A DNA stretch of 64,000 nt from Methanocaldococcus sp. 28A (GCA_049852185.1 CP187540.1); one strand, 5' to 3'. Positions 1 to 64,000 are shown, counted from the first letter of the stretch. Translations and numbers: made by a program. The notes: generated by a model from the sequence alone, not told the origin.

Positions 1-1874
1 GTATCTGTTTCTGATTTAAATTTGTGACCTTTCTTTGTTAATTCTTCTTTTAGCTCTTTATAATTACTTATAATCCCATTATGAACTACCGCAATCTCCT
101 CTTTACAGTCAGTGTGAGGATGAGCGTTTTCTTTGCTTATATTTCCATGTGTAGCCCATCTCGAATTATGATTAATTATTAAGTTTCCAATAAAGTTATG
201 ATATTCCTCAACCTCTAAATCATAAACATACTCAATATCTGATTCAATCTTTTCAATCTCAAATTTTGTCCAAACTACATCTCCATCTAAGAATTTTTTT
301 AGATAGTTTGCTTTGTCATATAATCCTCTACTGTTTAGTTCTTCGATAATCTTTTTTATTGTATAGTCGGTGCAATAGTTATCTTCATTTTTTATTGTTT
401 TTAATGAAACACCTACAAATGCCATAATTTCTTTTTTAGTCAGTGGAACTGAAATATATCTAAAGCTAAGTCCTTTCATTTTGTTTAATATGCCCTTTAA
501 TTTTTCCATTTTGTCCTTTGCAGTAAAGCCAATGTATTTCTTAAATAATTCAAAGGATTTTTTATCACTTATAAGAAGTTTATGGAAATTGTTCCAATTT
601 TTCTCTTTTCTCTCTATTTTTAAATATGATGCTAAAATTCCAAATCTCAACAATAAGAACTGAATTTCTTTTATAAGGCATTCGGAAGTCATTCCTATAC
701 CAATTTGCTTAGCATCACCTCCTATATAACCTTCTGCATCAAATATTCCCCTTAAATATGATGCAACTAAATCATTATTTAATCTAAATACAAATTCAGG
801 AGTTCTCTCATGACCTGTTTTATTAAACAACTCTGGAATATTCCCTTTAAACCAATCAACTAAGTATTTGCTGTTTATTTCCAATATGTAATAATTGCCC
901 TCACCTTTTTTGATATTTCCTTCTACGTTAAAAACATTTTTAAATAGTTTATTGTAATATTCCAAGACTTTTTTTCTTTCATCTTTTAATCTTAACATTC
1001 TATTTAAAGAGCATCTATTTCCAATAATATAACCAATAATTTGCATTAATTCATGAGTTGGAGTTTTTGGAAATTTGACAGGATTTGTATAATGTAAATT
1101 ATCCTTATCTACAATCTCTTCAAAGTTGATGCCATAGAGAGAGCATAATTTCTTTAATTTCTCTTCTTTAATGCTTTCCAATCTTCCATTTTCAATTTTT
1201 TCAATGTAGCTTTCTTTTACTCCTACTAATCTTTCAATGTCTTTTCTTGTTAATCCCAATTTTTCTCTAACTTTTCTTAGTTTATTTCTTATTGTTTCGT
1301 CTAACTTATAATGCCTTTCAACATACACATCCTTAAACTCAACTCTATTATTAAAATTATAATTTAACTTCCTTACTATACCAATTAACTCACGTCCATT
1401 TAAATCTTTAACACATTTCTCAACTATCTTTCCATTTTCTACAACAAACAGTTTATGTTCTCCAGTTATGATAAGTTCAGAAAAAGCTGTTTTTATCTTA
1501 TATAATACCTTTGGTGCTTTATGTTTAAACTTTTTGATTTTTTTATTATATACTTTCAAATCTTCAAAATTAACTGATAAAACCTCATTTTTATCATCAA
1601 TTTCAGAAATCTTTTTTATTTTTCCATTTGGTAGTATAATATAAGTATCTGGATGCAAACAATGTCCTATTCCCATATTTCCATAAACACTTAAAAAATC
1701 TTCTTTTTCGGCAACTTCTTCAACTTTTCCAACATTTTTTTTAATAATTAACTTGTCCTCATTAATAACCCCAATCCCACAGCTGTCATATCCTCTATAT
1801 TCTAGCCTTCTTAAACCATTTAATAAGATTTTTGAAGCCTTATCATTTCCAATATAACCAATAATACCACACAT
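1..1874 (-). CDS. glmS: Glutamine--fructose-6-phosphate aminotransferase (5' part, runs off window), intein-containing
   Basis: Reads MCGIIGYIG...[11 protein letters not shown]...GIGH|intein|SRWATHG...NAHPH...VVHNGII (class II glutamine amidotransferase). ATG at 1874 with a GGTG RBS. Absent from the ORF track because it has no stop in the window. Confidence 0.96.
165..1661 (-). mobile_element. Intein in GlmS (499 aa) with a LAGLIDADG endonuclease region and an XRE-type HTH insert
   Basis: Starts CLHPDTYI, block B ITGEHKLF, block [11 protein letters not shown], ends [18 protein letters not shown] followed by extein Ser. In frame with glmS. Confidence 0.93.
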
Positions 1875-1956
1875 ATATTTCCACCGATAAACCTAAATAT
1901 TTCCTAAAGTAATAAATAGTTAAAGCTAAGAGTTTATATATAAAGAGATAATGAAA

Positions 1957-2145
1957 GCTGTCCCAGATGCGTGAGAAAATGGAGTCCCAAGAGGGACAGT
2001 TATCATCAACTTTTAATTAATGGGAGGAGCTGGGGTCCCCTCGACAGGGGAAGAGACCTATGCCTCCCAATGAACCCAGAGGGAGGCTGGGTTGATGACA
2101 CTCAAGTCCAACATTGTTTATGTTGGACAGACCCCTACCCCTACT
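1957..2145 (+). ncRNA. Candidate structured ncRNA with K-turn module (HgcC-like architecture)
   Basis: GC-rich island in AT-rich intergenic DNA. Stems CTGTCCC/GGGACAG, TGGGAGG/CCTCCCA, AACCCAG/CTGGGTT, GTCCAACAT/ATGTTGGAC. TTTATATA at 1933-1940. Motif shared with the RNA at 25.8 kb. Strand inferred from the shared motif. Confidence 0.6.
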
Positions 2146-2215
2146 AAACAATTAATATTACTGATTAACTTTTTCTCTTTTAAATATTATAATGCTTTGT
2201 TTGGAGGTGAGAGTT

Positions 2216-2497
2216 ATGGTATTTGGTAGTGCAGCGAGGGAGAAAACACCTGAAGAAATATTAAAAGGGGTCGCTTTAATGTTAGATGAGATAATTAATG
2301 ATACAACAGTTCCAAGAAACATTAGAGCTGCTGCAGAAAAAGCTAAGGAAGCTGTTTTAAAAGAGGGGGAGGAACCAATTGTTAGAAGTGCAACCGCAAT
2401 TCATATATTGGATGAGATTAGCAACGACCCAAACATGCCACTTCACACAAGAACTCAAATATGGAGCATTGTTAGTGAATTAGAGAGGGTTAAATAA
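2216..2497 (+). CDS. UPF0147 family protein
   Basis: DTTVPRNIR and [13 protein letters not shown] signatures; GGAGGTGA RBS before ATG 2216. Confidence 0.9.
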
Positions 2498-3040
2498 TTT
2501 ATTTGATAAATGCTTTAAAAGTGTGAGCTTTGCCTGTTCTTCTAAAACTTCTACCTTTATATATGCATCTATCAAATCCTTTCCTAAGCACACAACACCA
2601 TGATTTTTTAATATAATTACATCTTCATCTCTTTTTGCAGTTTCTTCAGCCAATTTCAAACTACCTGCTTCAAAATAATCCACATAACCAATCTTTTTTA
2701 AAAATATTTCTCCTTCTGGTGTTAAAAGCTCAATTTCCTTATTTATTGTTGATAAAAAAGTTGAAATAAGTGAATGAGTATGAATTATTGCATTTATATC
2801 TTTTCTTTTTTTATAAATCATTAAGTGGAAATTTTTTTCTGATGTAGGTTTTCCTTTTATAACATTACCATCTAAATCAACTTCAGCTATGTCATCTTCT
2901 TTTAAAAATCCTAAGATTGAGCCAGTAGGTGTTAAATATATTTTATTTCCTTCTCTAACTGATACATTTCCCCCACTACCCACAACATACTTCCTGTCAT
3001 ACAATCTTTTACAGATTTCAATAAACTGGCTTTTATCCAT
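2480..3040 (-). CDS. fucA: L-fuculose-1-phosphate aldolase (class II aldolase)
   Basis: GGNVS, KPTSE, HTHS and NHG zinc ligands. Confidence 0.88.
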
Positions 3041-3051
3041 AATCTCACTTT

Positions 3052-3342
3052 TTATAAAATAAAAACTTTTATTAAAATTATTATAATCAAAAAATATAAG
3101 ATTACAATTAATAAGTTAATAATTAATATATATGTTTTAATAACGGACAAAATTTTTTTAAATTCATCTATTGTTCTTAAATACATCCCCATAAATATTA
3201 TAATGTCATTTTTTAGATTATTTTCAATTTTTTTATTTAATTTATTTTCATAATTAATAAGTTTTGCATCTACTCTTTTCTCAATTTCTAAAATTTTTTT
3301 ACTCAATACCTCCAATCTCTCTTCAATTTCATTATCATCCAT
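3052..3342 (-). CDS. Hypothetical protein, coiled coil plus C-terminal transmembrane helix
   Basis: 96-aa ORF co-oriented between lonB and fucA; hydrophobic C-terminus. Confidence 0.6.
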
Positions 3343-3373
3343 AGTAGCACTTCTTTTTAAACTATTTAAACTA

Positions 3374-5338
3374 TTAATTTGTTTTAATATCTTCTTTTTT
3401 ATATTTTATAGAATCTAAGTCAAATACAAGAGGTATTATTTCATCTAAAGTTTTTACAGGAATAATCTCTATTCCTTCTGTCTCAATAACATCTACCATG
3501 TTTGCCTCAGGAATTATTACTCTTTTAAACCCATATCTCTTTGCTGCCTCTATTTTTTCATTAACTCCTCCAATTGCTAAAACATTTCCACTTAAATCTA
3601 AGCTTCCAGTTATAGCGAAGTCCTGTTTTAATGGAATTTCTAATAAAGCTGAGATTATTGCTAAACAAACTGCAGCTGTAGCACTATCTCCATCAATCTT
3701 TGAATAGGACTGGCTGAATTGAATATATATATCTTTGTTATTTAGGTCAATATCCTTCTTAGGTAGTGGCAATTTACCCTCACTAACAAGTTTTTTTGAT
3801 AATGCTGAAGCCAAAGTTATTGAATGCTTTGCAATATCTCCAGAAATATTTAGTAGATGAGTTCCAGGATTTTTTGAATCTAATATTTGAACTATAATCT
3901 TTGTTACATCTCCAATTCCTCCAGTTCCTAAAACTGCTAAGCCATATATAACTCCAACCTTTGGCTTATCGTTTGGCATAATATGCTTATATCTCTTGAA
4001 GTTTTTAATGTAGTTTAATGCCACTTGTTTCTCCATACTGTAGATTCCTGATTCAAATACTTTTTTTATGTGCTCAGCTGTTATATACACTTTGCTATTT
4101 TTATCTTTTTGAGTTTCAGGTTCATAGTTACCTCTCTCATCAAAATTACCCAATAATTCCTCAATATCTTTGCCCATTGCTACATCATTAGCCATTTTTA
4201 TTATATTTGATAACAATCTTAGCCTTAAGGTTAATTTATCCTTAGAACCAGCTAAGTATTGAGCAATTTTTACAACTTCACAACATCCATCATAAGTCAT
4301 TGGGTTTAAGTTATTATTTTTAATTTCTTGAACTATAAACTGTAGTAACTTATCTCTATTCTCTAATGTGTTGTCCATCTTGTTCTTTAAAACTATTTTA
4401 TAGTCAATTCTATCCAACAATGGAGCTCTTAAATTATAAACATCATCCATGTTTCCAGACATTATTAAGATGAAATCGCAAGGTATTGGATTTGTTTCTA
4501 CAGTAGCCCCACTTGAATTTGGGTTTCTTCCACTAATTGGAAGCTTTTTATCTTGTAAGGCAGTTAAGATATAATCTTGCACTTCCAATGGCATTGTCTT
4601 TATTTCATCTACATACAAAATTCCTCTGTGTGCTTCATGAATTGCTCCCAATATAATCCTCTTATGTGGAGGAGTACCTAATGGAGGTCTTCCTCCTAAT
4701 GGACAATGTTTTATATCTCCTAACAACCTTGTTACGTTGTAAGCACTTGCTCTTACAAGAGGCCTTTTTTTGCATTCATACAGCAGAACAGGTTTTAAAT
4801 CCATTGGGCTCAAATTATTTGACATAGAAGACCTTGATGTCCCCATTATAGTAGTTAATATTATTACAAATCCAAATATTAAAACTATGAGAGATATTAT
4901 AGTTACCGCTGCAAGTAGATAGGTTTCAGGCATACCTCTTAAAAGAAACTCTGATAATAAAATTGCTATAATCATTATTAAAAGTAGAGTTGTTGAATTC
5001 GGAGATTTAAAGTCTAATTTTGCTACATCTTTGGAATCTTCTTTATATTCTCCATCAATAACCTCTACTATTGGTCTTTCCATATTGTTTAAATTTGGTT
5101 TTGCAATAACATAATAAGGTGTAAATTCTCCAAAATCTTGTAATATTTCTCCAATTGCTTTTACTATCATTGACTTCCCTACTCCTGGGTCTCCTAACAA
5201 AATAACATTTCTTTTATTTTTTACAGCTGATAAAACAATTTTTACAGCCTCATCTTGCCCAATAACTTGGTCAATCAATCTTGGAGATGGTTCAGGTAAT
5301 TCCTCAGTTGTTTTGAATTTCATTGAAAACATACTCAC
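3374..5338 (-). CDS. lonB: Archaeal membrane-anchored Lon protease (LonB)
   Basis: Walker A GDPGVGKS, two TM helices, Walker B YVDE, catalytic DGDSA and GVNEK. Confidence 0.95.
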   Translation of the reverse strand: MSMFSMKFKTTEELPEPSPRLIDQVIGQDEAVKIVLSAVKNKRNVILLGDPGVGKSMIVKAIGEILQDFGEFTPYYVIAKPNLNNMERPIVEVIDGEYKEDSKDVAKLDFKSPNSTTLLLIMIIAILLSEFLLRGMPETYLLAAVTIISLIVLIFGFVIILTTIMGTSRSSMSNNLSPMDLKPVLLYECKKRPLVRASAYNVTRLLGDIKHCPLGGRPPLGTPPHKRIILGAIHEAHRGILYVDEIKTMPLEVQDYILTALQDKKLPISGRNPNSSGATVETNPIPCDFILIMSGNMDDVYNLRAPLLDRIDYKIVLKNKMDNTLENRDKLLQFIVQEIKNNNLNPMTYDGCCEVVKIAQYLAGSKDKLTLRLRLLSNIIKMANDVAMGKDIEELLGNFDERGNYEPETQKDKNSKVYITAEHIKKVFESGIYSMEKQVALNYIKNFKRYKHIMPNDKPKVGVIYGLAVLGTGGIGDVTKIIVQILDSKNPGTHLLNISGDIAKHSITLASALSKKLVSEGKLPLPKKDIDLNNKDIYIQFSQSYSKIDGDSATAAVCLAIISALLEIPLKQDFAITGSLDLSGNVLAIGGVNEKIEAAKRYGFKRVIIPEANMVDVIETEGIEIIPVKTLDEIIPLVFDLDSIKYKKEDIKTN

Positions 5339-5478
5339 ACCTTAAACTTAGTTAAAAATTTGTTTTTTCCTGTAAATTTTTGTACATCTAAATAAATAAT
5401 TTTTATAATCTCATAATTATAATTAATAATTATAAAACTAATATTGAAAATACAAAAGCTAATATTTATAAGTTTTTA

Positions 5479-6843
5479 TTGGGTGAAAAAATGGACTTAG
5501 AGGGATATGTTAGAAGATGTCTAAGAAAAAAAATTCCAGAAAATAAGATTATTGAAGATGGATTTAAGAGAATTTTAGAAATTAAAGAAAATGTGGATGA
5601 AGAATTTGCTAAAAAGTTTATAAAAGCAATATTAGAAGAGGTAAAAACTACTGAAAAATTTAAAGAAATTGATGATGAGAATTTAAAAAACCTGTTGAAA
5701 TATCCAGAGTCAAAAGTTACAATGGGAGAAATGGGAGTTGGAAGTAGAGGAGAAGGAGATTTTTTTGTTCATAGAGAGATAGCAAGGATAGTTAAAAGCA
5801 CTAAAGTTAAAGCCTATGTTTCAGCTGAAGAGCAAGATGATGCTGGAATTGTTAAGGCTGATGCAAAATATATAGTTGCAGCAATAGATGGGACTCATTC
5901 AAGGCTTAGTGATTTCCCATTCTTAGGAGGTTTTCATGTAGCAAGAGCTGCTTTAAGAGATATTTATGTTATGGGAGCTGAGGCTGTTGCTTTAATTAGT
6001 GATGTGCATTTAGCTGATGATGGAGATATTGGAAAAATATTTGATTTTACAGCAGGAATATGTGCAGTTTCTGAGGCGGTTAATGTTCCTTTAATAGGGG
6101 GAAGCACTTTAAGAGTTGGAGGAGATATGGTAATTGGAGACAGGTTGGTTAGTGCTGTTGGAGCAATTGGAGTTATTAAAGAAGGAGAACCAACAGCAAG
6201 AAGAAATGCTGAGATTGGAGATATCATATTGATGACAGAGGGTAGTGGGGGAGGGACAATAACGACAACTGCCTTATATTACGGATGGTTTGATGTGATT
6301 TATGAAACTTTAAATGTAGATTTTATAAAAGCTTGCCAAAATTTGATTAAAAGTGGTTTAATTAAAAATATTCATGCAATGACTGATGTTACAAATGGTG
6401 GTTTAAGGGGAGATGCTTATGAAATTTCAAAAACAGCCAAAGTTTCATTAATATTTGATAAAGAGAAAGTTTATAAAACAATTAATCCAAAGGTTTTGGA
6501 AATGCTTGAAGCATTGAATATAGACCCTCTCGGTGTTTCTACAGACTCTCTAATGATTATATGTCCAGAAGAATATGCTAAAGAGATAAAAAAAGTTACT
6601 GGAGCTATAGAAGTAGGATATGTTGAAGAAGGTAATGAGAGTTATTTAGTTGATGGAAACAAAAAAATTCCACTAAAACCAATGTTTAGAGAATCTGCCT
6701 ACACACCAGTTAAAAAGGTTGTTGGTGAGAAAAAACCTAAAAACTTTGAGGAGATGAAAGAAAAGGTTAAAAAAGCATGTGATGAAGCAATTAAAAAGAA
6801 AGATTTTGTAGTTGAATTATTAAAAAAGAGGAAGGATAATTAA
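5479..6843 (+). CDS. AIR synthase (PurM/HypE/SelD/ThiL) superfamily protein
   Basis: QDDAG, IDGTH, ARRNAEIGD and TDVTNGG motifs. Confidence 0.82.
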   Translation: MGEKMDLEGYVRRCLRKKIPENKIIEDGFKRILEIKENVDEEFAKKFIKAILEEVKTTEKFKEIDDENLKNLLKYPESKVTMGEMGVGSRGEGDFFVHREIARIVKSTKVKAYVSAEEQDDAGIVKADAKYIVAAIDGTHSRLSDFPFLGGFHVARAALRDIYVMGAEAVALISDVHLADDGDIGKIFDFTAGICAVSEAVNVPLIGGSTLRVGGDMVIGDRLVSAVGAIGVIKEGEPTARRNAEIGDIILMTEGSGGGTITTTALYYGWFDVIYETLNVDFIKACQNLIKSGLIKNIHAMTDVTNGGLRGDAYEISKTAKVSLIFDKEKVYKTINPKVLEMLEALNIDPLGVSTDSLMIICPEEYAKEIKKVTGAIEVGYVEEGNESYLVDGNKKIPLKPMFRESAYTPVKKVVGEKKPKNFEEMKEKVKKACDEAIKKKDFVVELLKKRKDN

Positions 6844-6862
6844 AATAAATTTTTATAAATTT

Positions 6863-7975
6863 TTAATACTTTCCTTCTAAGATTTTTACAGCAATTTCCT
6901 TTGCTTGCTCTCTCTTCTCTTTCAAATCTTTTAAAAACTCTACAACCATTTCATAAGCCATTTTTTTACATTTACCACAAGTTAGCTCTCCATTTTTACA
7001 TTTTTGATATATATCAGCAAGTTCTTTATCATCTAAGATTAAGTGATATAAGAATAGTTCATAAATTACACATTCTTCTGGAATTCCTCCATATTTTTTA
7101 TGCTCCTCCAAAGTCTCTCTTCCTCCAGTTTTAGCTGAGAATATCTTCTTTTTAACAGTTTTTTCATCATCAGTTAAAAATATTGCTGTCTCTGGTTTTG
7201 AAGAGCTCATTTTTCCTCCTAACAATCCAGTCATAAATCTATGATAGGTTGAAGAAGGAGGGATGAAGTTATATTCCTTAGCTCTATTTGCGATATCCCT
7301 TGTTAATCTTATATGAGGGTCTTGGTCTATTCCAACGGGAACAACAACTGGTTTAGGTTCTGGATTTAAATTTTCATCAAGTTGAGGATGTAAAATATCT
7401 GCAACTTGAACTATTGGAGCAAAGACATGTCCAATATTTGTTTCTCCTTTAAATCCATAAATTGCTTTCATTTCACTCCAATTTGTTCTTTTAGATAAAA
7501 TTAAAGCCAAATCTTTAACTTTCTGATATTTTGATTGTAAATAAACATTAATTTTTTCTGGTTCCAACCCTAAAGCTATGTAGTTAGTTATATATTCATT
7601 TAAAGCTAATTCTTTTGTAGTTTCAAAGCTCATGTTTCTTGTCCAATATGCCTCCAAATCAGCTATGGGGATATTTATATTGTCAGTGTATTTTTGATAG
7701 AATTTTAATAAATCTACCACCATCTTATGCCCAAAGTGCATTTTTCCAGAAGGCATCATTCCACTAACTACTGCAAACTCTTTATTATTCTTTATAGCAT
7801 CAACTATTCTCTCAAAATCTCTATGACCCAATATAATATTCCTCCTAAAGAAATGATGCTCCTCTTTCAAATTATCCAAAACATCAGCTATTGGCTTAAC
7901 TCCAAACTGTTCCATTGTTTTTTTATAATCAATAACTGCCGGTGTTTCCCATGGAGTTAATTCCATAAATTTCAC
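6863..7975 (-). CDS. trpS: Tryptophan--tRNA ligase
   Basis: PSGKMHFGH, GIDQDPH, KMSSS. Confidence 0.97.
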   Translation of the reverse strand: MKFMELTPWETPAVIDYKKTMEQFGVKPIADVLDNLKEEHHFFRRNIILGHRDFERIVDAIKNNKEFAVVSGMMPSGKMHFGHKMVVDLLKFYQKYTDNINIPIADLEAYWTRNMSFETTKELALNEYITNYIALGLEPEKINVYLQSKYQKVKDLALILSKRTNWSEMKAIYGFKGETNIGHVFAPIVQVADILHPQLDENLNPEPKPVVVPVGIDQDPHIRLTRDIANRAKEYNFIPPSSTYHRFMTGLLGGKMSSSKPETAIFLTDDEKTVKKKIFSAKTGGRETLEEHKKYGGIPEECVIYELFLYHLILDDKELADIYQKCKNGELTCGKCKKMAYEMVVEFLKDLKEKREQAKEIAVKILEGKY

Positions 7976-8082
7976 CTTTAGAAACTTTGGGTGATTAGAT
8001 ATTACTTAAAGTAGTTTATAAACTAAATAATAAAAAATTCACTCATTTAATAATTAAAAGCATAAAAAGAAAAAAATTATTT

Positions 8083-9579
8083 TTATTTTTTTAACAATAA
8101 ATAAACATCTTCCCCACTTTTTACATTTTTTAAATATTCAGCATTTTCAACAATTTTCCCAACAATATTTGTTTTTTCAAAGCTCTCTCCTGTAGGTCCA
8201 AATTTTTCACTCTCTCCCAATCTAACGCCAATCATCCCTTTATACCTACTAACCATGTTTGTTACTCCAATAGCATATTGTTCAACTTTATCTGTTGGTG
8301 TGTTTTCAGGCAATAAACCTTTAGCATATTCAGAATTTCCTTTAAACATTATAACATCTTTATGTTTGAAATAAACATGTAATTTTCCAACTCTTTTTGT
8401 TGTTAATCCAGTAGTTTTTCTGAAATACCATGTTGTTATTGGAGCTTTATCCTCATATAACTCTATAACAACTATTTTACTCTTATCCAATCCTCTAATT
8501 TTAACTTTCTTTTCTTTTAATACCTCTAAGGTGTATTCTGGCTCTTGCTCAACAACAATTGCATTTTCTAAATCACCCTCTTTCTCTACCTCTATATTGT
8601 ATTTTTTAAATATTTCCTCAGCTTCTTCTATAGTTAAACCAATAGCACACAACCTCTCAGGGCTTATTTTCACTGACAAAATTCCAGAGTCAGAGAAATC
8701 AATAAGCTCCATCCCTTCCTGAACTCTTCCAACAACTGTATGAGATAGAGAGGAACTCCTACTTTCTCTATAGATATAAACTTTACCCTCTCCTACCCCA
8801 TAATTTCTTACGGTTATAAAGCCTCTCTCCCTATCAATTAAATTCCCTTCTTCAATTTTTAATGTTTGTAATCTGCAATCTGCAATATAAGTATTTGTAT
8901 TTTCAGAAATCTCAAATATTCCATTCTCCATTAAAGCTAAACAATGCTCTACTGCTGAAGGAGTTCCATCAAACTCAGCTGTAAAGTACGTGTAAATCTT
9001 CCAGCCATCTTCTAATTTTAAATCTAAATCAGTAGTTACTAAGTAATCAACGGCCTCTTTCTCCTCTCTAATTGGCTCTATATCTATAATTTTATCTCCA
9101 ACTTCTAACCTATTAATAACCCACTTACCTCCAACAACAATTCCAATCTTTGGCTCTTTTAATCCATAAACTCCCTCAGTTTTTTTCTTAATAAATACAA
9201 TATGTCCCTCATCTTTATCTAAACCAGATATACTTAAAACAACATCCCATTTTTTAAACTCTTTTGGTTCAGTAGAAATTTCTAAGTCAATTGTTGTTGA
9301 ACCAAAAGCCAAATCTATTCCACTAACCCATCTAAGCTTTTTCACAAAATCTTTGTAATTATTTATGAAAAATTTCGCTGTTTCGTTATCTTCAGTTATT
9401 GCTATTGTTATATTCCCCTTAGTTGTTTTAATTAAAAATTTCTTTGGAATTTTTTCAGCTTCTCTTTTAATTCCTTTTATAATAACAATATTTGCTCCCT
9501 CTTTATAATACTCATCCTTTATTACATCTTTTAAAGTTTCTCCAACCTTTTCTTTTCCATTTACAATTACCTTAGCCAT
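8083..9579 (-). CDS. Methanogenesis marker protein 3 (UPF0288, cyclophilin-like)
   Basis: [15 protein letters not shown]...[13 protein letters not shown] and FGPTGE motifs; ~500 aa. Confidence 0.8.
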
Positions 9580-9597
9580 AGTCTCACCAAATTAAAC

Positions 9598-10989
9598 TTA
9601 TTTTGAAATTATAATTGTTTTTATTTCGCTCATCTCTTCTATTGCATATTTAATTCCTTCTCTTCCTAACCCACTTTTTTTAACTCCTCCAAATGGCATA
9701 TTATCTTGCCTAAATAATGATGAATCATTTATAACTACTCCTCCAAATTCCAAATGCTCAGCAAATTTTAAAGCTTTATTAATATCATTGGTAAATACTG
9801 CTGAATGCAACCCATATTCTGTGCTGTTGGCTATATCAATCATCTCCTCTTCAGTAGTTCTAATTATTGGAATTACTGGAGCAAAAGTTTCAGTTTTGCA
9901 TAGAATGTTGTCTCTATCAACTTCCAATATTGTTGGATAAAAGAGAGCTTTATCTCTCTTTCCTCCTAAAAGCAATTTTCCTCCATCATCAATTGCTTTT
10001 TCTACAATTTTTTCAACCCATTCCGCATGTTCAACACTTATTAATGGCCCAACATCAGTTTTCTCATCCAATGGATTTCCTACATTAAGTTCTTTGGCTT
10101 TATTTACAAACATATCTATAAACTTATCTGCTATACTCTCATCAACTAAAATCATCCCCACAGAGATGCAAACCTGCCCTGCATAAATAAAGCTTCCTTT
10201 TATTAAAGAACTAACAGTTTTCTCTAAATTAGCATCTTTTAATACAATATTTGGATTAACCCCTCCCAATTCTAAGGTAATTTTTTTAAAACCTGCCTTT
10301 TTAGTTATCATCTCTCCAACTTTAACACTTCCAGTAAATGATATCATATTAACCTTCTCATTAACAACTATTTCATCTCCAACAACCTCCCCAGCCCCTG
10401 TTAGCAAATTATAAACACCTAATGGGACATTATATTTCTTTAAAGCATTTTCTATAATTTTAGCTAACTCTATACAAACAAGAGGAGCTTTTGATGATGG
10501 ATGATGAACAATAACATTCCCAGTAGCTATAGCTGGAGCTATCTTGTGAGCTGATAAATTTAGAGGGAAATTGAATGGTGTTATAGCCCCCACTATACCA
10601 ACTGGTTCTCTCTTTGTAAAAATTAATTTATCATCTGATGGGATTACCTCATCTCTAAACTCTTTAACATAAAAAGCGGCTAATTTAAATGTTCCAATAC
10701 TTCTTTCAACCTCTACTCTTCCCTGTTTTATTGGTTTCCCTGCATCTATAGCCAATATTTTAGCAAGTTCCTCTTTCTTTTCTTTAATTTGTTTGGCAAT
10801 ATTCATTAAGATGTTATATCTTTTGGTTATGGAGAGGTTTTTCATAACTTCTTTATATTTCTCAGCTATATCTATAGCTTCTTTAACCTCCTCTCTACTT
10901 AAAGCAGGGATTTTTTTAATAACTTCTAATGAATATGGGTTAATAACTTCAATATCTTCCCTATCTATCCACTTCCCATTGATGAACAT
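9598..10989 (-). CDS. NAD-dependent aldehyde dehydrogenase, probable lactaldehyde dehydrogenase
   Basis: ITPFNFP, FTGS, LELGG, GQVC, ETFAP and PFGGVKKSG motifs. Confidence 0.9.
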   Translation of the reverse strand: MFINGKWIDREDIEVINPYSLEVIKKIPALSREEVKEAIDIAEKYKEVMKNLSITKRYNILMNIAKQIKEKKEELAKILAIDAGKPIKQGRVEVERSIGTFKLAAFYVKEFRDEVIPSDDKLIFTKREPVGIVGAITPFNFPLNLSAHKIAPAIATGNVIVHHPSSKAPLVCIELAKIIENALKKYNVPLGVYNLLTGAGEVVGDEIVVNEKVNMISFTGSVKVGEMITKKAGFKKITLELGGVNPNIVLKDANLEKTVSSLIKGSFIYAGQVCISVGMILVDESIADKFIDMFVNKAKELNVGNPLDEKTDVGPLISVEHAEWVEKIVEKAIDDGGKLLLGGKRDKALFYPTILEVDRDNILCKTETFAPVIPIIRTTEEEMIDIANSTEYGLHSAVFTNDINKALKFAEHLEFGGVVINDSSLFRQDNMPFGGVKKSGLGREGIKYAIEEMSEIKTIIISK

Positions 10990-11020
10990 AATCTCACCAG
11001 ATAAAAAGAATCTTAGTAAT

Positions 11021-11136
11021 TTATGGTTGTGTGCAAAATAAAATAAACTTTAAAAAGGACAATTTGAATGCCTTCCATAAGGAAGGCATTCACTAATTCC
11101 TTATTTTAATTAAGATAGTTTTGCACACAACTATAA
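11021..11136. repeat. MITE-like palindromic repeat, family B
   Basis: Ends TTATGGTTGTGTGCAAAA / TTTTGCACACAACTATAA; internal palindrome GAATGCCTTCC-ATAA-GGAAGGCATTC. Copies at 31170, 52478 and 62741. Confidence 0.88.
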
Positions 11137-12528
11137 TAGGATTTTCACAGTTTTATATTTTGACTTTGGAATATCTGTTTGAATGCACTTTTTATATTTA
11201 TCATGGTAATTTTGAAGTCTTTAGCTTTATATATCTAATAAAAAACTTTATCTCTACATTTAGACAGTTATGAGATGCATTAGAACATTTATTCTTGCTA
11301 AAGTCTTATTTAACTTATAGTATAGTTTTGTATCTCTTTCATATTAAATGTTTTCAGCCTCTATATATTTATATAATGTTGTCAATATAATATCAATGAA
11401 TAATTATATTATTTAATGATAGTATGTATTGATAGTAATGTGGGGGTTATATTATGGACTATATAAATTTAAACTACACACCAAATGAAAATGACGTATT
11501 GTCTTGTATGATAATTAAAGGTGAAAACTTAGAAAAATTGGCAAATGAAATTGCTGGTGAAAGTTCTATTGGAACATGGACAAAAGTTCAAACAATGAAA
11601 AGCGATATTTATGAAAAATTAAGACCAAAAGTATATGAAATTAAAGAGATTGGCAAAGATGGGGAATACAAGGTTGGATTAATAAAAATTGCATATCCAT
11701 TGTATGATTTTGAAATAAACAACATGCCAGGAGTTTTGGCAGGAATATCTGGGAATATATTTGGAATGAAGATAGCTAAGGGTTTAAGAATATTGGACTT
11801 TAGATTTCCAGAAGAGTTTGTCAAAGCTTATAAAGGTCCAAGATTTGGAATTAATGGGGTTAGAGAAACTTTAAAAATTAAGGAAAGACCTTTATTAGGA
11901 ACAATAGTTAAGCCAAAGGTTGGTTTAAAGACAGAAGAGCATGCTAAGGTAGCTTATGATGCGTGGGTAGGAGGGGTAGATATTGTTAAAGATGATGAAA
12001 ATTTAACATCTCAGGAATTCAACAAATTTGAAGATAGAATTTATAAAACCTTAGAGATGAGGGATAAAGCTGAAGAAGAGACAGGAGAAAGAAAGGCATA
12101 TATGCCAAATATAACAGCTCCATATAGGGAGATGATAAAGAGAGCTGAAATTGCTGAAGATGCTGGAAGTGAATATGTAATGATAGATGTCGTTGTTTGT
12201 GGATTTTCAGCAGTTCAATCATTTAGAGAAGAGGATTTCAAATTTATAATCCACGCTCATAGAGCTATGCATGCAGCAATGACAAGAAGTAAAGATTTTG
12301 GAATATCTATGCTTGTATTAGCTAAAATTTATAGGTTGTTGGGTGTTGACCAATTGCACATAGGAACAGTCGTTGGAAAAATGGAAGGTGAAGAAAAAGA
12401 AGTTAAAGCAATTAGAGATGAGATTGTTTATGAAAAAGTTGAGGCAGATAATGAGCACAAGTTCTTTAATCAGATGTGGTTTGATATTAAACCAGTATTT
12501 CCAGTATCATCTGGAGGGGTTCATCCAA

Positions 12529-13665
12529 ATAGAACTTTCGCATCCACATTTAAATACTTAGATTAACGATAAACCAATTTCTTCACACAAAGAGATTATG
12601 GCATTACCAACGGCTATTCGATTTAGTTTTCTTCTAAGTTCGTACCAACTGATATTTTTATCGATTCTAATTTTCTCTAAGAGGTAGAAGGCTCTCATAG
12701 AAAGGGAGATATGACCTAAAATTGGAAATTTTTTTCTAACGAAGAAATTGCCTGTATTACAGCACTGTTTAACACCCCTATGGAATTCCTCGATTCTCCA
12801 AGAGGCGTTTTTGACCTCTTGGAATTCTTCGAAACTCATAAATAGGTTATTAGTTATATAATATTTTGCCTTTCCGTTTTTGGAAAGGCAGAAGAGTCTA
12901 ACATAGCCAACTTTTCGTAGATAAACGATTAATCCATTCTTAGGAATTTCCTTAAGGTCTTCGATTGATACCCACTTTCCGTTTTTGGAGAGTTTTACCT
13001 TTCTATTCCTTTTAATTCTGCAGAGGTAGAATAAACCTAAACTATCGATAAGTTTTAAGTTATCTTTACTTGAATACCAACTATCGAAACAGATATATCT
13101 AATATTTAATCCTTTATCTACTAAAGACTTTATTATCTCCCTACATAAATTATTTTTCGTCTTTCCATCTCTTGGTCTGTCATATACTCTAAAATCGATT
13201 GGAATAATATGTTTTCCATTTGTAATTATGCAATCAACGATATGTATGCCTTTAATTACTCGTTTATGTAGATTACTCCAACAATAATAAGCAAATTCAG
13301 TCGATTTAGAGTAAATTTTATCTATAACAAAGTCATCTATAACGACAATATTATAATCAGGAGTGATTAAATCTTTAACGAAATTAAAAAGCTTTTCTTG
13401 TGGGAAGATTCCTTCTTCCCAAAGTATTCTATTTATTGTATCGTGAGATATGTCGATTCCGAAAATACGCAACGTTTTCGATAACTCTACACACGAATTA
13501 ATCTCTGAAAGTAATATAAAAAGCATATAAACGATAGTCCTCGACATTTTTAGCATATTTTCCCCAAAATAAACTTTTTGTTTCGAAAAATTATAATATC
13601 TAATAAAAATAGATTATCATGAAATGTTATAATAAAATATTTAAATATGCTTGCAAAAGTCCTAT
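12529..13665 (-). mobile_element. IS701-like insertion sequence, 1137 bp, apparently complete
   Basis: Imperfect ~31-bp TIRs ATAGAACTTTCGCATCCACATTTAAATACTT / ATAGGACTTTTGCAAGCATATTTAAATATTT; direct repeat CCAA at 12525-12528 and 13666-13669. Confidence 0.93.
12558..13556 (-). CDS. IS701-family DDE transposase
   Basis: ISHDTINR, VIDDFVIDK, CFDSWY and WRIEEFHRGVKQ (DDE triad). Confidence 0.9.
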   Translation of the reverse strand: MLKMSRTIVYMLFILLSEINSCVELSKTLRIFGIDISHDTINRILWEEGIFPQEKLFNFVKDLITPDYNIVVIDDFVIDKIYSKSTEFAYYCWSNLHKRVIKGIHIVDCIITNGKHIIPIDFRVYDRPRDGKTKNNLCREIIKSLVDKGLNIRYICFDSWYSSKDNLKLIDSLGLFYLCRIKRNRKVKLSKNGKWVSIEDLKEIPKNGLIVYLRKVGYVRLFCLSKNGKAKYYITNNLFMSFEEFQEVKNASWRIEEFHRGVKQCCNTGNFFVRKKFPILGHISLSMRAFYLLEKIRIDKNISWYELRRKLNRIAVGNAIISLCEEIGLSLI

Positions 13666-13891
13666 CCAAAATTAGTTCCAAAAATAGTTGAGATTTTAGG
13701 CACAGATATAATTATTCAAGCAGGGGGAGGGATTCACGGACATCCAGATGGAACTACAGCTGGAGCTAAGGCAATGAGGGCTGCTATTGAGGCAGTTATG
13801 GAGAAAAAATCTTTAGAAGAAAAAGCAGAAGAAGTTGCAGAATTAAAAAAGGCTTTAGAGTATTGGAAATAATTAATAAAAATTATTAAAT

Positions 13892-14731
13892 TTAATCTTT
13901 TGGTTTTATAGCAACAACTCCTAATGCTTTTTCTACTCTTCTAACATTTACAAATCCAACTTTCCTCAACCTTTCCATGACTCCTTTTTGTAAATCCTTT
14001 CCTCTATACTTCTTTCCTGGATTACCCACATAATGAAATAATCTTCCCCCAGGCTTTAAGACTCTAAAAATCTCTTTATAAAACTCTTCGCTATATAGAT
14101 GCCCAGCTAAGCTAAACCTTGGTGGGTCGTGAATAACAACATCAAACTCTTCATCTTTAAAAGTTTTTATAACTTCATAAGCATCTCCTAAAATAATCTT
14201 AATATTTCCTTTAAACAACTCTTCACTATAAGGGTTTATCTTAGCCAATTCCAAAACATTTGGATTTTTTTCTATTGTTATAACTTCAGCCCCTCTTTTA
14301 TATGCCTCTATAGCAGTATATCCTAAACCCATACAAGTATCTAAAACCTTCTCCCCTCTTTTTACTTTTACAGGGTTTATCTTATTTTGTGTATCTTCAT
14401 ATGGATTAACTTCCTTAGTTCTGTGCATCCTTATTCCATTTATCTCAATAGTTGGTGGGATTGTTGGAACTAATTTGTAATATCCGTTATTTGATATTGC
14501 AGCTTTAAAAACTTCCCCATCTTTTATAAAATATATGTGCCCCTCATCTTTAGCAATCTTTTTTAAAATATCAAAGCTAACATCTCCCTCAGGAAACTTA
14601 ACTATATAATTATTTCTATCTATTATTATTTTTTCTTTCTTTTCTGTTTTATTTAAATCTAAATTCAAAAAAATCTCATTAGATTTTGAGTTCAAAATCT
14701 CCTTAGCTATTTTTGAGGTTATGTAGTTCAT
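13892..14731 (-). CDS. Class I SAM-dependent methyltransferase
   Basis: VLDTCMGLGYTA, IEKN, GDA, HDPPRF, LKPGG. Confidence 0.88.
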   Translation of the reverse strand: MNYITSKIAKEILNSKSNEIFLNLDLNKTEKKEKIIIDRNNYIVKFPEGDVSFDILKKIAKDEGHIYFIKDGEVFKAAISNNGYYKLVPTIPPTIEINGIRMHRTKEVNPYEDTQNKINPVKVKRGEKVLDTCMGLGYTAIEAYKRGAEVITIEKNPNVLELAKINPYSEELFKGNIKIILGDAYEVIKTFKDEEFDVVIHDPPRFSLAGHLYSEEFYKEIFRVLKPGGRLFHYVGNPGKKYRGKDLQKGVMERLRKVGFVNVRRVEKALGVVAIKPKD

Positions 14732-14924
14732 AATCTCAACCTAGATAATAATGCCTAAGGGTTCAAAACTTCCTTAATCTTCCTTAATATATCTTTTTAA
14801 TATCCATTTATGCGAAAGTCCTATCGATAGCTATATATTTATTTTATTGCAATAAATATTTATCATGGATGTCAATAATCTATCATAATTTATAATCATT
14901 AGTATTTCTAATAAGGGGGTTTCT

Positions 14925-15815
14925 ATGGAACTAACGGTTGTGCAAAGGGAAATATTGCAAGAACTCATAAACCTTTACAGAGAAAAAAATCGCCCAATAA
15001 AAGGTACTGAAATTGCTTTAAGATTAAATAGAAATCCTGGAACCATAAGAAACCAAATGCAAGCTTTAAGAGCATTAGATTTAGTTGATGGGGTTCCTGG
15101 ACCTAAAGGTGGATATGTTCCAACAAGTAAGGCATATAGAGCTTTAGGATTGGAGGATGAAGGGGAAATAATAGTACCAATATATAAAGATGGAAAAAAA
15201 ATTGAAGGAGTTAAGGTTGTAAAGATAGAGTTTGACACTGTTTCTCATGAGAAATACTGCTCCTCAAAGATACACATTGAAGGAGATACTAAGCATTTCA
15301 ATATTGGAGATATTATTAGAGTTGGTCCTACATATCATAATAAAATTATCATCAATGGAAAAGTTATTGGAAGAGACGATATACATAGAATTTTATTAAT
15401 AGATGTTTTGGGGGTTTCAAGTATTCCAAATATAAAAGTTGGAGATATTGGAATTAAAAAAGTTTATACTGTAAGTCCAAATAATACTCTAAAAGAAACT
15501 GCTAAGTTACTTGCTGAAAAAAATATTAGTGGGGCCCCAGTTGTTGATAACGATAATTTAGTTGGAATTATTAGCTTACATGATATTGCTGAAAATATAG
15601 AAAATATTGATAAAAAAGTTGAAGAAGTTATGAGTAAAAATGTTTTAACAATACATAAAGATGAAAAGATATACGAAGCATTAAAAATTATGAACAAAAA
15701 TAACGTTGGTAGATTGGTTATAGTTGATGATAACAATAAAATTGTTGGTATTATAACAAGAACAGATATATTAAAGATTATCAGCGGAAAATTTCCAGAA
15801 AATTTTCATCTCTAA
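14925..15815 (+). CDS. Winged-HTH transcriptional regulator with CBS domain pair
   Basis: HrcA-like N-terminus (PGTIRNQMQAL, GPKGGYVPT); C-terminal CBS pair (SGAPVV, GIITRTD). Confidence 0.88.
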   Translation: MELTVVQREILQELINLYREKNRPIKGTEIALRLNRNPGTIRNQMQALRALDLVDGVPGPKGGYVPTSKAYRALGLEDEGEIIVPIYKDGKKIEGVKVVKIEFDTVSHEKYCSSKIHIEGDTKHFNIGDIIRVGPTYHNKIIINGKVIGRDDIHRILLIDVLGVSSIPNIKVGDIGIKKVYTVSPNNTLKETAKLLAEKNISGAPVVDNDNLVGIISLHDIAENIENIDKKVEEVMSKNVLTIHKDEKIYEALKIMNKNNVGRLVIVDDNNKIVGIITRTDILKIISGKFPENFHL

Positions 15816-15924
15816 AAATCTATAAGTAAAACATATATATTATTTATATTATTTCAATACTAATTAAGTAAAGATTTTTTATATTACTTTAAAAGATTTT
15901 ATAATTTTTTGATGAGGGATAACT

Positions 15925-17628
15925 ATGGTTAAGATTACAGACACTACTTTTAGAGATGCACAACAATCATTGATAGCTACAAGAATGAGAACTGAGGATA
16001 TGCTTCCTATAGCAGAAAAGATGGATGAAGTGGGCTTTTATTCTATGGAAGTTTGGGGAGGAGCTACTTTTGATGCATGTATAAGATATTTAAATGAAGA
16101 CCCTTGGGAGAGGTTAAGGGCTTTAAAAAAGAGAATACAAAACACTCCATTACAGATGCTTTTAAGGGGGCAAAACTTAGTTGGTTATAGACATTACCCG
16201 GATGATATTGTAGAAAAGTTTGTTATAAAAGCTTATGAGAATGGGATTGACATTTTTAGGATTTTTGATGCTTTAAACGATGTAAGAAATATGGAAACTG
16301 CAATAAAAACAGCTAAGAAAGTAGGGGCTGAAGTTCAGGGAGCTATAAGCTACACAATAAGTCCTGTCCATACAATTGACCAGTATGTTGAGTTAGCAAA
16401 AAAATTGGAAGAGATGGGTTGTGATACAATATACATTAAAGATATGGCTGGGCTTTTAACACCTTATGAAGGATATGAATTAGTTAAAAGATTAAAGGAA
16501 GAGGTTTCAGTTCCTGTAGGAGTTCATAGCCACTGCACAAGTGGTTTGGCACCAATGACTTATTTAAAGGTTATAGAGGCAGGAGCAGATATAGTAGATT
16601 GTGCCATATCACCATTTGCTATGGGAACATCTCAACCACCAACAGAAAGCATTGTTGTTGCTTTAAAAGGAACTAAATATGATACTGGCTTAGACTTAAA
16701 GTTGTTGAATGAGATTAGAGATTACTTTATGAAAGTTAGAGAGAAATATAAGATGCTATTCTCTCCAATATCCCAAATAGTAGATGCGAGAGTTTTGGTA
16801 TATCAAGTCCCTGGGGGGATGTTATCAAACTTAGTTTCACAGCTTAAAGAACAAGGAGCTTTGGATAAGCTTGAAGATGTTTTAAAAGAAATTCCAAGAG
16901 TTAGAAAGGATTTAGGATATCCACCATTAGTTACTCCAACATCCCAAATTGTCGGAACTCAAGCTGTTTTGAATGTTTTAACTGAAGAGAGATATAAGAT
17001 TATAACAAACGAAGTAGTTAATTATGTGAAGGGCTATTATGGAAAGCCACCAGCTCCAATAAACCCAGAGTTGTTGAAGAGAGTTTTAGATGAAGGAGAA
17101 AAACCGATAACCTGCAGACCTGCTGATTTGTTAGAACCAGAGTGGGAAAAGGTTAAAAAAGAAGCAGAAGAAAAAGGAATTGTAAAGAAGGAAGAGGATA
17201 TATTAACCTATGCATTATATCCACAAATAGCAGTTAAGTTCTTAAGAGGAGAGTTAAAAGCTGAGCCAATACCAAAAGAGAAAGATATTGGAAAGATTTT
17301 AGAGATTCCAACAGAGTATATTATAGAAGTTGATGGAGAAAAGTTTGAAGTTAAAATAGAACCAAAAATAGGGACTGAATTGAAGAGAAAGAAAGAGATT
17401 GTAACTGCAGAAATAGAAGGGGCTGTTACATCACCATTTAGAGGAATGGTAACTAAGATTAAAGTTAAAGAAGGAGACAAAGTTAAGAAAGGAGATATCA
17501 TTGCTGTATTGGAGGCTATGAAGATGGAACATCCAATAGAAAGCCCTGTTGAGGGAACTGTTGAGAAGATATTAATTGATGAAGGAGATGCTGTGAATGT
17601 TGGGGATGTAATTATGATTATTAAATAA
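15925..17628 (+). CDS. pycB: Pyruvate carboxylase subunit B
   Basis: RDAQQS, WGGATFD, IKDMAG, HSH and biotinyl EAMKM. Confidence 0.96.
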   Translation: MVKITDTTFRDAQQSLIATRMRTEDMLPIAEKMDEVGFYSMEVWGGATFDACIRYLNEDPWERLRALKKRIQNTPLQMLLRGQNLVGYRHYPDDIVEKFVIKAYENGIDIFRIFDALNDVRNMETAIKTAKKVGAEVQGAISYTISPVHTIDQYVELAKKLEEMGCDTIYIKDMAGLLTPYEGYELVKRLKEEVSVPVGVHSHCTSGLAPMTYLKVIEAGADIVDCAISPFAMGTSQPPTESIVVALKGTKYDTGLDLKLLNEIRDYFMKVREKYKMLFSPISQIVDARVLVYQVPGGMLSNLVSQLKEQGALDKLEDVLKEIPRVRKDLGYPPLVTPTSQIVGTQAVLNVLTEERYKIITNEVVNYVKGYYGKPPAPINPELLKRVLDEGEKPITCRPADLLEPEWEKVKKEAEEKGIVKKEEDILTYALYPQIAVKFLRGELKAEPIPKEKDIGKILEIPTEYIIEVDGEKFEVKIEPKIGTELKRKKEIVTAEIEGAVTSPFRGMVTKIKVKEGDKVKKGDIIAVLEAMKMEHPIESPVEGTVEKILIDEGDAVNVGDVIMIIK

Positions 17629-17712
17629 CTATTAAACAAATAAACAAACTTTTTTGTCTCTTAGATTTTATTAGATAATTTTAAAATATAAACTCGTTTC
17701 TGTGGTGAAAAC

Positions 17713-19218
17713 ATGTTTAACAAAGTTTTAATTGCCAATAGAGGAGAGATAGCCATTAGAATTATAAGGGCTTGTTGGGAGCTTGGAATAAAAACTGTAG
17801 CTGTTTATTCTGAGGCAGATAAAAAAGCATTACATGTTTCTTTAGCTGATGAAGCTTATTGTATAGGAAAACCCCCTGCAGCTAAAAGTTATCTAAATAT
17901 TAATGCCATTCTAAATGTTGCTGAAAAGGCAAAAGTTGATGCTATTCATCCTGGATATGGATTTTTAGCTGAAAATGCTGAATTTGCAAGGGCTGTTAAA
18001 AAGGCAGGTTTTGAATTTATTGGGCCTAATCCTGATGCTATAGAGGCTATGGGAAGTAAGATTAATGCTAAAAAAATTATGAAAAAAGCTGGTGTGCCTT
18101 TAATTCCTGGTAGTGAGGGGGCTGTTGAAGATGTAGATGAGGCAATAGAAATTGCTGAAGAGATAGGATTTCCTGTAGTTGTTAAAGCTTCTGCTGGCGG
18201 TGGCGGAATGGGAATGAGCGTAGCATATAACAAAGAAGAGCTAAAAGAAGTTATGGAATCCGCAAGAAATATAGCAAAAAGTGCATTTGGCGACCCAACA
18301 GTGTTTATTGAAAAATACTTAGAGAATCCAAGACACATTGAAATTCAGTTATTGGGGGATAAGCATGGAAATATTATCCATTTAGGTGATAGAGAGTGTT
18401 CTATTCAAAGAAGACATCAAAAATTAATTGAAGAAGCTCCATCTCCAATAATGACTGAAGAGTTAAGAGAAAGGATGGGGGAGGCTGCAATCAAAGCAGG
18501 TAAGGCAATAAATTATGATAGCGCAGGAACTGTTGAGTTTTTATATGAAAATGGTAATTTCTACTTCTTAGAGATGAACACAAGGATTCAAGTTGAGCAT
18601 ACAGTTACAGAGCAAGTTACTGGAATTGATTTAGTTAAGGCTATGATTAGAATAGCTGCTGGAGAAGAGCTAAGCATAAAGCAAGAAGATGTTAAGATAA
18701 GAGGGCATGCAATTGAATGTAGAATAAATGCAGAAGACCCATTAAATGATTTCGTCCCATGTCCTGGAAAAATAAAGTTATATAGGTCTCCAGGAGGACC
18801 GGGGGTTAGGATAGATAGTGGTGTCTGTGGAGGGGCAGAGATTCCTCCATACTACGACCCTATGATAGCTAAATTAATAACTTATGGAAATAGCAGAGAG
18901 GAGGCAATAGCAAGGATGAGAAGAGCTTTAAAAGAGTATGTCATTGTTGGAGTAACAACAAACATCCCCTTTCACAGGGCTGTTTTAGAGGAAGAGAACT
19001 TTTTAAAAGGGAATATCTCAACTCACTATGTTGAGCAAAATATGGAAAAATTGAAAAAGAAAATGGTTCAATATACCTTAGAATCAAGAGATTTATACAG
19101 TGTTGTATCAGAGAAGGTATTTGAAAAGAACAAAAAGATTGCTGCTGTAGTTGGTGGTTTAACAATGTATATCTCCCAAATTATGAAAGAAAATGAAAAA
19201 AATGAAAAGAAACAGTAA
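17713..19218 (+). CDS. pycA: Pyruvate carboxylase subunit A (biotin carboxylase)
   Basis: [34 protein letters not shown]. Confidence 0.96.
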
Positions 19219-19280
19219 AATATCTTATAACAGTAATATTTATATAATATAAGGCAATAGTTATTAAAAGCTTCTTTTTA

Positions 19281-19374
19281 ATAGGACTTTCGCAGGAATA
19301 AAATTTTTATTGAATATAGACACCTAAAGGTGTCAAAGTTCATTAATTCAACGTATAAACTGCGAAAGTCCTAT
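19281..19374. repeat. MITE family A (IS701-type ends)
   Basis: ATAGGACTTTCGCAG...CTGCGAAAGTCCTAT with internal palindrome GACACCTAAAGGTGTC. Confidence 0.9.
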
Positions 19375-19403
19375 TTAATGAAATTAAATAAAAGGTGATA
19401 ATA

Positions 19404-19802
19404 ATGCCAGGAACTAAGCAAGTTAACGTCGGTTCTTTAAAAGTTGGACAGTATGTTATGATTGATGGAGTTCCATGTGAGATTGTAGATATCAGTGTTT
19501 CAAAGCCAGGAAAACACGGAGGAGCTAAGGCAAGAGTCGTAGGGATTGGAATATTTGAAAAAGTTAAGAAGGAGTTTGTTGCTCCAACATCAAGTAAAGT
19601 AGAAGTTCCAATAATTGACAGAAGAAAAGGACAAGTTTTAGCTTTAATTGGAGATATGGTCCAAATTATGGACTTACAAACTTATGAAACATTAGAGTTA
19701 CCAATTCCAGAAGGTATTGAAGGATTAGAGCCTGGAAGAGAAGTAGAATACATTGAAGCTGTTGGACAGTACAAAATAACAAGAGTAATTGGTGAAAAAT
19801 AA
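19404..19802 (+). CDS. eif5a: Translation factor aIF5A
   Basis: Hypusine loop SKPGKHGGAKAR. Confidence 0.97.
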   Translation: MPGTKQVNVGSLKVGQYVMIDGVPCEIVDISVSKPGKHGGAKARVVGIGIFEKVKKEFVAPTSSKVEVPIIDRRKGQVLALIGDMVQIMDLQTYETLELPIPEGIEGLEPGREVEYIEAVGQYKITRVIGEK

Positions 19803-19829
19803 ATATTTAAATTTTAAATTAAATTTCAA

Positions 19830-19929
19830 ATAGGACTTTCGCACTTTATATAATTAATATTAATAAGGAAAATATGATGCCTATGGCATCAAATCTACCT
19901 TTCAATATTTATACCTGCTAAAGTCCTAT
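19830..19929. repeat. MITE family A
   Basis: ATAGGACTTTCGCA...TGCTAAAGTCCTAT flanked by TTCAA direct repeats; internal palindrome TGATGCCTATGGCATCA. Confidence 0.9.
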
Positions 19930-20646
19930 TTCAAAAACACCATTTACAGTTCTTATAATAACATTGTTAATATATTTTTTTGCTATTTTTCCTAATTTTA
20001 TTAATTCCTCTTCTTTTGGAGGATTTATTTTTCTAAATTCTTCATCATAAGCGTCTTTTGGCTCAAACTGTTGGATTGCATATAAATCACAATCTTTGAC
20101 TGTTTTTGCTATCTCCTCTATATCACTTTCATCCATAACTTTTGGAACATATGTTGTTCTACACTCAACAAAGACATTGTTATTTTTGCATAAATCGATA
20201 ATCTTTAATATTTTCTTTTTAATTTCTTCTCCATCTTCTTCACACTTTGTAAAATCTCTGTATTTGTCAAATTTGCATTTTACATCAACTGCTACATAAT
20301 CAATTAAATTATTTTTTACAAGTTCTTCAAAAACTTCTGGTTTTGTGCCATTTGTATCAATTTTTACTGGAAATCCCTTTTCTTTAGCATATCTTGCTAT
20401 CTCTATTAAAGCATCTTTTTGCAAAGTTGGTTCCCCACCACTTATAACAATAGCGTCAGCAAAGAAAAAGTCAATATTATTAAAAAGCTCTTCAACTGTC
20501 ATTTCCTTTTTATGCTCTAAAATATATTTTAGATTATGGCAGTAAGGGCATCTCATATTACAATTATATAAAAATATGACAGCAGAGCATTTTTTTGGAT
20601 AATCAATTGTTGAAAAATCTACTATTCCTGAAACCAGAACTTTCAT
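19918..20646 (-). CDS. Radical SAM protein, anaerobic ribonucleotide reductase activase-like
   Basis: CNMRCPYCHN, SGGEPT, DTNG. Confidence 0.88.
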   Translation of the reverse strand: MKVLVSGIVDFSTIDYPKKCSAVIFLYNCNMRCPYCHNLKYILEHKKEMTVEELFNNIDFFFADAIVISGGEPTLQKDALIEIARYAKEKGFPVKIDTNGTKPEVFEELVKNNLIDYVAVDVKCKFDKYRDFTKCEEDGEEIKKKILKIIDLCKNNNVFVECRTTYVPKVMDESDIEEIAKTVKDCDLYAIQQFEPKDAYDEEFRKINPPKEEELIKLGKIAKKYINNVIIRTVNGVFEIGL

Positions 20647-20654
20647 TTTTTCAC

Positions 20655-23057
20655 CTAATCAATTTTTAGTCTTTTTAACAGAAGAATTTTAATTTCATCT
20701 TCAAGTAACATCCAAGCATGGGCAAATACCCACATAAATAAAGCTAAATTCCATCCAATTGGTGCCATAAATATTCCTTCAGCAGCCACTATAGTTCCTA
20801 TTATGTTTGTTCCCATAACTCCCCAAAATAGCCATTTATTTGGATATGGCTTTTTATAAAATCTATCTCTAATTCTTGTAACAAATATAGTAGCATGTCC
20901 TGCTAATATCAACTTTAAAAATACAAAGCTTTGCAATTCTGCAATTGTTAAATGTAAGAAAACATCTGCTATGTAGAATATTAAGAATGAACCTACGACA
21001 CCACTAAATCCCAATATAGTAGATATAATTAGAATCTCTTTCATTTTCCATTTTGCAGGATATTTTGGCTCAATAACATTGTCATAAGCTATTGCCAATA
21101 TGGGAATATCATTTAAGATTGCTAAAAGCACAATCATCAAAGCAGTTATTGGATATATTCCTAAGATTAATATACAGAGCTCAACAAAAAATAAGATTCT
21201 TATTGTCTCAGTAATTCTATAAATAACATAACTTTCCATTCTTTGAAATATTCTTCTCGCCTCTTGAATGGCATCAACAATAACAGAGATTCCTGGAGAT
21301 AATAAGACAATATCAGCAGCAGCTCTTGCGGCATCTGTTGCATTAGAAACTGCAATCCCACAATCAGCTTTTTTTAAAGCTGGAGCATCATTAACTCCAT
21401 CTCCAGTCATTGCTACCATATGGTTTTTCTTTTGCAATGAATCAACAATCTTATATTTATGCTCTGGAAATACCTCAGCAAATCCATCTGATTCTTCAAT
21501 AATATCAATAAATTCCTCTTCTTTAATTTCTCCTCTTTTTAATTTTTTCAACAATTCACTTATAGATATAATTTTGTCTCCAATTCCAAGCATCTTTGCA
21601 ATATTTTTTGCTATTGCTATATGGTCACCAGTAACCATCTTTATTTTAACTCCAAGTTCTTTAATCTTCTTAACTGCCAAAGGTGCATCTTCTCTTGGAG
21701 GGTCGTACAATGGAATTATTCCAACAAAGTACCATTTATTATTTTTATATACAGCTACACCTAAAGCTCTATAACCATTTTCAGCAAGTTTATTAACTAT
21801 TTCATTCACTTTCTTTCTTAAATTTTCATCTGCATTGCATAAGTCTAATATAACTTGAGGAGCCCCTTTTGAGACTTTAAACTCCTCTCCATTTGTAACA
21901 TCTGCTTCTGTCCTTTTAATAACTGGGTCAAAGGGTATGAATTTTTTTATTTTATATTTTTTTATTTTTTCAATTAAACCCAATTTTTTAGCCTCATTTA
22001 AAATTGCAGTATCTATAGCATCAGCATCTTCCTCTCTTGATGCCAAAGCAGCATATAAAATAACATCCTCCTTAGTAAAATTATTTAGAGCTATTATCTC
22101 TCCACATACGAGTTGATTTTTTGTCAAAGTTCCAGTTTTGTCTGAGCAGAGAATATCAACTCCTGCCAACTCCTCAATAGAAACAAGCTTTTTTACTATG
22201 ACATCTTTCTTTGCTAAATTTAATGCCCCTATAGCCATTGTTATTGAGAGAACAGCAGGCATTGCTGCAGGTATAGCAGAAACAGCCAACACTAAGGCAA
22301 ATTGAGCCGTTTCTATTAAGCTCTTTCCTCTAAATAACTCAACGGCAACCATTATTGCTATTAAAACAACTGACAAAATTATCAAATAGTTTCCAATATT
22401 AACAATCATCTTTTGATAAGAACTAACTTTTCCTGCCTTTTCAACCAACTTAACAGTTTTTCCAAAGTATGTATTTAGAGCAGTAGCTTTAACCACTCCA
22501 GTCATTTCTCCCTTTTTAACAATAGAACCAGAATAAGCAATATCCCCTATTTTCTTTTCTACTGGCAAACTCTCTCCAGTTAAGGCGGATTCATCCACAA
22601 CTAAATAATCCCCTTCGACTAATATTATATCAGCTGGAACAATATCTCCAATTCTTACTCTAATAACATCTCCTGGCACTAATTCTTTTGCTAAAATTGT
22701 TTTCCACTTTCCATCTCTTAAAACTCTTGCATTTAAAGCCATTTTTTGTTTTAAATATTCTATAACATTCTCTGCTTTATGTTCTTCCCAAAAACCTACG
22801 ACTCCATTAACAATTAATAAAATTAAAATTATAACAAAATCTACCCAGTGTTTGATTATAGCTGACAAAATAGCTGCTATCTCAATCATCCAAGCAATAG
22901 GATTCCAAAAGTATGATAGAAATTTGATTATTGGATGTACTTTCTTTTCTGGGATTTCATTATAACCATAAATTTTTAATCTTTCTTTTGCCTCTTCTGT
23001 AGATAATCCAGTTCTCAAAGAGGTTTTATATTCTTCTTCAATTTTTTTGATGTCCAT
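20655..23057 (-). CDS. P-type ATPase, plasma-membrane proton pump (IIIA) type
   Basis: LTGES, IPAAMP, CSDKTGTLT, KGAPQ, TGDGVNDAPA, AILND. Confidence 0.95.
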   Translation of the reverse strand: MDIKKIEEEYKTSLRTGLSTEEAKERLKIYGYNEIPEKKVHPIIKFLSYFWNPIAWMIEIAAILSAIIKHWVDFVIILILLIVNGVVGFWEEHKAENVIEYLKQKMALNARVLRDGKWKTILAKELVPGDVIRVRIGDIVPADIILVEGDYLVVDESALTGESLPVEKKIGDIAYSGSIVKKGEMTGVVKATALNTYFGKTVKLVEKAGKVSSYQKMIVNIGNYLIILSVVLIAIMVAVELFRGKSLIETAQFALVLAVSAIPAAMPAVLSITMAIGALNLAKKDVIVKKLVSIEELAGVDILCSDKTGTLTKNQLVCGEIIALNNFTKEDVILYAALASREEDADAIDTAILNEAKKLGLIEKIKKYKIKKFIPFDPVIKRTEADVTNGEEFKVSKGAPQVILDLCNADENLRKKVNEIVNKLAENGYRALGVAVYKNNKWYFVGIIPLYDPPREDAPLAVKKIKELGVKIKMVTGDHIAIAKNIAKMLGIGDKIISISELLKKLKRGEIKEEEFIDIIEESDGFAEVFPEHKYKIVDSLQKKNHMVAMTGDGVNDAPALKKADCGIAVSNATDAARAAADIVLLSPGISVIVDAIQEARRIFQRMESYVIYRITETIRILFFVELCILILGIYPITALMIVLLAILNDIPILAIAYDNVIEPKYPAKWKMKEILIISTILGFSGVVGSFLIFYIADVFLHLTIAELQSFVFLKLILAGHATIFVTRIRDRFYKKPYPNKWLFWGVMGTNIIGTIVAAEGIFMAPIGWNLALFMWVFAHAWMLLEDEIKILLLKRLKID

Positions 23058-23182
23058 AAATATCCCCTATATGTGGAAAAATAATAAATTAAAAAATATA
23101 GACTTCTAAAAGTATCTAAAAATTTATTAATATAATATATGTTGAATGTTCTATTTATATATTTATGCAAAATAAGCTAAAC

Positions 23183-23847
23183 TGTGGTATCCCAAAAATA
23201 TTTCGCATCTATAAATAATAAAAAAGATAACATAAATAATATGGGCGGTGTAAAACTTGACGATAAAAAGATTAAGGAAATTATTAGATGGAAGGAGAAG
23301 GGATTTAAAACGAGAGATATTGCTAAGAAGTTGGAGATATCCACTCGTAAAGTTCAGCAGATATGGAAAGAATATCGAGAGACTGTAGAAATCCCAAATA
23401 TAAAGCGTAAAGGTCGAAACCCGAGAGAAATTACTCAGGAAGAGATAGATATTGTCCTTAAAGCAGTCGAAGAATATAAGGGAACAAGCCCAGTCCATTT
23501 GGAGCATTTTATCGAACGTAGGTATAATATACATATTCCACATAATCGTATATATACTATACTGAAACAATATGGTAAAATACAACCTAAATAGGAAAAG
23601 TTGAACGGATAAATAGAGAGGTGAGTATCGACTAAATAGATTTGATAGTTTAGAAGAGTTCGTAGATTGAATGAAATCACTAATGTGATTTCATAGCTCT
23701 TCACTACGCTCCAATTGAAATAATAAAATAAAACCACATCGTTCTTTAGATTATAGGACTCCTTATGAAGTTTATTTCGGAAATATAGTTAATAATATGG
23801 AGGTAATTTCATGAATTATAATTGCGAAATAATTTCAGGATACCACA
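23183..23847 (+). mobile_element. IS481-like element with internal deletion (non-autonomous)
   Basis: 25-bp TIRs TGTGGTATCCCAAAAATATTTCGCA / TGTGGTATCCTGAAATTATTTCGCA with TGT...ACA ends. HTH region is joined directly to a GKVER fragment; the DDE core is missing. Confidence 0.85.
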
Positions 23848-23866
23848 CTGAATTTGGAGGGAGATT

Positions 23867-25707
23867 ATGAAAAAAATGCTAGCTTTGCTGTTAATAATAT
23901 TTCTTTTAAATTCAGCTTTTGCAGTAATTATAAAAGCTCCAGCTGTGTCTTTGACAGATGTAGGATATATTGGAGTTCCAATAAATATACAAATAAATGT
24001 TACTAAAGGAGATGGGCACGTTTTCATGGATACTATGCCCTTAACTGAATTAGACATGCAGGGCTCTGCAAGAATCGCTGCAAGAGTGGCAGGAGAAGTA
24101 ACAGGAAAAGACATAAACAAATACAATACCTACATTATTGTTAGAAGTGATGTTCCAGTTATTGGAGGGCCATCAGCAGGAGGAACAATGACTATAGGTA
24201 TTATCTGTGCATTAATGAACTGGACTATAAATAAAAATGTTATGATGACGGGTACAATAAACCCGGATGGTAGTATTGGTCCAGTAGGGGGAATTTTGGA
24301 AAAAATAGAAGCAGCTAAAAAAGCAAATTGTACAATTATGCTAATACCAAAAGGGCAGAGGTATATTGAAGTAGATGGTAATAAAGTAGATGCAGTGGAA
24401 TTTGGTAAAAAATTGGGGATTAAAGTTATAGAAGTAGGAAGTATTTATGATGCAATTCCTTACTTTACTAATAAAAAAATTGTTATGAAAGAATATCCTA
24501 AAAATCCAATTATTGAGGATAAATACCAAAAAATAATGAAACATTTATGTGAAGACATCTTAAAATTGGCAAATAAAAAGTATGAAAATGTATCCAAAGA
24601 ATTGAATGAAGACTTATATATTATTAATTATGAATATCAAAAAATGTTATCGTCTGAGCTAATAGCTTCAAAAACCTTATTAGAGAAAGCTAATCAAGAA
24701 TATATAAAGCTAATCAAGAATATATTAATAATAAATATTATTCTGCAACATGTTCAGCATTTAATGCATTAATTAAACTTGAAACTATTGAACATACCCT
24801 AAAATACTTAACTGGTGAAGAAGATATAAAAAATTACCTTTTAAATGTTCAAAATAAGATAAACTATGATAAAGAAATAGTTTATTCAAAAAATTTAACT
24901 GTAGATAACTTTGAAGAAATATTAGCAGGAAGAGTTAGAATTGCTGAAGCTGAAGAGCTCTTAGACAAAGCTTGGAAGTCTTATTACTTAGGAAATTATG
25001 ACGATGCAATAAAATACGGTAGCTTTGCAAAGTTAAGAGGGGATAGTGCAGTGTGGTGGGTTTCTTTATATGAAAACAATGAAAGTGAAAGAATAAATGA
25101 ATCTAAATTAAAATCTTTAGCTCAGCAGTATTTAGATAATGCTGAAACAATTTCAACTTATGTAGAGACATTATACCCTAACTTAGTTACTGGAGATCTT
25201 GAAAATGATTTAGAATCAGCAAAAAAAGCTTATAATCAGAAAGATTATCTATTGGCAATAGCTAAAAGCATAGACACTTGCGTAAAAGCAGAGATTCCAT
25301 TAGTTATATTTGGGGATATGAAATATTTTATAGAATATTTAAAAAAATATTCAAGAGATAAAATAAACATGGCTGAAAACTTAGGAATAACTCCAATATC
25401 TGCCCTTGGTTATTATGAATATGCAAATAGCTTAGATGACAACATATCAAAGATTATGTATTATAAATATAGCTCATACTATGCCCAAATGGATGTAGAT
25501 GTGGTAAAAGAGTTGAATGAGGTTAATAAAGGAACTAAAGAAAGTTTTGAGAATGAAATTGATATAATTAATACAAATGAAAATATTGTTAATGAAGAAA
25601 CTGCCACAAAGCAAAATAATAATAACATTACCATTATCATATCTACAATAGTTGGAGGACTGATAGGGTTTGTAGGAGGATACTTTGCAAGAAAAGTTTC
25701 TACTTAA
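23867..25707 (+). pseudogene. Secreted/membrane-anchored Lon-type (S16) serine protease, frameshifted by a 20-bp tandem duplication
   Basis: Signal peptide, GGPSAG and GILEK dyad, C-terminal TM helix. Removing one AAAGCTAATCAAGAATATAT unit gives one open frame of 606 aa. Confidence 0.9.
24686..24725. repeat. Perfect 20-bp tandem duplication
   Basis: AAAGCTAATCAAGAATATAT x2. Confidence 0.97.
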
Positions 25708-25720
25708 TTAGACTGTTTCC

Positions 25721-25926
25721 CATTTCCATAGCTTATCATAGTATAACAAATTATCATACAAACTGATAGCTATGGAAATGTGTTGTCCTCAACCCATAGC
25801 TTCATAGAGATTACTAATCTCTCTACTAAGGGTTCATTGGACTTCGGGCTGAACGGATACAGCCCCACAAACCTTATATTATTAAATTATGTTAGCCTCG
25901 AAGGTAGAGCCCTCTCATCAGCCAAT
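25721..25926 (-). ncRNA. Candidate HgcC-like structured ncRNA with K-turn and 3' long hairpin
   Basis: Minus strand ATTGGCTGATGAGAGGGCTCTACC...GGGCTG-TATCCGTT-CAGCCCGAAGTCCAATGAACCC...GGGTTGAGGAC, then hairpin CATTTCCATAGCT.../...AGCTATGGAAATG. AT-rich TATA-like element at ~25941-25953. Family assignment is from recollection only. Confidence 0.65.
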
Positions 25927-25981
25927 AAATTAATATTACCTTTTATATTTTACAATATGCTATAGAAACCAGAAAACTGTT

Positions 25982-26041
25982 TCAAACTCTCTTTTTAATC
26001 TCCCTTGCTATTACCCTACTCAATGTTGGTGGAACACTCTC
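25982..26041 (-). pseudogene. Relic 3' end of a second DNA cytosine methyltransferase gene
   Basis: Encodes ESVPPTLSRVIAREIKKRV-stop versus ESVPPILSRVIAQEIKKRL-stop in the adjacent gene. Confidence 0.85.
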
Positions 26042-26042
26042 C

Positions 26043-26108
26043 TCCGAACCTTTTAGTAAAAGCTTCACTAAAACATAACACCTCCTCGCTTACACTCGGA
26101 GGTGTAAC
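26043..26108. repeat. Short palindromic (REP/MITE-like) element
   Basis: Hairpins GAACCTTTT-AGT-AAAAGCTTC and ACACCTCC-TCGCTTACACTC-GGAGGTGT. A related CTCGCTTAC core is at ~55694. Confidence 0.55.
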
Positions 26109-26110
26109 TT

Positions 26111-27052
26111 TTATAACCTCTTTTTAATTTCTTGAGCTATAACTCTACTTAATATTGGCGGAACGCTTTCTCCAATTTGATTATATTGAGCATCTCTTCC
26201 TCCAAAAAATACAAAATTATCAGGATAGCTCATTAATCTTGCTTGTTCTCTTACAGTTAATAATCTATCTTCATAAGGATGAACAAATCTACTTCTTCCT
26301 TTAACAGTTGGGGCTAACTTATGAGGATGGAGACGATACCAATTAAACATTAGTTTTTTCTTTCCTCTATATCTATATAATGCCTCTCCCCACTTTAATT
26401 TTGATATTTTTTCTATTTTTTCCTTAGAAAGCTTTTTAATCTCATGGTTTTTAGCATCTTTTGGAATATCTTTTAATGCTTCATCAACAACAACGATTTT
26501 ATCTACTTTTTCTGGTTTTAATTTTATATTTGAAATAAACATCCTTGCTCTTTTTGAAGGATTTCCGTAATCTTCAGCTTTCAATATATTAAAATAAACC
26601 TTATGCCCTATATCTCCAAACAACTTTTTTAATTCATCCTTAATTTCTTTAATTTGTGGGACATTTTCCATAACAAATATTAAATCATCATTTTTTTGTG
26701 TAAAGTAATCAACATAATTAATATAGTATAAAACTAACCTACCAATTTTGTCTTTATACAATCTATCTAATGGATTATCTTTAATTAGTTTATTTGCCTT
26801 TGTAAATGGCTCACATGGAGGAGAGCCGATAATTACATCAACTTTCTCATTTTTTATAAATTCATCAAATGCTTTTGGAGGAATTTTCTTTATATCATCC
26901 ATCCACACTGGAGCTTTGATATTGTATAGATAAGTTTTAACTACTGGCTTAAAGTTCTCAATAGCTCCCAAAATTTTAAAGTTTTCATCTAAAAAACCTT
27001 TTGAAAATCCTCCACATCCACAAAATAAATCTATGACATTTATAGTTTCCAT
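26111..27052 (-). CDS. DNA (cytosine-5)-methyltransferase, no adjacent endonuclease
   Basis: DLFCGCGG, GSPPCEPF, ENV, RARMF, RLMSYP, QIGESVPP. Confidence 0.93.
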   Translation of the reverse strand: METINVIDLFCGCGGFSKGFLDENFKILGAIENFKPVVKTYLYNIKAPVWMDDIKKIPPKAFDEFIKNEKVDVIIGSPPCEPFTKANKLIKDNPLDRLYKDKIGRLVLYYINYVDYFTQKNDDLIFVMENVPQIKEIKDELKKLFGDIGHKVYFNILKAEDYGNPSKRARMFISNIKLKPEKVDKIVVVDEALKDIPKDAKNHEIKKLSKEKIEKISKLKWGEALYRYRGKKKLMFNWYRLHPHKLAPTVKGRSRFVHPYEDRLLTVREQARLMSYPDNFVFFGGRDAQYNQIGESVPPILSRVIAQEIKKRL

Positions 27053-27170
27053 AATTTCACCACTAAATAAATTATTAAAAATCTTAATTAAAAAATTATA
27101 TCAAAAAATTAAATTAAAAACTAAATCTCTAAATCTTAACCTTAAAATAAATAAAATAAAAATAGATTTT

Positions 27171-29861
27171 TTATTTTTTATTGTTTATTTTTTTAATGAA
27201 CTCAATAACCTTCTTTTTAATTTCCTCTATCTCTCCGTCATATTTTCCTTGAGCTAAATGCTCTCTTCCCCCTCCTTTAGCAATATGTCTTATAAGTTCA
27301 GCCATATTTATATCAACATTTTCTCCTCTTTTGCATAGTATATTGCCCTTATCATTTAATAATACAACTATATCATTTTCAGTAGCTAAGTTATCAGCTA
27401 TATTCAACATTTCCTTTGGATTTGCTTCAACTTTTTCAACTAAAACTTTGTAATTTCTAATAGTCTCAAACTTATTCATTAATTCAAATTTCTTAAGTTC
27501 TCCTATCTTTTTCTCTAACTCCTCTATTTTCTTTCTTTGTTCTTTCCACTCTTCAAAGAATCTCTTTATAACTTTTGGTAATTCTTCAGTAGGACATCTT
27601 AAAATTTCAGCACTTTCCTCTAAAGTATCTTCCATATTTTGCACAGCTTTTAAAGCACTTAATCCACTTGAATAAATCAACCTCTCTACACCATCTTGAA
27701 CTCTTTCTGTCTTAATTATCTTTATAAATCCAACTTCTCCAGTGTTTTCACAATGAGTTCCTCCACATGCTTGAACATCTACAATATTTCCATTTTCATC
27801 CTCAATAATGAGTATTCTCAAAACATTTCCTGGAACTACTCCTCCTTGATATATTCTAAATCCAAACTTCTCTTCAGCTTTATTTCTATCCATAAATACA
27901 CTTTTTATATTGTAATTATTTAGAACAATTTCATTAGCTATTCTCTCAATTTCTTTCAGCTCTTCTCTGCTTATTCTCTTATAGTGAGTTATATCTAATC
28001 TTGCTTTATCTACATCAACATCTGAACCTGCTTGCCAAACATGCTTTCCTAAAACCTTTTGAGCTGCTGCATTTATAATGTGTGTTGCAGTGTGGTTTCT
28101 CATTAAACTCAACCTTCTATCCCAATCAATAATCCCTTTAATATTATCTCCTTCTTTTAATTCATCATTTAAGTTTTCTATTTTATGATATACAATGTCA
28201 CTTTCTTTCTGCACATCAATAACTCTAAACTTCTTATCTCCTTTTATTATATATCCTGTATCTGCCTTCTGTCCACCTCCCTCTGGATAGAATGCAGTTT
28301 TATCTAAGATTATATAATCATCAACAACCTTTAAGACTTTAGCTTCAAACTCTTTCATTTTTGGATATTTATAAAACAAAAGCTCAGTTTTTTCTACATC
28401 AACTTCTGGCAACTTAACTTTTTCTTTAATTTCTTTTCTGTTTTCGTGCCTCTCAGCAACTATTGTATAAAAGTTATCTGGAATGCTAATATCTTTTCCT
28501 AAAGATTTAGCGACATCTTTAACTATTTCTGGAGGTAATCCATGGCTGTCATACAACTCAATTAGATTATCTAAATCTATGGTTTCTTTACTCTTTAACA
28601 ATCTCTCCACAATTCCTTTTCCTCTTTCAATTGTCTGTCTATACTTTTTAGTTTCAATTTCTAAGATTTCCATAATATAATCTTCCATATCCAATAGCTC
28701 TGGATATAAATCTTTCAAATCTTTTAACTGCATTGCAACAATCTCGGTTATTGGTATTGAGAGGTTTAATCTATCCATGTGCCTTAATGTTTTTCTTATA
28801 AGCATTCTAACTAAATATCCATCTTTAACATTTGACGGAACTATTCCATCTCCTAACATGAAAGCTAAAGCTCTTGTGTGGTCTGCTATTGCATAAATAT
28901 CTTCATAAGGGGCTATTATCATGTCTAATTCATCAACTGGAATATTTACTTTATTAGCAACCTCCTCTCTCAACTTCCTCAAATCTCCAACATCCTTAAC
29001 ATCCATCAAACCAGCAACTTCTGTAATTTTAGCTAATATTTCTTTATCTATATCTTTAACTCCAGCATCTTCCTTCAATTTATTAACAATATTTTTGAAT
29101 ATAGCATCATATATTGTTGGTTCTCCAGTTGAAGCCCAAACAAATCTCTCAATTCCATAACCAGTATCGACTATTTTTAATGGTATTTCTTTATAGCTGT
29201 CTCCAACTTTTTCATACTGCATAAAAACTAAAGTAGCTAATTCAACTCCATGTGTTATTACTTCATAGCATGGCCCAGCATTTCCTCCTCCTTCCCACCA
29301 ACTCTCAATAAATGTTATAGATTTCTCATTAATTCCTAATTTTTTAAAGAAATTAAAACAAAGCTCAACAGTTTCATCCTGCCAATATTTAAAATCATTT
29401 TCTCTATTAAAAGCATGATGTCCTCCCATTGTGAAGCATGTTAAATGCCTTCCTGTTCTTCCAACGTTATCTATATCGTTCAACCTAATACATGGCTGAG
29501 CTATAACTAAAGGATTTGCTTTTGGCTTCACTATTCCCTTAGTAACCCATGGTTGAAATACTGCTATAGAAGCTATTGTTAATAAAATATCATCTCTCCA
29601 TCTTCTTGCAGTTACAGGAGCTCTTTTTATTGGTTCATGCCCATGCTCTTTAAAGAAGTTTATAAATTCATTAACCATCTCTTTATAATCATAAGGCTTT
29701 TTAGTTATTGGTTTTCCTATAAAGGAATAGACATCACAAGGTGCATCTCCACATGTCTCTCTATCTTCATCCAAAGTCCAAAAGTATTGTCCACATTTTT
29801 TACATTTCTTTCTTACAAATCCCAATTCATCAAACAATTTTACTTTGTAATTATGTTCCAT
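27171..29861 (-). CDS. alaS: Alanine--tRNA ligase
   Basis: N-terminal Zn ribbon, [15 protein letters not shown], editing HTATH and CGGTH. Confidence 0.97.
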
Positions 29862-29926
29862 TTCATCACCTTAATGATTTTTATAAATTAATCTATGATT
29901 TAGATAAGTTATATTTAAATATTAAT

Positions 29927-30024
29927 TAGGACTTCACATTTTATATGTTAAATTTGGAACGTTAATACTTTTCCTTTAGTGCTTATATCCAATAAAATAT
30001 TCCGGTTCTGCGAAAAAGTCCTGT
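29927..30024. repeat. Degenerate MITE family A; a further left end lies at 30113
   Basis: TAGGACTTCACA...TGCGAAAAAGTCCTGT; ATAAGACTTTCGCAGG at 30113. Confidence 0.7.
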
Positions 30025-30260
30025 TATAGTTCCACTATAAATTGACATTAAGATTTTTAAATTTATGTTGTTATTTAACAATTCAAATTTAAAAATTCAA
30101 AAAGTTTTTATAATAAGACTTTCGCAGGAATACGTGTTCTAAAGGCAATTTTTAATGCTACATGGACCATTTTTTCATCAAATATGTAAACTCCATAATA
30201 TTCTAAATAAATGTTATATTTCAATAACTACACCACAAAAAAGCTTAATGGTGGATAATT

Positions 30261-30944
30261 GTGTCAAATGAAGAGTTAAAATTAAAAGTAGCTAAAGAAG
30301 CTGTGAAGTTAGTTAAAGATGGGATGGTTATTGGATTGGGGACTGGTTCAACAGCAGCTTTATTTATCAGAGAACTTGGAAATAGAATTCAAGATGAAGA
30401 ACTAACTGTATTTGGAATCCCTACATCATTTGAAGCCAAAATGTTGGCTATGCAATATGGAATACCATTAGTTACCTTAGATGAATATGATGTAGATATT
30501 GCATTTGATGGCGCTGATGAAGTTGAAGAAAAGACTTTATTTTTAATAAAAGGTGGCGGAGGTTGTCATACTCAGGAGAAGATAGTAGATTACAACGCAA
30601 ATGAATTTGTAGTTTTAATAGATGAAAGTAAATTAGTTAAAAAATTGGGAGAAAAGTTTCCAATACCTGTAGAGGTTTTACCTTCAGCGTATAGAGTGGT
30701 AATTAGAGCTTTATCAGAAATGGGAGGAGAAGCTGTGATTAGATTGGGAGATAGAAAAAGAGGACCTGTTATAACAGACAATGGAAATATGCTTATAGAT
30801 GTGTTTATGAAAAATATTAGTGACCCTATAGAACTTGAGAAAGAAATTAATAACATCCCTGGAGTAGTTGAAAATGGTATCTTTACAAAAGTAGATAAAG
30901 TATTAGTAGGGACAAAAAAAGGAGTAAAAACCTTAAAGAAATAA
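30261..30944 (+). CDS. rpiA: Ribose-5-phosphate isomerase A
   Basis: GLGTGST, DGADEV, KGGGG, TDNGN. Confidence 0.97.
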   Translation: MSNEELKLKVAKEAVKLVKDGMVIGLGTGSTAALFIRELGNRIQDEELTVFGIPTSFEAKMLAMQYGIPLVTLDEYDVDIAFDGADEVEEKTLFLIKGGGGCHTQEKIVDYNANEFVVLIDESKLVKKLGEKFPIPVEVLPSAYRVVIRALSEMGGEAVIRLGDRKRGPVITDNGNMLIDVFMKNISDPIELEKEINNIPGVVENGIFTKVDKVLVGTKKGVKTLKK

Positions 30945-31169
30945 TCTTTTTTTATTTTTACCTAACCATAGTTTCCATCAAATGTATATAAACATATATA
31001 ATAATATAAACATATATAATAGAAGACATAATAAGGATGTGAAAATATAAAAAAATCAGATATACCAATAATTAAGTGTTTAATAAAGCTTATACGAGCG
31101 AAATTTTACCCGATAGTAGAGGGATATAAATCACCCTATAATCCGCAGGGAAAAATATTTCTATTAGAC

Positions 31170-31289
31170 TTAGAGTTGTGTGCAAAATGCAATAAACTTT
31201 TATAATGATAATTTGAATGCCTTCTATAAGGAAGACCTTCTAAAATTAATACCTTATTTTATTTAAAATAGTTTTGCACACAACTATAA
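31170..31289. repeat. MITE family B; a family A right end follows at 31402-31416
   Basis: GTTGTGTGCAAAA...TTTTGCACACAACTATAA. Confidence 0.85.
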
Positions 31290-31459
31290 TAATCTTTTCG
31301 GTTTTGGCAATGATGTATTTTTCAGATTTGGTTATAGTTATATATAATACTCAGTTGTGCATATTTAATGCATATTCGTAGATACTTTATAATATTTATA
31401 CTGCGAAAGTCCCTATATTATTTTATTATTATTAAATATTAATTATATTAATAAATAAG

Positions 31460-32893
31460 GTGGAAGTGTTGGAGGTTGTTAAGAAAAAAGATGTTGAAGG
31501 AATTCTACATATTTTGGGAGGTATTATAAGTATTATTGGGTTTTTCACTTTAGTTCCTTGTATTGTTGCTATATACTATAATGAAAAGACTATATTTGAT
31601 TTTTTAATACCAGGGATATTCTTTACTATATTTGGATTTATATTAAAAAAGGTTACTAAACCAAGAAATTTAAAATTACATCATACCATGATTGCATCAG
31701 CATTATCTTGGTTAGTTGCTTCACTTATAGGAGCTATTCCTCTATATTTATCAATACCTTATTTTTCTTATGTTGATGCCGTATATGAAAGCATGTCTGC
31801 TTGGACTACAACTGGAATGACATTAATTCCTAATGTTGAGATTTTACCAAAATCTGTTTTATTTTGGAGGAGTTTTCAGCAGTGGATTGGAGGAGTTGGG
31901 ATTTTAGTTTTATCCGCCCTTGTTTTAGCAAGGTCTGGAACTGTTGCTTATCTTTTATATACCTCTGAGGCAAGGCAGGAAAGAATAATGCCAAGTGCCA
32001 TAGGAACAATAAAAACAATTGTATGGATTTATGTTTTATATACTATTTTAGGTGTTCTTTTGTTGTATTTAGCTGGTTTAAGTTTTTGGGACGCTTTAAA
32101 TCTAACTATGACAGGGCTATCCACAGGAGGAATGAGTATAAGCAATTATAGTTTTCCATATAATGATTTTGCCAAGATTGTTATGATTGGTATAATGATG
32201 ATAGGGGGTGTTATATCTTTCTCTATACATCATAAAATATTGACTGGGAAATATTTTAACGATATCCAAACAAAGTATGCATTAATTGTAATAACAATAA
32301 CTTCAATAATTATTTCAATAAAAGATAAAGTTCCAATAATTGATTCTCTCTTTACAGTAGTTTCAGCAATGACATCTACAGGATTTACAACTATAAACAT
32401 TAGCAATCTTTCAAATTTCTCTTTATTTTTAATTATATTTTTAATGTTGATTGGTGGAGGAGCTGGAACAACAACCGGAGGGGTTAAGATAATTAGATTT
32501 TTGGTTATACTAAAGGCACTTTGGTATGAAATAAAAGAAATTATTTATCCAAAATCAGCTGTAATTCACGAGCATCTTGATAATATTGATTTAAATTATA
32601 ATATAATTAGAGAGGCATTTGTTGTATTCTTTTTATACAGTTTTTCTTCATTTTTAATAGCTTTAACATTTATATATTTAGGATATAGCCCTTATAAATC
32701 TATATTTGATGCTATTTCTTTTACTTCAAATATAGGTATATCTTTGGGTGTAGTTACATTAAATACCCCAACAATAGGAAAAATAGCTGGAATTATAGGT
32801 ATGTGGATTGGTAGATTAGAGATTATCCCAGTGCTTATTATGTTTGCCACTTTGTATTTAAAAGTTAGAAAAATTATTAAAAATAGAAATTAA
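31460..32893 (+). CDS. trkH: Trk potassium uptake membrane subunit
   Basis: Pore motifs TTTGMT, STGG, TSTGF, GTTTGG, SNIG, GRLE. Confidence 0.92.
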   Translation: MEVLEVVKKKDVEGILHILGGIISIIGFFTLVPCIVAIYYNEKTIFDFLIPGIFFTIFGFILKKVTKPRNLKLHHTMIASALSWLVASLIGAIPLYLSIPYFSYVDAVYESMSAWTTTGMTLIPNVEILPKSVLFWRSFQQWIGGVGILVLSALVLARSGTVAYLLYTSEARQERIMPSAIGTIKTIVWIYVLYTILGVLLLYLAGLSFWDALNLTMTGLSTGGMSISNYSFPYNDFAKIVMIGIMMIGGVISFSIHHKILTGKYFNDIQTKYALIVITITSIIISIKDKVPIIDSLFTVVSAMTSTGFTTINISNLSNFSLFLIIFLMLIGGGAGTTTGGVKIIRFLVILKALWYEIKEIIYPKSAVIHEHLDNIDLNYNIIREAFVVFFLYSFSSFLIALTFIYLGYSPYKSIFDAISFTSNIGISLGVVTLNTPTIGKIAGIIGMWIGRLEIIPVLIMFATLYLKVRKIIKNRN

Positions 32894-32957
32894 TGTTATT
32901 TTACTATCTATTTTTAACCATATAACTTTATAAAATAAACTTACTGTTTTCATTTTA

Positions 32958-33817
32958 GTTTTCATACCGAATCGGTCTTATTTTAATTATCGAAACAGAC
33001 TTTAAGTGTTATAAAGGATGTCATGTTTTCATACCGAATCGGTCTTATTTTAATGTAGAAAATGCTAATAATAATGTTGCAATAAGGAGTTTTCATACCG
33101 AATCGGTCTTATTTTAATGTCGTTTGAGTGCAATCAATGTTACATATGCGATAAAGTTTTCATACCGAATCGGTCTTATTTTAATTTTTCAGAAGAGGAT
33201 TTAATTAATTTTGTTAAAAGTGTTTTCATACCGAATCGGTCTTATTTTAATTTAGAAATCCTTTTGAACTTGTTAAAATTGCTCCATTGTTTTCATACCG
33301 AATCGGTCTTATTTTAATTGTTTTGTATTTGGTTGAGGCCAGATTATTTAGTAGTAAAGTTTTCATACCGAATCGGTCTTATTTTAATTTGCTTTGTTAT
33401 TTGCCGAATTTAATAAATTTGAGAATAATGGTTTTCATACCGAATCGGTCTTATTTTAATGTCATCAACGTCTAATGGTTTAATTGTTAATTCATTACCT
33501 TGTTTTCATACCGAATCGGTCTTATTTTAATTGGATAAACACAAAGGAAGATGCTGAAAGATTGAAGGGATTAGTCTTGTTTTCATACCGAATCGGTCTT
33601 ATTTTAATAGAAATACGCCGCTACTGTTCTTTATTCCTGAGCTATTCGAGTTTTCATACCGAATCGGTCTTATTTTAATTTTAGAGAATATAAAAGATTT
33701 TGAAAAAAGTAAGTTAGTTTTCATACCGAATCGGTCTTATTTTAATAATTTCTAAAATGACCGAAAATGGTTAGCATCAAATAGTTTGTTTTCATACCGA
33801 ATCGGTCTTATTTTAAT
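32958..33817 (-). CRISPR. CRISPR array: 13 identical 30-bp repeats, 12 spacers of 34-47 nt
   Basis: Repeat (+) GTTTTCATACCGAATCGGTCTTATTTTAAT at 32958, 33025, 33089, 33156, 33222, 33289, 33359, 33431, 33502, 33579, 33650, 33717, 33788. Transcribed form ATTAAAATAAGACCGATTCGGTATGAAAAC has an ACCG/CGGT stem and a GAAAAC 3' end. Confidence 0.99.
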
Positions 33818-34180
33818 AGGAGGCATTTTTTGAATTAAACGAAATTAAGCATTTTTAAATCTTTATTTTATAGGGGGTATATTACGACCCCCCAATTACT
33901 TGATTTCTTTATATACCCTAACTAATATAAATACTTTACGGTATTGTGTTAATCAAAACAATAAAACCCCTAAATCTAAAAAATCAAATTATCTATCGGG
34001 GAAATCTAAATATAAAAATAATTATCTAAAATCTCCTAAAAATCTTACTAATTTAATACATCTAAATAAGTAAAATGTTAAAAATAAACTACCCTTAGAA
34101 ATTAGCTAAAAATCCTTAAAATCAAAAAATATTCCTTTAAAAATTTCTAAATTAAAAATAAAAAACTTTTAGCGTGATAA
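33818..34180 (-). promoter_or_regulatory. CRISPR leader
   Basis: Long AT-rich noncoding tract on one side of the array, with minus-strand AAAGTATTTATATT (BRE/TATA-like, ~33925-33938) and a GGGGGT/ACCCCC hairpin. The distal part has a homolog at 55059-55218. Confidence 0.8.
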
Positions 34181-34308
34181 ATGTTATTTAAACTACTCCT
34201 TACAATATAATAAAATACACAATCATCAACGTAAATTATTTAAGCTTTATTATAATTTACCATATTCTTATCTAAAAATTTTATAAGAATTTATGAGCGT
34301 GAGGAATT

Positions 34309-35157
34309 ATGATGAATCAAATAAAAACTTATTTGTTAATGGCTTTTCTTGTAGGGTTGATTTATGCATTTTGTATAATGTTACATATTCATCCACTACT
34401 TGCTATACTCCTTGCTTTAATTCCAAATATTATATCATACTATTACAGCGATAAATTTGTGTTAATGAGCTATAATGCAAGAATTTTGGAAGAGCATGAA
34501 ATGCCATGGTTGCATCAAATGGTTGAGAGAGTTGCAAGAAAAGCAGGATTACCAAAACCAAAAGTAGCTATAGTTCCTACAATAACACCAAATGCATTTG
34601 CTACTGGAAGAAACCCTGAAAATGCTGTTGTAGCTGTAACTGAAGGAATTCTGCAATTACTATCTCCAGAAGAGTTGGAAGGAGTTATAGGGCACGAAAT
34701 ATCACATATAAAGCATAATGATATTTTAATAAGCACCATAGTAGCTACCTTAGCTGGAGCTATAATATATATTGCTGAATGGATGAAATGGGGCTTGTTT
34801 TTTGGATATGAACATGAAGAAGATAATCCATTAGAATTAATTGGAACAATTTTGTTATTAATCTTGGCACCAATTGCGGCTACATTAATCCAATTTGCAA
34901 TTTCAAGGCAGAGAGAGTTTTATGCAGATGAAGAAGGAGCTAAGCTCACACATCCATTATGGTTGGCTAATGCATTAGCTAAGTTAGAGAGAGGAGTTAG
35001 TATTTATCCATTAGAGAAAGGAAATCCAGCAACAGCACATATGTTTATAGTAAACCCATTTAGAGAAGATTTCATTATGAAACTTTTCTCTACCCACCCA
35101 CCAACAGAAGAAAGAATAGAGAGATTGTTAGAGCTCTGCAAAAAAATAAAAAGATAA
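34309..35157 (+). CDS. htpX: Zinc metalloprotease HtpX
   Basis: PNAFATG, HEISH, REFYAD, STHPP. Confidence 0.96.
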
Positions 35158-35169
35158 AATGGTGGCATT

Positions 35170-36312
35170 GTGGAAAAAGATTTAAAGGTAATAACAATAG
35201 ATGAACTAAAAAAATACATTAGGAATAATGATGAAGACAAAATAGATGAGGTTGATATTGTAACCTCTGCAACTTGCGGAATAATGTCTGGAACTGCAGG
35301 AATTTTCCATATTCCTTTTAATGAAATTTTTAAAAAAGCAGAGGAGATATATTTAGATAACATCAGAGGAGTTGTAGGCGTTTGTCCTAACGAATATTTG
35401 GGAAAAGTTGATGCAATATTTTATGGAGAAGTTGGGTTTTTGTTTAAAGATTTAGTTAAAGGTAAAACTGTTGAGGCAAAAGCTGTAAGTGAAGGAAAAA
35501 TATACAAAAATGAGATTACTATAGAAGATTTACCAACAGCTAAGATGATTGGGACAAGAATGGCTTTCAAAAATTATTCTGCAATAACAAATTTGACTAA
35601 TAAAGAAGTTAATACTATATTCCATAGATTACCATTAAAAAAAGGTGAAGCTTCTTTCTCTGGTTGTGGGATGTATAATCCATTAGAAAATATGGTTATT
35701 AAAGATGAAAAAGACGTTGTTGGAAAAAAAGCTCTATTAAATGGAGCTGAAGCAATAATATTAGGATTTGGAACAAGGTCATCAATAAAAAAGCCAAATT
35801 TAATGATGTCTGCAGATATGAAAGACATGAACGCTTATTATTTAGGTGGATTTGTAACATCTAATGGCATAGAAATATACAATACAATAGCCATTCCAAT
35901 TAAAGTTGATGAGCATAAAGAGGCATTAAAAAAGCTTGATAAAGACATTGCATTACCATTAGTTAATATATTTGGTAGAGAAATTATAGATGTTGGAAAT
36001 TATGCAGAAGTTTGGGAAGATGTAGATTTGAGACCAAAAATTTATTTAGATAAATGTAAAAGCTGTGATAGATGCTTAGCTGAAGAATATTGTCCAACTT
36101 TTGCAATAAAAAAAGAGAATGGAAAAATAAAAATAACTGAAGATTGTTTTGGTTGTGGGATTTGTAATATCTGTCCTTATGGAGTATTCAAAACAAAACT
36201 TGGCTCTATATGTGGAATACCAATAACATGTAGGCAGTCAGATAGAAAGAGAGCTTTAAAATTAGCTAAAGAGTTAAAGAAGAAAATAGAAAGTGGAGAG
36301 TTTAAGATATAA
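35170..36312 (+). CDS. Methanogenesis marker 16 metalloprotein (DUF39-like with ferredoxin domain)
   Basis: VTSATCGIMSGT, GVCPNE, SFSGCG, CxxCxxC...CP, CFGCGIC, ITCRQSDR. Confidence 0.78.
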   Translation: MEKDLKVITIDELKKYIRNNDEDKIDEVDIVTSATCGIMSGTAGIFHIPFNEIFKKAEEIYLDNIRGVVGVCPNEYLGKVDAIFYGEVGFLFKDLVKGKTVEAKAVSEGKIYKNEITIEDLPTAKMIGTRMAFKNYSAITNLTNKEVNTIFHRLPLKKGEASFSGCGMYNPLENMVIKDEKDVVGKKALLNGAEAIILGFGTRSSIKKPNLMMSADMKDMNAYYLGGFVTSNGIEIYNTIAIPIKVDEHKEALKKLDKDIALPLVNIFGREIIDVGNYAEVWEDVDLRPKIYLDKCKSCDRCLAEEYCPTFAIKKENGKIKITEDCFGCGICNICPYGVFKTKLGSICGIPITCRQSDRKRALKLAKELKKKIESGEFKI

Positions 36313-36322
36313 AAATAAATTT

Positions 36323-37483
36323 TTAATGCACCCTATAATTTTCAACAATCTCTTTTATTGCATTAACGACATACTCAACTTGCTCCCATTCTAAGCCATA
36401 AACACTCATCTTTATCTCTTTAGTAACCCCTGCCCTTATCCCTCCAATACCTCTCTTCTTCAATTCATCATAGAAGAAAAATCCTCTTCTCTTATCCTTC
36501 TTAGCTATCTCATCCAATATAGGCGTTTCAAATTTAGTTAAATCATGTTCTTTTGGTTTAATTCCTAACTGTTTAAAGCCAATTTTTTCAAGTTCATCAA
36601 CTACATATCTTGTTTTTTTAAGCTCATCATCCCATTTTTTAACTCTCTCAACAACATGAGGAAAGCTCGCCATTAGAGTTACTATTGGGAGACCTCTACT
36701 TGTGCATCCAAGCATCTCAATTTCTTTAACTGGGAATTTTTCTGATGTTCTTGTTATCTTATTGGCAAACTCTTCACTAAATGCCAAAACCCCACAAGGA
36801 GCTGATGCCGCCATACTTTTATGCCCTGAAGCTACAATAAAATCAGCTTTAACTTCTTTTCCATCAACTGGCATTCTTCCGACTGTATAAGCACAATTTA
36901 GCAAAAATGGAATTCCTTTTTCTTTAGCAATTTTTCCAACTTTTTTAGCATCATTTAAGTTTCCATATTCTCCATCAACGTGAGTTAATAATATTAAACC
37001 AACATTTTTTCCTTTATCTTCTAAATTGTCTATAACTTCTCTATAACCCTCCAAGTTTATTTTATATGTAGGATACTCTTTTTCATAACCAACTTCAGCA
37101 ACATTTAACTTAGCTCTTTCAGCAGAAACATAACTTGTGTAGTGTGCATTTTTATCTAAAACCACATAATCTCCTTCATTACATATTGAATGCATAACTA
37201 TAAACTTTCCCTCCCTTGCTCCATGAGTAGGTCTTACATAATCCATATTTAAAAATTTGGCTACATCATTCAAAAACTCCTTTATTGGTGGGCAAGTTAT
37301 CTCATCCAACCTACCATGGCAGTAATCACAAACACTATATCCATCCCAATATTCATAAACTGCCTTTTTAGCTTCTTTTGGCAATATTCCTCCTCTCTGT
37401 ATAGGATTTAAGTTAATTAACTCTCTTTCTAAGTTTCTCCTTAAATTTTTATATTTGTCTAAATTTATGTCCAAACCAATCAC
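36323..37483 (-). CDS. pscS: Sep-tRNA:Cys-tRNA synthase
   Basis: PIQRGG, GYSVCDYC, GAREGK, SGHKS, GCTSRG. Start uncertain (GTG 37483 chosen). Confidence 0.95.
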   Translation of the reverse strand: MIGLDINLDKYKNLRRNLERELINLNPIQRGGILPKEAKKAVYEYWDGYSVCDYCHGRLDEITCPPIKEFLNDVAKFLNMDYVRPTHGAREGKFIVMHSICNEGDYVVLDKNAHYTSYVSAERAKLNVAEVGYEKEYPTYKINLEGYREVIDNLEDKGKNVGLILLTHVDGEYGNLNDAKKVGKIAKEKGIPFLLNCAYTVGRMPVDGKEVKADFIVASGHKSMAASAPCGVLAFSEEFANKITRTSEKFPVKEIEMLGCTSRGLPIVTLMASFPHVVERVKKWDDELKKTRYVVDELEKIGFKQLGIKPKEHDLTKFETPILDEIAKKDKRRGFFFYDELKKRGIGGIRAGVTKEIKMSVYGLEWEQVEYVVNAIKEIVENYRVH

Positions 37484-37484
37484 C

Positions 37485-38102
37485 TCATAATAAAGCCCCT
37501 TTAATTCCATTAACTACCATCTGAACTGCAATGGCTGTAAGTATAAGACCCATCATTCTTGTTAATATTCTAATTCCCAATTTTCCAATTTTATCTAAAA
37601 CGCTCTCAGCTGAAAGCAGTGTTAAATAAGTTATCCCAAGAGATACTAATATTGCCAATATTACCAAAAATTTATCACCAAAAGTTGGAGCTTCAGCCAT
37701 TGCAACCATACAGGCAGTTATTGAACCAGGGCCTGCTAATAGAGGTGTTGCTAAAGGCATCAATGCAATTTCATCTATTTCATAAGCAGCTTCAATATCT
37801 TTCCTTTGAATTTTGGATTCTTGCTTACCTCTAACCATGTCTAAAGAAATTAATAATAGTAAAATACCTCCAGCAATCTTAAAGGCATCTAATGATATGC
37901 CAAAAAATTTTAATATCCACTCTCCAAAAAGTGTAAAAACTAATAGTATAGCCAATGTATAAATAACTGTTTTTTTTGCTACTAAGTCTCTCTCTTTTTT
38001 TGGATACGATTCAGTTAACGTTATAAATACAGGAACGGCACCAAATGGGTTTAAAATTGAGAATATTGATGTAAATGCTAATATAAAATATTGTAAATCC
38101 AT
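37485..38102 (-). CDS. MarC family integral membrane protein
   Basis: NPFG, IAGGILL, PLATPLLAGPG, RMMGLIL. Confidence 0.92.
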   Translation of the reverse strand: MDLQYFILAFTSIFSILNPFGAVPVFITLTESYPKKERDLVAKKTVIYTLAILLVFTLFGEWILKFFGISLDAFKIAGGILLLLISLDMVRGKQESKIQRKDIEAAYEIDEIALMPLATPLLAGPGSITACMVAMAEAPTFGDKFLVILAILVSLGITYLTLLSAESVLDKIGKLGIRILTRMMGLILTAIAVQMVVNGIKGALL

Positions 38103-38121
38103 GATATCACGCTAAAAATTT

Positions 38122-38838
38122 TTAAAATTTTATCCTTTTTCTAATCCCCTCATATAAATCAATCACATTTCCATTTAAAAATGCACACATTGTATATATC
38201 ACTCCTGGTGGAAGTATATTAATTCCTTCACCATTTTTGACAAAATATAATTTATCAAAGTTCAACAAACCACCATAAATAAGCCCAGCTAATTTTTTGA
38301 TATCATTAAGTTCTTCAACTGTTATAACTACAACTGGGTCATCACTCTCAGCTCCTGTATATCCTACTCCAGGAATTTTTACAGCTTCATTAGAAACAGA
38401 ACAACCAACATTATATCCAAACTTTTCCCCAATCTCCTTTACAAATAAAGCCATTTCATCAACAAAACTCTCTCCTCCGTATGTATCAAAAGCTACTATT
38501 ATAGCATCACCATATTCTGATTTTGCCTCAGCGATAGCATAAGATAAACCTTCTCCAGCTTTGTCTTTTTCTTTAGAAATTCCATTTAAGTCATTAAAGC
38601 TCTCAGCATATTTATTTAAAATCTCAAAAATTATTTTGTTATTTTCTTCAATTAAATTTTTTGGGACAAATGATGTTACAACTATATCATCACCAGTTAT
38701 ATTTGAGATACATGCTTTTATTCCTAATACAGATAATCTTTCTTTAACCTCTTTATTAACCAATTCATTAACTTTAGGATTGGTTTTTACATCATTATCT
38801 GATATATCAACTCCAATACTTACAATATATTTTTTCAT
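38122..38838 (-). CDS. Conserved hypothetical protein
   Basis: 238-aa ORF with host-like codon usage, first gene of a marC-pscS run. Confidence 0.75.
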   Translation of the reverse strand: MKKYIVSIGVDISDNDVKTNPKVNELVNKEVKERLSVLGIKACISNITGDDIVVTSFVPKNLIEENNKIIFEILNKYAESFNDLNGISKEKDKAGEGLSYAIAEAKSEYGDAIIVAFDTYGGESFVDEMALFVKEIGEKFGYNVGCSVSNEAVKIPGVGYTGAESDDPVVVITVEELNDIKKLAGLIYGGLLNFDKLYFVKNGEGINILPPGVIYTMCAFLNGNVIDLYEGIRKRIKF

Positions 38839-38945
38839 TCTCTCATCCTATTAGTTTTTTGCAAAACAACAAAAAATTTAAATTTGAGTTGATGAATATA
38901 ATAATTATAATATAATAATTATTAAGTTTATAAAATATAAAAATA

Positions 38946-39020
38946 TGCCCCGGGAAACCGCGGGGGATGAGCAACTACCCGGCAAGCGATGATTCTCCTT
39001 TGCTCCCCCGGGGCACACTT
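38946..39020 (+). ncRNA. Single-hairpin H/ACA guide sRNA candidate
   Basis: Lower stem GCCCCGGG/CCCGGGGC followed directly by ACA plus 3 nt. Bipartite pocket AAACCGC / TTTGCTCC. GATGAG...GATGAT K-turn-like pair in the upper stem. Confidence 0.82.
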
Positions 39021-39024
39021 AAAG

Positions 39025-39819
39025 TTAAATTATTGTATCTATTTTTGTATAATCTAAAATTGTTTTAGCAATGCCTAATTTCATAACATACAATTTAAAG
39101 AATTCTTCCCAATATTCTCTAAATTTTTTTATTGAATAGCTATCGTATATATAATCTATATCAACCTTTGCCTCAACCAATATCAATCCATCCGGTGGAA
39201 ATGTAGGGACACCTTCTCTATGATTTTCATCTAACAATTTATCAATCCATTCTACTGGCTTTTTTCCTTTTCCTATTAAATCTAAAGCTCCAACTATCTT
39301 TCTAACCATATTCCATAAAAAACTCTCACCAATAATATCTATTGTTAAATAAAAATCATTCTCAGAGATTTTTATATCATATATAGTTCTTATATGACTT
39401 TTTTCTTTTGACCTATCTCTTTTTGATAAATTGTGAAAGCTATGAGTCCCTATAAGCTTTTTTGCTCCCTCTTTAATAGTCTCTATATTGTAGTCAATAT
39501 TAGGCAGAATATAGCGGTAATGTCTATACTTCACTTTTGGAATTTCATCAATTTCCTTATATCCCAAAACCCAGATTCCTTTATTTTTCAACTTTGCGTT
39601 TATATATGAAAGAATAGGCTCTTTTTTTAACTCTACAATAACAAAGTTTCCTAAGGCAGAGACTCCTTTATCAGTTCTTCCTCCACTGTAAATAATTTTT
39701 TTCTTAGATAATATTCCAATATCTTCTAAAGTATTTAATAGGATATCACAAACTGTCTCTTTATGTGGTTGTTGTTGAAAGCTATATCGTCCATCATAAG
39801 CGATTTTTAGAATATACAT
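39025..39819 (-). CDS. truA: tRNA pseudouridine(38-40) synthase
   Basis: IAYDG, GRTDKGVSA, GTHSF, FLWNMVR. Confidence 0.95.
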   Translation of the reverse strand: MYILKIAYDGRYSFQQQPHKETVCDILLNTLEDIGILSKKKIIYSGGRTDKGVSALGNFVIVELKKEPILSYINAKLKNKGIWVLGYKEIDEIPKVKYRHYRYILPNIDYNIETIKEGAKKLIGTHSFHNLSKRDRSKEKSHIRTIYDIKISENDFYLTIDIIGESFLWNMVRKIVGALDLIGKGKKPVEWIDKLLDENHREGVPTFPPDGLILVEAKVDIDYIYDSYSIKKFREYWEEFFKLYVMKLGIAKTILDYTKIDTII

Positions 39820-39947
39820 GGCTTTATCACCAATGTACTTTAATATTGTAAAGTAAAATTACATGGAAATATTTATATATGACATATTTCATATTATTTT
39901 CCATATTGTTTAGATTTAAAGATTTTATATTAACTTAGGGGATATAA

Positions 39948-42773
39948 ATGGGGGATTTAGGATATGAAGCTTTAAAGATTGGGGCTTTGTTGCATGATAT
40001 TGGAAAACTATTAGAGCGTGCGGAATATACTGGAAAAGAAGAGTTATATAATGATAGTTATGGACATGAAAAAAGTGGTTTAAGATTTTTTAAAGAATAT
40101 ATAGATAAATTTATCACTTCTGAAGAAAAAGAAATTATAAAAGAAATTATTGGAAAACACCATTGTAAAGATGTTGACCAAAATGATATATATGTAAATA
40201 TAGTTAAATTGGCTGATTGGCTTAGTAGTGGAGAAAGAATAAAATATAAAAAAGATAAAGATATTGATGTAAGTAAAAGATATCAAAAGTTATGTTCTAT
40301 TTTTGAAATAATTCCTATAAAGGATGTAGATGGTTTAGATATAGATTATAATAGTGCATACAAGTATGGTCTAATACCTTTAACTGTAGTAAATAATATA
40401 TTTCCAGCTAAAAACAACTGTGAAGGTTCATATAAAACATTAAAAAATAAATTTTGTGAAGATTTTAAAAAAATTATGGAAAAATATAATATAAATACCT
40501 TTGAAGTTTTTTATCAGATACTACAAAAATATACATGGTGTGTTCCTTCTGCAACATATTGGAAAAAGAAATCTGAATATTTACCAGATGTTTCTCTCTA
40601 TGACCACTCAAAAACAACCTGTGCAATTGCTTGCTGTTTATATCAAATGATTGAAAATACTAGTATTGATGAAAACTATATCAAAAATACTTTAAGATAT
40701 TTAAATACTGAAAAAAATAAGATAAAGAAAATAATTGAAAAGTATGAAAAAGAAATAAAAGAAGCGAAAAAATCTGATGATACTAAAAAAATTGAAGAAT
40801 TAACTGAAAAAAAAGTTGATGAAATTAAAGAAGTATTAAATAATGATGTCGAATATGGAAAAAGAGAACTTTTTTCATTAATTCATGGGGATATTTCGGG
40901 AGTGCAAGATTTCATATTTAAAATAGTTTCTAAAGGAGCTGCTAAATCTTTAAAAGGTAGAAGTTTTTATTTGGATTTTTTAACTGAATTATGTGCAAGA
41001 TACGTTGTTAAAGAGTTGAATTTATCTATAGCAAATATTTTATTTTATGGAGGAGGACATTTCTATATTTTAAGCTATAAAGTAGATGATGAAAAATTGG
41101 AAGAGTTTGAAGAAACTATTAACGAGATATTATTCAAAAAGTTTGGAATAGACCTCTATATAGCAATAGGAAAAGTAGATTTAAGACCTATAGACTTTTT
41201 AATAGATTGTATGGATGAAGATGCTGGAATAGGAATTCCTTATAAGTGGAGAGAATGTGCAACAGCAACATCTAAAAAGAAGTTAAGAAAGTTTCATTAT
41301 AAAAAGATGGATTTATTTGAACCTAAGGGGGAGGGAAATGAGAAAAGAATTTGTAATGTTTGTAAAAAGGAAGTAGATGTGAGTGATGAAGATAAAAATA
41401 AAAAAACAGTATATCTATATCTCTTAGATGAAGAAACCAAGGCTTGTGAAGAATGTCAATCATTTAAATGGATAACTGAATTTTTAAAAGATTTTAGTAA
41501 TAATGAAGAGAAAAATTATATTGAAATAATTAAATATAATGAGGAAAAAACATTTCCTGCTAAATTAATAGAAGATACTGGGAAAATTAAAAATATAGAT
41601 AAAAAGATAAAATTTAAGGAGATTCCAGTATTAAAAGAGTTTTTTGAATTATTGGAAGATAATGAAGAATATATTCTTATGGAATACAACCTACCAAACA
41701 AGAATGGAGAACTTACAATACCATACAAAATTTGGAGTATAGCATTTCCTCTCGATGATAATAGGAATATATTAGATTTTAGTGAATTAGCAGAGTTGTC
41801 TAAAAATAGAACTGGCACAAATAAAATAGGAGTATTAAAAATGGATGTTGATAACTTAGGAAAGATAATTACCAAAGGTTTAGGTAATTTAGCAACAATT
41901 TCAAGATTAAGCACGTTAAGTTCTATGCTAACATTGTTCTTTACTGGATACATTCCTTATTTAATTAAAACTGGTGAAGCAGAAACAGTATTTGAAGAAA
42001 ATGGTAAAAAAGCAAGATATGGAGATAACATCTATTTAGTCTATTCTGGAGGAAATGATACTTTAATCGTGGGGGCATGGGATGTAGTTTGGGATTTAGC
42101 AAAGAGAATAAGAGAAGATTTTAGAAAGTTTGTTTGTAATAATCCAAATATAACTCTAAGTGCAGGAATTGTTATTGTTAATCCTAAATTTGAATTTAAA
42201 AAAGCTGTTGAATTGGCTGATGAGGAATTAGATAGAGCAAAAGATAATAAAGAAATAATAAAAATTGGAGTAGAGTTAGAGGAAAAGAACTCTATTTGTA
42301 TATTTAATAGTCCATTAAATTGGAATAGAGTTAAATATTATAGTAAAGAAGAATTAGATAACCAAATAAAAGAAGCTTTAAATAGAAACTTAGAAGAGTT
42401 TGATGAAAGTATTTTAGAAGGATTATTTTTGAATGCTGTTAAGGAATTAGGAAAAAGGAGAATCTTACATATTAGCCAAATAGTTGCAGATAAGTTAAAT
42501 TATGTAGTAAATGAAAGTGATAAAGAGATTTTAAGCATTAATATACCATATTATTGGAGAATTAAATATTATTTATATAGAAATTTCAGAGATAAAGAAA
42601 AATTAAAAGATGAAGTTAAATTTTTAGAGGATTACATTGACAAAAATGTTAGAAAAATGCTAAAATATTATCTATCAAATGATAACCAGAATTCTGAAGA
42701 AGATATTGGTAGATTAACTTTTAATGACTTAAAAATTGCTGCAAAAATTGTTGAATTGAAAACGAGAAGGTGA
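39948..42773 (+). CDS. cas10: Type III-A Cas10/Csm1 (HD domain intact, Palm2 motif GGND)
   Basis: LLHDIGK, DVSLYDH, GDISGVQDFI, LKGRSF, YGGGHF, CNVC..CEEC, KMDVDNLG, YSGGND. Confidence 0.96.
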   Translation: MGDLGYEALKIGALLHDIGKLLERAEYTGKEELYNDSYGHEKSGLRFFKEYIDKFITSEEKEIIKEIIGKHHCKDVDQNDIYVNIVKLADWLSSGERIKYKKDKDIDVSKRYQKLCSIFEIIPIKDVDGLDIDYNSAYKYGLIPLTVVNNIFPAKNNCEGSYKTLKNKFCEDFKKIMEKYNINTFEVFYQILQKYTWCVPSATYWKKKSEYLPDVSLYDHSKTTCAIACCLYQMIENTSIDENYIKNTLRYLNTEKNKIKKIIEKYEKEIKEAKKSDDTKKIEELTEKKVDEIKEVLNNDVEYGKRELFSLIHGDISGVQDFIFKIVSKGAAKSLKGRSFYLDFLTELCARYVVKELNLSIANILFYGGGHFYILSYKVDDEKLEEFEETINEILFKKFGIDLYIAIGKVDLRPIDFLIDCMDEDAGIGIPYKWRECATATSKKKLRKFHYKKMDLFEPKGEGNEKRICNVCKKEVDVSDEDKNKKTVYLYLLDEETKACEECQSFKWITEFLKDFSNNEEKNYIEIIKYNEEKTFPAKLIEDTGKIKNIDKKIKFKEIPVLKEFFELLEDNEEYILMEYNLPNKNGELTIPYKIWSIAFPLDDNRNILDFSELAELSKNRTGTNKIGVLKMDVDNLGKIITKGLGNLATISRLSTLSSMLTLFFTGYIPYLIKTGEAETVFEENGKKARYGDNIYLVYSGGNDTLIVGAWDVVWDLAKRIREDFRKFVCNNPNITLSAGIVIVNPKFEFKKAVELADEELDRAKDNKEIIKIGVELEEKNSICIFNSPLNWNRVKYYSKEELDNQIKEALNRNLEEFDESILEGLFLNAVKELGKRRILHISQIVADKLNYVVNESDKEILSINIPYYWRIKYYLYRNFRDKEKLKDEVKFLEDYIDKNVRKMLKYYLSNDNQNSEEDIGRLTFNDLKIAAKIVELKTRR

Positions 42774-42782
42774 GGTGAGATT

Positions 42783-43430
42783 ATGAATGAAAAATATATA
42801 GATAACATCTTAAAATGGGAAAATGAAAAGAATATAATAATTTCTGCAAGTAAAATAAAAGACGATAATTTTAACAAATTTTATAATTGTGTCATTAAAT
42901 CTACTATTCAAGATGTTAAAAAATGTAAAAATACTACAAAAAATAAGGATTTGCATAAGATTATAGACAAAATAGGGTTGGATAATGATAAATTAGAGAA
43001 TTTTAAAGAATTCGTAGAATTATTAAAATTTTTTCATGAAAAATCAGGGATATATTCAACTAAATGGATGGATATGGTTTTAGAGATTAATAGTGATAAT
43101 GTTGCTGATGTTATTAGATATGCGAAGATTTTGGCATTTGAATTTGGAAATATTCCTTCATCAAAATTTAGAAAGTTTTATGACTATGTGCTAAAAGTTT
43201 ATGAAAATAAGGATAAAAATAATTGGTATGTTGAGTTATATGGATTAAAATTATTTATTGCATACAATATTGGAAAAGAAACTGGAAAAGATAAAAAAGA
43301 AGCATTAAGAAAATTTTCTAAAATTTTTGAAAAATTAATAGACAAAATTGATGGGAATGAAGAAAAATTCACTAATTTTAAAAAATTTTTTGAAGCAGTT
43401 GTAGCTTATCATAGGGCATATAACGATTAA
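42783..43430 (+). CDS. csm2: Csm2 small subunit with N-terminal extension
   Basis: SKFRKFYD and FFEAVVAYH; lies directly after cas10. Confidence 0.88.
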   Translation: MNEKYIDNILKWENEKNIIISASKIKDDNFNKFYNCVIKSTIQDVKKCKNTTKNKDLHKIIDKIGLDNDKLENFKEFVELLKFFHEKSGIYSTKWMDMVLEINSDNVADVIRYAKILAFEFGNIPSSKFRKFYDYVLKVYENKDKNNWYVELYGLKLFIAYNIGKETGKDKKEALRKFSKIFEKLIDKIDGNEEKFTNFKKFFEAVVAYHRAYND

Positions 43431-43457
43431 ATTTTAACACATAATTGAGGTGAAAAT

Positions 43458-44564
43458 ATGGAACTTCCTACCTTAAAAGGAAAATTAATAATTTCAGGAT
43501 ATATAAAAACTGAGACAGGACTACGTATTGGGGGAATCTCAGAAACTCTAAAAATTGGAGGAGTAGATATTCAAGTTATTAAAGATTCTTTAGGTAGAGC
43601 ATATATTCCAGGTAGTTCTTTGAAAGGAAAAATTAGAAGTTTATTAGAAATTACAGAAGGGAATTATACTATAGACATACAATTAAAAAAAGATATCAAT
43701 AAAAATACAAATGTTGAAATAACCATAAAAAATGACGAAATTGAGAAGAAAAATGATGAAATTAAAAGGAAAGTAGTTATTACATCGAAATTTAATTCAA
43801 AGGATAAAAAGGATAATTCACTGAATTTTATAAAAAATGAAGAGATGAACAAACTTTGGGACATCCTTAAAGAATATGGTTTTGAAAAAACTACAGAAGA
43901 TTCTAAAGAAGATTCTAATAAAGTAACTTTTGAGAGAGAATGGGATAAGAATATTATAGAAGATTTAGAAAAGATAATAGATAAATTGAAAAAAAATAAT
44001 TTTAATGTAGAGAAAAAATCGGCTATGCCTTGTAGTTGTGGATTTTGTGAAATTTGTAAATTATTTGGACCTCATAACTCAAAAAATATCATATATCCAA
44101 GAAGAGTTATAGTTAGAGATGCATTTTTAATAAATGAGAAAACTAACGAACCTTTAACAAAAAAAGATGAAGATTATTTTGAAGTGAAGCCAGAAAATGT
44201 TATCGACAGGATAAAAGGAACTGCTCAACATCCAAGACAAATTGAAAGAGTTAGAAAAGATAGTAAATTTGGTTTTGAAGTTATTTTTAATTTATATGAT
44301 GGAGAGAAGGATATTAATTTAATTAAAAAATTAATTGAAGGTATGAAACTTTTAGAAGATGATTATTTAGGGGGTTGTGGTTCAAGAGGTTATGGAAAAA
44401 TTAAGTTTGATAAAATGAATGTTATATACAAACCTATTGAGTATTATGAAGGAAATATTTCTCAAGAAGATGTAAATAATTATAAAAAGAATAATATTGG
44501 AACATTAGAGGATTTACAAAATGAAATTGAAGGGTTGTTAAAAAAAGAACCTAAACAGGGATAA
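43458..44564 (+). CDS. csm3: Csm3 backbone RNase (Cas7 RAMP) with large insertion
   Basis: TGLRIGG, IGGVD, YIPGSSLKGKIR, CxCxxCxxC, ENVIDR, RQIERV, LGGCGSRGYG. Confidence 0.95.
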   Translation: MELPTLKGKLIISGYIKTETGLRIGGISETLKIGGVDIQVIKDSLGRAYIPGSSLKGKIRSLLEITEGNYTIDIQLKKDINKNTNVEITIKNDEIEKKNDEIKRKVVITSKFNSKDKKDNSLNFIKNEEMNKLWDILKEYGFEKTTEDSKEDSNKVTFEREWDKNIIEDLEKIIDKLKKNNFNVEKKSAMPCSCGFCEICKLFGPHNSKNIIYPRRVIVRDAFLINEKTNEPLTKKDEDYFEVKPENVIDRIKGTAQHPRQIERVRKDSKFGFEVIFNLYDGEKDINLIKKLIEGMKLLEDDYLGGCGSRGYGKIKFDKMNVIYKPIEYYEGNISQEDVNNYKKNNIGTLEDLQNEIEGLLKKEPKQG

Positions 44565-44565
44565 A

Positions 44566-45648
44566 ATGAATAGGTTAATAGTAAAACTAATTCCTGGTGA
44601 AAACGATAAATATCACTTTGGGGAGGGATATTTAACAGATTCAAATATAATTTTTCATTCACATAGTTTATTCTCTGCAATTATAAACAATTTTATTAAA
44701 ATTTATGGTGAAGAAGAATTAATCAAAATAATAGACGATATTAAAAATATTAAACTTTCCTCATTATTGCCAGCAATATATAAGGTAGTAAATGGAGAAA
44801 TAGAGGATTTTATATATTTCCTTCCAAAGCCTGCAACATTCTTAGGATTTGATAAAGAAGAACAAAAAAAAGTTGATAAAAAACCAAAAGACATAAAAAA
44901 AGTTCAATTTATCTCTGTAAATGCTCTAAAATCCCACAATAAAAAAGAATTAAAGAAATTAATATTAGGAAAAAAGTTTTTAGTTGAAAAAAATGAATAT
45001 GAAGAAATTAAAAATTATGGAAATCCAAAGAATATAAATTTATTTGAATCATTTATTGAGCAAAAAGTAGCTATTGATAGAATAAAGCAAATTACATTGG
45101 AAGAGGGTAAAGGACAGTTGTATAGTGTTGGCTATATAAAGCCATTAGTTAGTATTGAAAATAACAATGGCATAATTTCTGGATTTTACTTTCTTTTAGA
45201 GTTTGATAAAAATAATAAATCAATAAATAAGATTAAAAGCGCCATAAAATTAATAGAAGATGAAGGCTTGGGTGGAGAAAGAAGCACAGGCGCAGGATTA
45301 TTTAAAAAAATTATTATAGGGGAACTTCCAAAAAATTTTGAAGAATTATTTAAAAATAAAGATAAAATAGAAACAAATATGGCTATTTCTATAACAATAC
45401 CAAAAAATGAGCATGAATTTGAGAAAATTGTCTCTTATCAATTAATGAAAATTGGGGGTTATGTATATTCTCCATATACTTTAACTAAGGCAAAAAAGTA
45501 TATTTATGCTATAAAAGAGGGAGCAATAATCAGAGGAGAGATTGAAGGTAAAACAGAGAATCTTAGCCCAAAAAATTATAAGCATGAGGTTTTAGTAAAT
45601 GGAAAACCGATATTAATTCCTACTAAATATTATGATAATGGGGGATAA
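44566..45648 (+). CDS. csm4: Csm4 (Cas5 RAMP)
   Basis: YHFGE, HSHSLFSA, KVAIDR, GLGGERSTGAG. Confidence 0.93.
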   Translation: MNRLIVKLIPGENDKYHFGEGYLTDSNIIFHSHSLFSAIINNFIKIYGEEELIKIIDDIKNIKLSSLLPAIYKVVNGEIEDFIYFLPKPATFLGFDKEEQKKVDKKPKDIKKVQFISVNALKSHNKKELKKLILGKKFLVEKNEYEEIKNYGNPKNINLFESFIEQKVAIDRIKQITLEEGKGQLYSVGYIKPLVSIENNNGIISGFYFLLEFDKNNKSINKIKSAIKLIEDEGLGGERSTGAGLFKKIIIGELPKNFEELFKNKDKIETNMAISITIPKNEHEFEKIVSYQLMKIGGYVYSPYTLTKAKKYIYAIKEGAIIRGEIEGKTENLSPKNYKHEVLVNGKPILIPTKYYDNGG

Positions 45649-45650
45649 TA

Positions 45651-46772
45651 ATGGAGACAAAAAATTTAACAATTGAAACTCTCTCACCAGTTTTTATTGG
45701 GAATGGAGAGGTTTATTCGAAGTTTGATTATACTTCTAAATTCACAAACGGCGATGTGATAATTACTATCTACGATGAAGATAAAATAATCAACGACTTA
45801 CCGACATATTTTAATGAAGATGAAATATTTCAAATATTAGATGAAATTAAGAAAGAATTAAAGGAAAATCAAAATTTTGAGATTGTAACATACTTAAAAG
45901 GAAAAAATAAAAAGATTCTTTTTAAAAACTATAAAATTAAAGAATACCGTACAAAAATTAGACAACTATTATCTAAAAAAGATATATTACAATTTGTTCA
46001 TCAAAATTTCATGCCATATATTCCTGGAAGTTCAATAAAAGGGGCAATTAATACTGCTTTATTATATAATAAGCTAAAAAATTTTAGTAAGGAGGATTTT
46101 GAAAACTTAATTAAGTCAGATTCTTTAACTCCTAATAAAAAATATAATAATGAACTAATCAATGTCTCTAATTATAATGAAAGATACTATATTTTTGATA
46201 GCTTTTTTAATGAGAATATGTTAGACCTTTTTATGGCTCAAAGGTTCTATGTGTATCATATAAATAAAAATAAAATAGGAACTTTTAATAAAAATGCAAC
46301 AAACTATATTGAAGGCATAAAACCATATCAAAAGATTGAATTAGAAATTAAATGTTCCAATGAAAAGTTTGATGAAATTAAAAATTCCTGTAATGAATTG
46401 TCTTTAAAAATTTGTGAATGGGAATTAGAAATGTTGAATAAATATAAAAATTTCTGGAAAGATGATAAAGTTTATAAAGATTTGACAAATTTCTACATTA
46501 AATTAAAAAAAGATATTGAAAATAATTCCAATAATACAATATTTATTAACATAGGATGGGGAGGGGGCTGTTTACCTAAAACCATCTATATTCTATCAAA
46601 AGAAAAGAAAATTGATTTTAATTTACTAAAGAGTAAATTAAATACTAAATATAAAAATAAAATAACCTCATATGAAGAATTTCCATTTACAAGAACAATT
46701 ACAAAATACTACAATCCAAAAGAAAGGAAATTAAAAAATTATCCATTAGGTTGGATAAAAATTGAGGGATAA
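45651..46772 (+). CDS. csm5: Csm5 (Cas7 RAMP)
   Basis: LSPVFIGNG, YIPGSSIKGA, IGWGGG, PLGW. Confidence 0.92.
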   Translation: METKNLTIETLSPVFIGNGEVYSKFDYTSKFTNGDVIITIYDEDKIINDLPTYFNEDEIFQILDEIKKELKENQNFEIVTYLKGKNKKILFKNYKIKEYRTKIRQLLSKKDILQFVHQNFMPYIPGSSIKGAINTALLYNKLKNFSKEDFENLIKSDSLTPNKKYNNELINVSNYNERYYIFDSFFNENMLDLFMAQRFYVYHINKNKIGTFNKNATNYIEGIKPYQKIELEIKCSNEKFDEIKNSCNELSLKICEWELEMLNKYKNFWKDDKVYKDLTNFYIKLKKDIENNSNNTIFINIGWGGGCLPKTIYILSKEKKIDFNLLKSKLNTKYKNKITSYEEFPFTRTITKYYNPKERKLKNYPLGWIKIEG

Positions 46773-46773
46773 A

Positions 46774-48150
46774 ATGGAAAGGAAAGTTTTATTTTTAGCA
46801 AATGTTGGAAATAGTGATTTAGGAAAGGATGAAAAATCAATATTTAATCCAAGAGAACATAATATATTTGAAGAAAGCAAAAAATTATATGAAAGTGGGG
46901 AATTTTATCACTTAGAGCCAATATTATTAAAAAAGAAAATAGAAATGCTCAATAATCCAATAAATGATTTAGAGATAGTTCTATTTGCCACACTCCAAGA
47001 AGATGAAAATCCACAAGACACATATTATATTGCAAAGATTATAAAAGAACTTATATCTAAAGAGTATCCAAATCTAAAAGATAAAATAAAAATTGAAAAA
47101 GTTTCACGAAATCCATCTGATTATAATGAAATGATTGAATACTATGCTAAAAAACTTAACAGTTTTGATGATAACTACTATAGAGTGTATTTAGGTATTA
47201 CTGGAGGAACTCCAGCACAGATTAGTAGTTTGATTATAAATGGTGTATTGAAATGGGAAGAAAAAACAAGAACTTTATATAAACCAAGAGGAAAAGAACC
47301 TAAAGAAGATAAAATTGGAGAAAAAATATTCAAAATCTTAAAATCCAAAGAATTTGAAGCTTTAAAAAAATCTTATTTATATGATTTAGCTGCAGAATTA
47401 ATGAAAAAGTATGAATTATCAGAGAATTGGAAATGTGAATATCATTACCTAAAAGGTTTGCACCATAAAAAGCTATTTAACTTTAAAAGAGCTATTGATG
47501 AATTTAATCATGCTTTAAAATATGCAGGTTTAGAAGATGAAAATAGAATTCTTAATGAACTCAATAAATTAGAAAAATTATTAGAAGAACCTAAAGATTT
47601 AGATGATAGAATAGAGAAATATCCTTTATTAATTGATTTACTAATAGATAACGCCATTATGAAATGGGAAAGCGGAGAATATGTTGATTTTGTTGGAAGA
47701 ATTTTTAGAATTAGGGAGGCATTATTAAGATACATATTTGAAAAAGAATTTAGGATATCAACAGAACCTACAAAAATAAAAGAATATGGAAAATTAATTA
47801 ATAAATATGTAGAGTTTGAGAAATTTTTAGATGAAAATCCTAAATTGGTGGAATATTTAAAAGGAAATGGATGGAATGAAAGGAAAGAGATTAATTTGAA
47901 GGTGTTAAGATGGATTTATGAATATTACTTACAGAGTAATAAAGCTTTTGCAAAAAAATATGGGTTCATTAAAGGGTTTGATGACAAATTAGAAAAATTA
48001 TCCGAATTAAGAAATAAATCAATAATTGCTCATGGATTTGAAGGAATATCTAAAGAGGATATTGTTAAGTTGTATAATAAAAATAAGAATAATGAAAATG
48101 AAATAATTGAAGATTTAAACAAATTAAAGAATTTAATATCTAAGTGGTAA
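46774..48150 (+). CDS. CARF-HEPN effector, Csm6-like (copy 1)
   Basis: N-terminal Rossmann-like VGNSD ... TQ ... DT ... GITGGTPAQ; helical middle; HEPN RNKSIIAH. Confidence 0.8.
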   Translation: MERKVLFLANVGNSDLGKDEKSIFNPREHNIFEESKKLYESGEFYHLEPILLKKKIEMLNNPINDLEIVLFATLQEDENPQDTYYIAKIIKELISKEYPNLKDKIKIEKVSRNPSDYNEMIEYYAKKLNSFDDNYYRVYLGITGGTPAQISSLIINGVLKWEEKTRTLYKPRGKEPKEDKIGEKIFKILKSKEFEALKKSYLYDLAAELMKKYELSENWKCEYHYLKGLHHKKLFNFKRAIDEFNHALKYAGLEDENRILNELNKLEKLLEEPKDLDDRIEKYPLLIDLLIDNAIMKWESGEYVDFVGRIFRIREALLRYIFEKEFRISTEPTKIKEYGKLINKYVEFEKFLDENPKLVEYLKGNGWNERKEINLKVLRWIYEYYLQSNKAFAKKYGFIKGFDDKLEKLSELRNKSIIAHGFEGISKEDIVKLYNKNKNNENEIIEDLNKLKNLISKW

Positions 48151-48152
48151 AT

Positions 48153-49688
48153 ATGAAAGTAGCATTAATTTGTACTTTGGGAAATAGAGATATTCAATTT
48201 AAAAAAGAGTATAAAGAGGAATTAAAAGAAATATTGAAGGATATAATTGACTATGAGAGTAAAGACAGCGACTCTGTAGGATTTACTATTAAAAGAGATA
48301 ATTTTTTAAAAAATACAAAAATGATATTAGATAATTATGAAAAAGTAAAAAAATACTTTATACTCCCAATTATTGATACAGCTATAAATTATATTCAAAG
48401 TGAATTAAATGGAAACTTAAAAAAAATTATATTAGTTCCAACAAATCAGCAAGATGAAAAAGATGTTAAAGATAACCACAAAAAGAGTGATACATTTAAT
48501 GAAGCAAAGATTATTGAAAAACTTTCAAAAGAAAAAGGCTTTCAAGTTGAAATAAAAGAAGCCAAATTTAATGCATCAAAAGTAGAAAATTGGTTTAATC
48601 TCTTTATTAATATTCTTAATGATAACTACGATAAGTTTGATAAGTTAGTATTTAGTATTAGTCCAGGAGTCCCACAAAGTAGGGAAGGAGTAAGGTTAGC
48701 AACATTATTTAAAGATAAATGTGAGGTTATAGAGATCAGTGGGGGAAGAGTTACTTCTGATAATATGAAATCATATGAAAAACAGATTATCAAAGAAAAA
48801 ATAAAAGATTTGATTAAAAATTATAATTACACAGGTGCTTTAGAGTTTAATAATTATCTAACAGAAGAAATTATAAATACTCTTAAATATTTAAACTATC
48901 GTTTAAATTTTAACTTTGAAAGTGCTAATAAAATAGCAAATAATAACAAAATCGTTAAAAAATATAATAGTATGTTAGAAAATATAAAGAATGAGAAAAA
49001 TACAATAAAAAAATTAGAATATCTAATTTTAGAACTTTTAGACAATATGGAGATTGAATTAAAAAAAGAGGAATACACAAACTTTTTAGCAAGAGTTTAT
49101 AGGTTGGAAGAGGCTGTAGGACAATATTTAGTTTTGAAATATTTAAAGGAAAATGATTATACAATAAAATATAAATATAATAAATATAATAAAGAAAAAT
49201 CTTTCAAAAGAAAATCTGATGAGATAGATATTGAAAACGATGTAGGAATTAATAAAATATTATCCTGCTATTTTAATAGAATATTAAAAACATGCTATGA
49301 TGACAAAGAAATCGAGTTACAGAAAAAACTAAAATTAATTATAGACAAAAATAACAAAAAATACAAATTTACAGATAACTTAAATACAAACAATTATAAA
49401 GACCTAATTAATATTTTATGTAATAAATATGAAAATGAATTAGTTGAATCAATATCTAAAATCTATAAAAAACCTAATAATAGAAATTTAAGACATACAA
49501 CAATAGTTGCTCATGGATTTAGAGGAGTTTCAAAAGAGGATATTGAAGATGGTTTAAATAAAGATATTAATGACTTTTTTAAAGAAGAAGTTAAAAATAG
49601 AATCTATAATATTATTGGAAAAGATTTAGAAGAAAATATTTTTAACAAAATAAATCATGAAATTATAGATATTTTAAATAAAACTTGA
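48153..49688 (+). CDS. CARF-HEPN effector, Csm6-like (copy 2, divergent)
   Basis: LGNRD ... PTNQ ... SDT ... SISPGVPQ; [12 protein letters not shown]. Confidence 0.78.
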
Positions 49689-49695
49689 AAATGTA

Positions 49696-51081
49696 GTGAT
49701 AAACATGTTCAGACCAGAAGAAATTATAGAAACAATTAAAATGATTAAGATGGAAAACTTAGATTTAAGGACTGTAACATTAGGAATAAGCTTAAGAGAC
49801 TGTGTTTCAAAAGATTTAGATGAGTTGAAAGAAAATATATACAACAAAATAACTTCTTCAGCTGAAAATTTGGTAGAAACTGCCAATAAAATTTCAGAAA
49901 AATATGGAATTCCAATAGTAAATAAAAGGATAGCTGTTACACCAATATCATTAGTTATTGGAGGAACTATAAGAGATTTAGATAAAGAAGAAAAGATAAA
50001 AGCTTGTGTTGAGGTTGGAGAGGTTTTAGATAAAGCTGCTAAGAAAGTTAAAGTGGATTTTTTAGGAGGATATTCAGCTTTAGTTCATAAGGATGAAACA
50101 AAAGAGGATATTGCCTTAATTGACTCTATCCCATTTATGATGGAGAAGACAGAGAGAGTTTGCTCTTCAGTAAATGTTGCGTCAACAAAAACTGGAATTA
50201 ATATGGATGCAGTTAAAAGAATGGGAGAGATTATTAAAGAGACAGCATTTAGAACAGAAAAAGCAATAGGATGTGCTAAGCTTGTGGTTTTTGCCAACGC
50301 TCCTGAAGACAACCCATTCATGGCTGGGGCATTCCATGGAGTTGGTGAAGGAGATAAGGTTATAAATGTTGGAGTTTCAGGTCCGGGAGTTGTTAGAGCA
50401 GTTGTTGAAAAACTACCAGATGCAGATTTTGGAACTTTAGCAAATGAAATTAAAAAAGTGGCATTTAAAATAACCAGAGTTGGAGAATTGGTTGGAAGGG
50501 AAGTTTCTAAGGAGTTGGGAGTTAAATTTGGGGTTGTAGATTTATCTTTAGCTCCAACTCCTGCAAGAGGGGATAGCATAGCTAACATCTTAGAAGCAAT
50601 GGGCTTAGAGAAGTGTGGAACACATGGTTCAACAGCTGCTTTGGCTTTATTAAATGATGCTGTTAAAAAAGGAGGGGCAATGGCTGCAAGTTATGTTGGA
50701 GGATTGAGTGGAGCATTCATCCCAGTAAGTGAAGATAGTGGAATGGTTGATGCTGTAAAGGCAGGAGCATTAAGTTTAGAAAAATTAGAGGCAATGACTT
50801 GTGTTTGCTCAGTAGGAATAGATATGGTTGCCATTCCAGGAGATACTCCTGCATCAACAATTTCTGCAATAATAGCAGATGAAATGGCTATTGGTGTTAT
50901 AAACAATAAAACCACTGCTGTAAGAATCATTCCAGTTCCAGGTAAAAAAGAGGGAGAAGAGGTAGATTATGGAGGTTTGTTAGGGAGAGCTCCAATTATG
51001 AAAGTTAGTAAATATTCATCTGAGAAGTTTATTAAGAGAGGTGGGAGAATTCCAGCACCATTGCAGGCACTAACTAACTAA
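49696..51081 (+). CDS. UPF0210 / PFL-like family protein
   Basis: [42 protein letters not shown]. Confidence 0.9.
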
Positions 51082-51119
51082 AATACTTAGTAAATTTAAT
51101 TAGAAATTTATTTTTGAAA

Positions 51120-51803
51120 TTAATTTATTCCAAAAATCTCTTTTAACTCTTTAAAAATCTTATTTTTCTCTTTTTCAATTAGTTTATCAAGTATATAAAT
51201 GTTGTATTCTTCAAAGATGTCTTCTTTCTTTATATTTCCATAAAACTCTTTTGTAGATGCTAAGATACCAAAGTTTATATCCAACATTTTCATAATCCCA
51301 TAGAGTTTTAGAATAGCATTTGAGTTTATATATCTGTTTTTGCACTCAAAAATAAATTTTTTATTAAAAATATCAACAAATAAATCTATTTCTGTAAAAG
51401 CTTCTCCTTTGTAGCTAACGTTTAGATTTCTAATAACTCTTCCATCTATTCCATTTTCATCAAAAAACTCCATAAGCATATAATACACAAACAGCTCAAA
51501 TAAGGTTCCAGTATCTAAGGAGCAGAAATCTTTAAAATCTTTCTTTATTTTATCTATGAGTTCTAAAAAATAGATATCGTTTTCTTTGATTCTCTTAGAA
51601 ATCTTCTTGTATTTACCATTATCTTTAGCCTCTGGTAATTTAAAATTATTTTCTAAAATAGCCTTTCTATATCTGATTTTTGATAAGGCTAAGTTAAATA
51701 AATTGTTAATGCTGTTTTTATCATCACAAGAAAAACCTACAAGGTTGTATTTTCCAAAGTTTATTTTAACCTCTTTTTCATTCTTTAATCTTAATTTATT
51801 CAT
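51120..51803 (-). CDS. Hypothetical protein with PD-(D/E)XK nuclease-like C-terminal domain
   Basis: GTLFE...EIDLFV...FECK motif order. Confidence 0.7.
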   Translation of the reverse strand: MNKLRLKNEKEVKINFGKYNLVGFSCDDKNSINNLFNLALSKIRYRKAILENNFKLPEAKDNGKYKKISKRIKENDIYFLELIDKIKKDFKDFCSLDTGTLFELFVYYMLMEFFDENGIDGRVIRNLNVSYKGEAFTEIDLFVDIFNKKFIFECKNRYINSNAILKLYGIMKMLDINFGILASTKEFYGNIKKEDIFEEYNIYILDKLIEKEKNKIFKELKEIFGIN

Positions 51804-52410
51804 TGTTCATCAACTCTTCTATTGTATTTATGTTTTTAAAGATTTTTTTAGTTTTATCTAACTTTTCAGCTTTTATATATAGGGGGTTTAGGTGGGATAT
51901 AAAATATCTAATCGATAAGTTTTTATCCTCCATAATAATTTTATTTAAAATATTTAGGGAATCTCTCTTATACAATGCAAATAGTGGCTCTATATATCCA
52001 TTTTCATGTTTTGGAATTATACAGAGATTGTTGTTTCTTTCAGCTATTTCTATATAAGATATTAACTTTTCTAAAGCTTCTTTTGTTATATAAGGGCAAT
52101 CACACGGCAAAACAATAAACCACTTAGCATTTAAAGCTCTCATCCCACACAAAATTCCCATTAATGGACCTTTATTTTCAATCAAATCAAAAGATATTAA
52201 GCATTTATATTTAATTAAATATTCTCTCTCTATATATAAATCAATAGAATTTTTTGCAAAAACAGTAACAAAAGGAATGTTTAGAGTCTTTAAAACATCT
52301 GAGGGATAATTTATAAGATATTTTCCATTAAAAACTCTAAAGGGTTTCTTTCCACCAATCCTTTTTCCTTTCCCACCTGATAAAATTATGCCACCAATGA
52401 TAATTACCAC
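51796..52410 (-). CDS. mobA: Molybdenum cofactor guanylyltransferase
   Basis: LSGGKGKRIGG, GPLMG, PCDCP, EPLFA, NINT. Confidence 0.9.
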   Translation of the reverse strand: MVIIIGGIILSGGKGKRIGGKKPFRVFNGKYLINYPSDVLKTLNIPFVTVFAKNSIDLYIEREYLIKYKCLISFDLIENKGPLMGILCGMRALNAKWFIVLPCDCPYITKEALEKLISYIEIAERNNNLCIIPKHENGYIEPLFALYKRDSLNILNKIIMEDKNLSIRYFISHLNPLYIKAEKLDKTKKIFKNINTIEELMNNE

Positions 52411-52477
52411 CTAAAACCTAAAACTTTTGCTAAGTTTATAAGCTATTAGAATATTTATAATTTAACCACCTATTTGA

Positions 52478-52596
52478 CTATAGTTGTGTGCAAAACTATC
52501 TTAAATAAAATAAGGTATTAATGAATGCCTTCATCATTATGGAAAGCATTCAAATTATCCTTTTTAAAGTTTATTTTATTTTGCTCACAAATATAA
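52478..52596. repeat. MITE family B (inverted orientation)
   Basis: CTATAGTTGTGTGCAAAA...TTTTGCTCACAAATATAA with internal GAATGCCTTC..GAAAGCATTC. Confidence 0.85.
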
Positions 52597-52606
52597 TGGT
52601 GAGAGT

Positions 52607-54274
52607 ATGATTACAGTTAAAGTTAAAAACTTAACTAAAAAATATGGTGATTTCAAAGCATTGGATAATGTTTCATTTGAAGCTAAGAAAGGAGAGATTT
52701 TAGGGATTGTTGGAAAGAGTGGAGCTGGGAAGTCAACACTTATAAGAATTTTGAGAGGTAGCTTAGATTACGATGAAGGAGAAGTTGAAATTTTAGGTAG
52801 AAAAGATAATTTTAAAGAGATTACTGCAATACATTTACAGAGAAACTTTGCACTATGGGCAGAGCCAGTGATAAACAACATAATTAGAAAACTCTATGCA
52901 ATAAGAAACAAATCTGATGAATTATTGCCAATGGAAGAAGAATGGGAAGATTATGAAAAAGATGCACTAAAGATATTAAAATTAGTTGGTTTAGAGCATA
53001 AAAAAGATGCATTTGCAAATATATTGAGTGGTGGGGAAAAACAGAGATTAATTTTAGGAAGACAGATAGCTAAAATTTATGAAAAAGGAGAGGGAGTTTT
53101 ATTATTAGATGAGCCAGCAACAATGGCATGTCCTGCTTCAAAACAAAAGCTTTTAGATGTCATTAAAAACATTAGGGATAAGTTAGGCATAACTGTAATA
53201 ATAACCTCTCATTTACCAGAGATACATAGATATCTTTGTGATAGATTGATTTTATTAGAAAATGGTAAAGTAAAGATGGATGGGGATGTTGAAACTGTCT
53301 TAAATGAATTCTTAAAAGAGATGAAACCTCCATATAAAAGAACTCCAAAAATAAAAGATAACGCAATAATAAAGGTTAGAAATGTTGCTAAGAGATATTA
53401 TGTTGTTCATGGAGGAGAAACATTAAATCTAAAAAATGTCTCATTTGATGTTAAAGAGGGAGAGATTTTATCAATTATTGGACCAAGTGGAGTAGGAAAA
53501 ACAGTAATTATGAGATTAATGGCTGGTTTAGAGTTGCCAGATGAAGGAAAAATAATTGTTGATGGAATTGATATAACCAACTATGGATGGGAGAGAGTAG
53601 AGCTTAGAAAAAGAATTGGAATTATGCATCAAGAATTTTCCCTTCCATACTATCAAACAGTTGAAAATCTATTAAAATATAGGTTGGGACTTAAAGGAGA
53701 GAAAGCTATTGCTCATGCAAAGGCAAAGGCTGAAGAACTTGGCTTATCACCAAAGATTATTGATGCTATCTACCAATTAATAGATGTGCCAGAGTCAGAG
53801 AGAATTTCAAAACTGCAAAAGATGGGATTGACAGAAGAAATTATCTATAAGCTCTTCCCACCAATAGTTGAGAGCTTTGAGCCAGAAGAAATTTTAGAGG
53901 CTTTAGATTTAGGAAAAGACATTTTAAAGAAGAAAATTATTGAGTTAAGTGGAGGACAAAAGGTTAGAGTAGCTATGGCTTTACAATTAATAACAAAGCC
54001 AAAAATTTTGTTTTTAGATGAACCATTTGGTGACTTAGACCCAATAACTTTGAGAGATGTTGCTAACTATTTAAAAATAATCAATGAGAGATTTGGGACT
54101 ACAATAGTTTTAGTTTCACACTGTGTAGAGTTTATTAAGGAGATTAGTGATAGAGCTATACTATTAGATGAAAATAGATTAATTATGGAAGGTAATCCAG
54201 AAGAAGTTTGTGAAGAATTTATAAAGAGAAGTAACGCAAGATTTATGAGGAAAGAATTAGAATGTAAAAGTTAA
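52607..54274 (+). CDS. Tandem ABC-ATPase related to methyl-CoM reductase component A2 (AtwA-like paralog)
   Basis: Two ABC cassettes (GKSGAGKS/LSGGE; GPSGVGKT/LSGGQ), LQRNFAL motif, no TM segments, no Zn-binding cysteine cluster. Confidence 0.8.
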   Translation: MITVKVKNLTKKYGDFKALDNVSFEAKKGEILGIVGKSGAGKSTLIRILRGSLDYDEGEVEILGRKDNFKEITAIHLQRNFALWAEPVINNIIRKLYAIRNKSDELLPMEEEWEDYEKDALKILKLVGLEHKKDAFANILSGGEKQRLILGRQIAKIYEKGEGVLLLDEPATMACPASKQKLLDVIKNIRDKLGITVIITSHLPEIHRYLCDRLILLENGKVKMDGDVETVLNEFLKEMKPPYKRTPKIKDNAIIKVRNVAKRYYVVHGGETLNLKNVSFDVKEGEILSIIGPSGVGKTVIMRLMAGLELPDEGKIIVDGIDITNYGWERVELRKRIGIMHQEFSLPYYQTVENLLKYRLGLKGEKAIAHAKAKAEELGLSPKIIDAIYQLIDVPESERISKLQKMGLTEEIIYKLFPPIVESFEPEEILEALDLGKDILKKKIIELSGGQKVRVAMALQLITKPKILFLDEPFGDLDPITLRDVANYLKIINERFGTTIVLVSHCVEFIKEISDRAILLDENRLIMEGNPEEVCEEFIKRSNARFMRKELECKS

Positions 54275-54493
54275 ATAAAATCTTTAAAATTAACTACCTC
54301 AGAAATTTAATAAAAATTTTTTAAATTGAAAAATAAGTTTTTAAAAAGCGTTAAATTGAGTATATAAAAACTATGCAAATATTTAAATACAAAAATACGT
54401 TATTTCAGTTCTACACATTAAAAAAATAAAAGAAATCTATTATAAATTTTAATAATATCACCTAAATATCTAATAAAAAATGAGAGGGTAAAT

Positions 54494-55051
54494 ATGATTA
54501 TAGGAGTTTTAGCAATTCAGGGAGATGTTGAAGAGCATGAAGAGGCTGTTAAAAAAGCTGGTTATGAGGTAAAGAAAGTTAAAAGAGCTGAAGATTTAGA
54601 AGGAATAGATGCTTTAATAATTCCAGGAGGAGAAAGCACAGCTATAGGTAAATTAATGAAAAAGTATGGATTATTAGATAAAATAAAAAACTCTGATTTA
54701 CCAATATTGGGGACTTGTGCTGGAATGGTGTTATTATCAAAAGGAACTGGACTTAATCAAATTTTATTAGAATTGATGGACATTACTGTTAAAAGAAACG
54801 CTTATGGAAGGCAGGTAGATAGCTTTGAAAAAGAGATTGAATTTAAAGATTTAGGAAAGGTTTATGGGGTATTTATAAGAGCTCCAGTGGTAGATGAGAT
54901 TTTGAGTGATGATGTAGAAGTTATAGCAAAGGATAGAGATAAAATAGTAGGCGTTAAGCAGGGGAAATATATGGCATTATCTTTCCATCCAGAGCTTTCA
55001 GAAGATGGGTATAAAGTTTATAGGTATTTTGTTGAGAACTGTGTAAAATAA
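54494..55051 (+). CDS. pdxT: Pyridoxal 5'-phosphate synthase glutaminase subunit
   Basis: PGGEST, GTCAG, RNAYGRQ, FIRAP, FHPE. Confidence 0.97.
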
Positions 55052-55058
55052 ATTTTTG

Positions 55059-55218
55059 TTATCACGCTAAAAGTTTTTTATTTTCAAAATAAAAGATTTT
55101 AAAGGGATATTTTTTGATTTTAAATTAGCTAATTTCGAAAGGTGGCTTATTTTTAATACTTTATTTATTTGGATATATTAAATTAGTAAGATTTTTAAGA
55201 GATTTTAGATAATTATTT
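55059..55218 (+). promoter_or_regulatory. Orphan, decayed CRISPR leader fragment
   Basis: Diverged reverse-complement copy of 34017-34180 (TTATCACGCTAAAAGTTTTTTA ... TTAGCTAATTTC ... ATTAAATTAGTAAGATTTT ... GAGATTTTAGATAATTATTT). Confidence 0.75.
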
Positions 55219-55314
55219 GATTTTTTAGCTAAAGAGTTTTTATTACTTACATTAATGCAAAAGGTTGTCAAGATAAAAAATAAATAAGTAAGTGTAAATA
55301 AAGGAAGATATGAC

Positions 55315-55808
55315 TGTGGTATCCCGAAAATATTTCGCATCTATAAATAATAAAAAAGAATTAGATATTGTCCTTAAAGCAGTCGAAGAATATAAAGGAA
55401 CAAGCCCAGTTCATTTAGAGCATTTTATCGAACGTAGGTATAATATACATACTCACATAATCGTATATATAATACTGAAACAATATGGTAAAATACAACC
55501 TAAATAGGAAAAGTTGAACGGACAAATAGAGAGGTTGAATATCGACTAAATAGATTTGATAGTTTAGAAGAGTTCGTAGATTGAATGAAATTACTAATGT
55601 GATTTCATAGCTCTTCACTACGCTCCAATTGAAATAATAAAATAAAACCACATCGTTCTTTAGATTAGACGAAAACCTAAGGTTTTCATTGCTCGCTTAC
55701 TACGTAATCGATTTTAAAACTCCTTATGAAGTTTATTTCGGAAATATAGTTAATAATATGGAGGTAATTTCATGAATTATAACTGCGAAATAATTTCATG
55801 ATACCACA
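55315..55808 (+). mobile_element. Second, further deleted copy of the IS481-like non-autonomous element
   Basis: Same TGTGGTATC...GATACCACA ends; near-identical to 23183-23847, including the same deletion junction. Confidence 0.88.
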
Positions 55809-55920
55809 ACAAGGATGGAAACTAAGTTTTTATATAAAAAACAGCTAAAATATTTCTGTGCAAACCCAAAAAATAAGAAAATAGAAACTCTTAAAATATT
55901 TTAATATACCCAAAATAAAC

Positions 55921-57036
55921 TTATTCTCTAATTTTCTTCCCAACAGCCACATAAATGTTGTTAGCTCCTATTTTATCTCCAAACTTAGAAAAAATCTCAA
56001 TATTTTTCTCTTTGCATAGATTCTCAACCTTTTTCCTACAAGCATCTTTTGTTTTCTCTCCAAAAGATATAACAACTATATTCCCATCAATCTCTTCAAG
56101 ACCTAAGACAGGTTTTTTTATTTTTTTGTATAACTCATCAAGGTCCTTTAAGTGGATGATAATCATTTTAGCATCTTCAATAAATGGAAAATCCTTTAAA
56201 TGCTTAGTTATAAATGAGACATCTCTATCTATATCCTGCCCATATTTCTTTAAATCTACTTTATAATAATTGAGCTTTCCATCTTGATACTCTTTTATAA
56301 TTGCCTTAGCTGTTCTAACTAAATCAACTTCCCCACCTTTAGTTAAATACCCTCTTTTATTACCAATCTTTTTTAACAGCTCTTCATCAACTTTTTCATA
56401 ATCCACACCAAAATACTCTTTTATTATTGTGTTATCAAAATTATCTATCCTATTTAAAATTTTTAGAGCTGGAGGAATTGGATTTTCTACTTTTTCTAAT
56501 CTCAAAGCACCACTTATAACCAAATCATCCTCATCTCCCATCTCTAAAACTCCTGGGGTGTCCATAAGTTTAATATTTTTTGTTAATCTAACCCATTGCT
56601 CTCCTTTAGTTAAACCTGCTACACTTCCAGTTAATGTTTTTCTCTTTCCAGTTAATGCATTAATGATGGAAGATTTTCCAACGTTTGGATAACCAACAAT
56701 TCCCACTTTTCCCTCTTTTTTACCCATCTCTTTTAAAGATTTTTTTATCATCTCTCTTAAAATCTTTGTTCCTAATCTTCTTTTAGCAGATACAAACACA
56801 GTATTTTCTCCAAAAATTTTTTTCCATCTTTTTAAAATATCTTTTGGCACTAAATCAGCCTTATTTAAAACATAAATTAGTTTTTTTCCTTTACTTTTAA
56901 TCTTTTTCTCTAATTCTTTATTTCTTGTCATCTCAGGGTCTCTCGCATCTAAAACTAATAAAATTACATCACATTCATCAATAATCTTATTGACTATCTT
57001 TTTAACAGGCACTTTCTTGTATCTCATAACCCTCAC
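55921..57036 (-). CDS. Circularly permuted GTPase (RbgA/YlqF family)
   Basis: DARDP, NKAD, GYPNVGKSS, DTPG in permuted order. Confidence 0.93.
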   Translation of the reverse strand: MRVMRYKKVPVKKIVNKIIDECDVILLVLDARDPEMTRNKELEKKIKSKGKKLIYVLNKADLVPKDILKRWKKIFGENTVFVSAKRRLGTKILREMIKKSLKEMGKKEGKVGIVGYPNVGKSSIINALTGKRKTLTGSVAGLTKGEQWVRLTKNIKLMDTPGVLEMGDEDDLVISGALRLEKVENPIPPALKILNRIDNFDNTIIKEYFGVDYEKVDEELLKKIGNKRGYLTKGGEVDLVRTAKAIIKEYQDGKLNYYKVDLKKYGQDIDRDVSFITKHLKDFPFIEDAKMIIIHLKDLDELYKKIKKPVLGLEEIDGNIVVISFGEKTKDACRKKVENLCKEKNIEIFSKFGDKIGANNIYVAVGKKIRE

Positions 57037-57204
57037 CTAAAGACTTTTAATTATGCTATTTTCATTTATATTTTTTATTAATAGATAAAACTAAATAAAT
57101 TTATAAATCTACAAATTATAGAAAAGTATTTATAGAACTTCAAACACATTACTATACTGTAAAACAAAAATTTAAAAAATATTAATTGAATAAAAGGTGA
57201 TATT

Positions 57205-57906
57205 TTGGTTGTAGATGCAAAAGACGTAGAAATAGTAAATACATTAGTTTTTGAAACATTAGGAAACCCAGAAAAAGAAAGAGAATTCAAATTAAAATCA
57301 TTAAAAAAGTGGGGGTTTGATTTAATATTTGGTAAAATAGATGGAAAAGAAACTTACTTTACTGTTGAATTAGATGAAAGACAAGCTGGGGATAAATTTT
57401 CAAAAGATGGAAAAGAGTATGAAGTAATAGAAGTTCTTGAGGAGTTACCAAAGAATACTGAATTATATGCACACATAGAAATGGAAATGGGTAGAGCATA
57501 TATTGTTTGTCAATTAAGAGATGAAGATGGGCAAAATATTGAAGTATTGAGAGTTCCAGCTGCAGCATTATTGTTAGCCTTCTTTAAAAAGAATAAGTTA
57601 GGAAATTTAATCAAAGCTATAAAAAATGTTGGAATTAGCTCAGAGCTTTTCTTACAAAACGGTGTTGGAGGAAAGCCATTATCTTATGAAGAACTTCCAA
57701 ATGTTGCAAGAAGATTTATAAGAAGTGTAAGAAAGGTTGAAAAGGAAACTGGTTTTGGAAGGTTGTCATTTGCTTACTATGGTGAAACAAAGGATGGAGA
57801 ACCAAGATTTTACTTTACTTGGTTACTTCCAACAATAGCATTATTTGACTTAGATATTGCTAAAAAAGCTAACGATACAATTGGAATCCTAAAAGTTTCT
57901 GAATAA
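57205..57906 (+). CDS. Conserved hypothetical protein
   Basis: 233-aa ORF with a GGTGA RBS and host-like composition. Confidence 0.75.
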
Positions 57907-57938
57907 ATAAATTATTATTAATATAAAATTGAGGTGGA

Positions 57939-58190
57939 ATGATGATTTATGGTGTTCTATTAAATATTCCTGAAAAACATGCTACGAAGTATGAAGATTT
58001 AATTAGAAGAATAATTGGGGAAGGGATAGCAAGAGGAGACATATTGTCATTTACAGAAGCAAGATATAAAGGAGATATTGCTTTTGTTATGCTTGCAAGG
58101 TCAAGAAGAGCAGCTGAAAAAGTTTATCAACAACTAAAAGAACATCCAATCTATGTAAAAGTTATAGAGATAGAGGGTAAAGGGGATTAA
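57939..58190 (+). CDS. Small hypothetical protein
   Basis: 83-aa ORF with a GAGGTG RBS. Confidence 0.72.
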   Translation: MMIYGVLLNIPEKHATKYEDLIRRIIGEGIARGDILSFTEARYKGDIAFVMLARSRRAAEKVYQQLKEHPIYVKVIEIEGKGD

Positions 58191-58395
58191 ATTTTTTAAT
58201 TTAACTTTTTTAATTAATTTTTCTTATAACTGATTTTTTCAAAGTAACAATAATAACATCCAATCATTCCCATCCCAATTCAGGGGCTTTATAAATATAT
58301 TATAATTATAATTTTTATAAAAAAATAGTTATAAATTAAGAAACCTCTATTTTATATTTATTTATTAAAAAAATAAAAAATTAAAGATTAAAGAT

Positions 58396-61134
<2,739 letters not shown>

Positions 61135-61233
61135 TTATAATATTTTTCTTACTGGAAATAATATACCGTTGAAGTTCTATATAAACTTTTTGGTTTTGTT
61201 TATATTTATTGCACAACTCTACCCAATCATAAG

Positions 61234-61620
61234 TTATTCAGGAATATCCAATATATGAAACTGATAAACCCTTGTAAATCCGCAATTTCTACATCTTACA
61301 ATCATCTTCGTCTCTGTTATTGCTATATCTTGTATAGCTTCTTTTTTACAGTTAAAGCATACAGTATTTTTCTCTAAAAACCATGGTTTATATTTATGTT
61401 TTTTCTTTTTTTCTTCTTCTATTATGCTTTCATCCTCAATCCCCACTCTTCTTAAAATATAATATCTTGTAGCTCCACAGTTAGAACATTTAACAAACGC
61501 CTGATTTGTATAAATTTCTATTATCTGGTCTACTTCTTTCTTACAGTTGAAGCATACTGCTAATTTTTTTAACATCCATTTTTCCATAAAATCACCAACT
61601 TCCACACAGTTACCAAACAC
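61234..61620 (-). CDS. Small protein with duplicated zinc-ribbon domains
   Basis: CFNC...CSNC and CFNC...CRNC internal repeat; true start probably at MEKW. Confidence 0.75.
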   Translation of the reverse strand: MFGNCVEVGDFMEKWMLKKLAVCFNCKKEVDQIIEIYTNQAFVKCSNCGATRYYILRRVGIEDESIIEEEKKKKHKYKPWFLEKNTVCFNCKKEAIQDIAITETKMIVRCRNCGFTRVYQFHILDIPE

Positions 61621-61723
61621 ATTGAAAAACTACGCTATATAAAAAATTATTAAAACTAATTATATATACTATTTTTGATTTGATAATTTTAAATTTATAT
61701 GATTATATATAATTATAATATAA

Positions 61724-62662
61724 TTGATTATAATTATGAGGGAAATTATGATATGTAGTTGTGGAAATGAAGCATTTTACTATCAAAAATATTCAAACAA
61801 GTATTTATGTAAAGAATGCTTTAAAAAAGATATTGAAAGAAGAGCTAAAAAAATTTTGGGAAGAGATATTATAAGAAATAATGTTAAAATAGGTATTGGA
61901 ATTAGTGGAGGAAAGGATAGCTTAGTTATGGCATTAATTTTAAAAAAGCTTTTTAAATATATTCCAAACGCTAAGCTAATTTGTTTTTTTATTGATGAGG
62001 GGATAGAGGGTTTTAGGGAAAAAGCTAAAGAATACATTAAAGAGTTTTGTGAAGAGCATGGATTAGAGTTGAAGATTATAAAATTTAAAGATGAAATTGG
62101 TTATACGTTAGATGAAATTGTAAAAAATGATTATTTAAGTGAATTAAATATTGGAAAGCCTTGTTCTTTTTGTGGAGTTGTTAGGAGGTATTTATTAAAT
62201 AAATACGCATTAAAAGAAGGATGTGATTATTTGGCAATAGGTCACAACTTAGATGATTTCTGCCAAACAATTTTGATGAACTATGTTGAAGGAAATGTAA
62301 AAAATATTATTCAGTTTGGTAAGGAGTTTGAAGGAAGGGGATTTGTTAAGAGAATTAAACCACTAAAATTAATCCCTGAAGATGAGGTTAGGTTATATGC
62401 GGATATAAACAATATAAAGTATCAAAAAGAGCCTTGCCCTTACTCATCTTTATCTTATAGGCATAGAATGAAGAAGGTAATTAAAGTTTTAGAAGAAGAA
62501 AAACCGGGAGTTAAGTTTAGTATATTAAGAGGTTATGAAAAGCTCTTGAAATATATAGATGTTAAAGAAGATGTTAAAAGATGTGAAATTTGTGGATTTC
62601 CATGTAGTGGAAATATTTGTAAGGTATGTTCGTGGCTCATAAAATTGAAAGTGATTAAATAG
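61724..62662 (+). CDS. PP-loop tRNA thiolase of the TtuA/Ncs6 family
   Basis: SGGKDS, CSFC, GHNLDD, CPY and terminal Zn fingers. Confidence 0.88.
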   Translation: MIIIMREIMICSCGNEAFYYQKYSNKYLCKECFKKDIERRAKKILGRDIIRNNVKIGIGISGGKDSLVMALILKKLFKYIPNAKLICFFIDEGIEGFREKAKEYIKEFCEEHGLELKIIKFKDEIGYTLDEIVKNDYLSELNIGKPCSFCGVVRRYLLNKYALKEGCDYLAIGHNLDDFCQTILMNYVEGNVKNIIQFGKEFEGRGFVKRIKPLKLIPEDEVRLYADINNIKYQKEPCPYSSLSYRHRMKKVIKVLEEEKPGVKFSILRGYEKLLKYIDVKEDVKRCEICGFPCSGNICKVCSWLIKLKVIK

Positions 62663-62839
62663 GACTTTTGCAGAAATAAATTTTTTAATTGAATAGACAC
62701 TTAAAGGTGCCAAAGCACCTTATTAAAGCTGCAAAAGTTCAAATGAAATAAACTTTAAAAAGGAAATTTTGAATGCCTTCCTTATGGAGAATTCATTATT
62801 ACCTTGTTTTATTTAAGATAGTTTTGCACACAACTATAA
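62659..62839. repeat. Composite repeat: family A MITE (62659-62744) fused to a left-truncated family B MITE (62741-62839)
   Basis: ATAGGACTTTTGCAG...CTGCAAAAGTTC then AAATAAACTTTAAAAAGG...TTTTGCACACAACTATAA. Confidence 0.8.
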
Positions 62840-62866
62840 AAATGAAAGTTAATAATGGTGATTTTT

Positions 62867-64000
62867 ATGATAAGAGATTATGAAAAATTTAAGAAACTTA
62901 AAAAGAAGGTAGCCGAATCATTAAACATTAGTGAGGAAGAATTGGATGAAATGATTAAAGAAAAAATTAAAGAATTTGGAGGAATTTTGCTAAAAGATGC
63001 CGCTTTAATGATGATTGCAAAAGAACATGGAATTGATATTGATAAAAAAGAAGTAGAGGAGTTTTCAATTAAAGATATTGAAGAAGGACAGATAAATGTT
63101 GAAATTACTGGGATTGTTACAGATGTTTCTGATGTAAAAACATTTACAAGGAAAGATGGAAGTGAAGGAAGATATAGAAAAATAATTATTGCTGACAAGT
63201 CAGGAACGATTAGAATGACTTTATGGGATGAATTGGCTGATATGGATATTAAAGTTGGAGATATTTTAAAAATAAAAAGGGCAAGGGCAAGGAAATGGAA
63301 CAACAGAATGGAGCTTAGTTCAACATCAGAAACAAAGATTGAAAAGTTAGAGAACTATGAAGGAGAAATTCCAGAGATTAAAGATATATATGATATAGGA
63401 GAGCTAAGCCCAGGAATGACAGCAACATTTGAAGGAGAAGTTATTTCAGCACTACCAATAAAAGAATTTAAAAAGGCAGACGGTAGTTTAGGAAGATTAA
63501 AATCATTTATTGTTAAAGATGAGACTGGAAGTATAAGAGTTACCTTATGGGATGAACTAACAGACATTGATGTGGGTAGAGGAGATTATGTTAGAGTTAG
63601 TGGATATGTAAGAGATGGTTACTATGGAGGATTGGAATGCACAGCAAGTAGTGTAGAGATATTGAAAAAAGGAGAAAAAATAGAGAGTAAGGAAGCAAAT
63701 GTTGTTGATTTATCAAAATATGAAGACGGGGAGTTGGTTACAGTTAAAGGTAGGGTTGTTGCAATAAGTAGTAAAAGAATGGTTGATTTAAATGGAGATA
63801 CTGCTAAAGTTCAGGAGCTTTTATTAGACAATGGCACTGGAAGAGTTAGAGTGACATTTTGGAATATAAGAACTGCTTTATTAGAAAATGTAAAAGAAGG
63901 AGATTTAGTGAGAATAACAAACTGTAGAATAAAAACATATTATGATAGAGATGGGAATAAAAGGGCTGATTTAGTGGCAACTGCTGATACTGAAGTTATT
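62867..64000 (+). CDS. rpa: Replication protein A (multi-OB-fold ssDNA-binding protein), 5' part
   Basis: [19 protein letters not shown]..., repeated OB folds ([35 protein letters not shown]). GGTGA RBS; runs off the window. Confidence 0.92.

Follow-up and report, generated by a model that had tools for sequence, protein, structure and literature searches.

Two loci of Methanocaldococcus sp. 28A (GCA_049852185.1 CP187540.1), both located in the stretch of 64,000 nucleotides analyzed here (the window), contain the same short words, which raises the question of whether they represent one RNA family and of what kind of element they are part. In locus A, at 2067-2099 (+), CCAATGAACCC is followed after 11 nt by GGGTTGATGAC; in locus B, at 25840-25785 (-), CCAATGAACCC is followed after 34 nt by GGGTTGAGGAC. 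The first-pass annotation had combined both into one ribonucleoprotein scaffold with variable modules, possibly representing domesticated omega-RNA-like guides. The most probable reading, at about 0.85, is that both loci are gene-less derivatives of the IS200/IS605 family (TnpB-only, IS1341-like) which keep the omega-RNA (reRNA) part, and that they belong to two families, A and B, respectively. The basis computed here includes repeat-family membership, position relative to the tnpB 3' end, element boundaries, insertion polymorphism and covarying helices. The kind of element, a tnpB-less transposon remnant with an omega-RNA, is already known, and loci A and B are new members of it.

Shared motif and neighborhood of the two loci

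Search of the whole genome (1,555,991 bases) with the pattern CCRATGAACC-N5-60-GGTTGANGRC revealed six matches, versus none with the reversed pattern used as a control; the motif is therefore present at both loci and non-random. A hairpin following the motif was found in the folds of both loci, as had been described, and the dissimilarity of the remaining sequence was confirmed: blastn from either locus gave zero cross matches. The loci are surrounded by an unassigned ORF of 218 aa and by genes for a C-5 DNA methylase, a UPF0147 protein and a glutamine amidotransferase containing an intein; tnpB is absent beside both window copies, in agreement with the reported lack of an adjoining nuclease gene, and no protein-coding gene is located between the element ends at locus A or B. 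The intein of the glutamine amidotransferase contains a LAGLIDADG domain, unrelated to the loci.

The covariance model of family B, R1, scores 104.4 bits over 25782-25866 at locus B versus 8.9 bits, inside the noise, at locus A, and the model of family A, R2, scores 73.1 bits (E 6.6e-16) at locus A, with locus B unlisted at E<=10; both window copies were in the training sets of R1 and R2. Each model thus misses the opposite locus, and the assumption of one scaffold, for which alignment under one model had been proposed as the test, did not hold. What the loci have in common, CCAAUGAACC and GGUUGA-GAC, belongs to the strands of K-turns and occupies non-equivalent positions in two different scaffolds. 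The multi-member character of the loci was retained in another form, since each locus belongs to its own multi-copy family.

Structure of locus A

The following features were annotated at locus A:

1928..2141, + strand: family-A mini-element, tnpB-less IS200/IS605 derivative, an insertion relative to sister genomes
1933..1940, + strand: TATA-box-like TTTATATA, with the first stem ~24 nt further downstream and an aligned box in other family-A copies
1958..1999, + strand: 5' stem CUGUCCC...GGGACAG, from the fold and comparison with TnpB-A 3' ends
2041..2106, + strand: family-A K-module, from model R2 and pair counts
2047-2058, + strand: outer K-turn, non-bulged strand GGGGAA-GA-GACC, from family-A pair counts
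2062-2087, + strand: apical K-loop GCCUCCC-AAU-GA-ACCCA-GA-GGGAGGC, its GCCUCCC/GGGAGGC stem being present in the MFE fold
2090-2103, + strand: outer K-turn, bulged strand GGUU-GAU-GA-CACUC, from family-A pair counts
2106..2135, + strand: right-end hairpin GUCCAACAU...AUGUUGGAC with tail AGACCCC, conserved element end
2136..2155, + strand: putative omega-RNA guide position, flank-derived, beginning with TACCCC

Locus A is an insertion of 214 nt; the site is empty in 7 sister genomes, with flanks contiguous or within 5 nt, and the junction was aligned against three of these genomes. No TnpB ORF was found inside 1928..2141 in the ORF list of the locus. Family-A copies are alike as far as GACCCC and unrelated after it, and the end of locus A is ambiguous, 2135 or 2141, because the first 6 nt of the guide position repeat the preceding letters. 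The left-end hairpin, present in 6 other family-A copies, is absent from locus A, and the 2-kb copy is probably immobile. Measured against the archaeal TATA consensus, TTTATATA is a candidate promoter of locus A. The 5' stem, containing in-frame CPRC, reads as a remnant of the zinc-ribbon coding region of tnpB.

Structure of locus B

The features of locus B are as follows:

25714..25987, - strand: family-B mini-element, PATE-like, without tnpB, from alignment with full and tnpB-less copies and the ORF list
25894..25923, - strand: K-turn hairpin Kt-a, GGCU-GAU-GA-GAGGGC-UCU-ACCUUC-GA-GGCU, present in the MFE fold
25846..25865, - strand: hairpin GGGCUG...CAGCCC, helix 1 of the family-B core, with 96.2% of cells paired
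25785..25842, - strand: double K-turn hairpin GUCC-AAU-GA-A-CCCUUAG-UA-GA-GAGAUU-AGU-AAUCUC-UAU-GA-AG-CUAUGGG-UU-GA-GGAC, helices 2-4, from model R1
25715..25781, - strand: right-end hairpin CAUUUCCAUAGC...GCUAUGGAAAUG with tail GGAAAC, conserved element end, present in the fold
25695..25714, - strand: putative omega-RNA guide position AGUCUAAUUAAGUAGAAAC

The left end, the omega-RNA scaffold and the right end are all present at locus B. The left end, GTTTGAAACAGTTT, is common to two other copies; only 3 left ends were found, too few to derive a TAM. All 28 relatives finish with GGGAAAC(G/A) and diverge after it. A convergent ORF, 25051-25707, reaches with its 3' end into the guide position. 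The main helix contains one U-U mismatch. The flanks of locus B were mapped to different places in relatives, and insertion polymorphism is therefore not readable there.

K-turn modules and L7Ae

The consensus of K-turns and K-loops, to which both loci conform in sequence and covariation, combines a C-stem with a 3-nt bulge, tandem G.A/A.G pairs and an NC stem or loop. Locus B contains Kt-a and the outer and inner K-turns, and locus A contains the outer K-turn and the apical K-loop. Conservation of the GA/GA signature bases is complete or at least 89%, and all K-turn signature bases are retained in both window copies. In the double K-turn of family B, none of 28 sequences departs from AUGA in either bulged strand or from A in either GA partner. 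Among 22 distinct instances of Kt-a, the C-stem shows compensatory changes, with pair -2 represented by CG (13) or TA (6) and pair -3 by GC (10) or AT (7).

The UGA/UGANGA pair had been described as flanking an ACCC/GGGU helix at both loci. This description stands for the 25.8-kb locus, where the C-stem GUCC/GGAC, the bulge AAU and the tandem GA/GA are followed by a helix starting from ACCC/GGGU with compensatory changes, but not for the 2-kb locus. In family A, standard pairs make up 68.3% of this helix, a value reached by 201 of 500 shuffles and matched by sliding by +1 (68.5%), and at its fourth position 2 of 23 cells hold a standard pair; the helix was rejected for family A, since its pairing equals the shuffle level. 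CCAAUGA-ACCCA-GA of family A is instead read as a K-loop with GCCUCCC/GGGAGGC as its closing stem, and GGUUGAUGAC as part of a separate outer K-turn, in which it is the bulged strand and GGGGAA-GA-GACC its partner. In the resulting family-A module, 86.4% of cells are paired versus 20-50% when slid, and in the family-B core, 94.9% versus 30-47%, the slide control being biased in favor of the structures, which were derived from the same sequences as were counted; both families contain 7 pairs with changes on both sides. The covariation is not proof of selection on the two window copies, because it may date from tnpB-linked master copies.

L7Ae-family genes are present in this genome, and by analogy L7Ae probably binds the kinked RNA motifs of loci A and B. 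The earlier expectation of K-turns able to bind L7Ae is consistent with these genes and with the covarying motifs, binding being predicted.

Association with tnpB genes and TnpB proteins

In the two full family-B copies of this genome, the sequence begins within tnpB, covering its last ~110 nt, and runs on to the element end. Order-wide, the RNA match overlaps the 3' end in 11 of 11 TnpB-B matches keeping the C-terminus (tables compared by eye), and the R2 module of family A is located at or just after the 3' end in 38 of 41 TnpB-A matches, the 3 without it all being N-terminal fragments. Among 40 Methanococcales genomes, model R2 has 132 matches in 21, ~94 of these matches being stand-alone; of 15 genomes carrying RNA of family A, 14 also have TnpB-A. 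Both families thus form tnpB 3' ends, which bears out the co-occurrence with tnpB and the omega-RNA-like nature suggested in the first-pass annotation. Intact tnpB genes of families A and B are located elsewhere in the same genome, and the families behave as dispersed transposon copies. One sister genome contains 16 family-B matches and TnpB-B only as broken pieces, so that cassettes persist without an intact partner.

The cognate proteins TnpB-A and TnpB-B share 24.6% identity over 236 aa. The intact TnpB-B of this genome has the D, E and D residues of the full triad. Both TnpB-A genes of this genome encode N-R-Q where TnpB of ISDra2 has D-R-D, with N and Q at the positions of D359 and D361 (RuvC-III), the usual third acidic residue being absent; family-A RNPs may, accordingly, not cleave DNA. 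This agrees with the RuvC-dead tnpB that had been suggested. The second RuvC-III position is occupied by Q or H in all 107 homologs of at least 380 aa, and N at the first position characterizes a 19-member clade. The first position flips between D and N at least 9 times on the tree, a pattern suggesting lability more than a single exaptation.

Comparison with known elements

Omega-RNA (reRNA) of TnpB in IS200/IS605 elements (ISDra2 type) was reportedly described in 2021 by Karvelis and by Altae-Tran. The loci resemble the ISDra2 type in that the RNA overlaps the tnpB 3' end and reaches the right end with a guide-position flank beyond it, in the structured covarying scaffold and in the co-occurrence of both families with cognate TnpB. 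They differ in the K-turn/K-loop modules of their scaffolds and in the lack of tnpB in the window copies; binding and cleavage by TnpB are putative. TldR proteins are nuclease-dead TnpB-like transcription regulators, which TnpB-A resembles in lacking the usual RuvC-III acidic residue; however, TnpB-A is multi-copy and associated with transposon ends, and no conserved chromosomal guide target was found in the genome.

Palindrome-associated transposable elements (PATEs) "often encode omega-RNAs", necessarily used in trans, according to the preprint of Meers et al. (PMC10055086). The loci are similar to PATEs in being gene-less and multi-copy, with conserved ends, a kept omega-RNA, a predicted need for TnpB in trans and insertion polymorphism, but the PATEs described there are bacterial (Geobacillus), whereas loci A and B come from an archaeon of the Methanococcales, and copy A is without the left-end hairpin. 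Of the subterminal hairpins typical for PATEs and MITEs, locus B has those of the left end and the right end, and locus A only that of the right end.

Among archaea, the study of Pyrococcus abyssi (Phok et al. 2011; PMC3124441) describes sRkB, sRkC and sRk52 as transcripts of repeated orphan orfB-related loci with their own BRE/TATA; sRkB and sRkC have two K-turns and sRk52 a K-loop, and L7Ae was bound in gel shift and footprint assays. Published before the omega-RNA concept, that work suggested riboswitch-like roles. The loci of sRkB, sRkC, sRk48 and sRk52 are repeated and intergenic, and they are related to the 3' ends of orphan orfB (tnpB) genes; loci A and B are by analogy regarded as the same kind of object. 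The Pyrococcus RNAs belong to the Thermococcales, and the phylum-level search for families A and B covered 40 Methanococcales genomes. Sense-overlapping ncRNAs (sotRNAs) reported at the 3' end of IS1341-type tnpB genes of haloarchaea (PMC4615843) are similar to families A and B in their position at an archaeal tnpB 3' end.

Possible mode of action

The cassette would be transcribed from its own TATA box, and the scaffold would fold into one to three K-turn/K-loop modules, probably bound and stabilized by L7Ae. Cognate TnpB from another copy would bind the scaffold in trans; any loading of the window RNAs must be in trans, since no tnpB adjoins them. The guide, ~16-20 nt copied from the DNA just past the right end, would lead TnpB to the same site in its "empty" state, in line with the published role of TnpB in retention and homing, and the two window copies may themselves be active in this way.

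It is conceivable, albeit rather unlikely, that archaeal TnpB RNPs include L7Ae as an integral third component, with tnpB-less promoter-bearing cassettes feeding guides in trans to recipients including a widespread archaeal (D/N)-R-Q clade that may bind DNA rather than cut it. If so, omega-RNAs of Methanococcales would carry up to three K-turn/K-loop modules, those of family B laid out like a box C/D sRNA with mutually pairing spacers. No published link of TnpB to L7Ae or K-turns in omega-RNA terms was found in the literature searched.

Alternative explanations

The omega-RNA-bearing remnants may have no present role. That the window copies are inert fossils, decaying remnants with noise as transcripts and conservation due to recent copying from active masters, is possible, although less probable: copy A is without the left-end hairpin, the main helix of copy B is interrupted by the U-U mismatch, truncation or GA-to-AA changes affect several other copies, family-B matches occur beside only broken TnpB-B in the sister genome with 16 of them, and the only RNA runs found, vent metatranscriptome contigs, gave no RNA evidence (one contained a small share of words, and none was placeable on the locus). 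However, analogous P. abyssi loci are expressed (PMC3124441), every K-turn signature base is kept, with 73.1 and 104.4 bits, though both copies were in the training sets, the TATA-like box is retained upstream, and the genome encodes an intact TnpB-B whose D, E and D residues are in place. Domestication, in which promoter-bearing tnpB-less cassettes would supply guides in trans to a nuclease-deficient TnpB-derived protein with L7Ae, acting as a TldR-like RNA-guided DNA-binding regulator, is improbable. N and Q of TnpB-A at D359 and D361 of ISDra2, Q or H in all 107 homologs, the 19-member clade with N and the ~94 of 132 family-A modules standing alone are consistent with it, but TnpB-A genes occur in multiple copies that retain right-end hairpins, the D/N flips suggest lability, the full triad is kept in TnpB of family B, and no second perfect match of the guide positions of locus A or B was found in the genome. 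The insertion at locus A is recent, with 7 sister genomes lacking it, and the locus is thus not a conserved regulator; the term "domesticated" gains no support here.

A cis-acting leader, in which RNA of locus A would read through into the UPF0147 gene and regulate it, is very improbable. Locus A is on the same strand as the UPF0147 gene, whose start at 2192/2217 follows after ~55-80 nt, has a TATA-like box and would resemble the proposal once made for P. abyssi sRkB (PMC3124441), but the UPF0147 gene is present without the element in sister genomes, the native upstream region including TATA-like TTTTAAATAT still lies between the element and the gene, and locus B has no same-strand downstream gene. 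Hardly any credence is given to a single non-transposon K-turn RNP family of C/D, H/ACA or HgcC type with a constant scaffold and variable modules, already largely refuted. The 10-11-nt words common to both loci and the family-B order AAUGA ... AGA ... GAUGA ... (C/U)UGA, recalling C, D', C' and D, are opposed by the failure of cross-model searches and by the link of both families to tnpB 3' ends. The Rfam search revealed no significant family match, whether C/D, H/ACA or HgcC, at either locus. Box C/D sRNAs (RUGAUGA/CUGA, with ~12-nt unpaired spacers) share with the loci two K-turn-type motifs per RNA, which in C/D sRNAs are L7Ae sites, but the first box of family B is not RUGAUGA, its two "spacers" of 7-9 nt form covarying pairs between themselves, and no Rfam C/D match rose above noise. 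H/ACA sRNA, defined by a pseudouridylation pocket and a conserved ACA 3' of the hairpin, was likewise rejected, the loci having no Rfam match and ACA being unconserved among the 28 relatives. The resemblance to HgcC (RF00062), a likeness of GC-rich small RNAs in AT-rich hyperthermophiles, was not upheld: no match at either locus was found at E<=10, and the 6 weak genome matches are all under the 50-bit cut-off. The genome has a third type of tnpB, closely followed on its downstream side by a weak RF00062 match of 14.1 bits.

RNA families at the 3' ends of tnpB genes

Two GC-rich elements were analyzed:
Window 1928-2141 (+), the 2-kb element (locus A, family A), whose cognate nuclease is designated TnpB-A.
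Window 25987-25714 (-), the 25.8-kb element (locus B, family B), whose cognate nuclease is designated TnpB-B.

In the own genome, the GC content of which is 29.7%, blastn searches gave 20 HSPs for locus A and 14 for locus B, without a single cross hit. Judged by how its nearest homologs are named, this genome falls in or near Methanocaldococcus. According to the alignment, family A comprises eight copies with a conserved right end and a ninth variant, and family B comprises two copies attached to tnpB and at least five tnpB-less ones. The genome contains eight matches to the TnpB zinc-ribbon domain and one Y1 tnpA. A solo family-A right-end hairpin, lacking the scaffold and legible on either strand, is located at G000:C1:134501-134555.

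From their positions at tnpB 3' ends, families A and B are read as omega-RNAs. The final ~110 nt of the TnpB-B gene (440 aa, C1:448855-450174) are overlapped by family-B sequence, which continues to GGGAAAC; the same 3' overlap, through GGGAAAC, was found in the broken second copy of the gene. In the tnpB-less copies, including locus B, ~50 nt coding for the second half of the zinc finger and the A-D-R-D motif are swapped for a short AT-rich stretch, and a left end replaces the gene upstream of the first K-turn hairpin. In the 5' part of family A, a remnant of TnpB-A's first C-x-x-C is still legible.

Co-occurrence with tnpB, proposed as a check in the first-pass annotation, was found in both families. 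Family-B RNA is present in 11 of 40 genomes of the order and TnpB-B in 9, and comparison of the two tables showed that all 11 TnpB-B matches bearing a C-terminus are overlapped by family-B RNA. The covariance model of the family-A K-module (R2) gave 132 matches across 21 of the 40 genomes; 38 of the 41 TnpB-A matches have an R2 match at or just past the 3' end, and the three remaining are all N-terminal fragments. Accordingly, about 94 R2 matches stand alone. TnpB-A is also present in 14 of the 15 genomes in which family-A RNA was detected by blastn, these genomes being related and the counts not independent. One sister genome (G006) contains 16 family-B RNA matches, and with this query its TnpB-B was found only as broken pieces; as read from this genome, the putative guide-RNA cassettes outlive the nuclease gene.

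Separation of the two families

The motifs described in the first-pass annotation are present exactly as read at window 2067-2099 (+) and 25840-25785 (-), and the pattern search suggested there gave six matches in the genome of 1,555,991 bases versus none for the reversed control. The claim that both loci share one scaffold is wrong: families A and B are two separate RNA families. The family-B covariance model (R1) scored 104.4 bits at locus B versus 8.9 bits at locus A, the latter ranking seventh among 13 noise-level matches; R2 scored 73.1 bits at locus A, and locus B was unlisted at E<=10. TnpB-A and TnpB-B are 24.6% identical across 236 aa. The failure of each model on the other locus, together with the divergence of the cognate proteins, indicates that the shared words come from K-turn strands and occupy non-equivalent positions: in family B, CCAAUGAACC and GGUUGAGGAC form both strands of one K-turn, and in family A they fall in two different motifs. 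The ten letters identical across the families may reflect a common protein partner or chance.

The suggested assignment of the 25.8-kb copy to HgcC was not borne out, since the Rfam covariance-model test was negative both at the locus and genome-wide; a literature search for the name retrieved only unrelated acronyms. No match to any of the 4227 Rfam families was found at locus A or B, even at E<=10. Box C/D and H/ACA readings of both loci were weighed and rejected.

Element boundaries, insertion and guide positions

The guide of an omega-RNA starts at the right end, where the similarity of copies stops. Family-A copies are alike as far as GACCCC and family-B copies as far as GGGAAAC followed by G or A, and past these points the sequences are unrelated. 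Locus A is a 214-nt insertion at 1928-2141, the flanks of which are contiguous or within 5 nt of each other in seven sister genomes. At its right edge (window 2130-2147), CCCCTA occurs twice in tandem (a 6-nt TACCCC repeat), so that 6 nt at the 3' boundary are unassignable to element or target. The left-end hairpin, present in six other family-A copies, is absent from the 5' end of locus A, which is therefore probably now immobile.

The left and right flanks of locus B map to different, widely separated places in sister genomes; no empty site is thus definable, and the element sits at a synteny breakpoint (window 25000-26700), possibly produced by rearrangement between repeat copies. Its left end is common to two other family-B copies; the left-end pattern matched three times within the own genome and nowhere among the loci of relatives, and the full-length family-B copy has no left end resembling that of the tnpB-less copies.

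Genome-wide, a perfect match to the 16-nt guide position of each of 13 copies occurs only at its own site, and matches with up to three mismatches are plentiful in the own genome, as expected at ~30% GC. This uniqueness is consistent with a guide directed at its own site (homing or retention), with no sign of trans targets.

Predicted RNA structures

A K-turn consists of a C-stem, a 3-nt bulge and tandem sheared G.A/A.G pairs, followed by an NC stem or loop. The family-B alignment (A1; 28 sequences from 11 genomes) contains the following elements, 5' to 3':
5' K-turn hairpin: GGCU-GAU-GA-GAGGGC...GCCUUC-GA-GGCU.
Plain hairpin, between the 5' K-turn hairpin and the double K-turn hairpin.
Double K-turn hairpin, with K-turns in opposite orientations: GUCC-AAU-GA-A-[7-9 bp]-NA-GA-[6-bp hairpin]-GAU-GA-AG-[...]-UU-GA-GGAC.

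The family-A alignment (A2) contains 39 sequences, namely, 34 found by regular expression, minus two lacking the 5' half, plus seven loci of the own genome. Its elements are as follows:
Outer K-turn, in all variants: GGGGCA-GA-[C-stem] ... [C-stem]-GAU-GA-CGCCC.
Apical K-loop, in most copies: CUCCC-AAU-GA-ACCCA-GA-GGGAG.

The 25 specified pairs of family B are standard in 94.9% of cells versus 29.9-47.1% with partners slid, and the 14 of family A are paired in 86.4% versus 19.9-50.4%, both counted on the sequences from which the structures were derived, many of which are recent duplicates. Two-sided changes were found at seven pairs in each family (35 cells in family B). In 500 family-B shuffles, neither the pairing nor the cell count nor the covariation score was ever as high as observed; the observed count of pairs was reached in 39.

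Among the 28 family-B sequences, neither the AUGA on the two bulged strands nor the A in either partner GA varies; of the two partner Gs, one shows at least 90% conservation, and A replaces the other in 3 of 28 sequences. In 22 distinct instances of the 5' K-turn, C-stem pair -2 is CG in 13 and TA in 6, and pair -3 is GC in 10 and AT in 7. The MFE fold of locus B (z = -6.39) reproduces every one of these helices.

The C-stem of the family-A outer K-turn is GACC/GGUU in the majority of copies, GGUUUCC/GGAAACU in the RNAs attached to the intact TnpB-A genes of the own genome, and GGUU/AACU in one other copy; the apical K-loop is wholly absent from one lineage. A middle K-turn (GACC-GAU-GA ... 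GA-GGUU) is suggested by signature bases in most long variants; the NC side of this candidate, which is absent from locus A, is an irregular internal loop. The ACCC/GGGU helix proposed earlier for family A pairs at shuffle level, and the ViennaRNA MFE structure of the window copy (z = -3.42) has a GCCUCCC/GGGAGGC stem in its place.

Catalytic site of TnpB-A

Two TnpB-A genes, both outside the window, were found in the own genome:
G000:C1:632367-633626, TnpB-A gene.
G000:C1:1519091-1520434, TnpB-A gene.

The second Asp (D361) of the ISDra2 D-R-D motif is the RuvC-III catalytic residue. In the HMMER alignment to ISDra2 TnpB (8bf8/8exa), the own-genome TnpB-A reads F-N-R-Q-L-V-G-C-F-N-I against H-D-R-D-E-N-A-A-L-N-I. 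Among 107 homologs of at least 380 aa each from Methanococcales and Thermococcales, 105 carry Q and 2 carry H at the position of D361; two positions upstream, 67 carry D and 40 carry N. The Asp of RuvC-I and the Glu of RuvC-II do not vary. Thermococcus contains TnpB-A homologs of 45-51% identity. At least nine D/N interchanges are placed on the midpoint-rooted tree, and an all-N clade of 19 members (support 1.0) includes both own-genome genes. One option is that the acid has shifted by two residues and is then missing from the own-genome copies; the other is that cleavage deficiency extends to the entire clade. The group may be an archaeal TnpB clade deficient in cleavage but still present in multiple copies. 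NCBIfam files TnpB-A-type proteins in the general TnpB subfamily. TnpB-B retains D, E and A-D-R-D.

Proposed mechanism and relation to known systems

Beyond the observed family membership, tnpB linkage, boundaries, insertion and covarying helices, the following course can be proposed. The TATA-like box at 1933-1940, TTTATATA, would drive transcription of locus A; the family-B RNA, too, is preceded by a similar AT-rich box. L7Ae, two genes of whose family are present in the own genome, would bind the predicted K-turns; the omega-RNA would be loaded onto TnpB made elsewhere, and the flank would act as the guide that directs this TnpB to the empty site. As to RNA runs, one vent metatranscriptome contained 0.11 of the sampled words, and five more were added by study or sample; four of these runs, aligned at 90% likeness, gave no match to window 1700-2600, a result uninformative on expression.

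Meers et al. (PMC10055086) state that PATEs "often encode omega-RNAs", requiring the action of TnpB in trans. In Phok et al. 2011 (PMC3124441), P. abyssi sRk48, sRk52, sRkB and sRkC are described as repetitive loci akin to orphan orfB 3' ends, with BRE/TATA boxes 24 nt upstream; gel shift and footprint assays showed L7Ae binding to the K-turns, of which sRkB and sRkC have two, and to the K-loop of sRk52, and similar L7Ae-binding transposase-linked RNAs of Sulfolobus are cited there. A possible kink-turn is noted in PMC11061315 for the bacterial IS607 reRNA RAGATH-18. Given the PATE and P. abyssi sRk precedents, the window elements belong to an already described kind. No paper naming L7Ae as a component of a TnpB-omega-RNA complex was found among the open-access papers searched, and the L7Ae RIP-seq paper PMC5539422 never mentions transposase, IS200, OrfB or transposon.

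The first-pass reading of omega-RNAs with K-turns, which TnpB would serve in trans, is essentially right; domestication is not retained, the loci being read instead as ordinary transposon relics. Both "orphan" RNAs, along with roughly a hundred relatives in Methanococcales, can be explained as transposon guide-RNA cassettes, which averts their annotation as a new RNP family, and the Pyrococcus L7Ae-binding "transposase-related" RNAs of 2011 can be reread as omega-RNAs. The families provide natural, thermostable putative omega-RNA scaffolds in which the K-turn modules are clear, together with their matching TnpBs, one with the full catalytic triad and one without the third acidic residue, making the participation of L7Ae in archaeal TnpB complexes and the role of a TnpB with an altered RuvC site testable questions.

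Neighbouring features

The following features were also found in the window:
3-1874 (-), glutamine amidotransferase gene split by an intein with LAGLIDADG and HTH domains.
26046-26110, ~65-nt stretch separating the methylase gene from the left end of the family-B element.
26111-27052 (-), C-5 cytosine DNA methylase gene, which shares the strand of the family-B element and immediately precedes it.
38947-39017 (+), Pab160-type H/ACA sRNA (66.9 bits versus a gathering score of 47.4), the sole Rfam match in the window at gathering score.

The ~65-nt stretch contains the hairpin ACACCUCC...GGAGGUGU and is represented by many repeats of 85-94% identity in several sister genomes. Outside the window, the genome's only Y1 tnpA adjoins a third tnpB type with a tandemly duplicated 3' part (G000:C1:829348-831249), and a weak HgcC-model match (14.1 bits) lies just downstream of this tnpB at 829308-829377.
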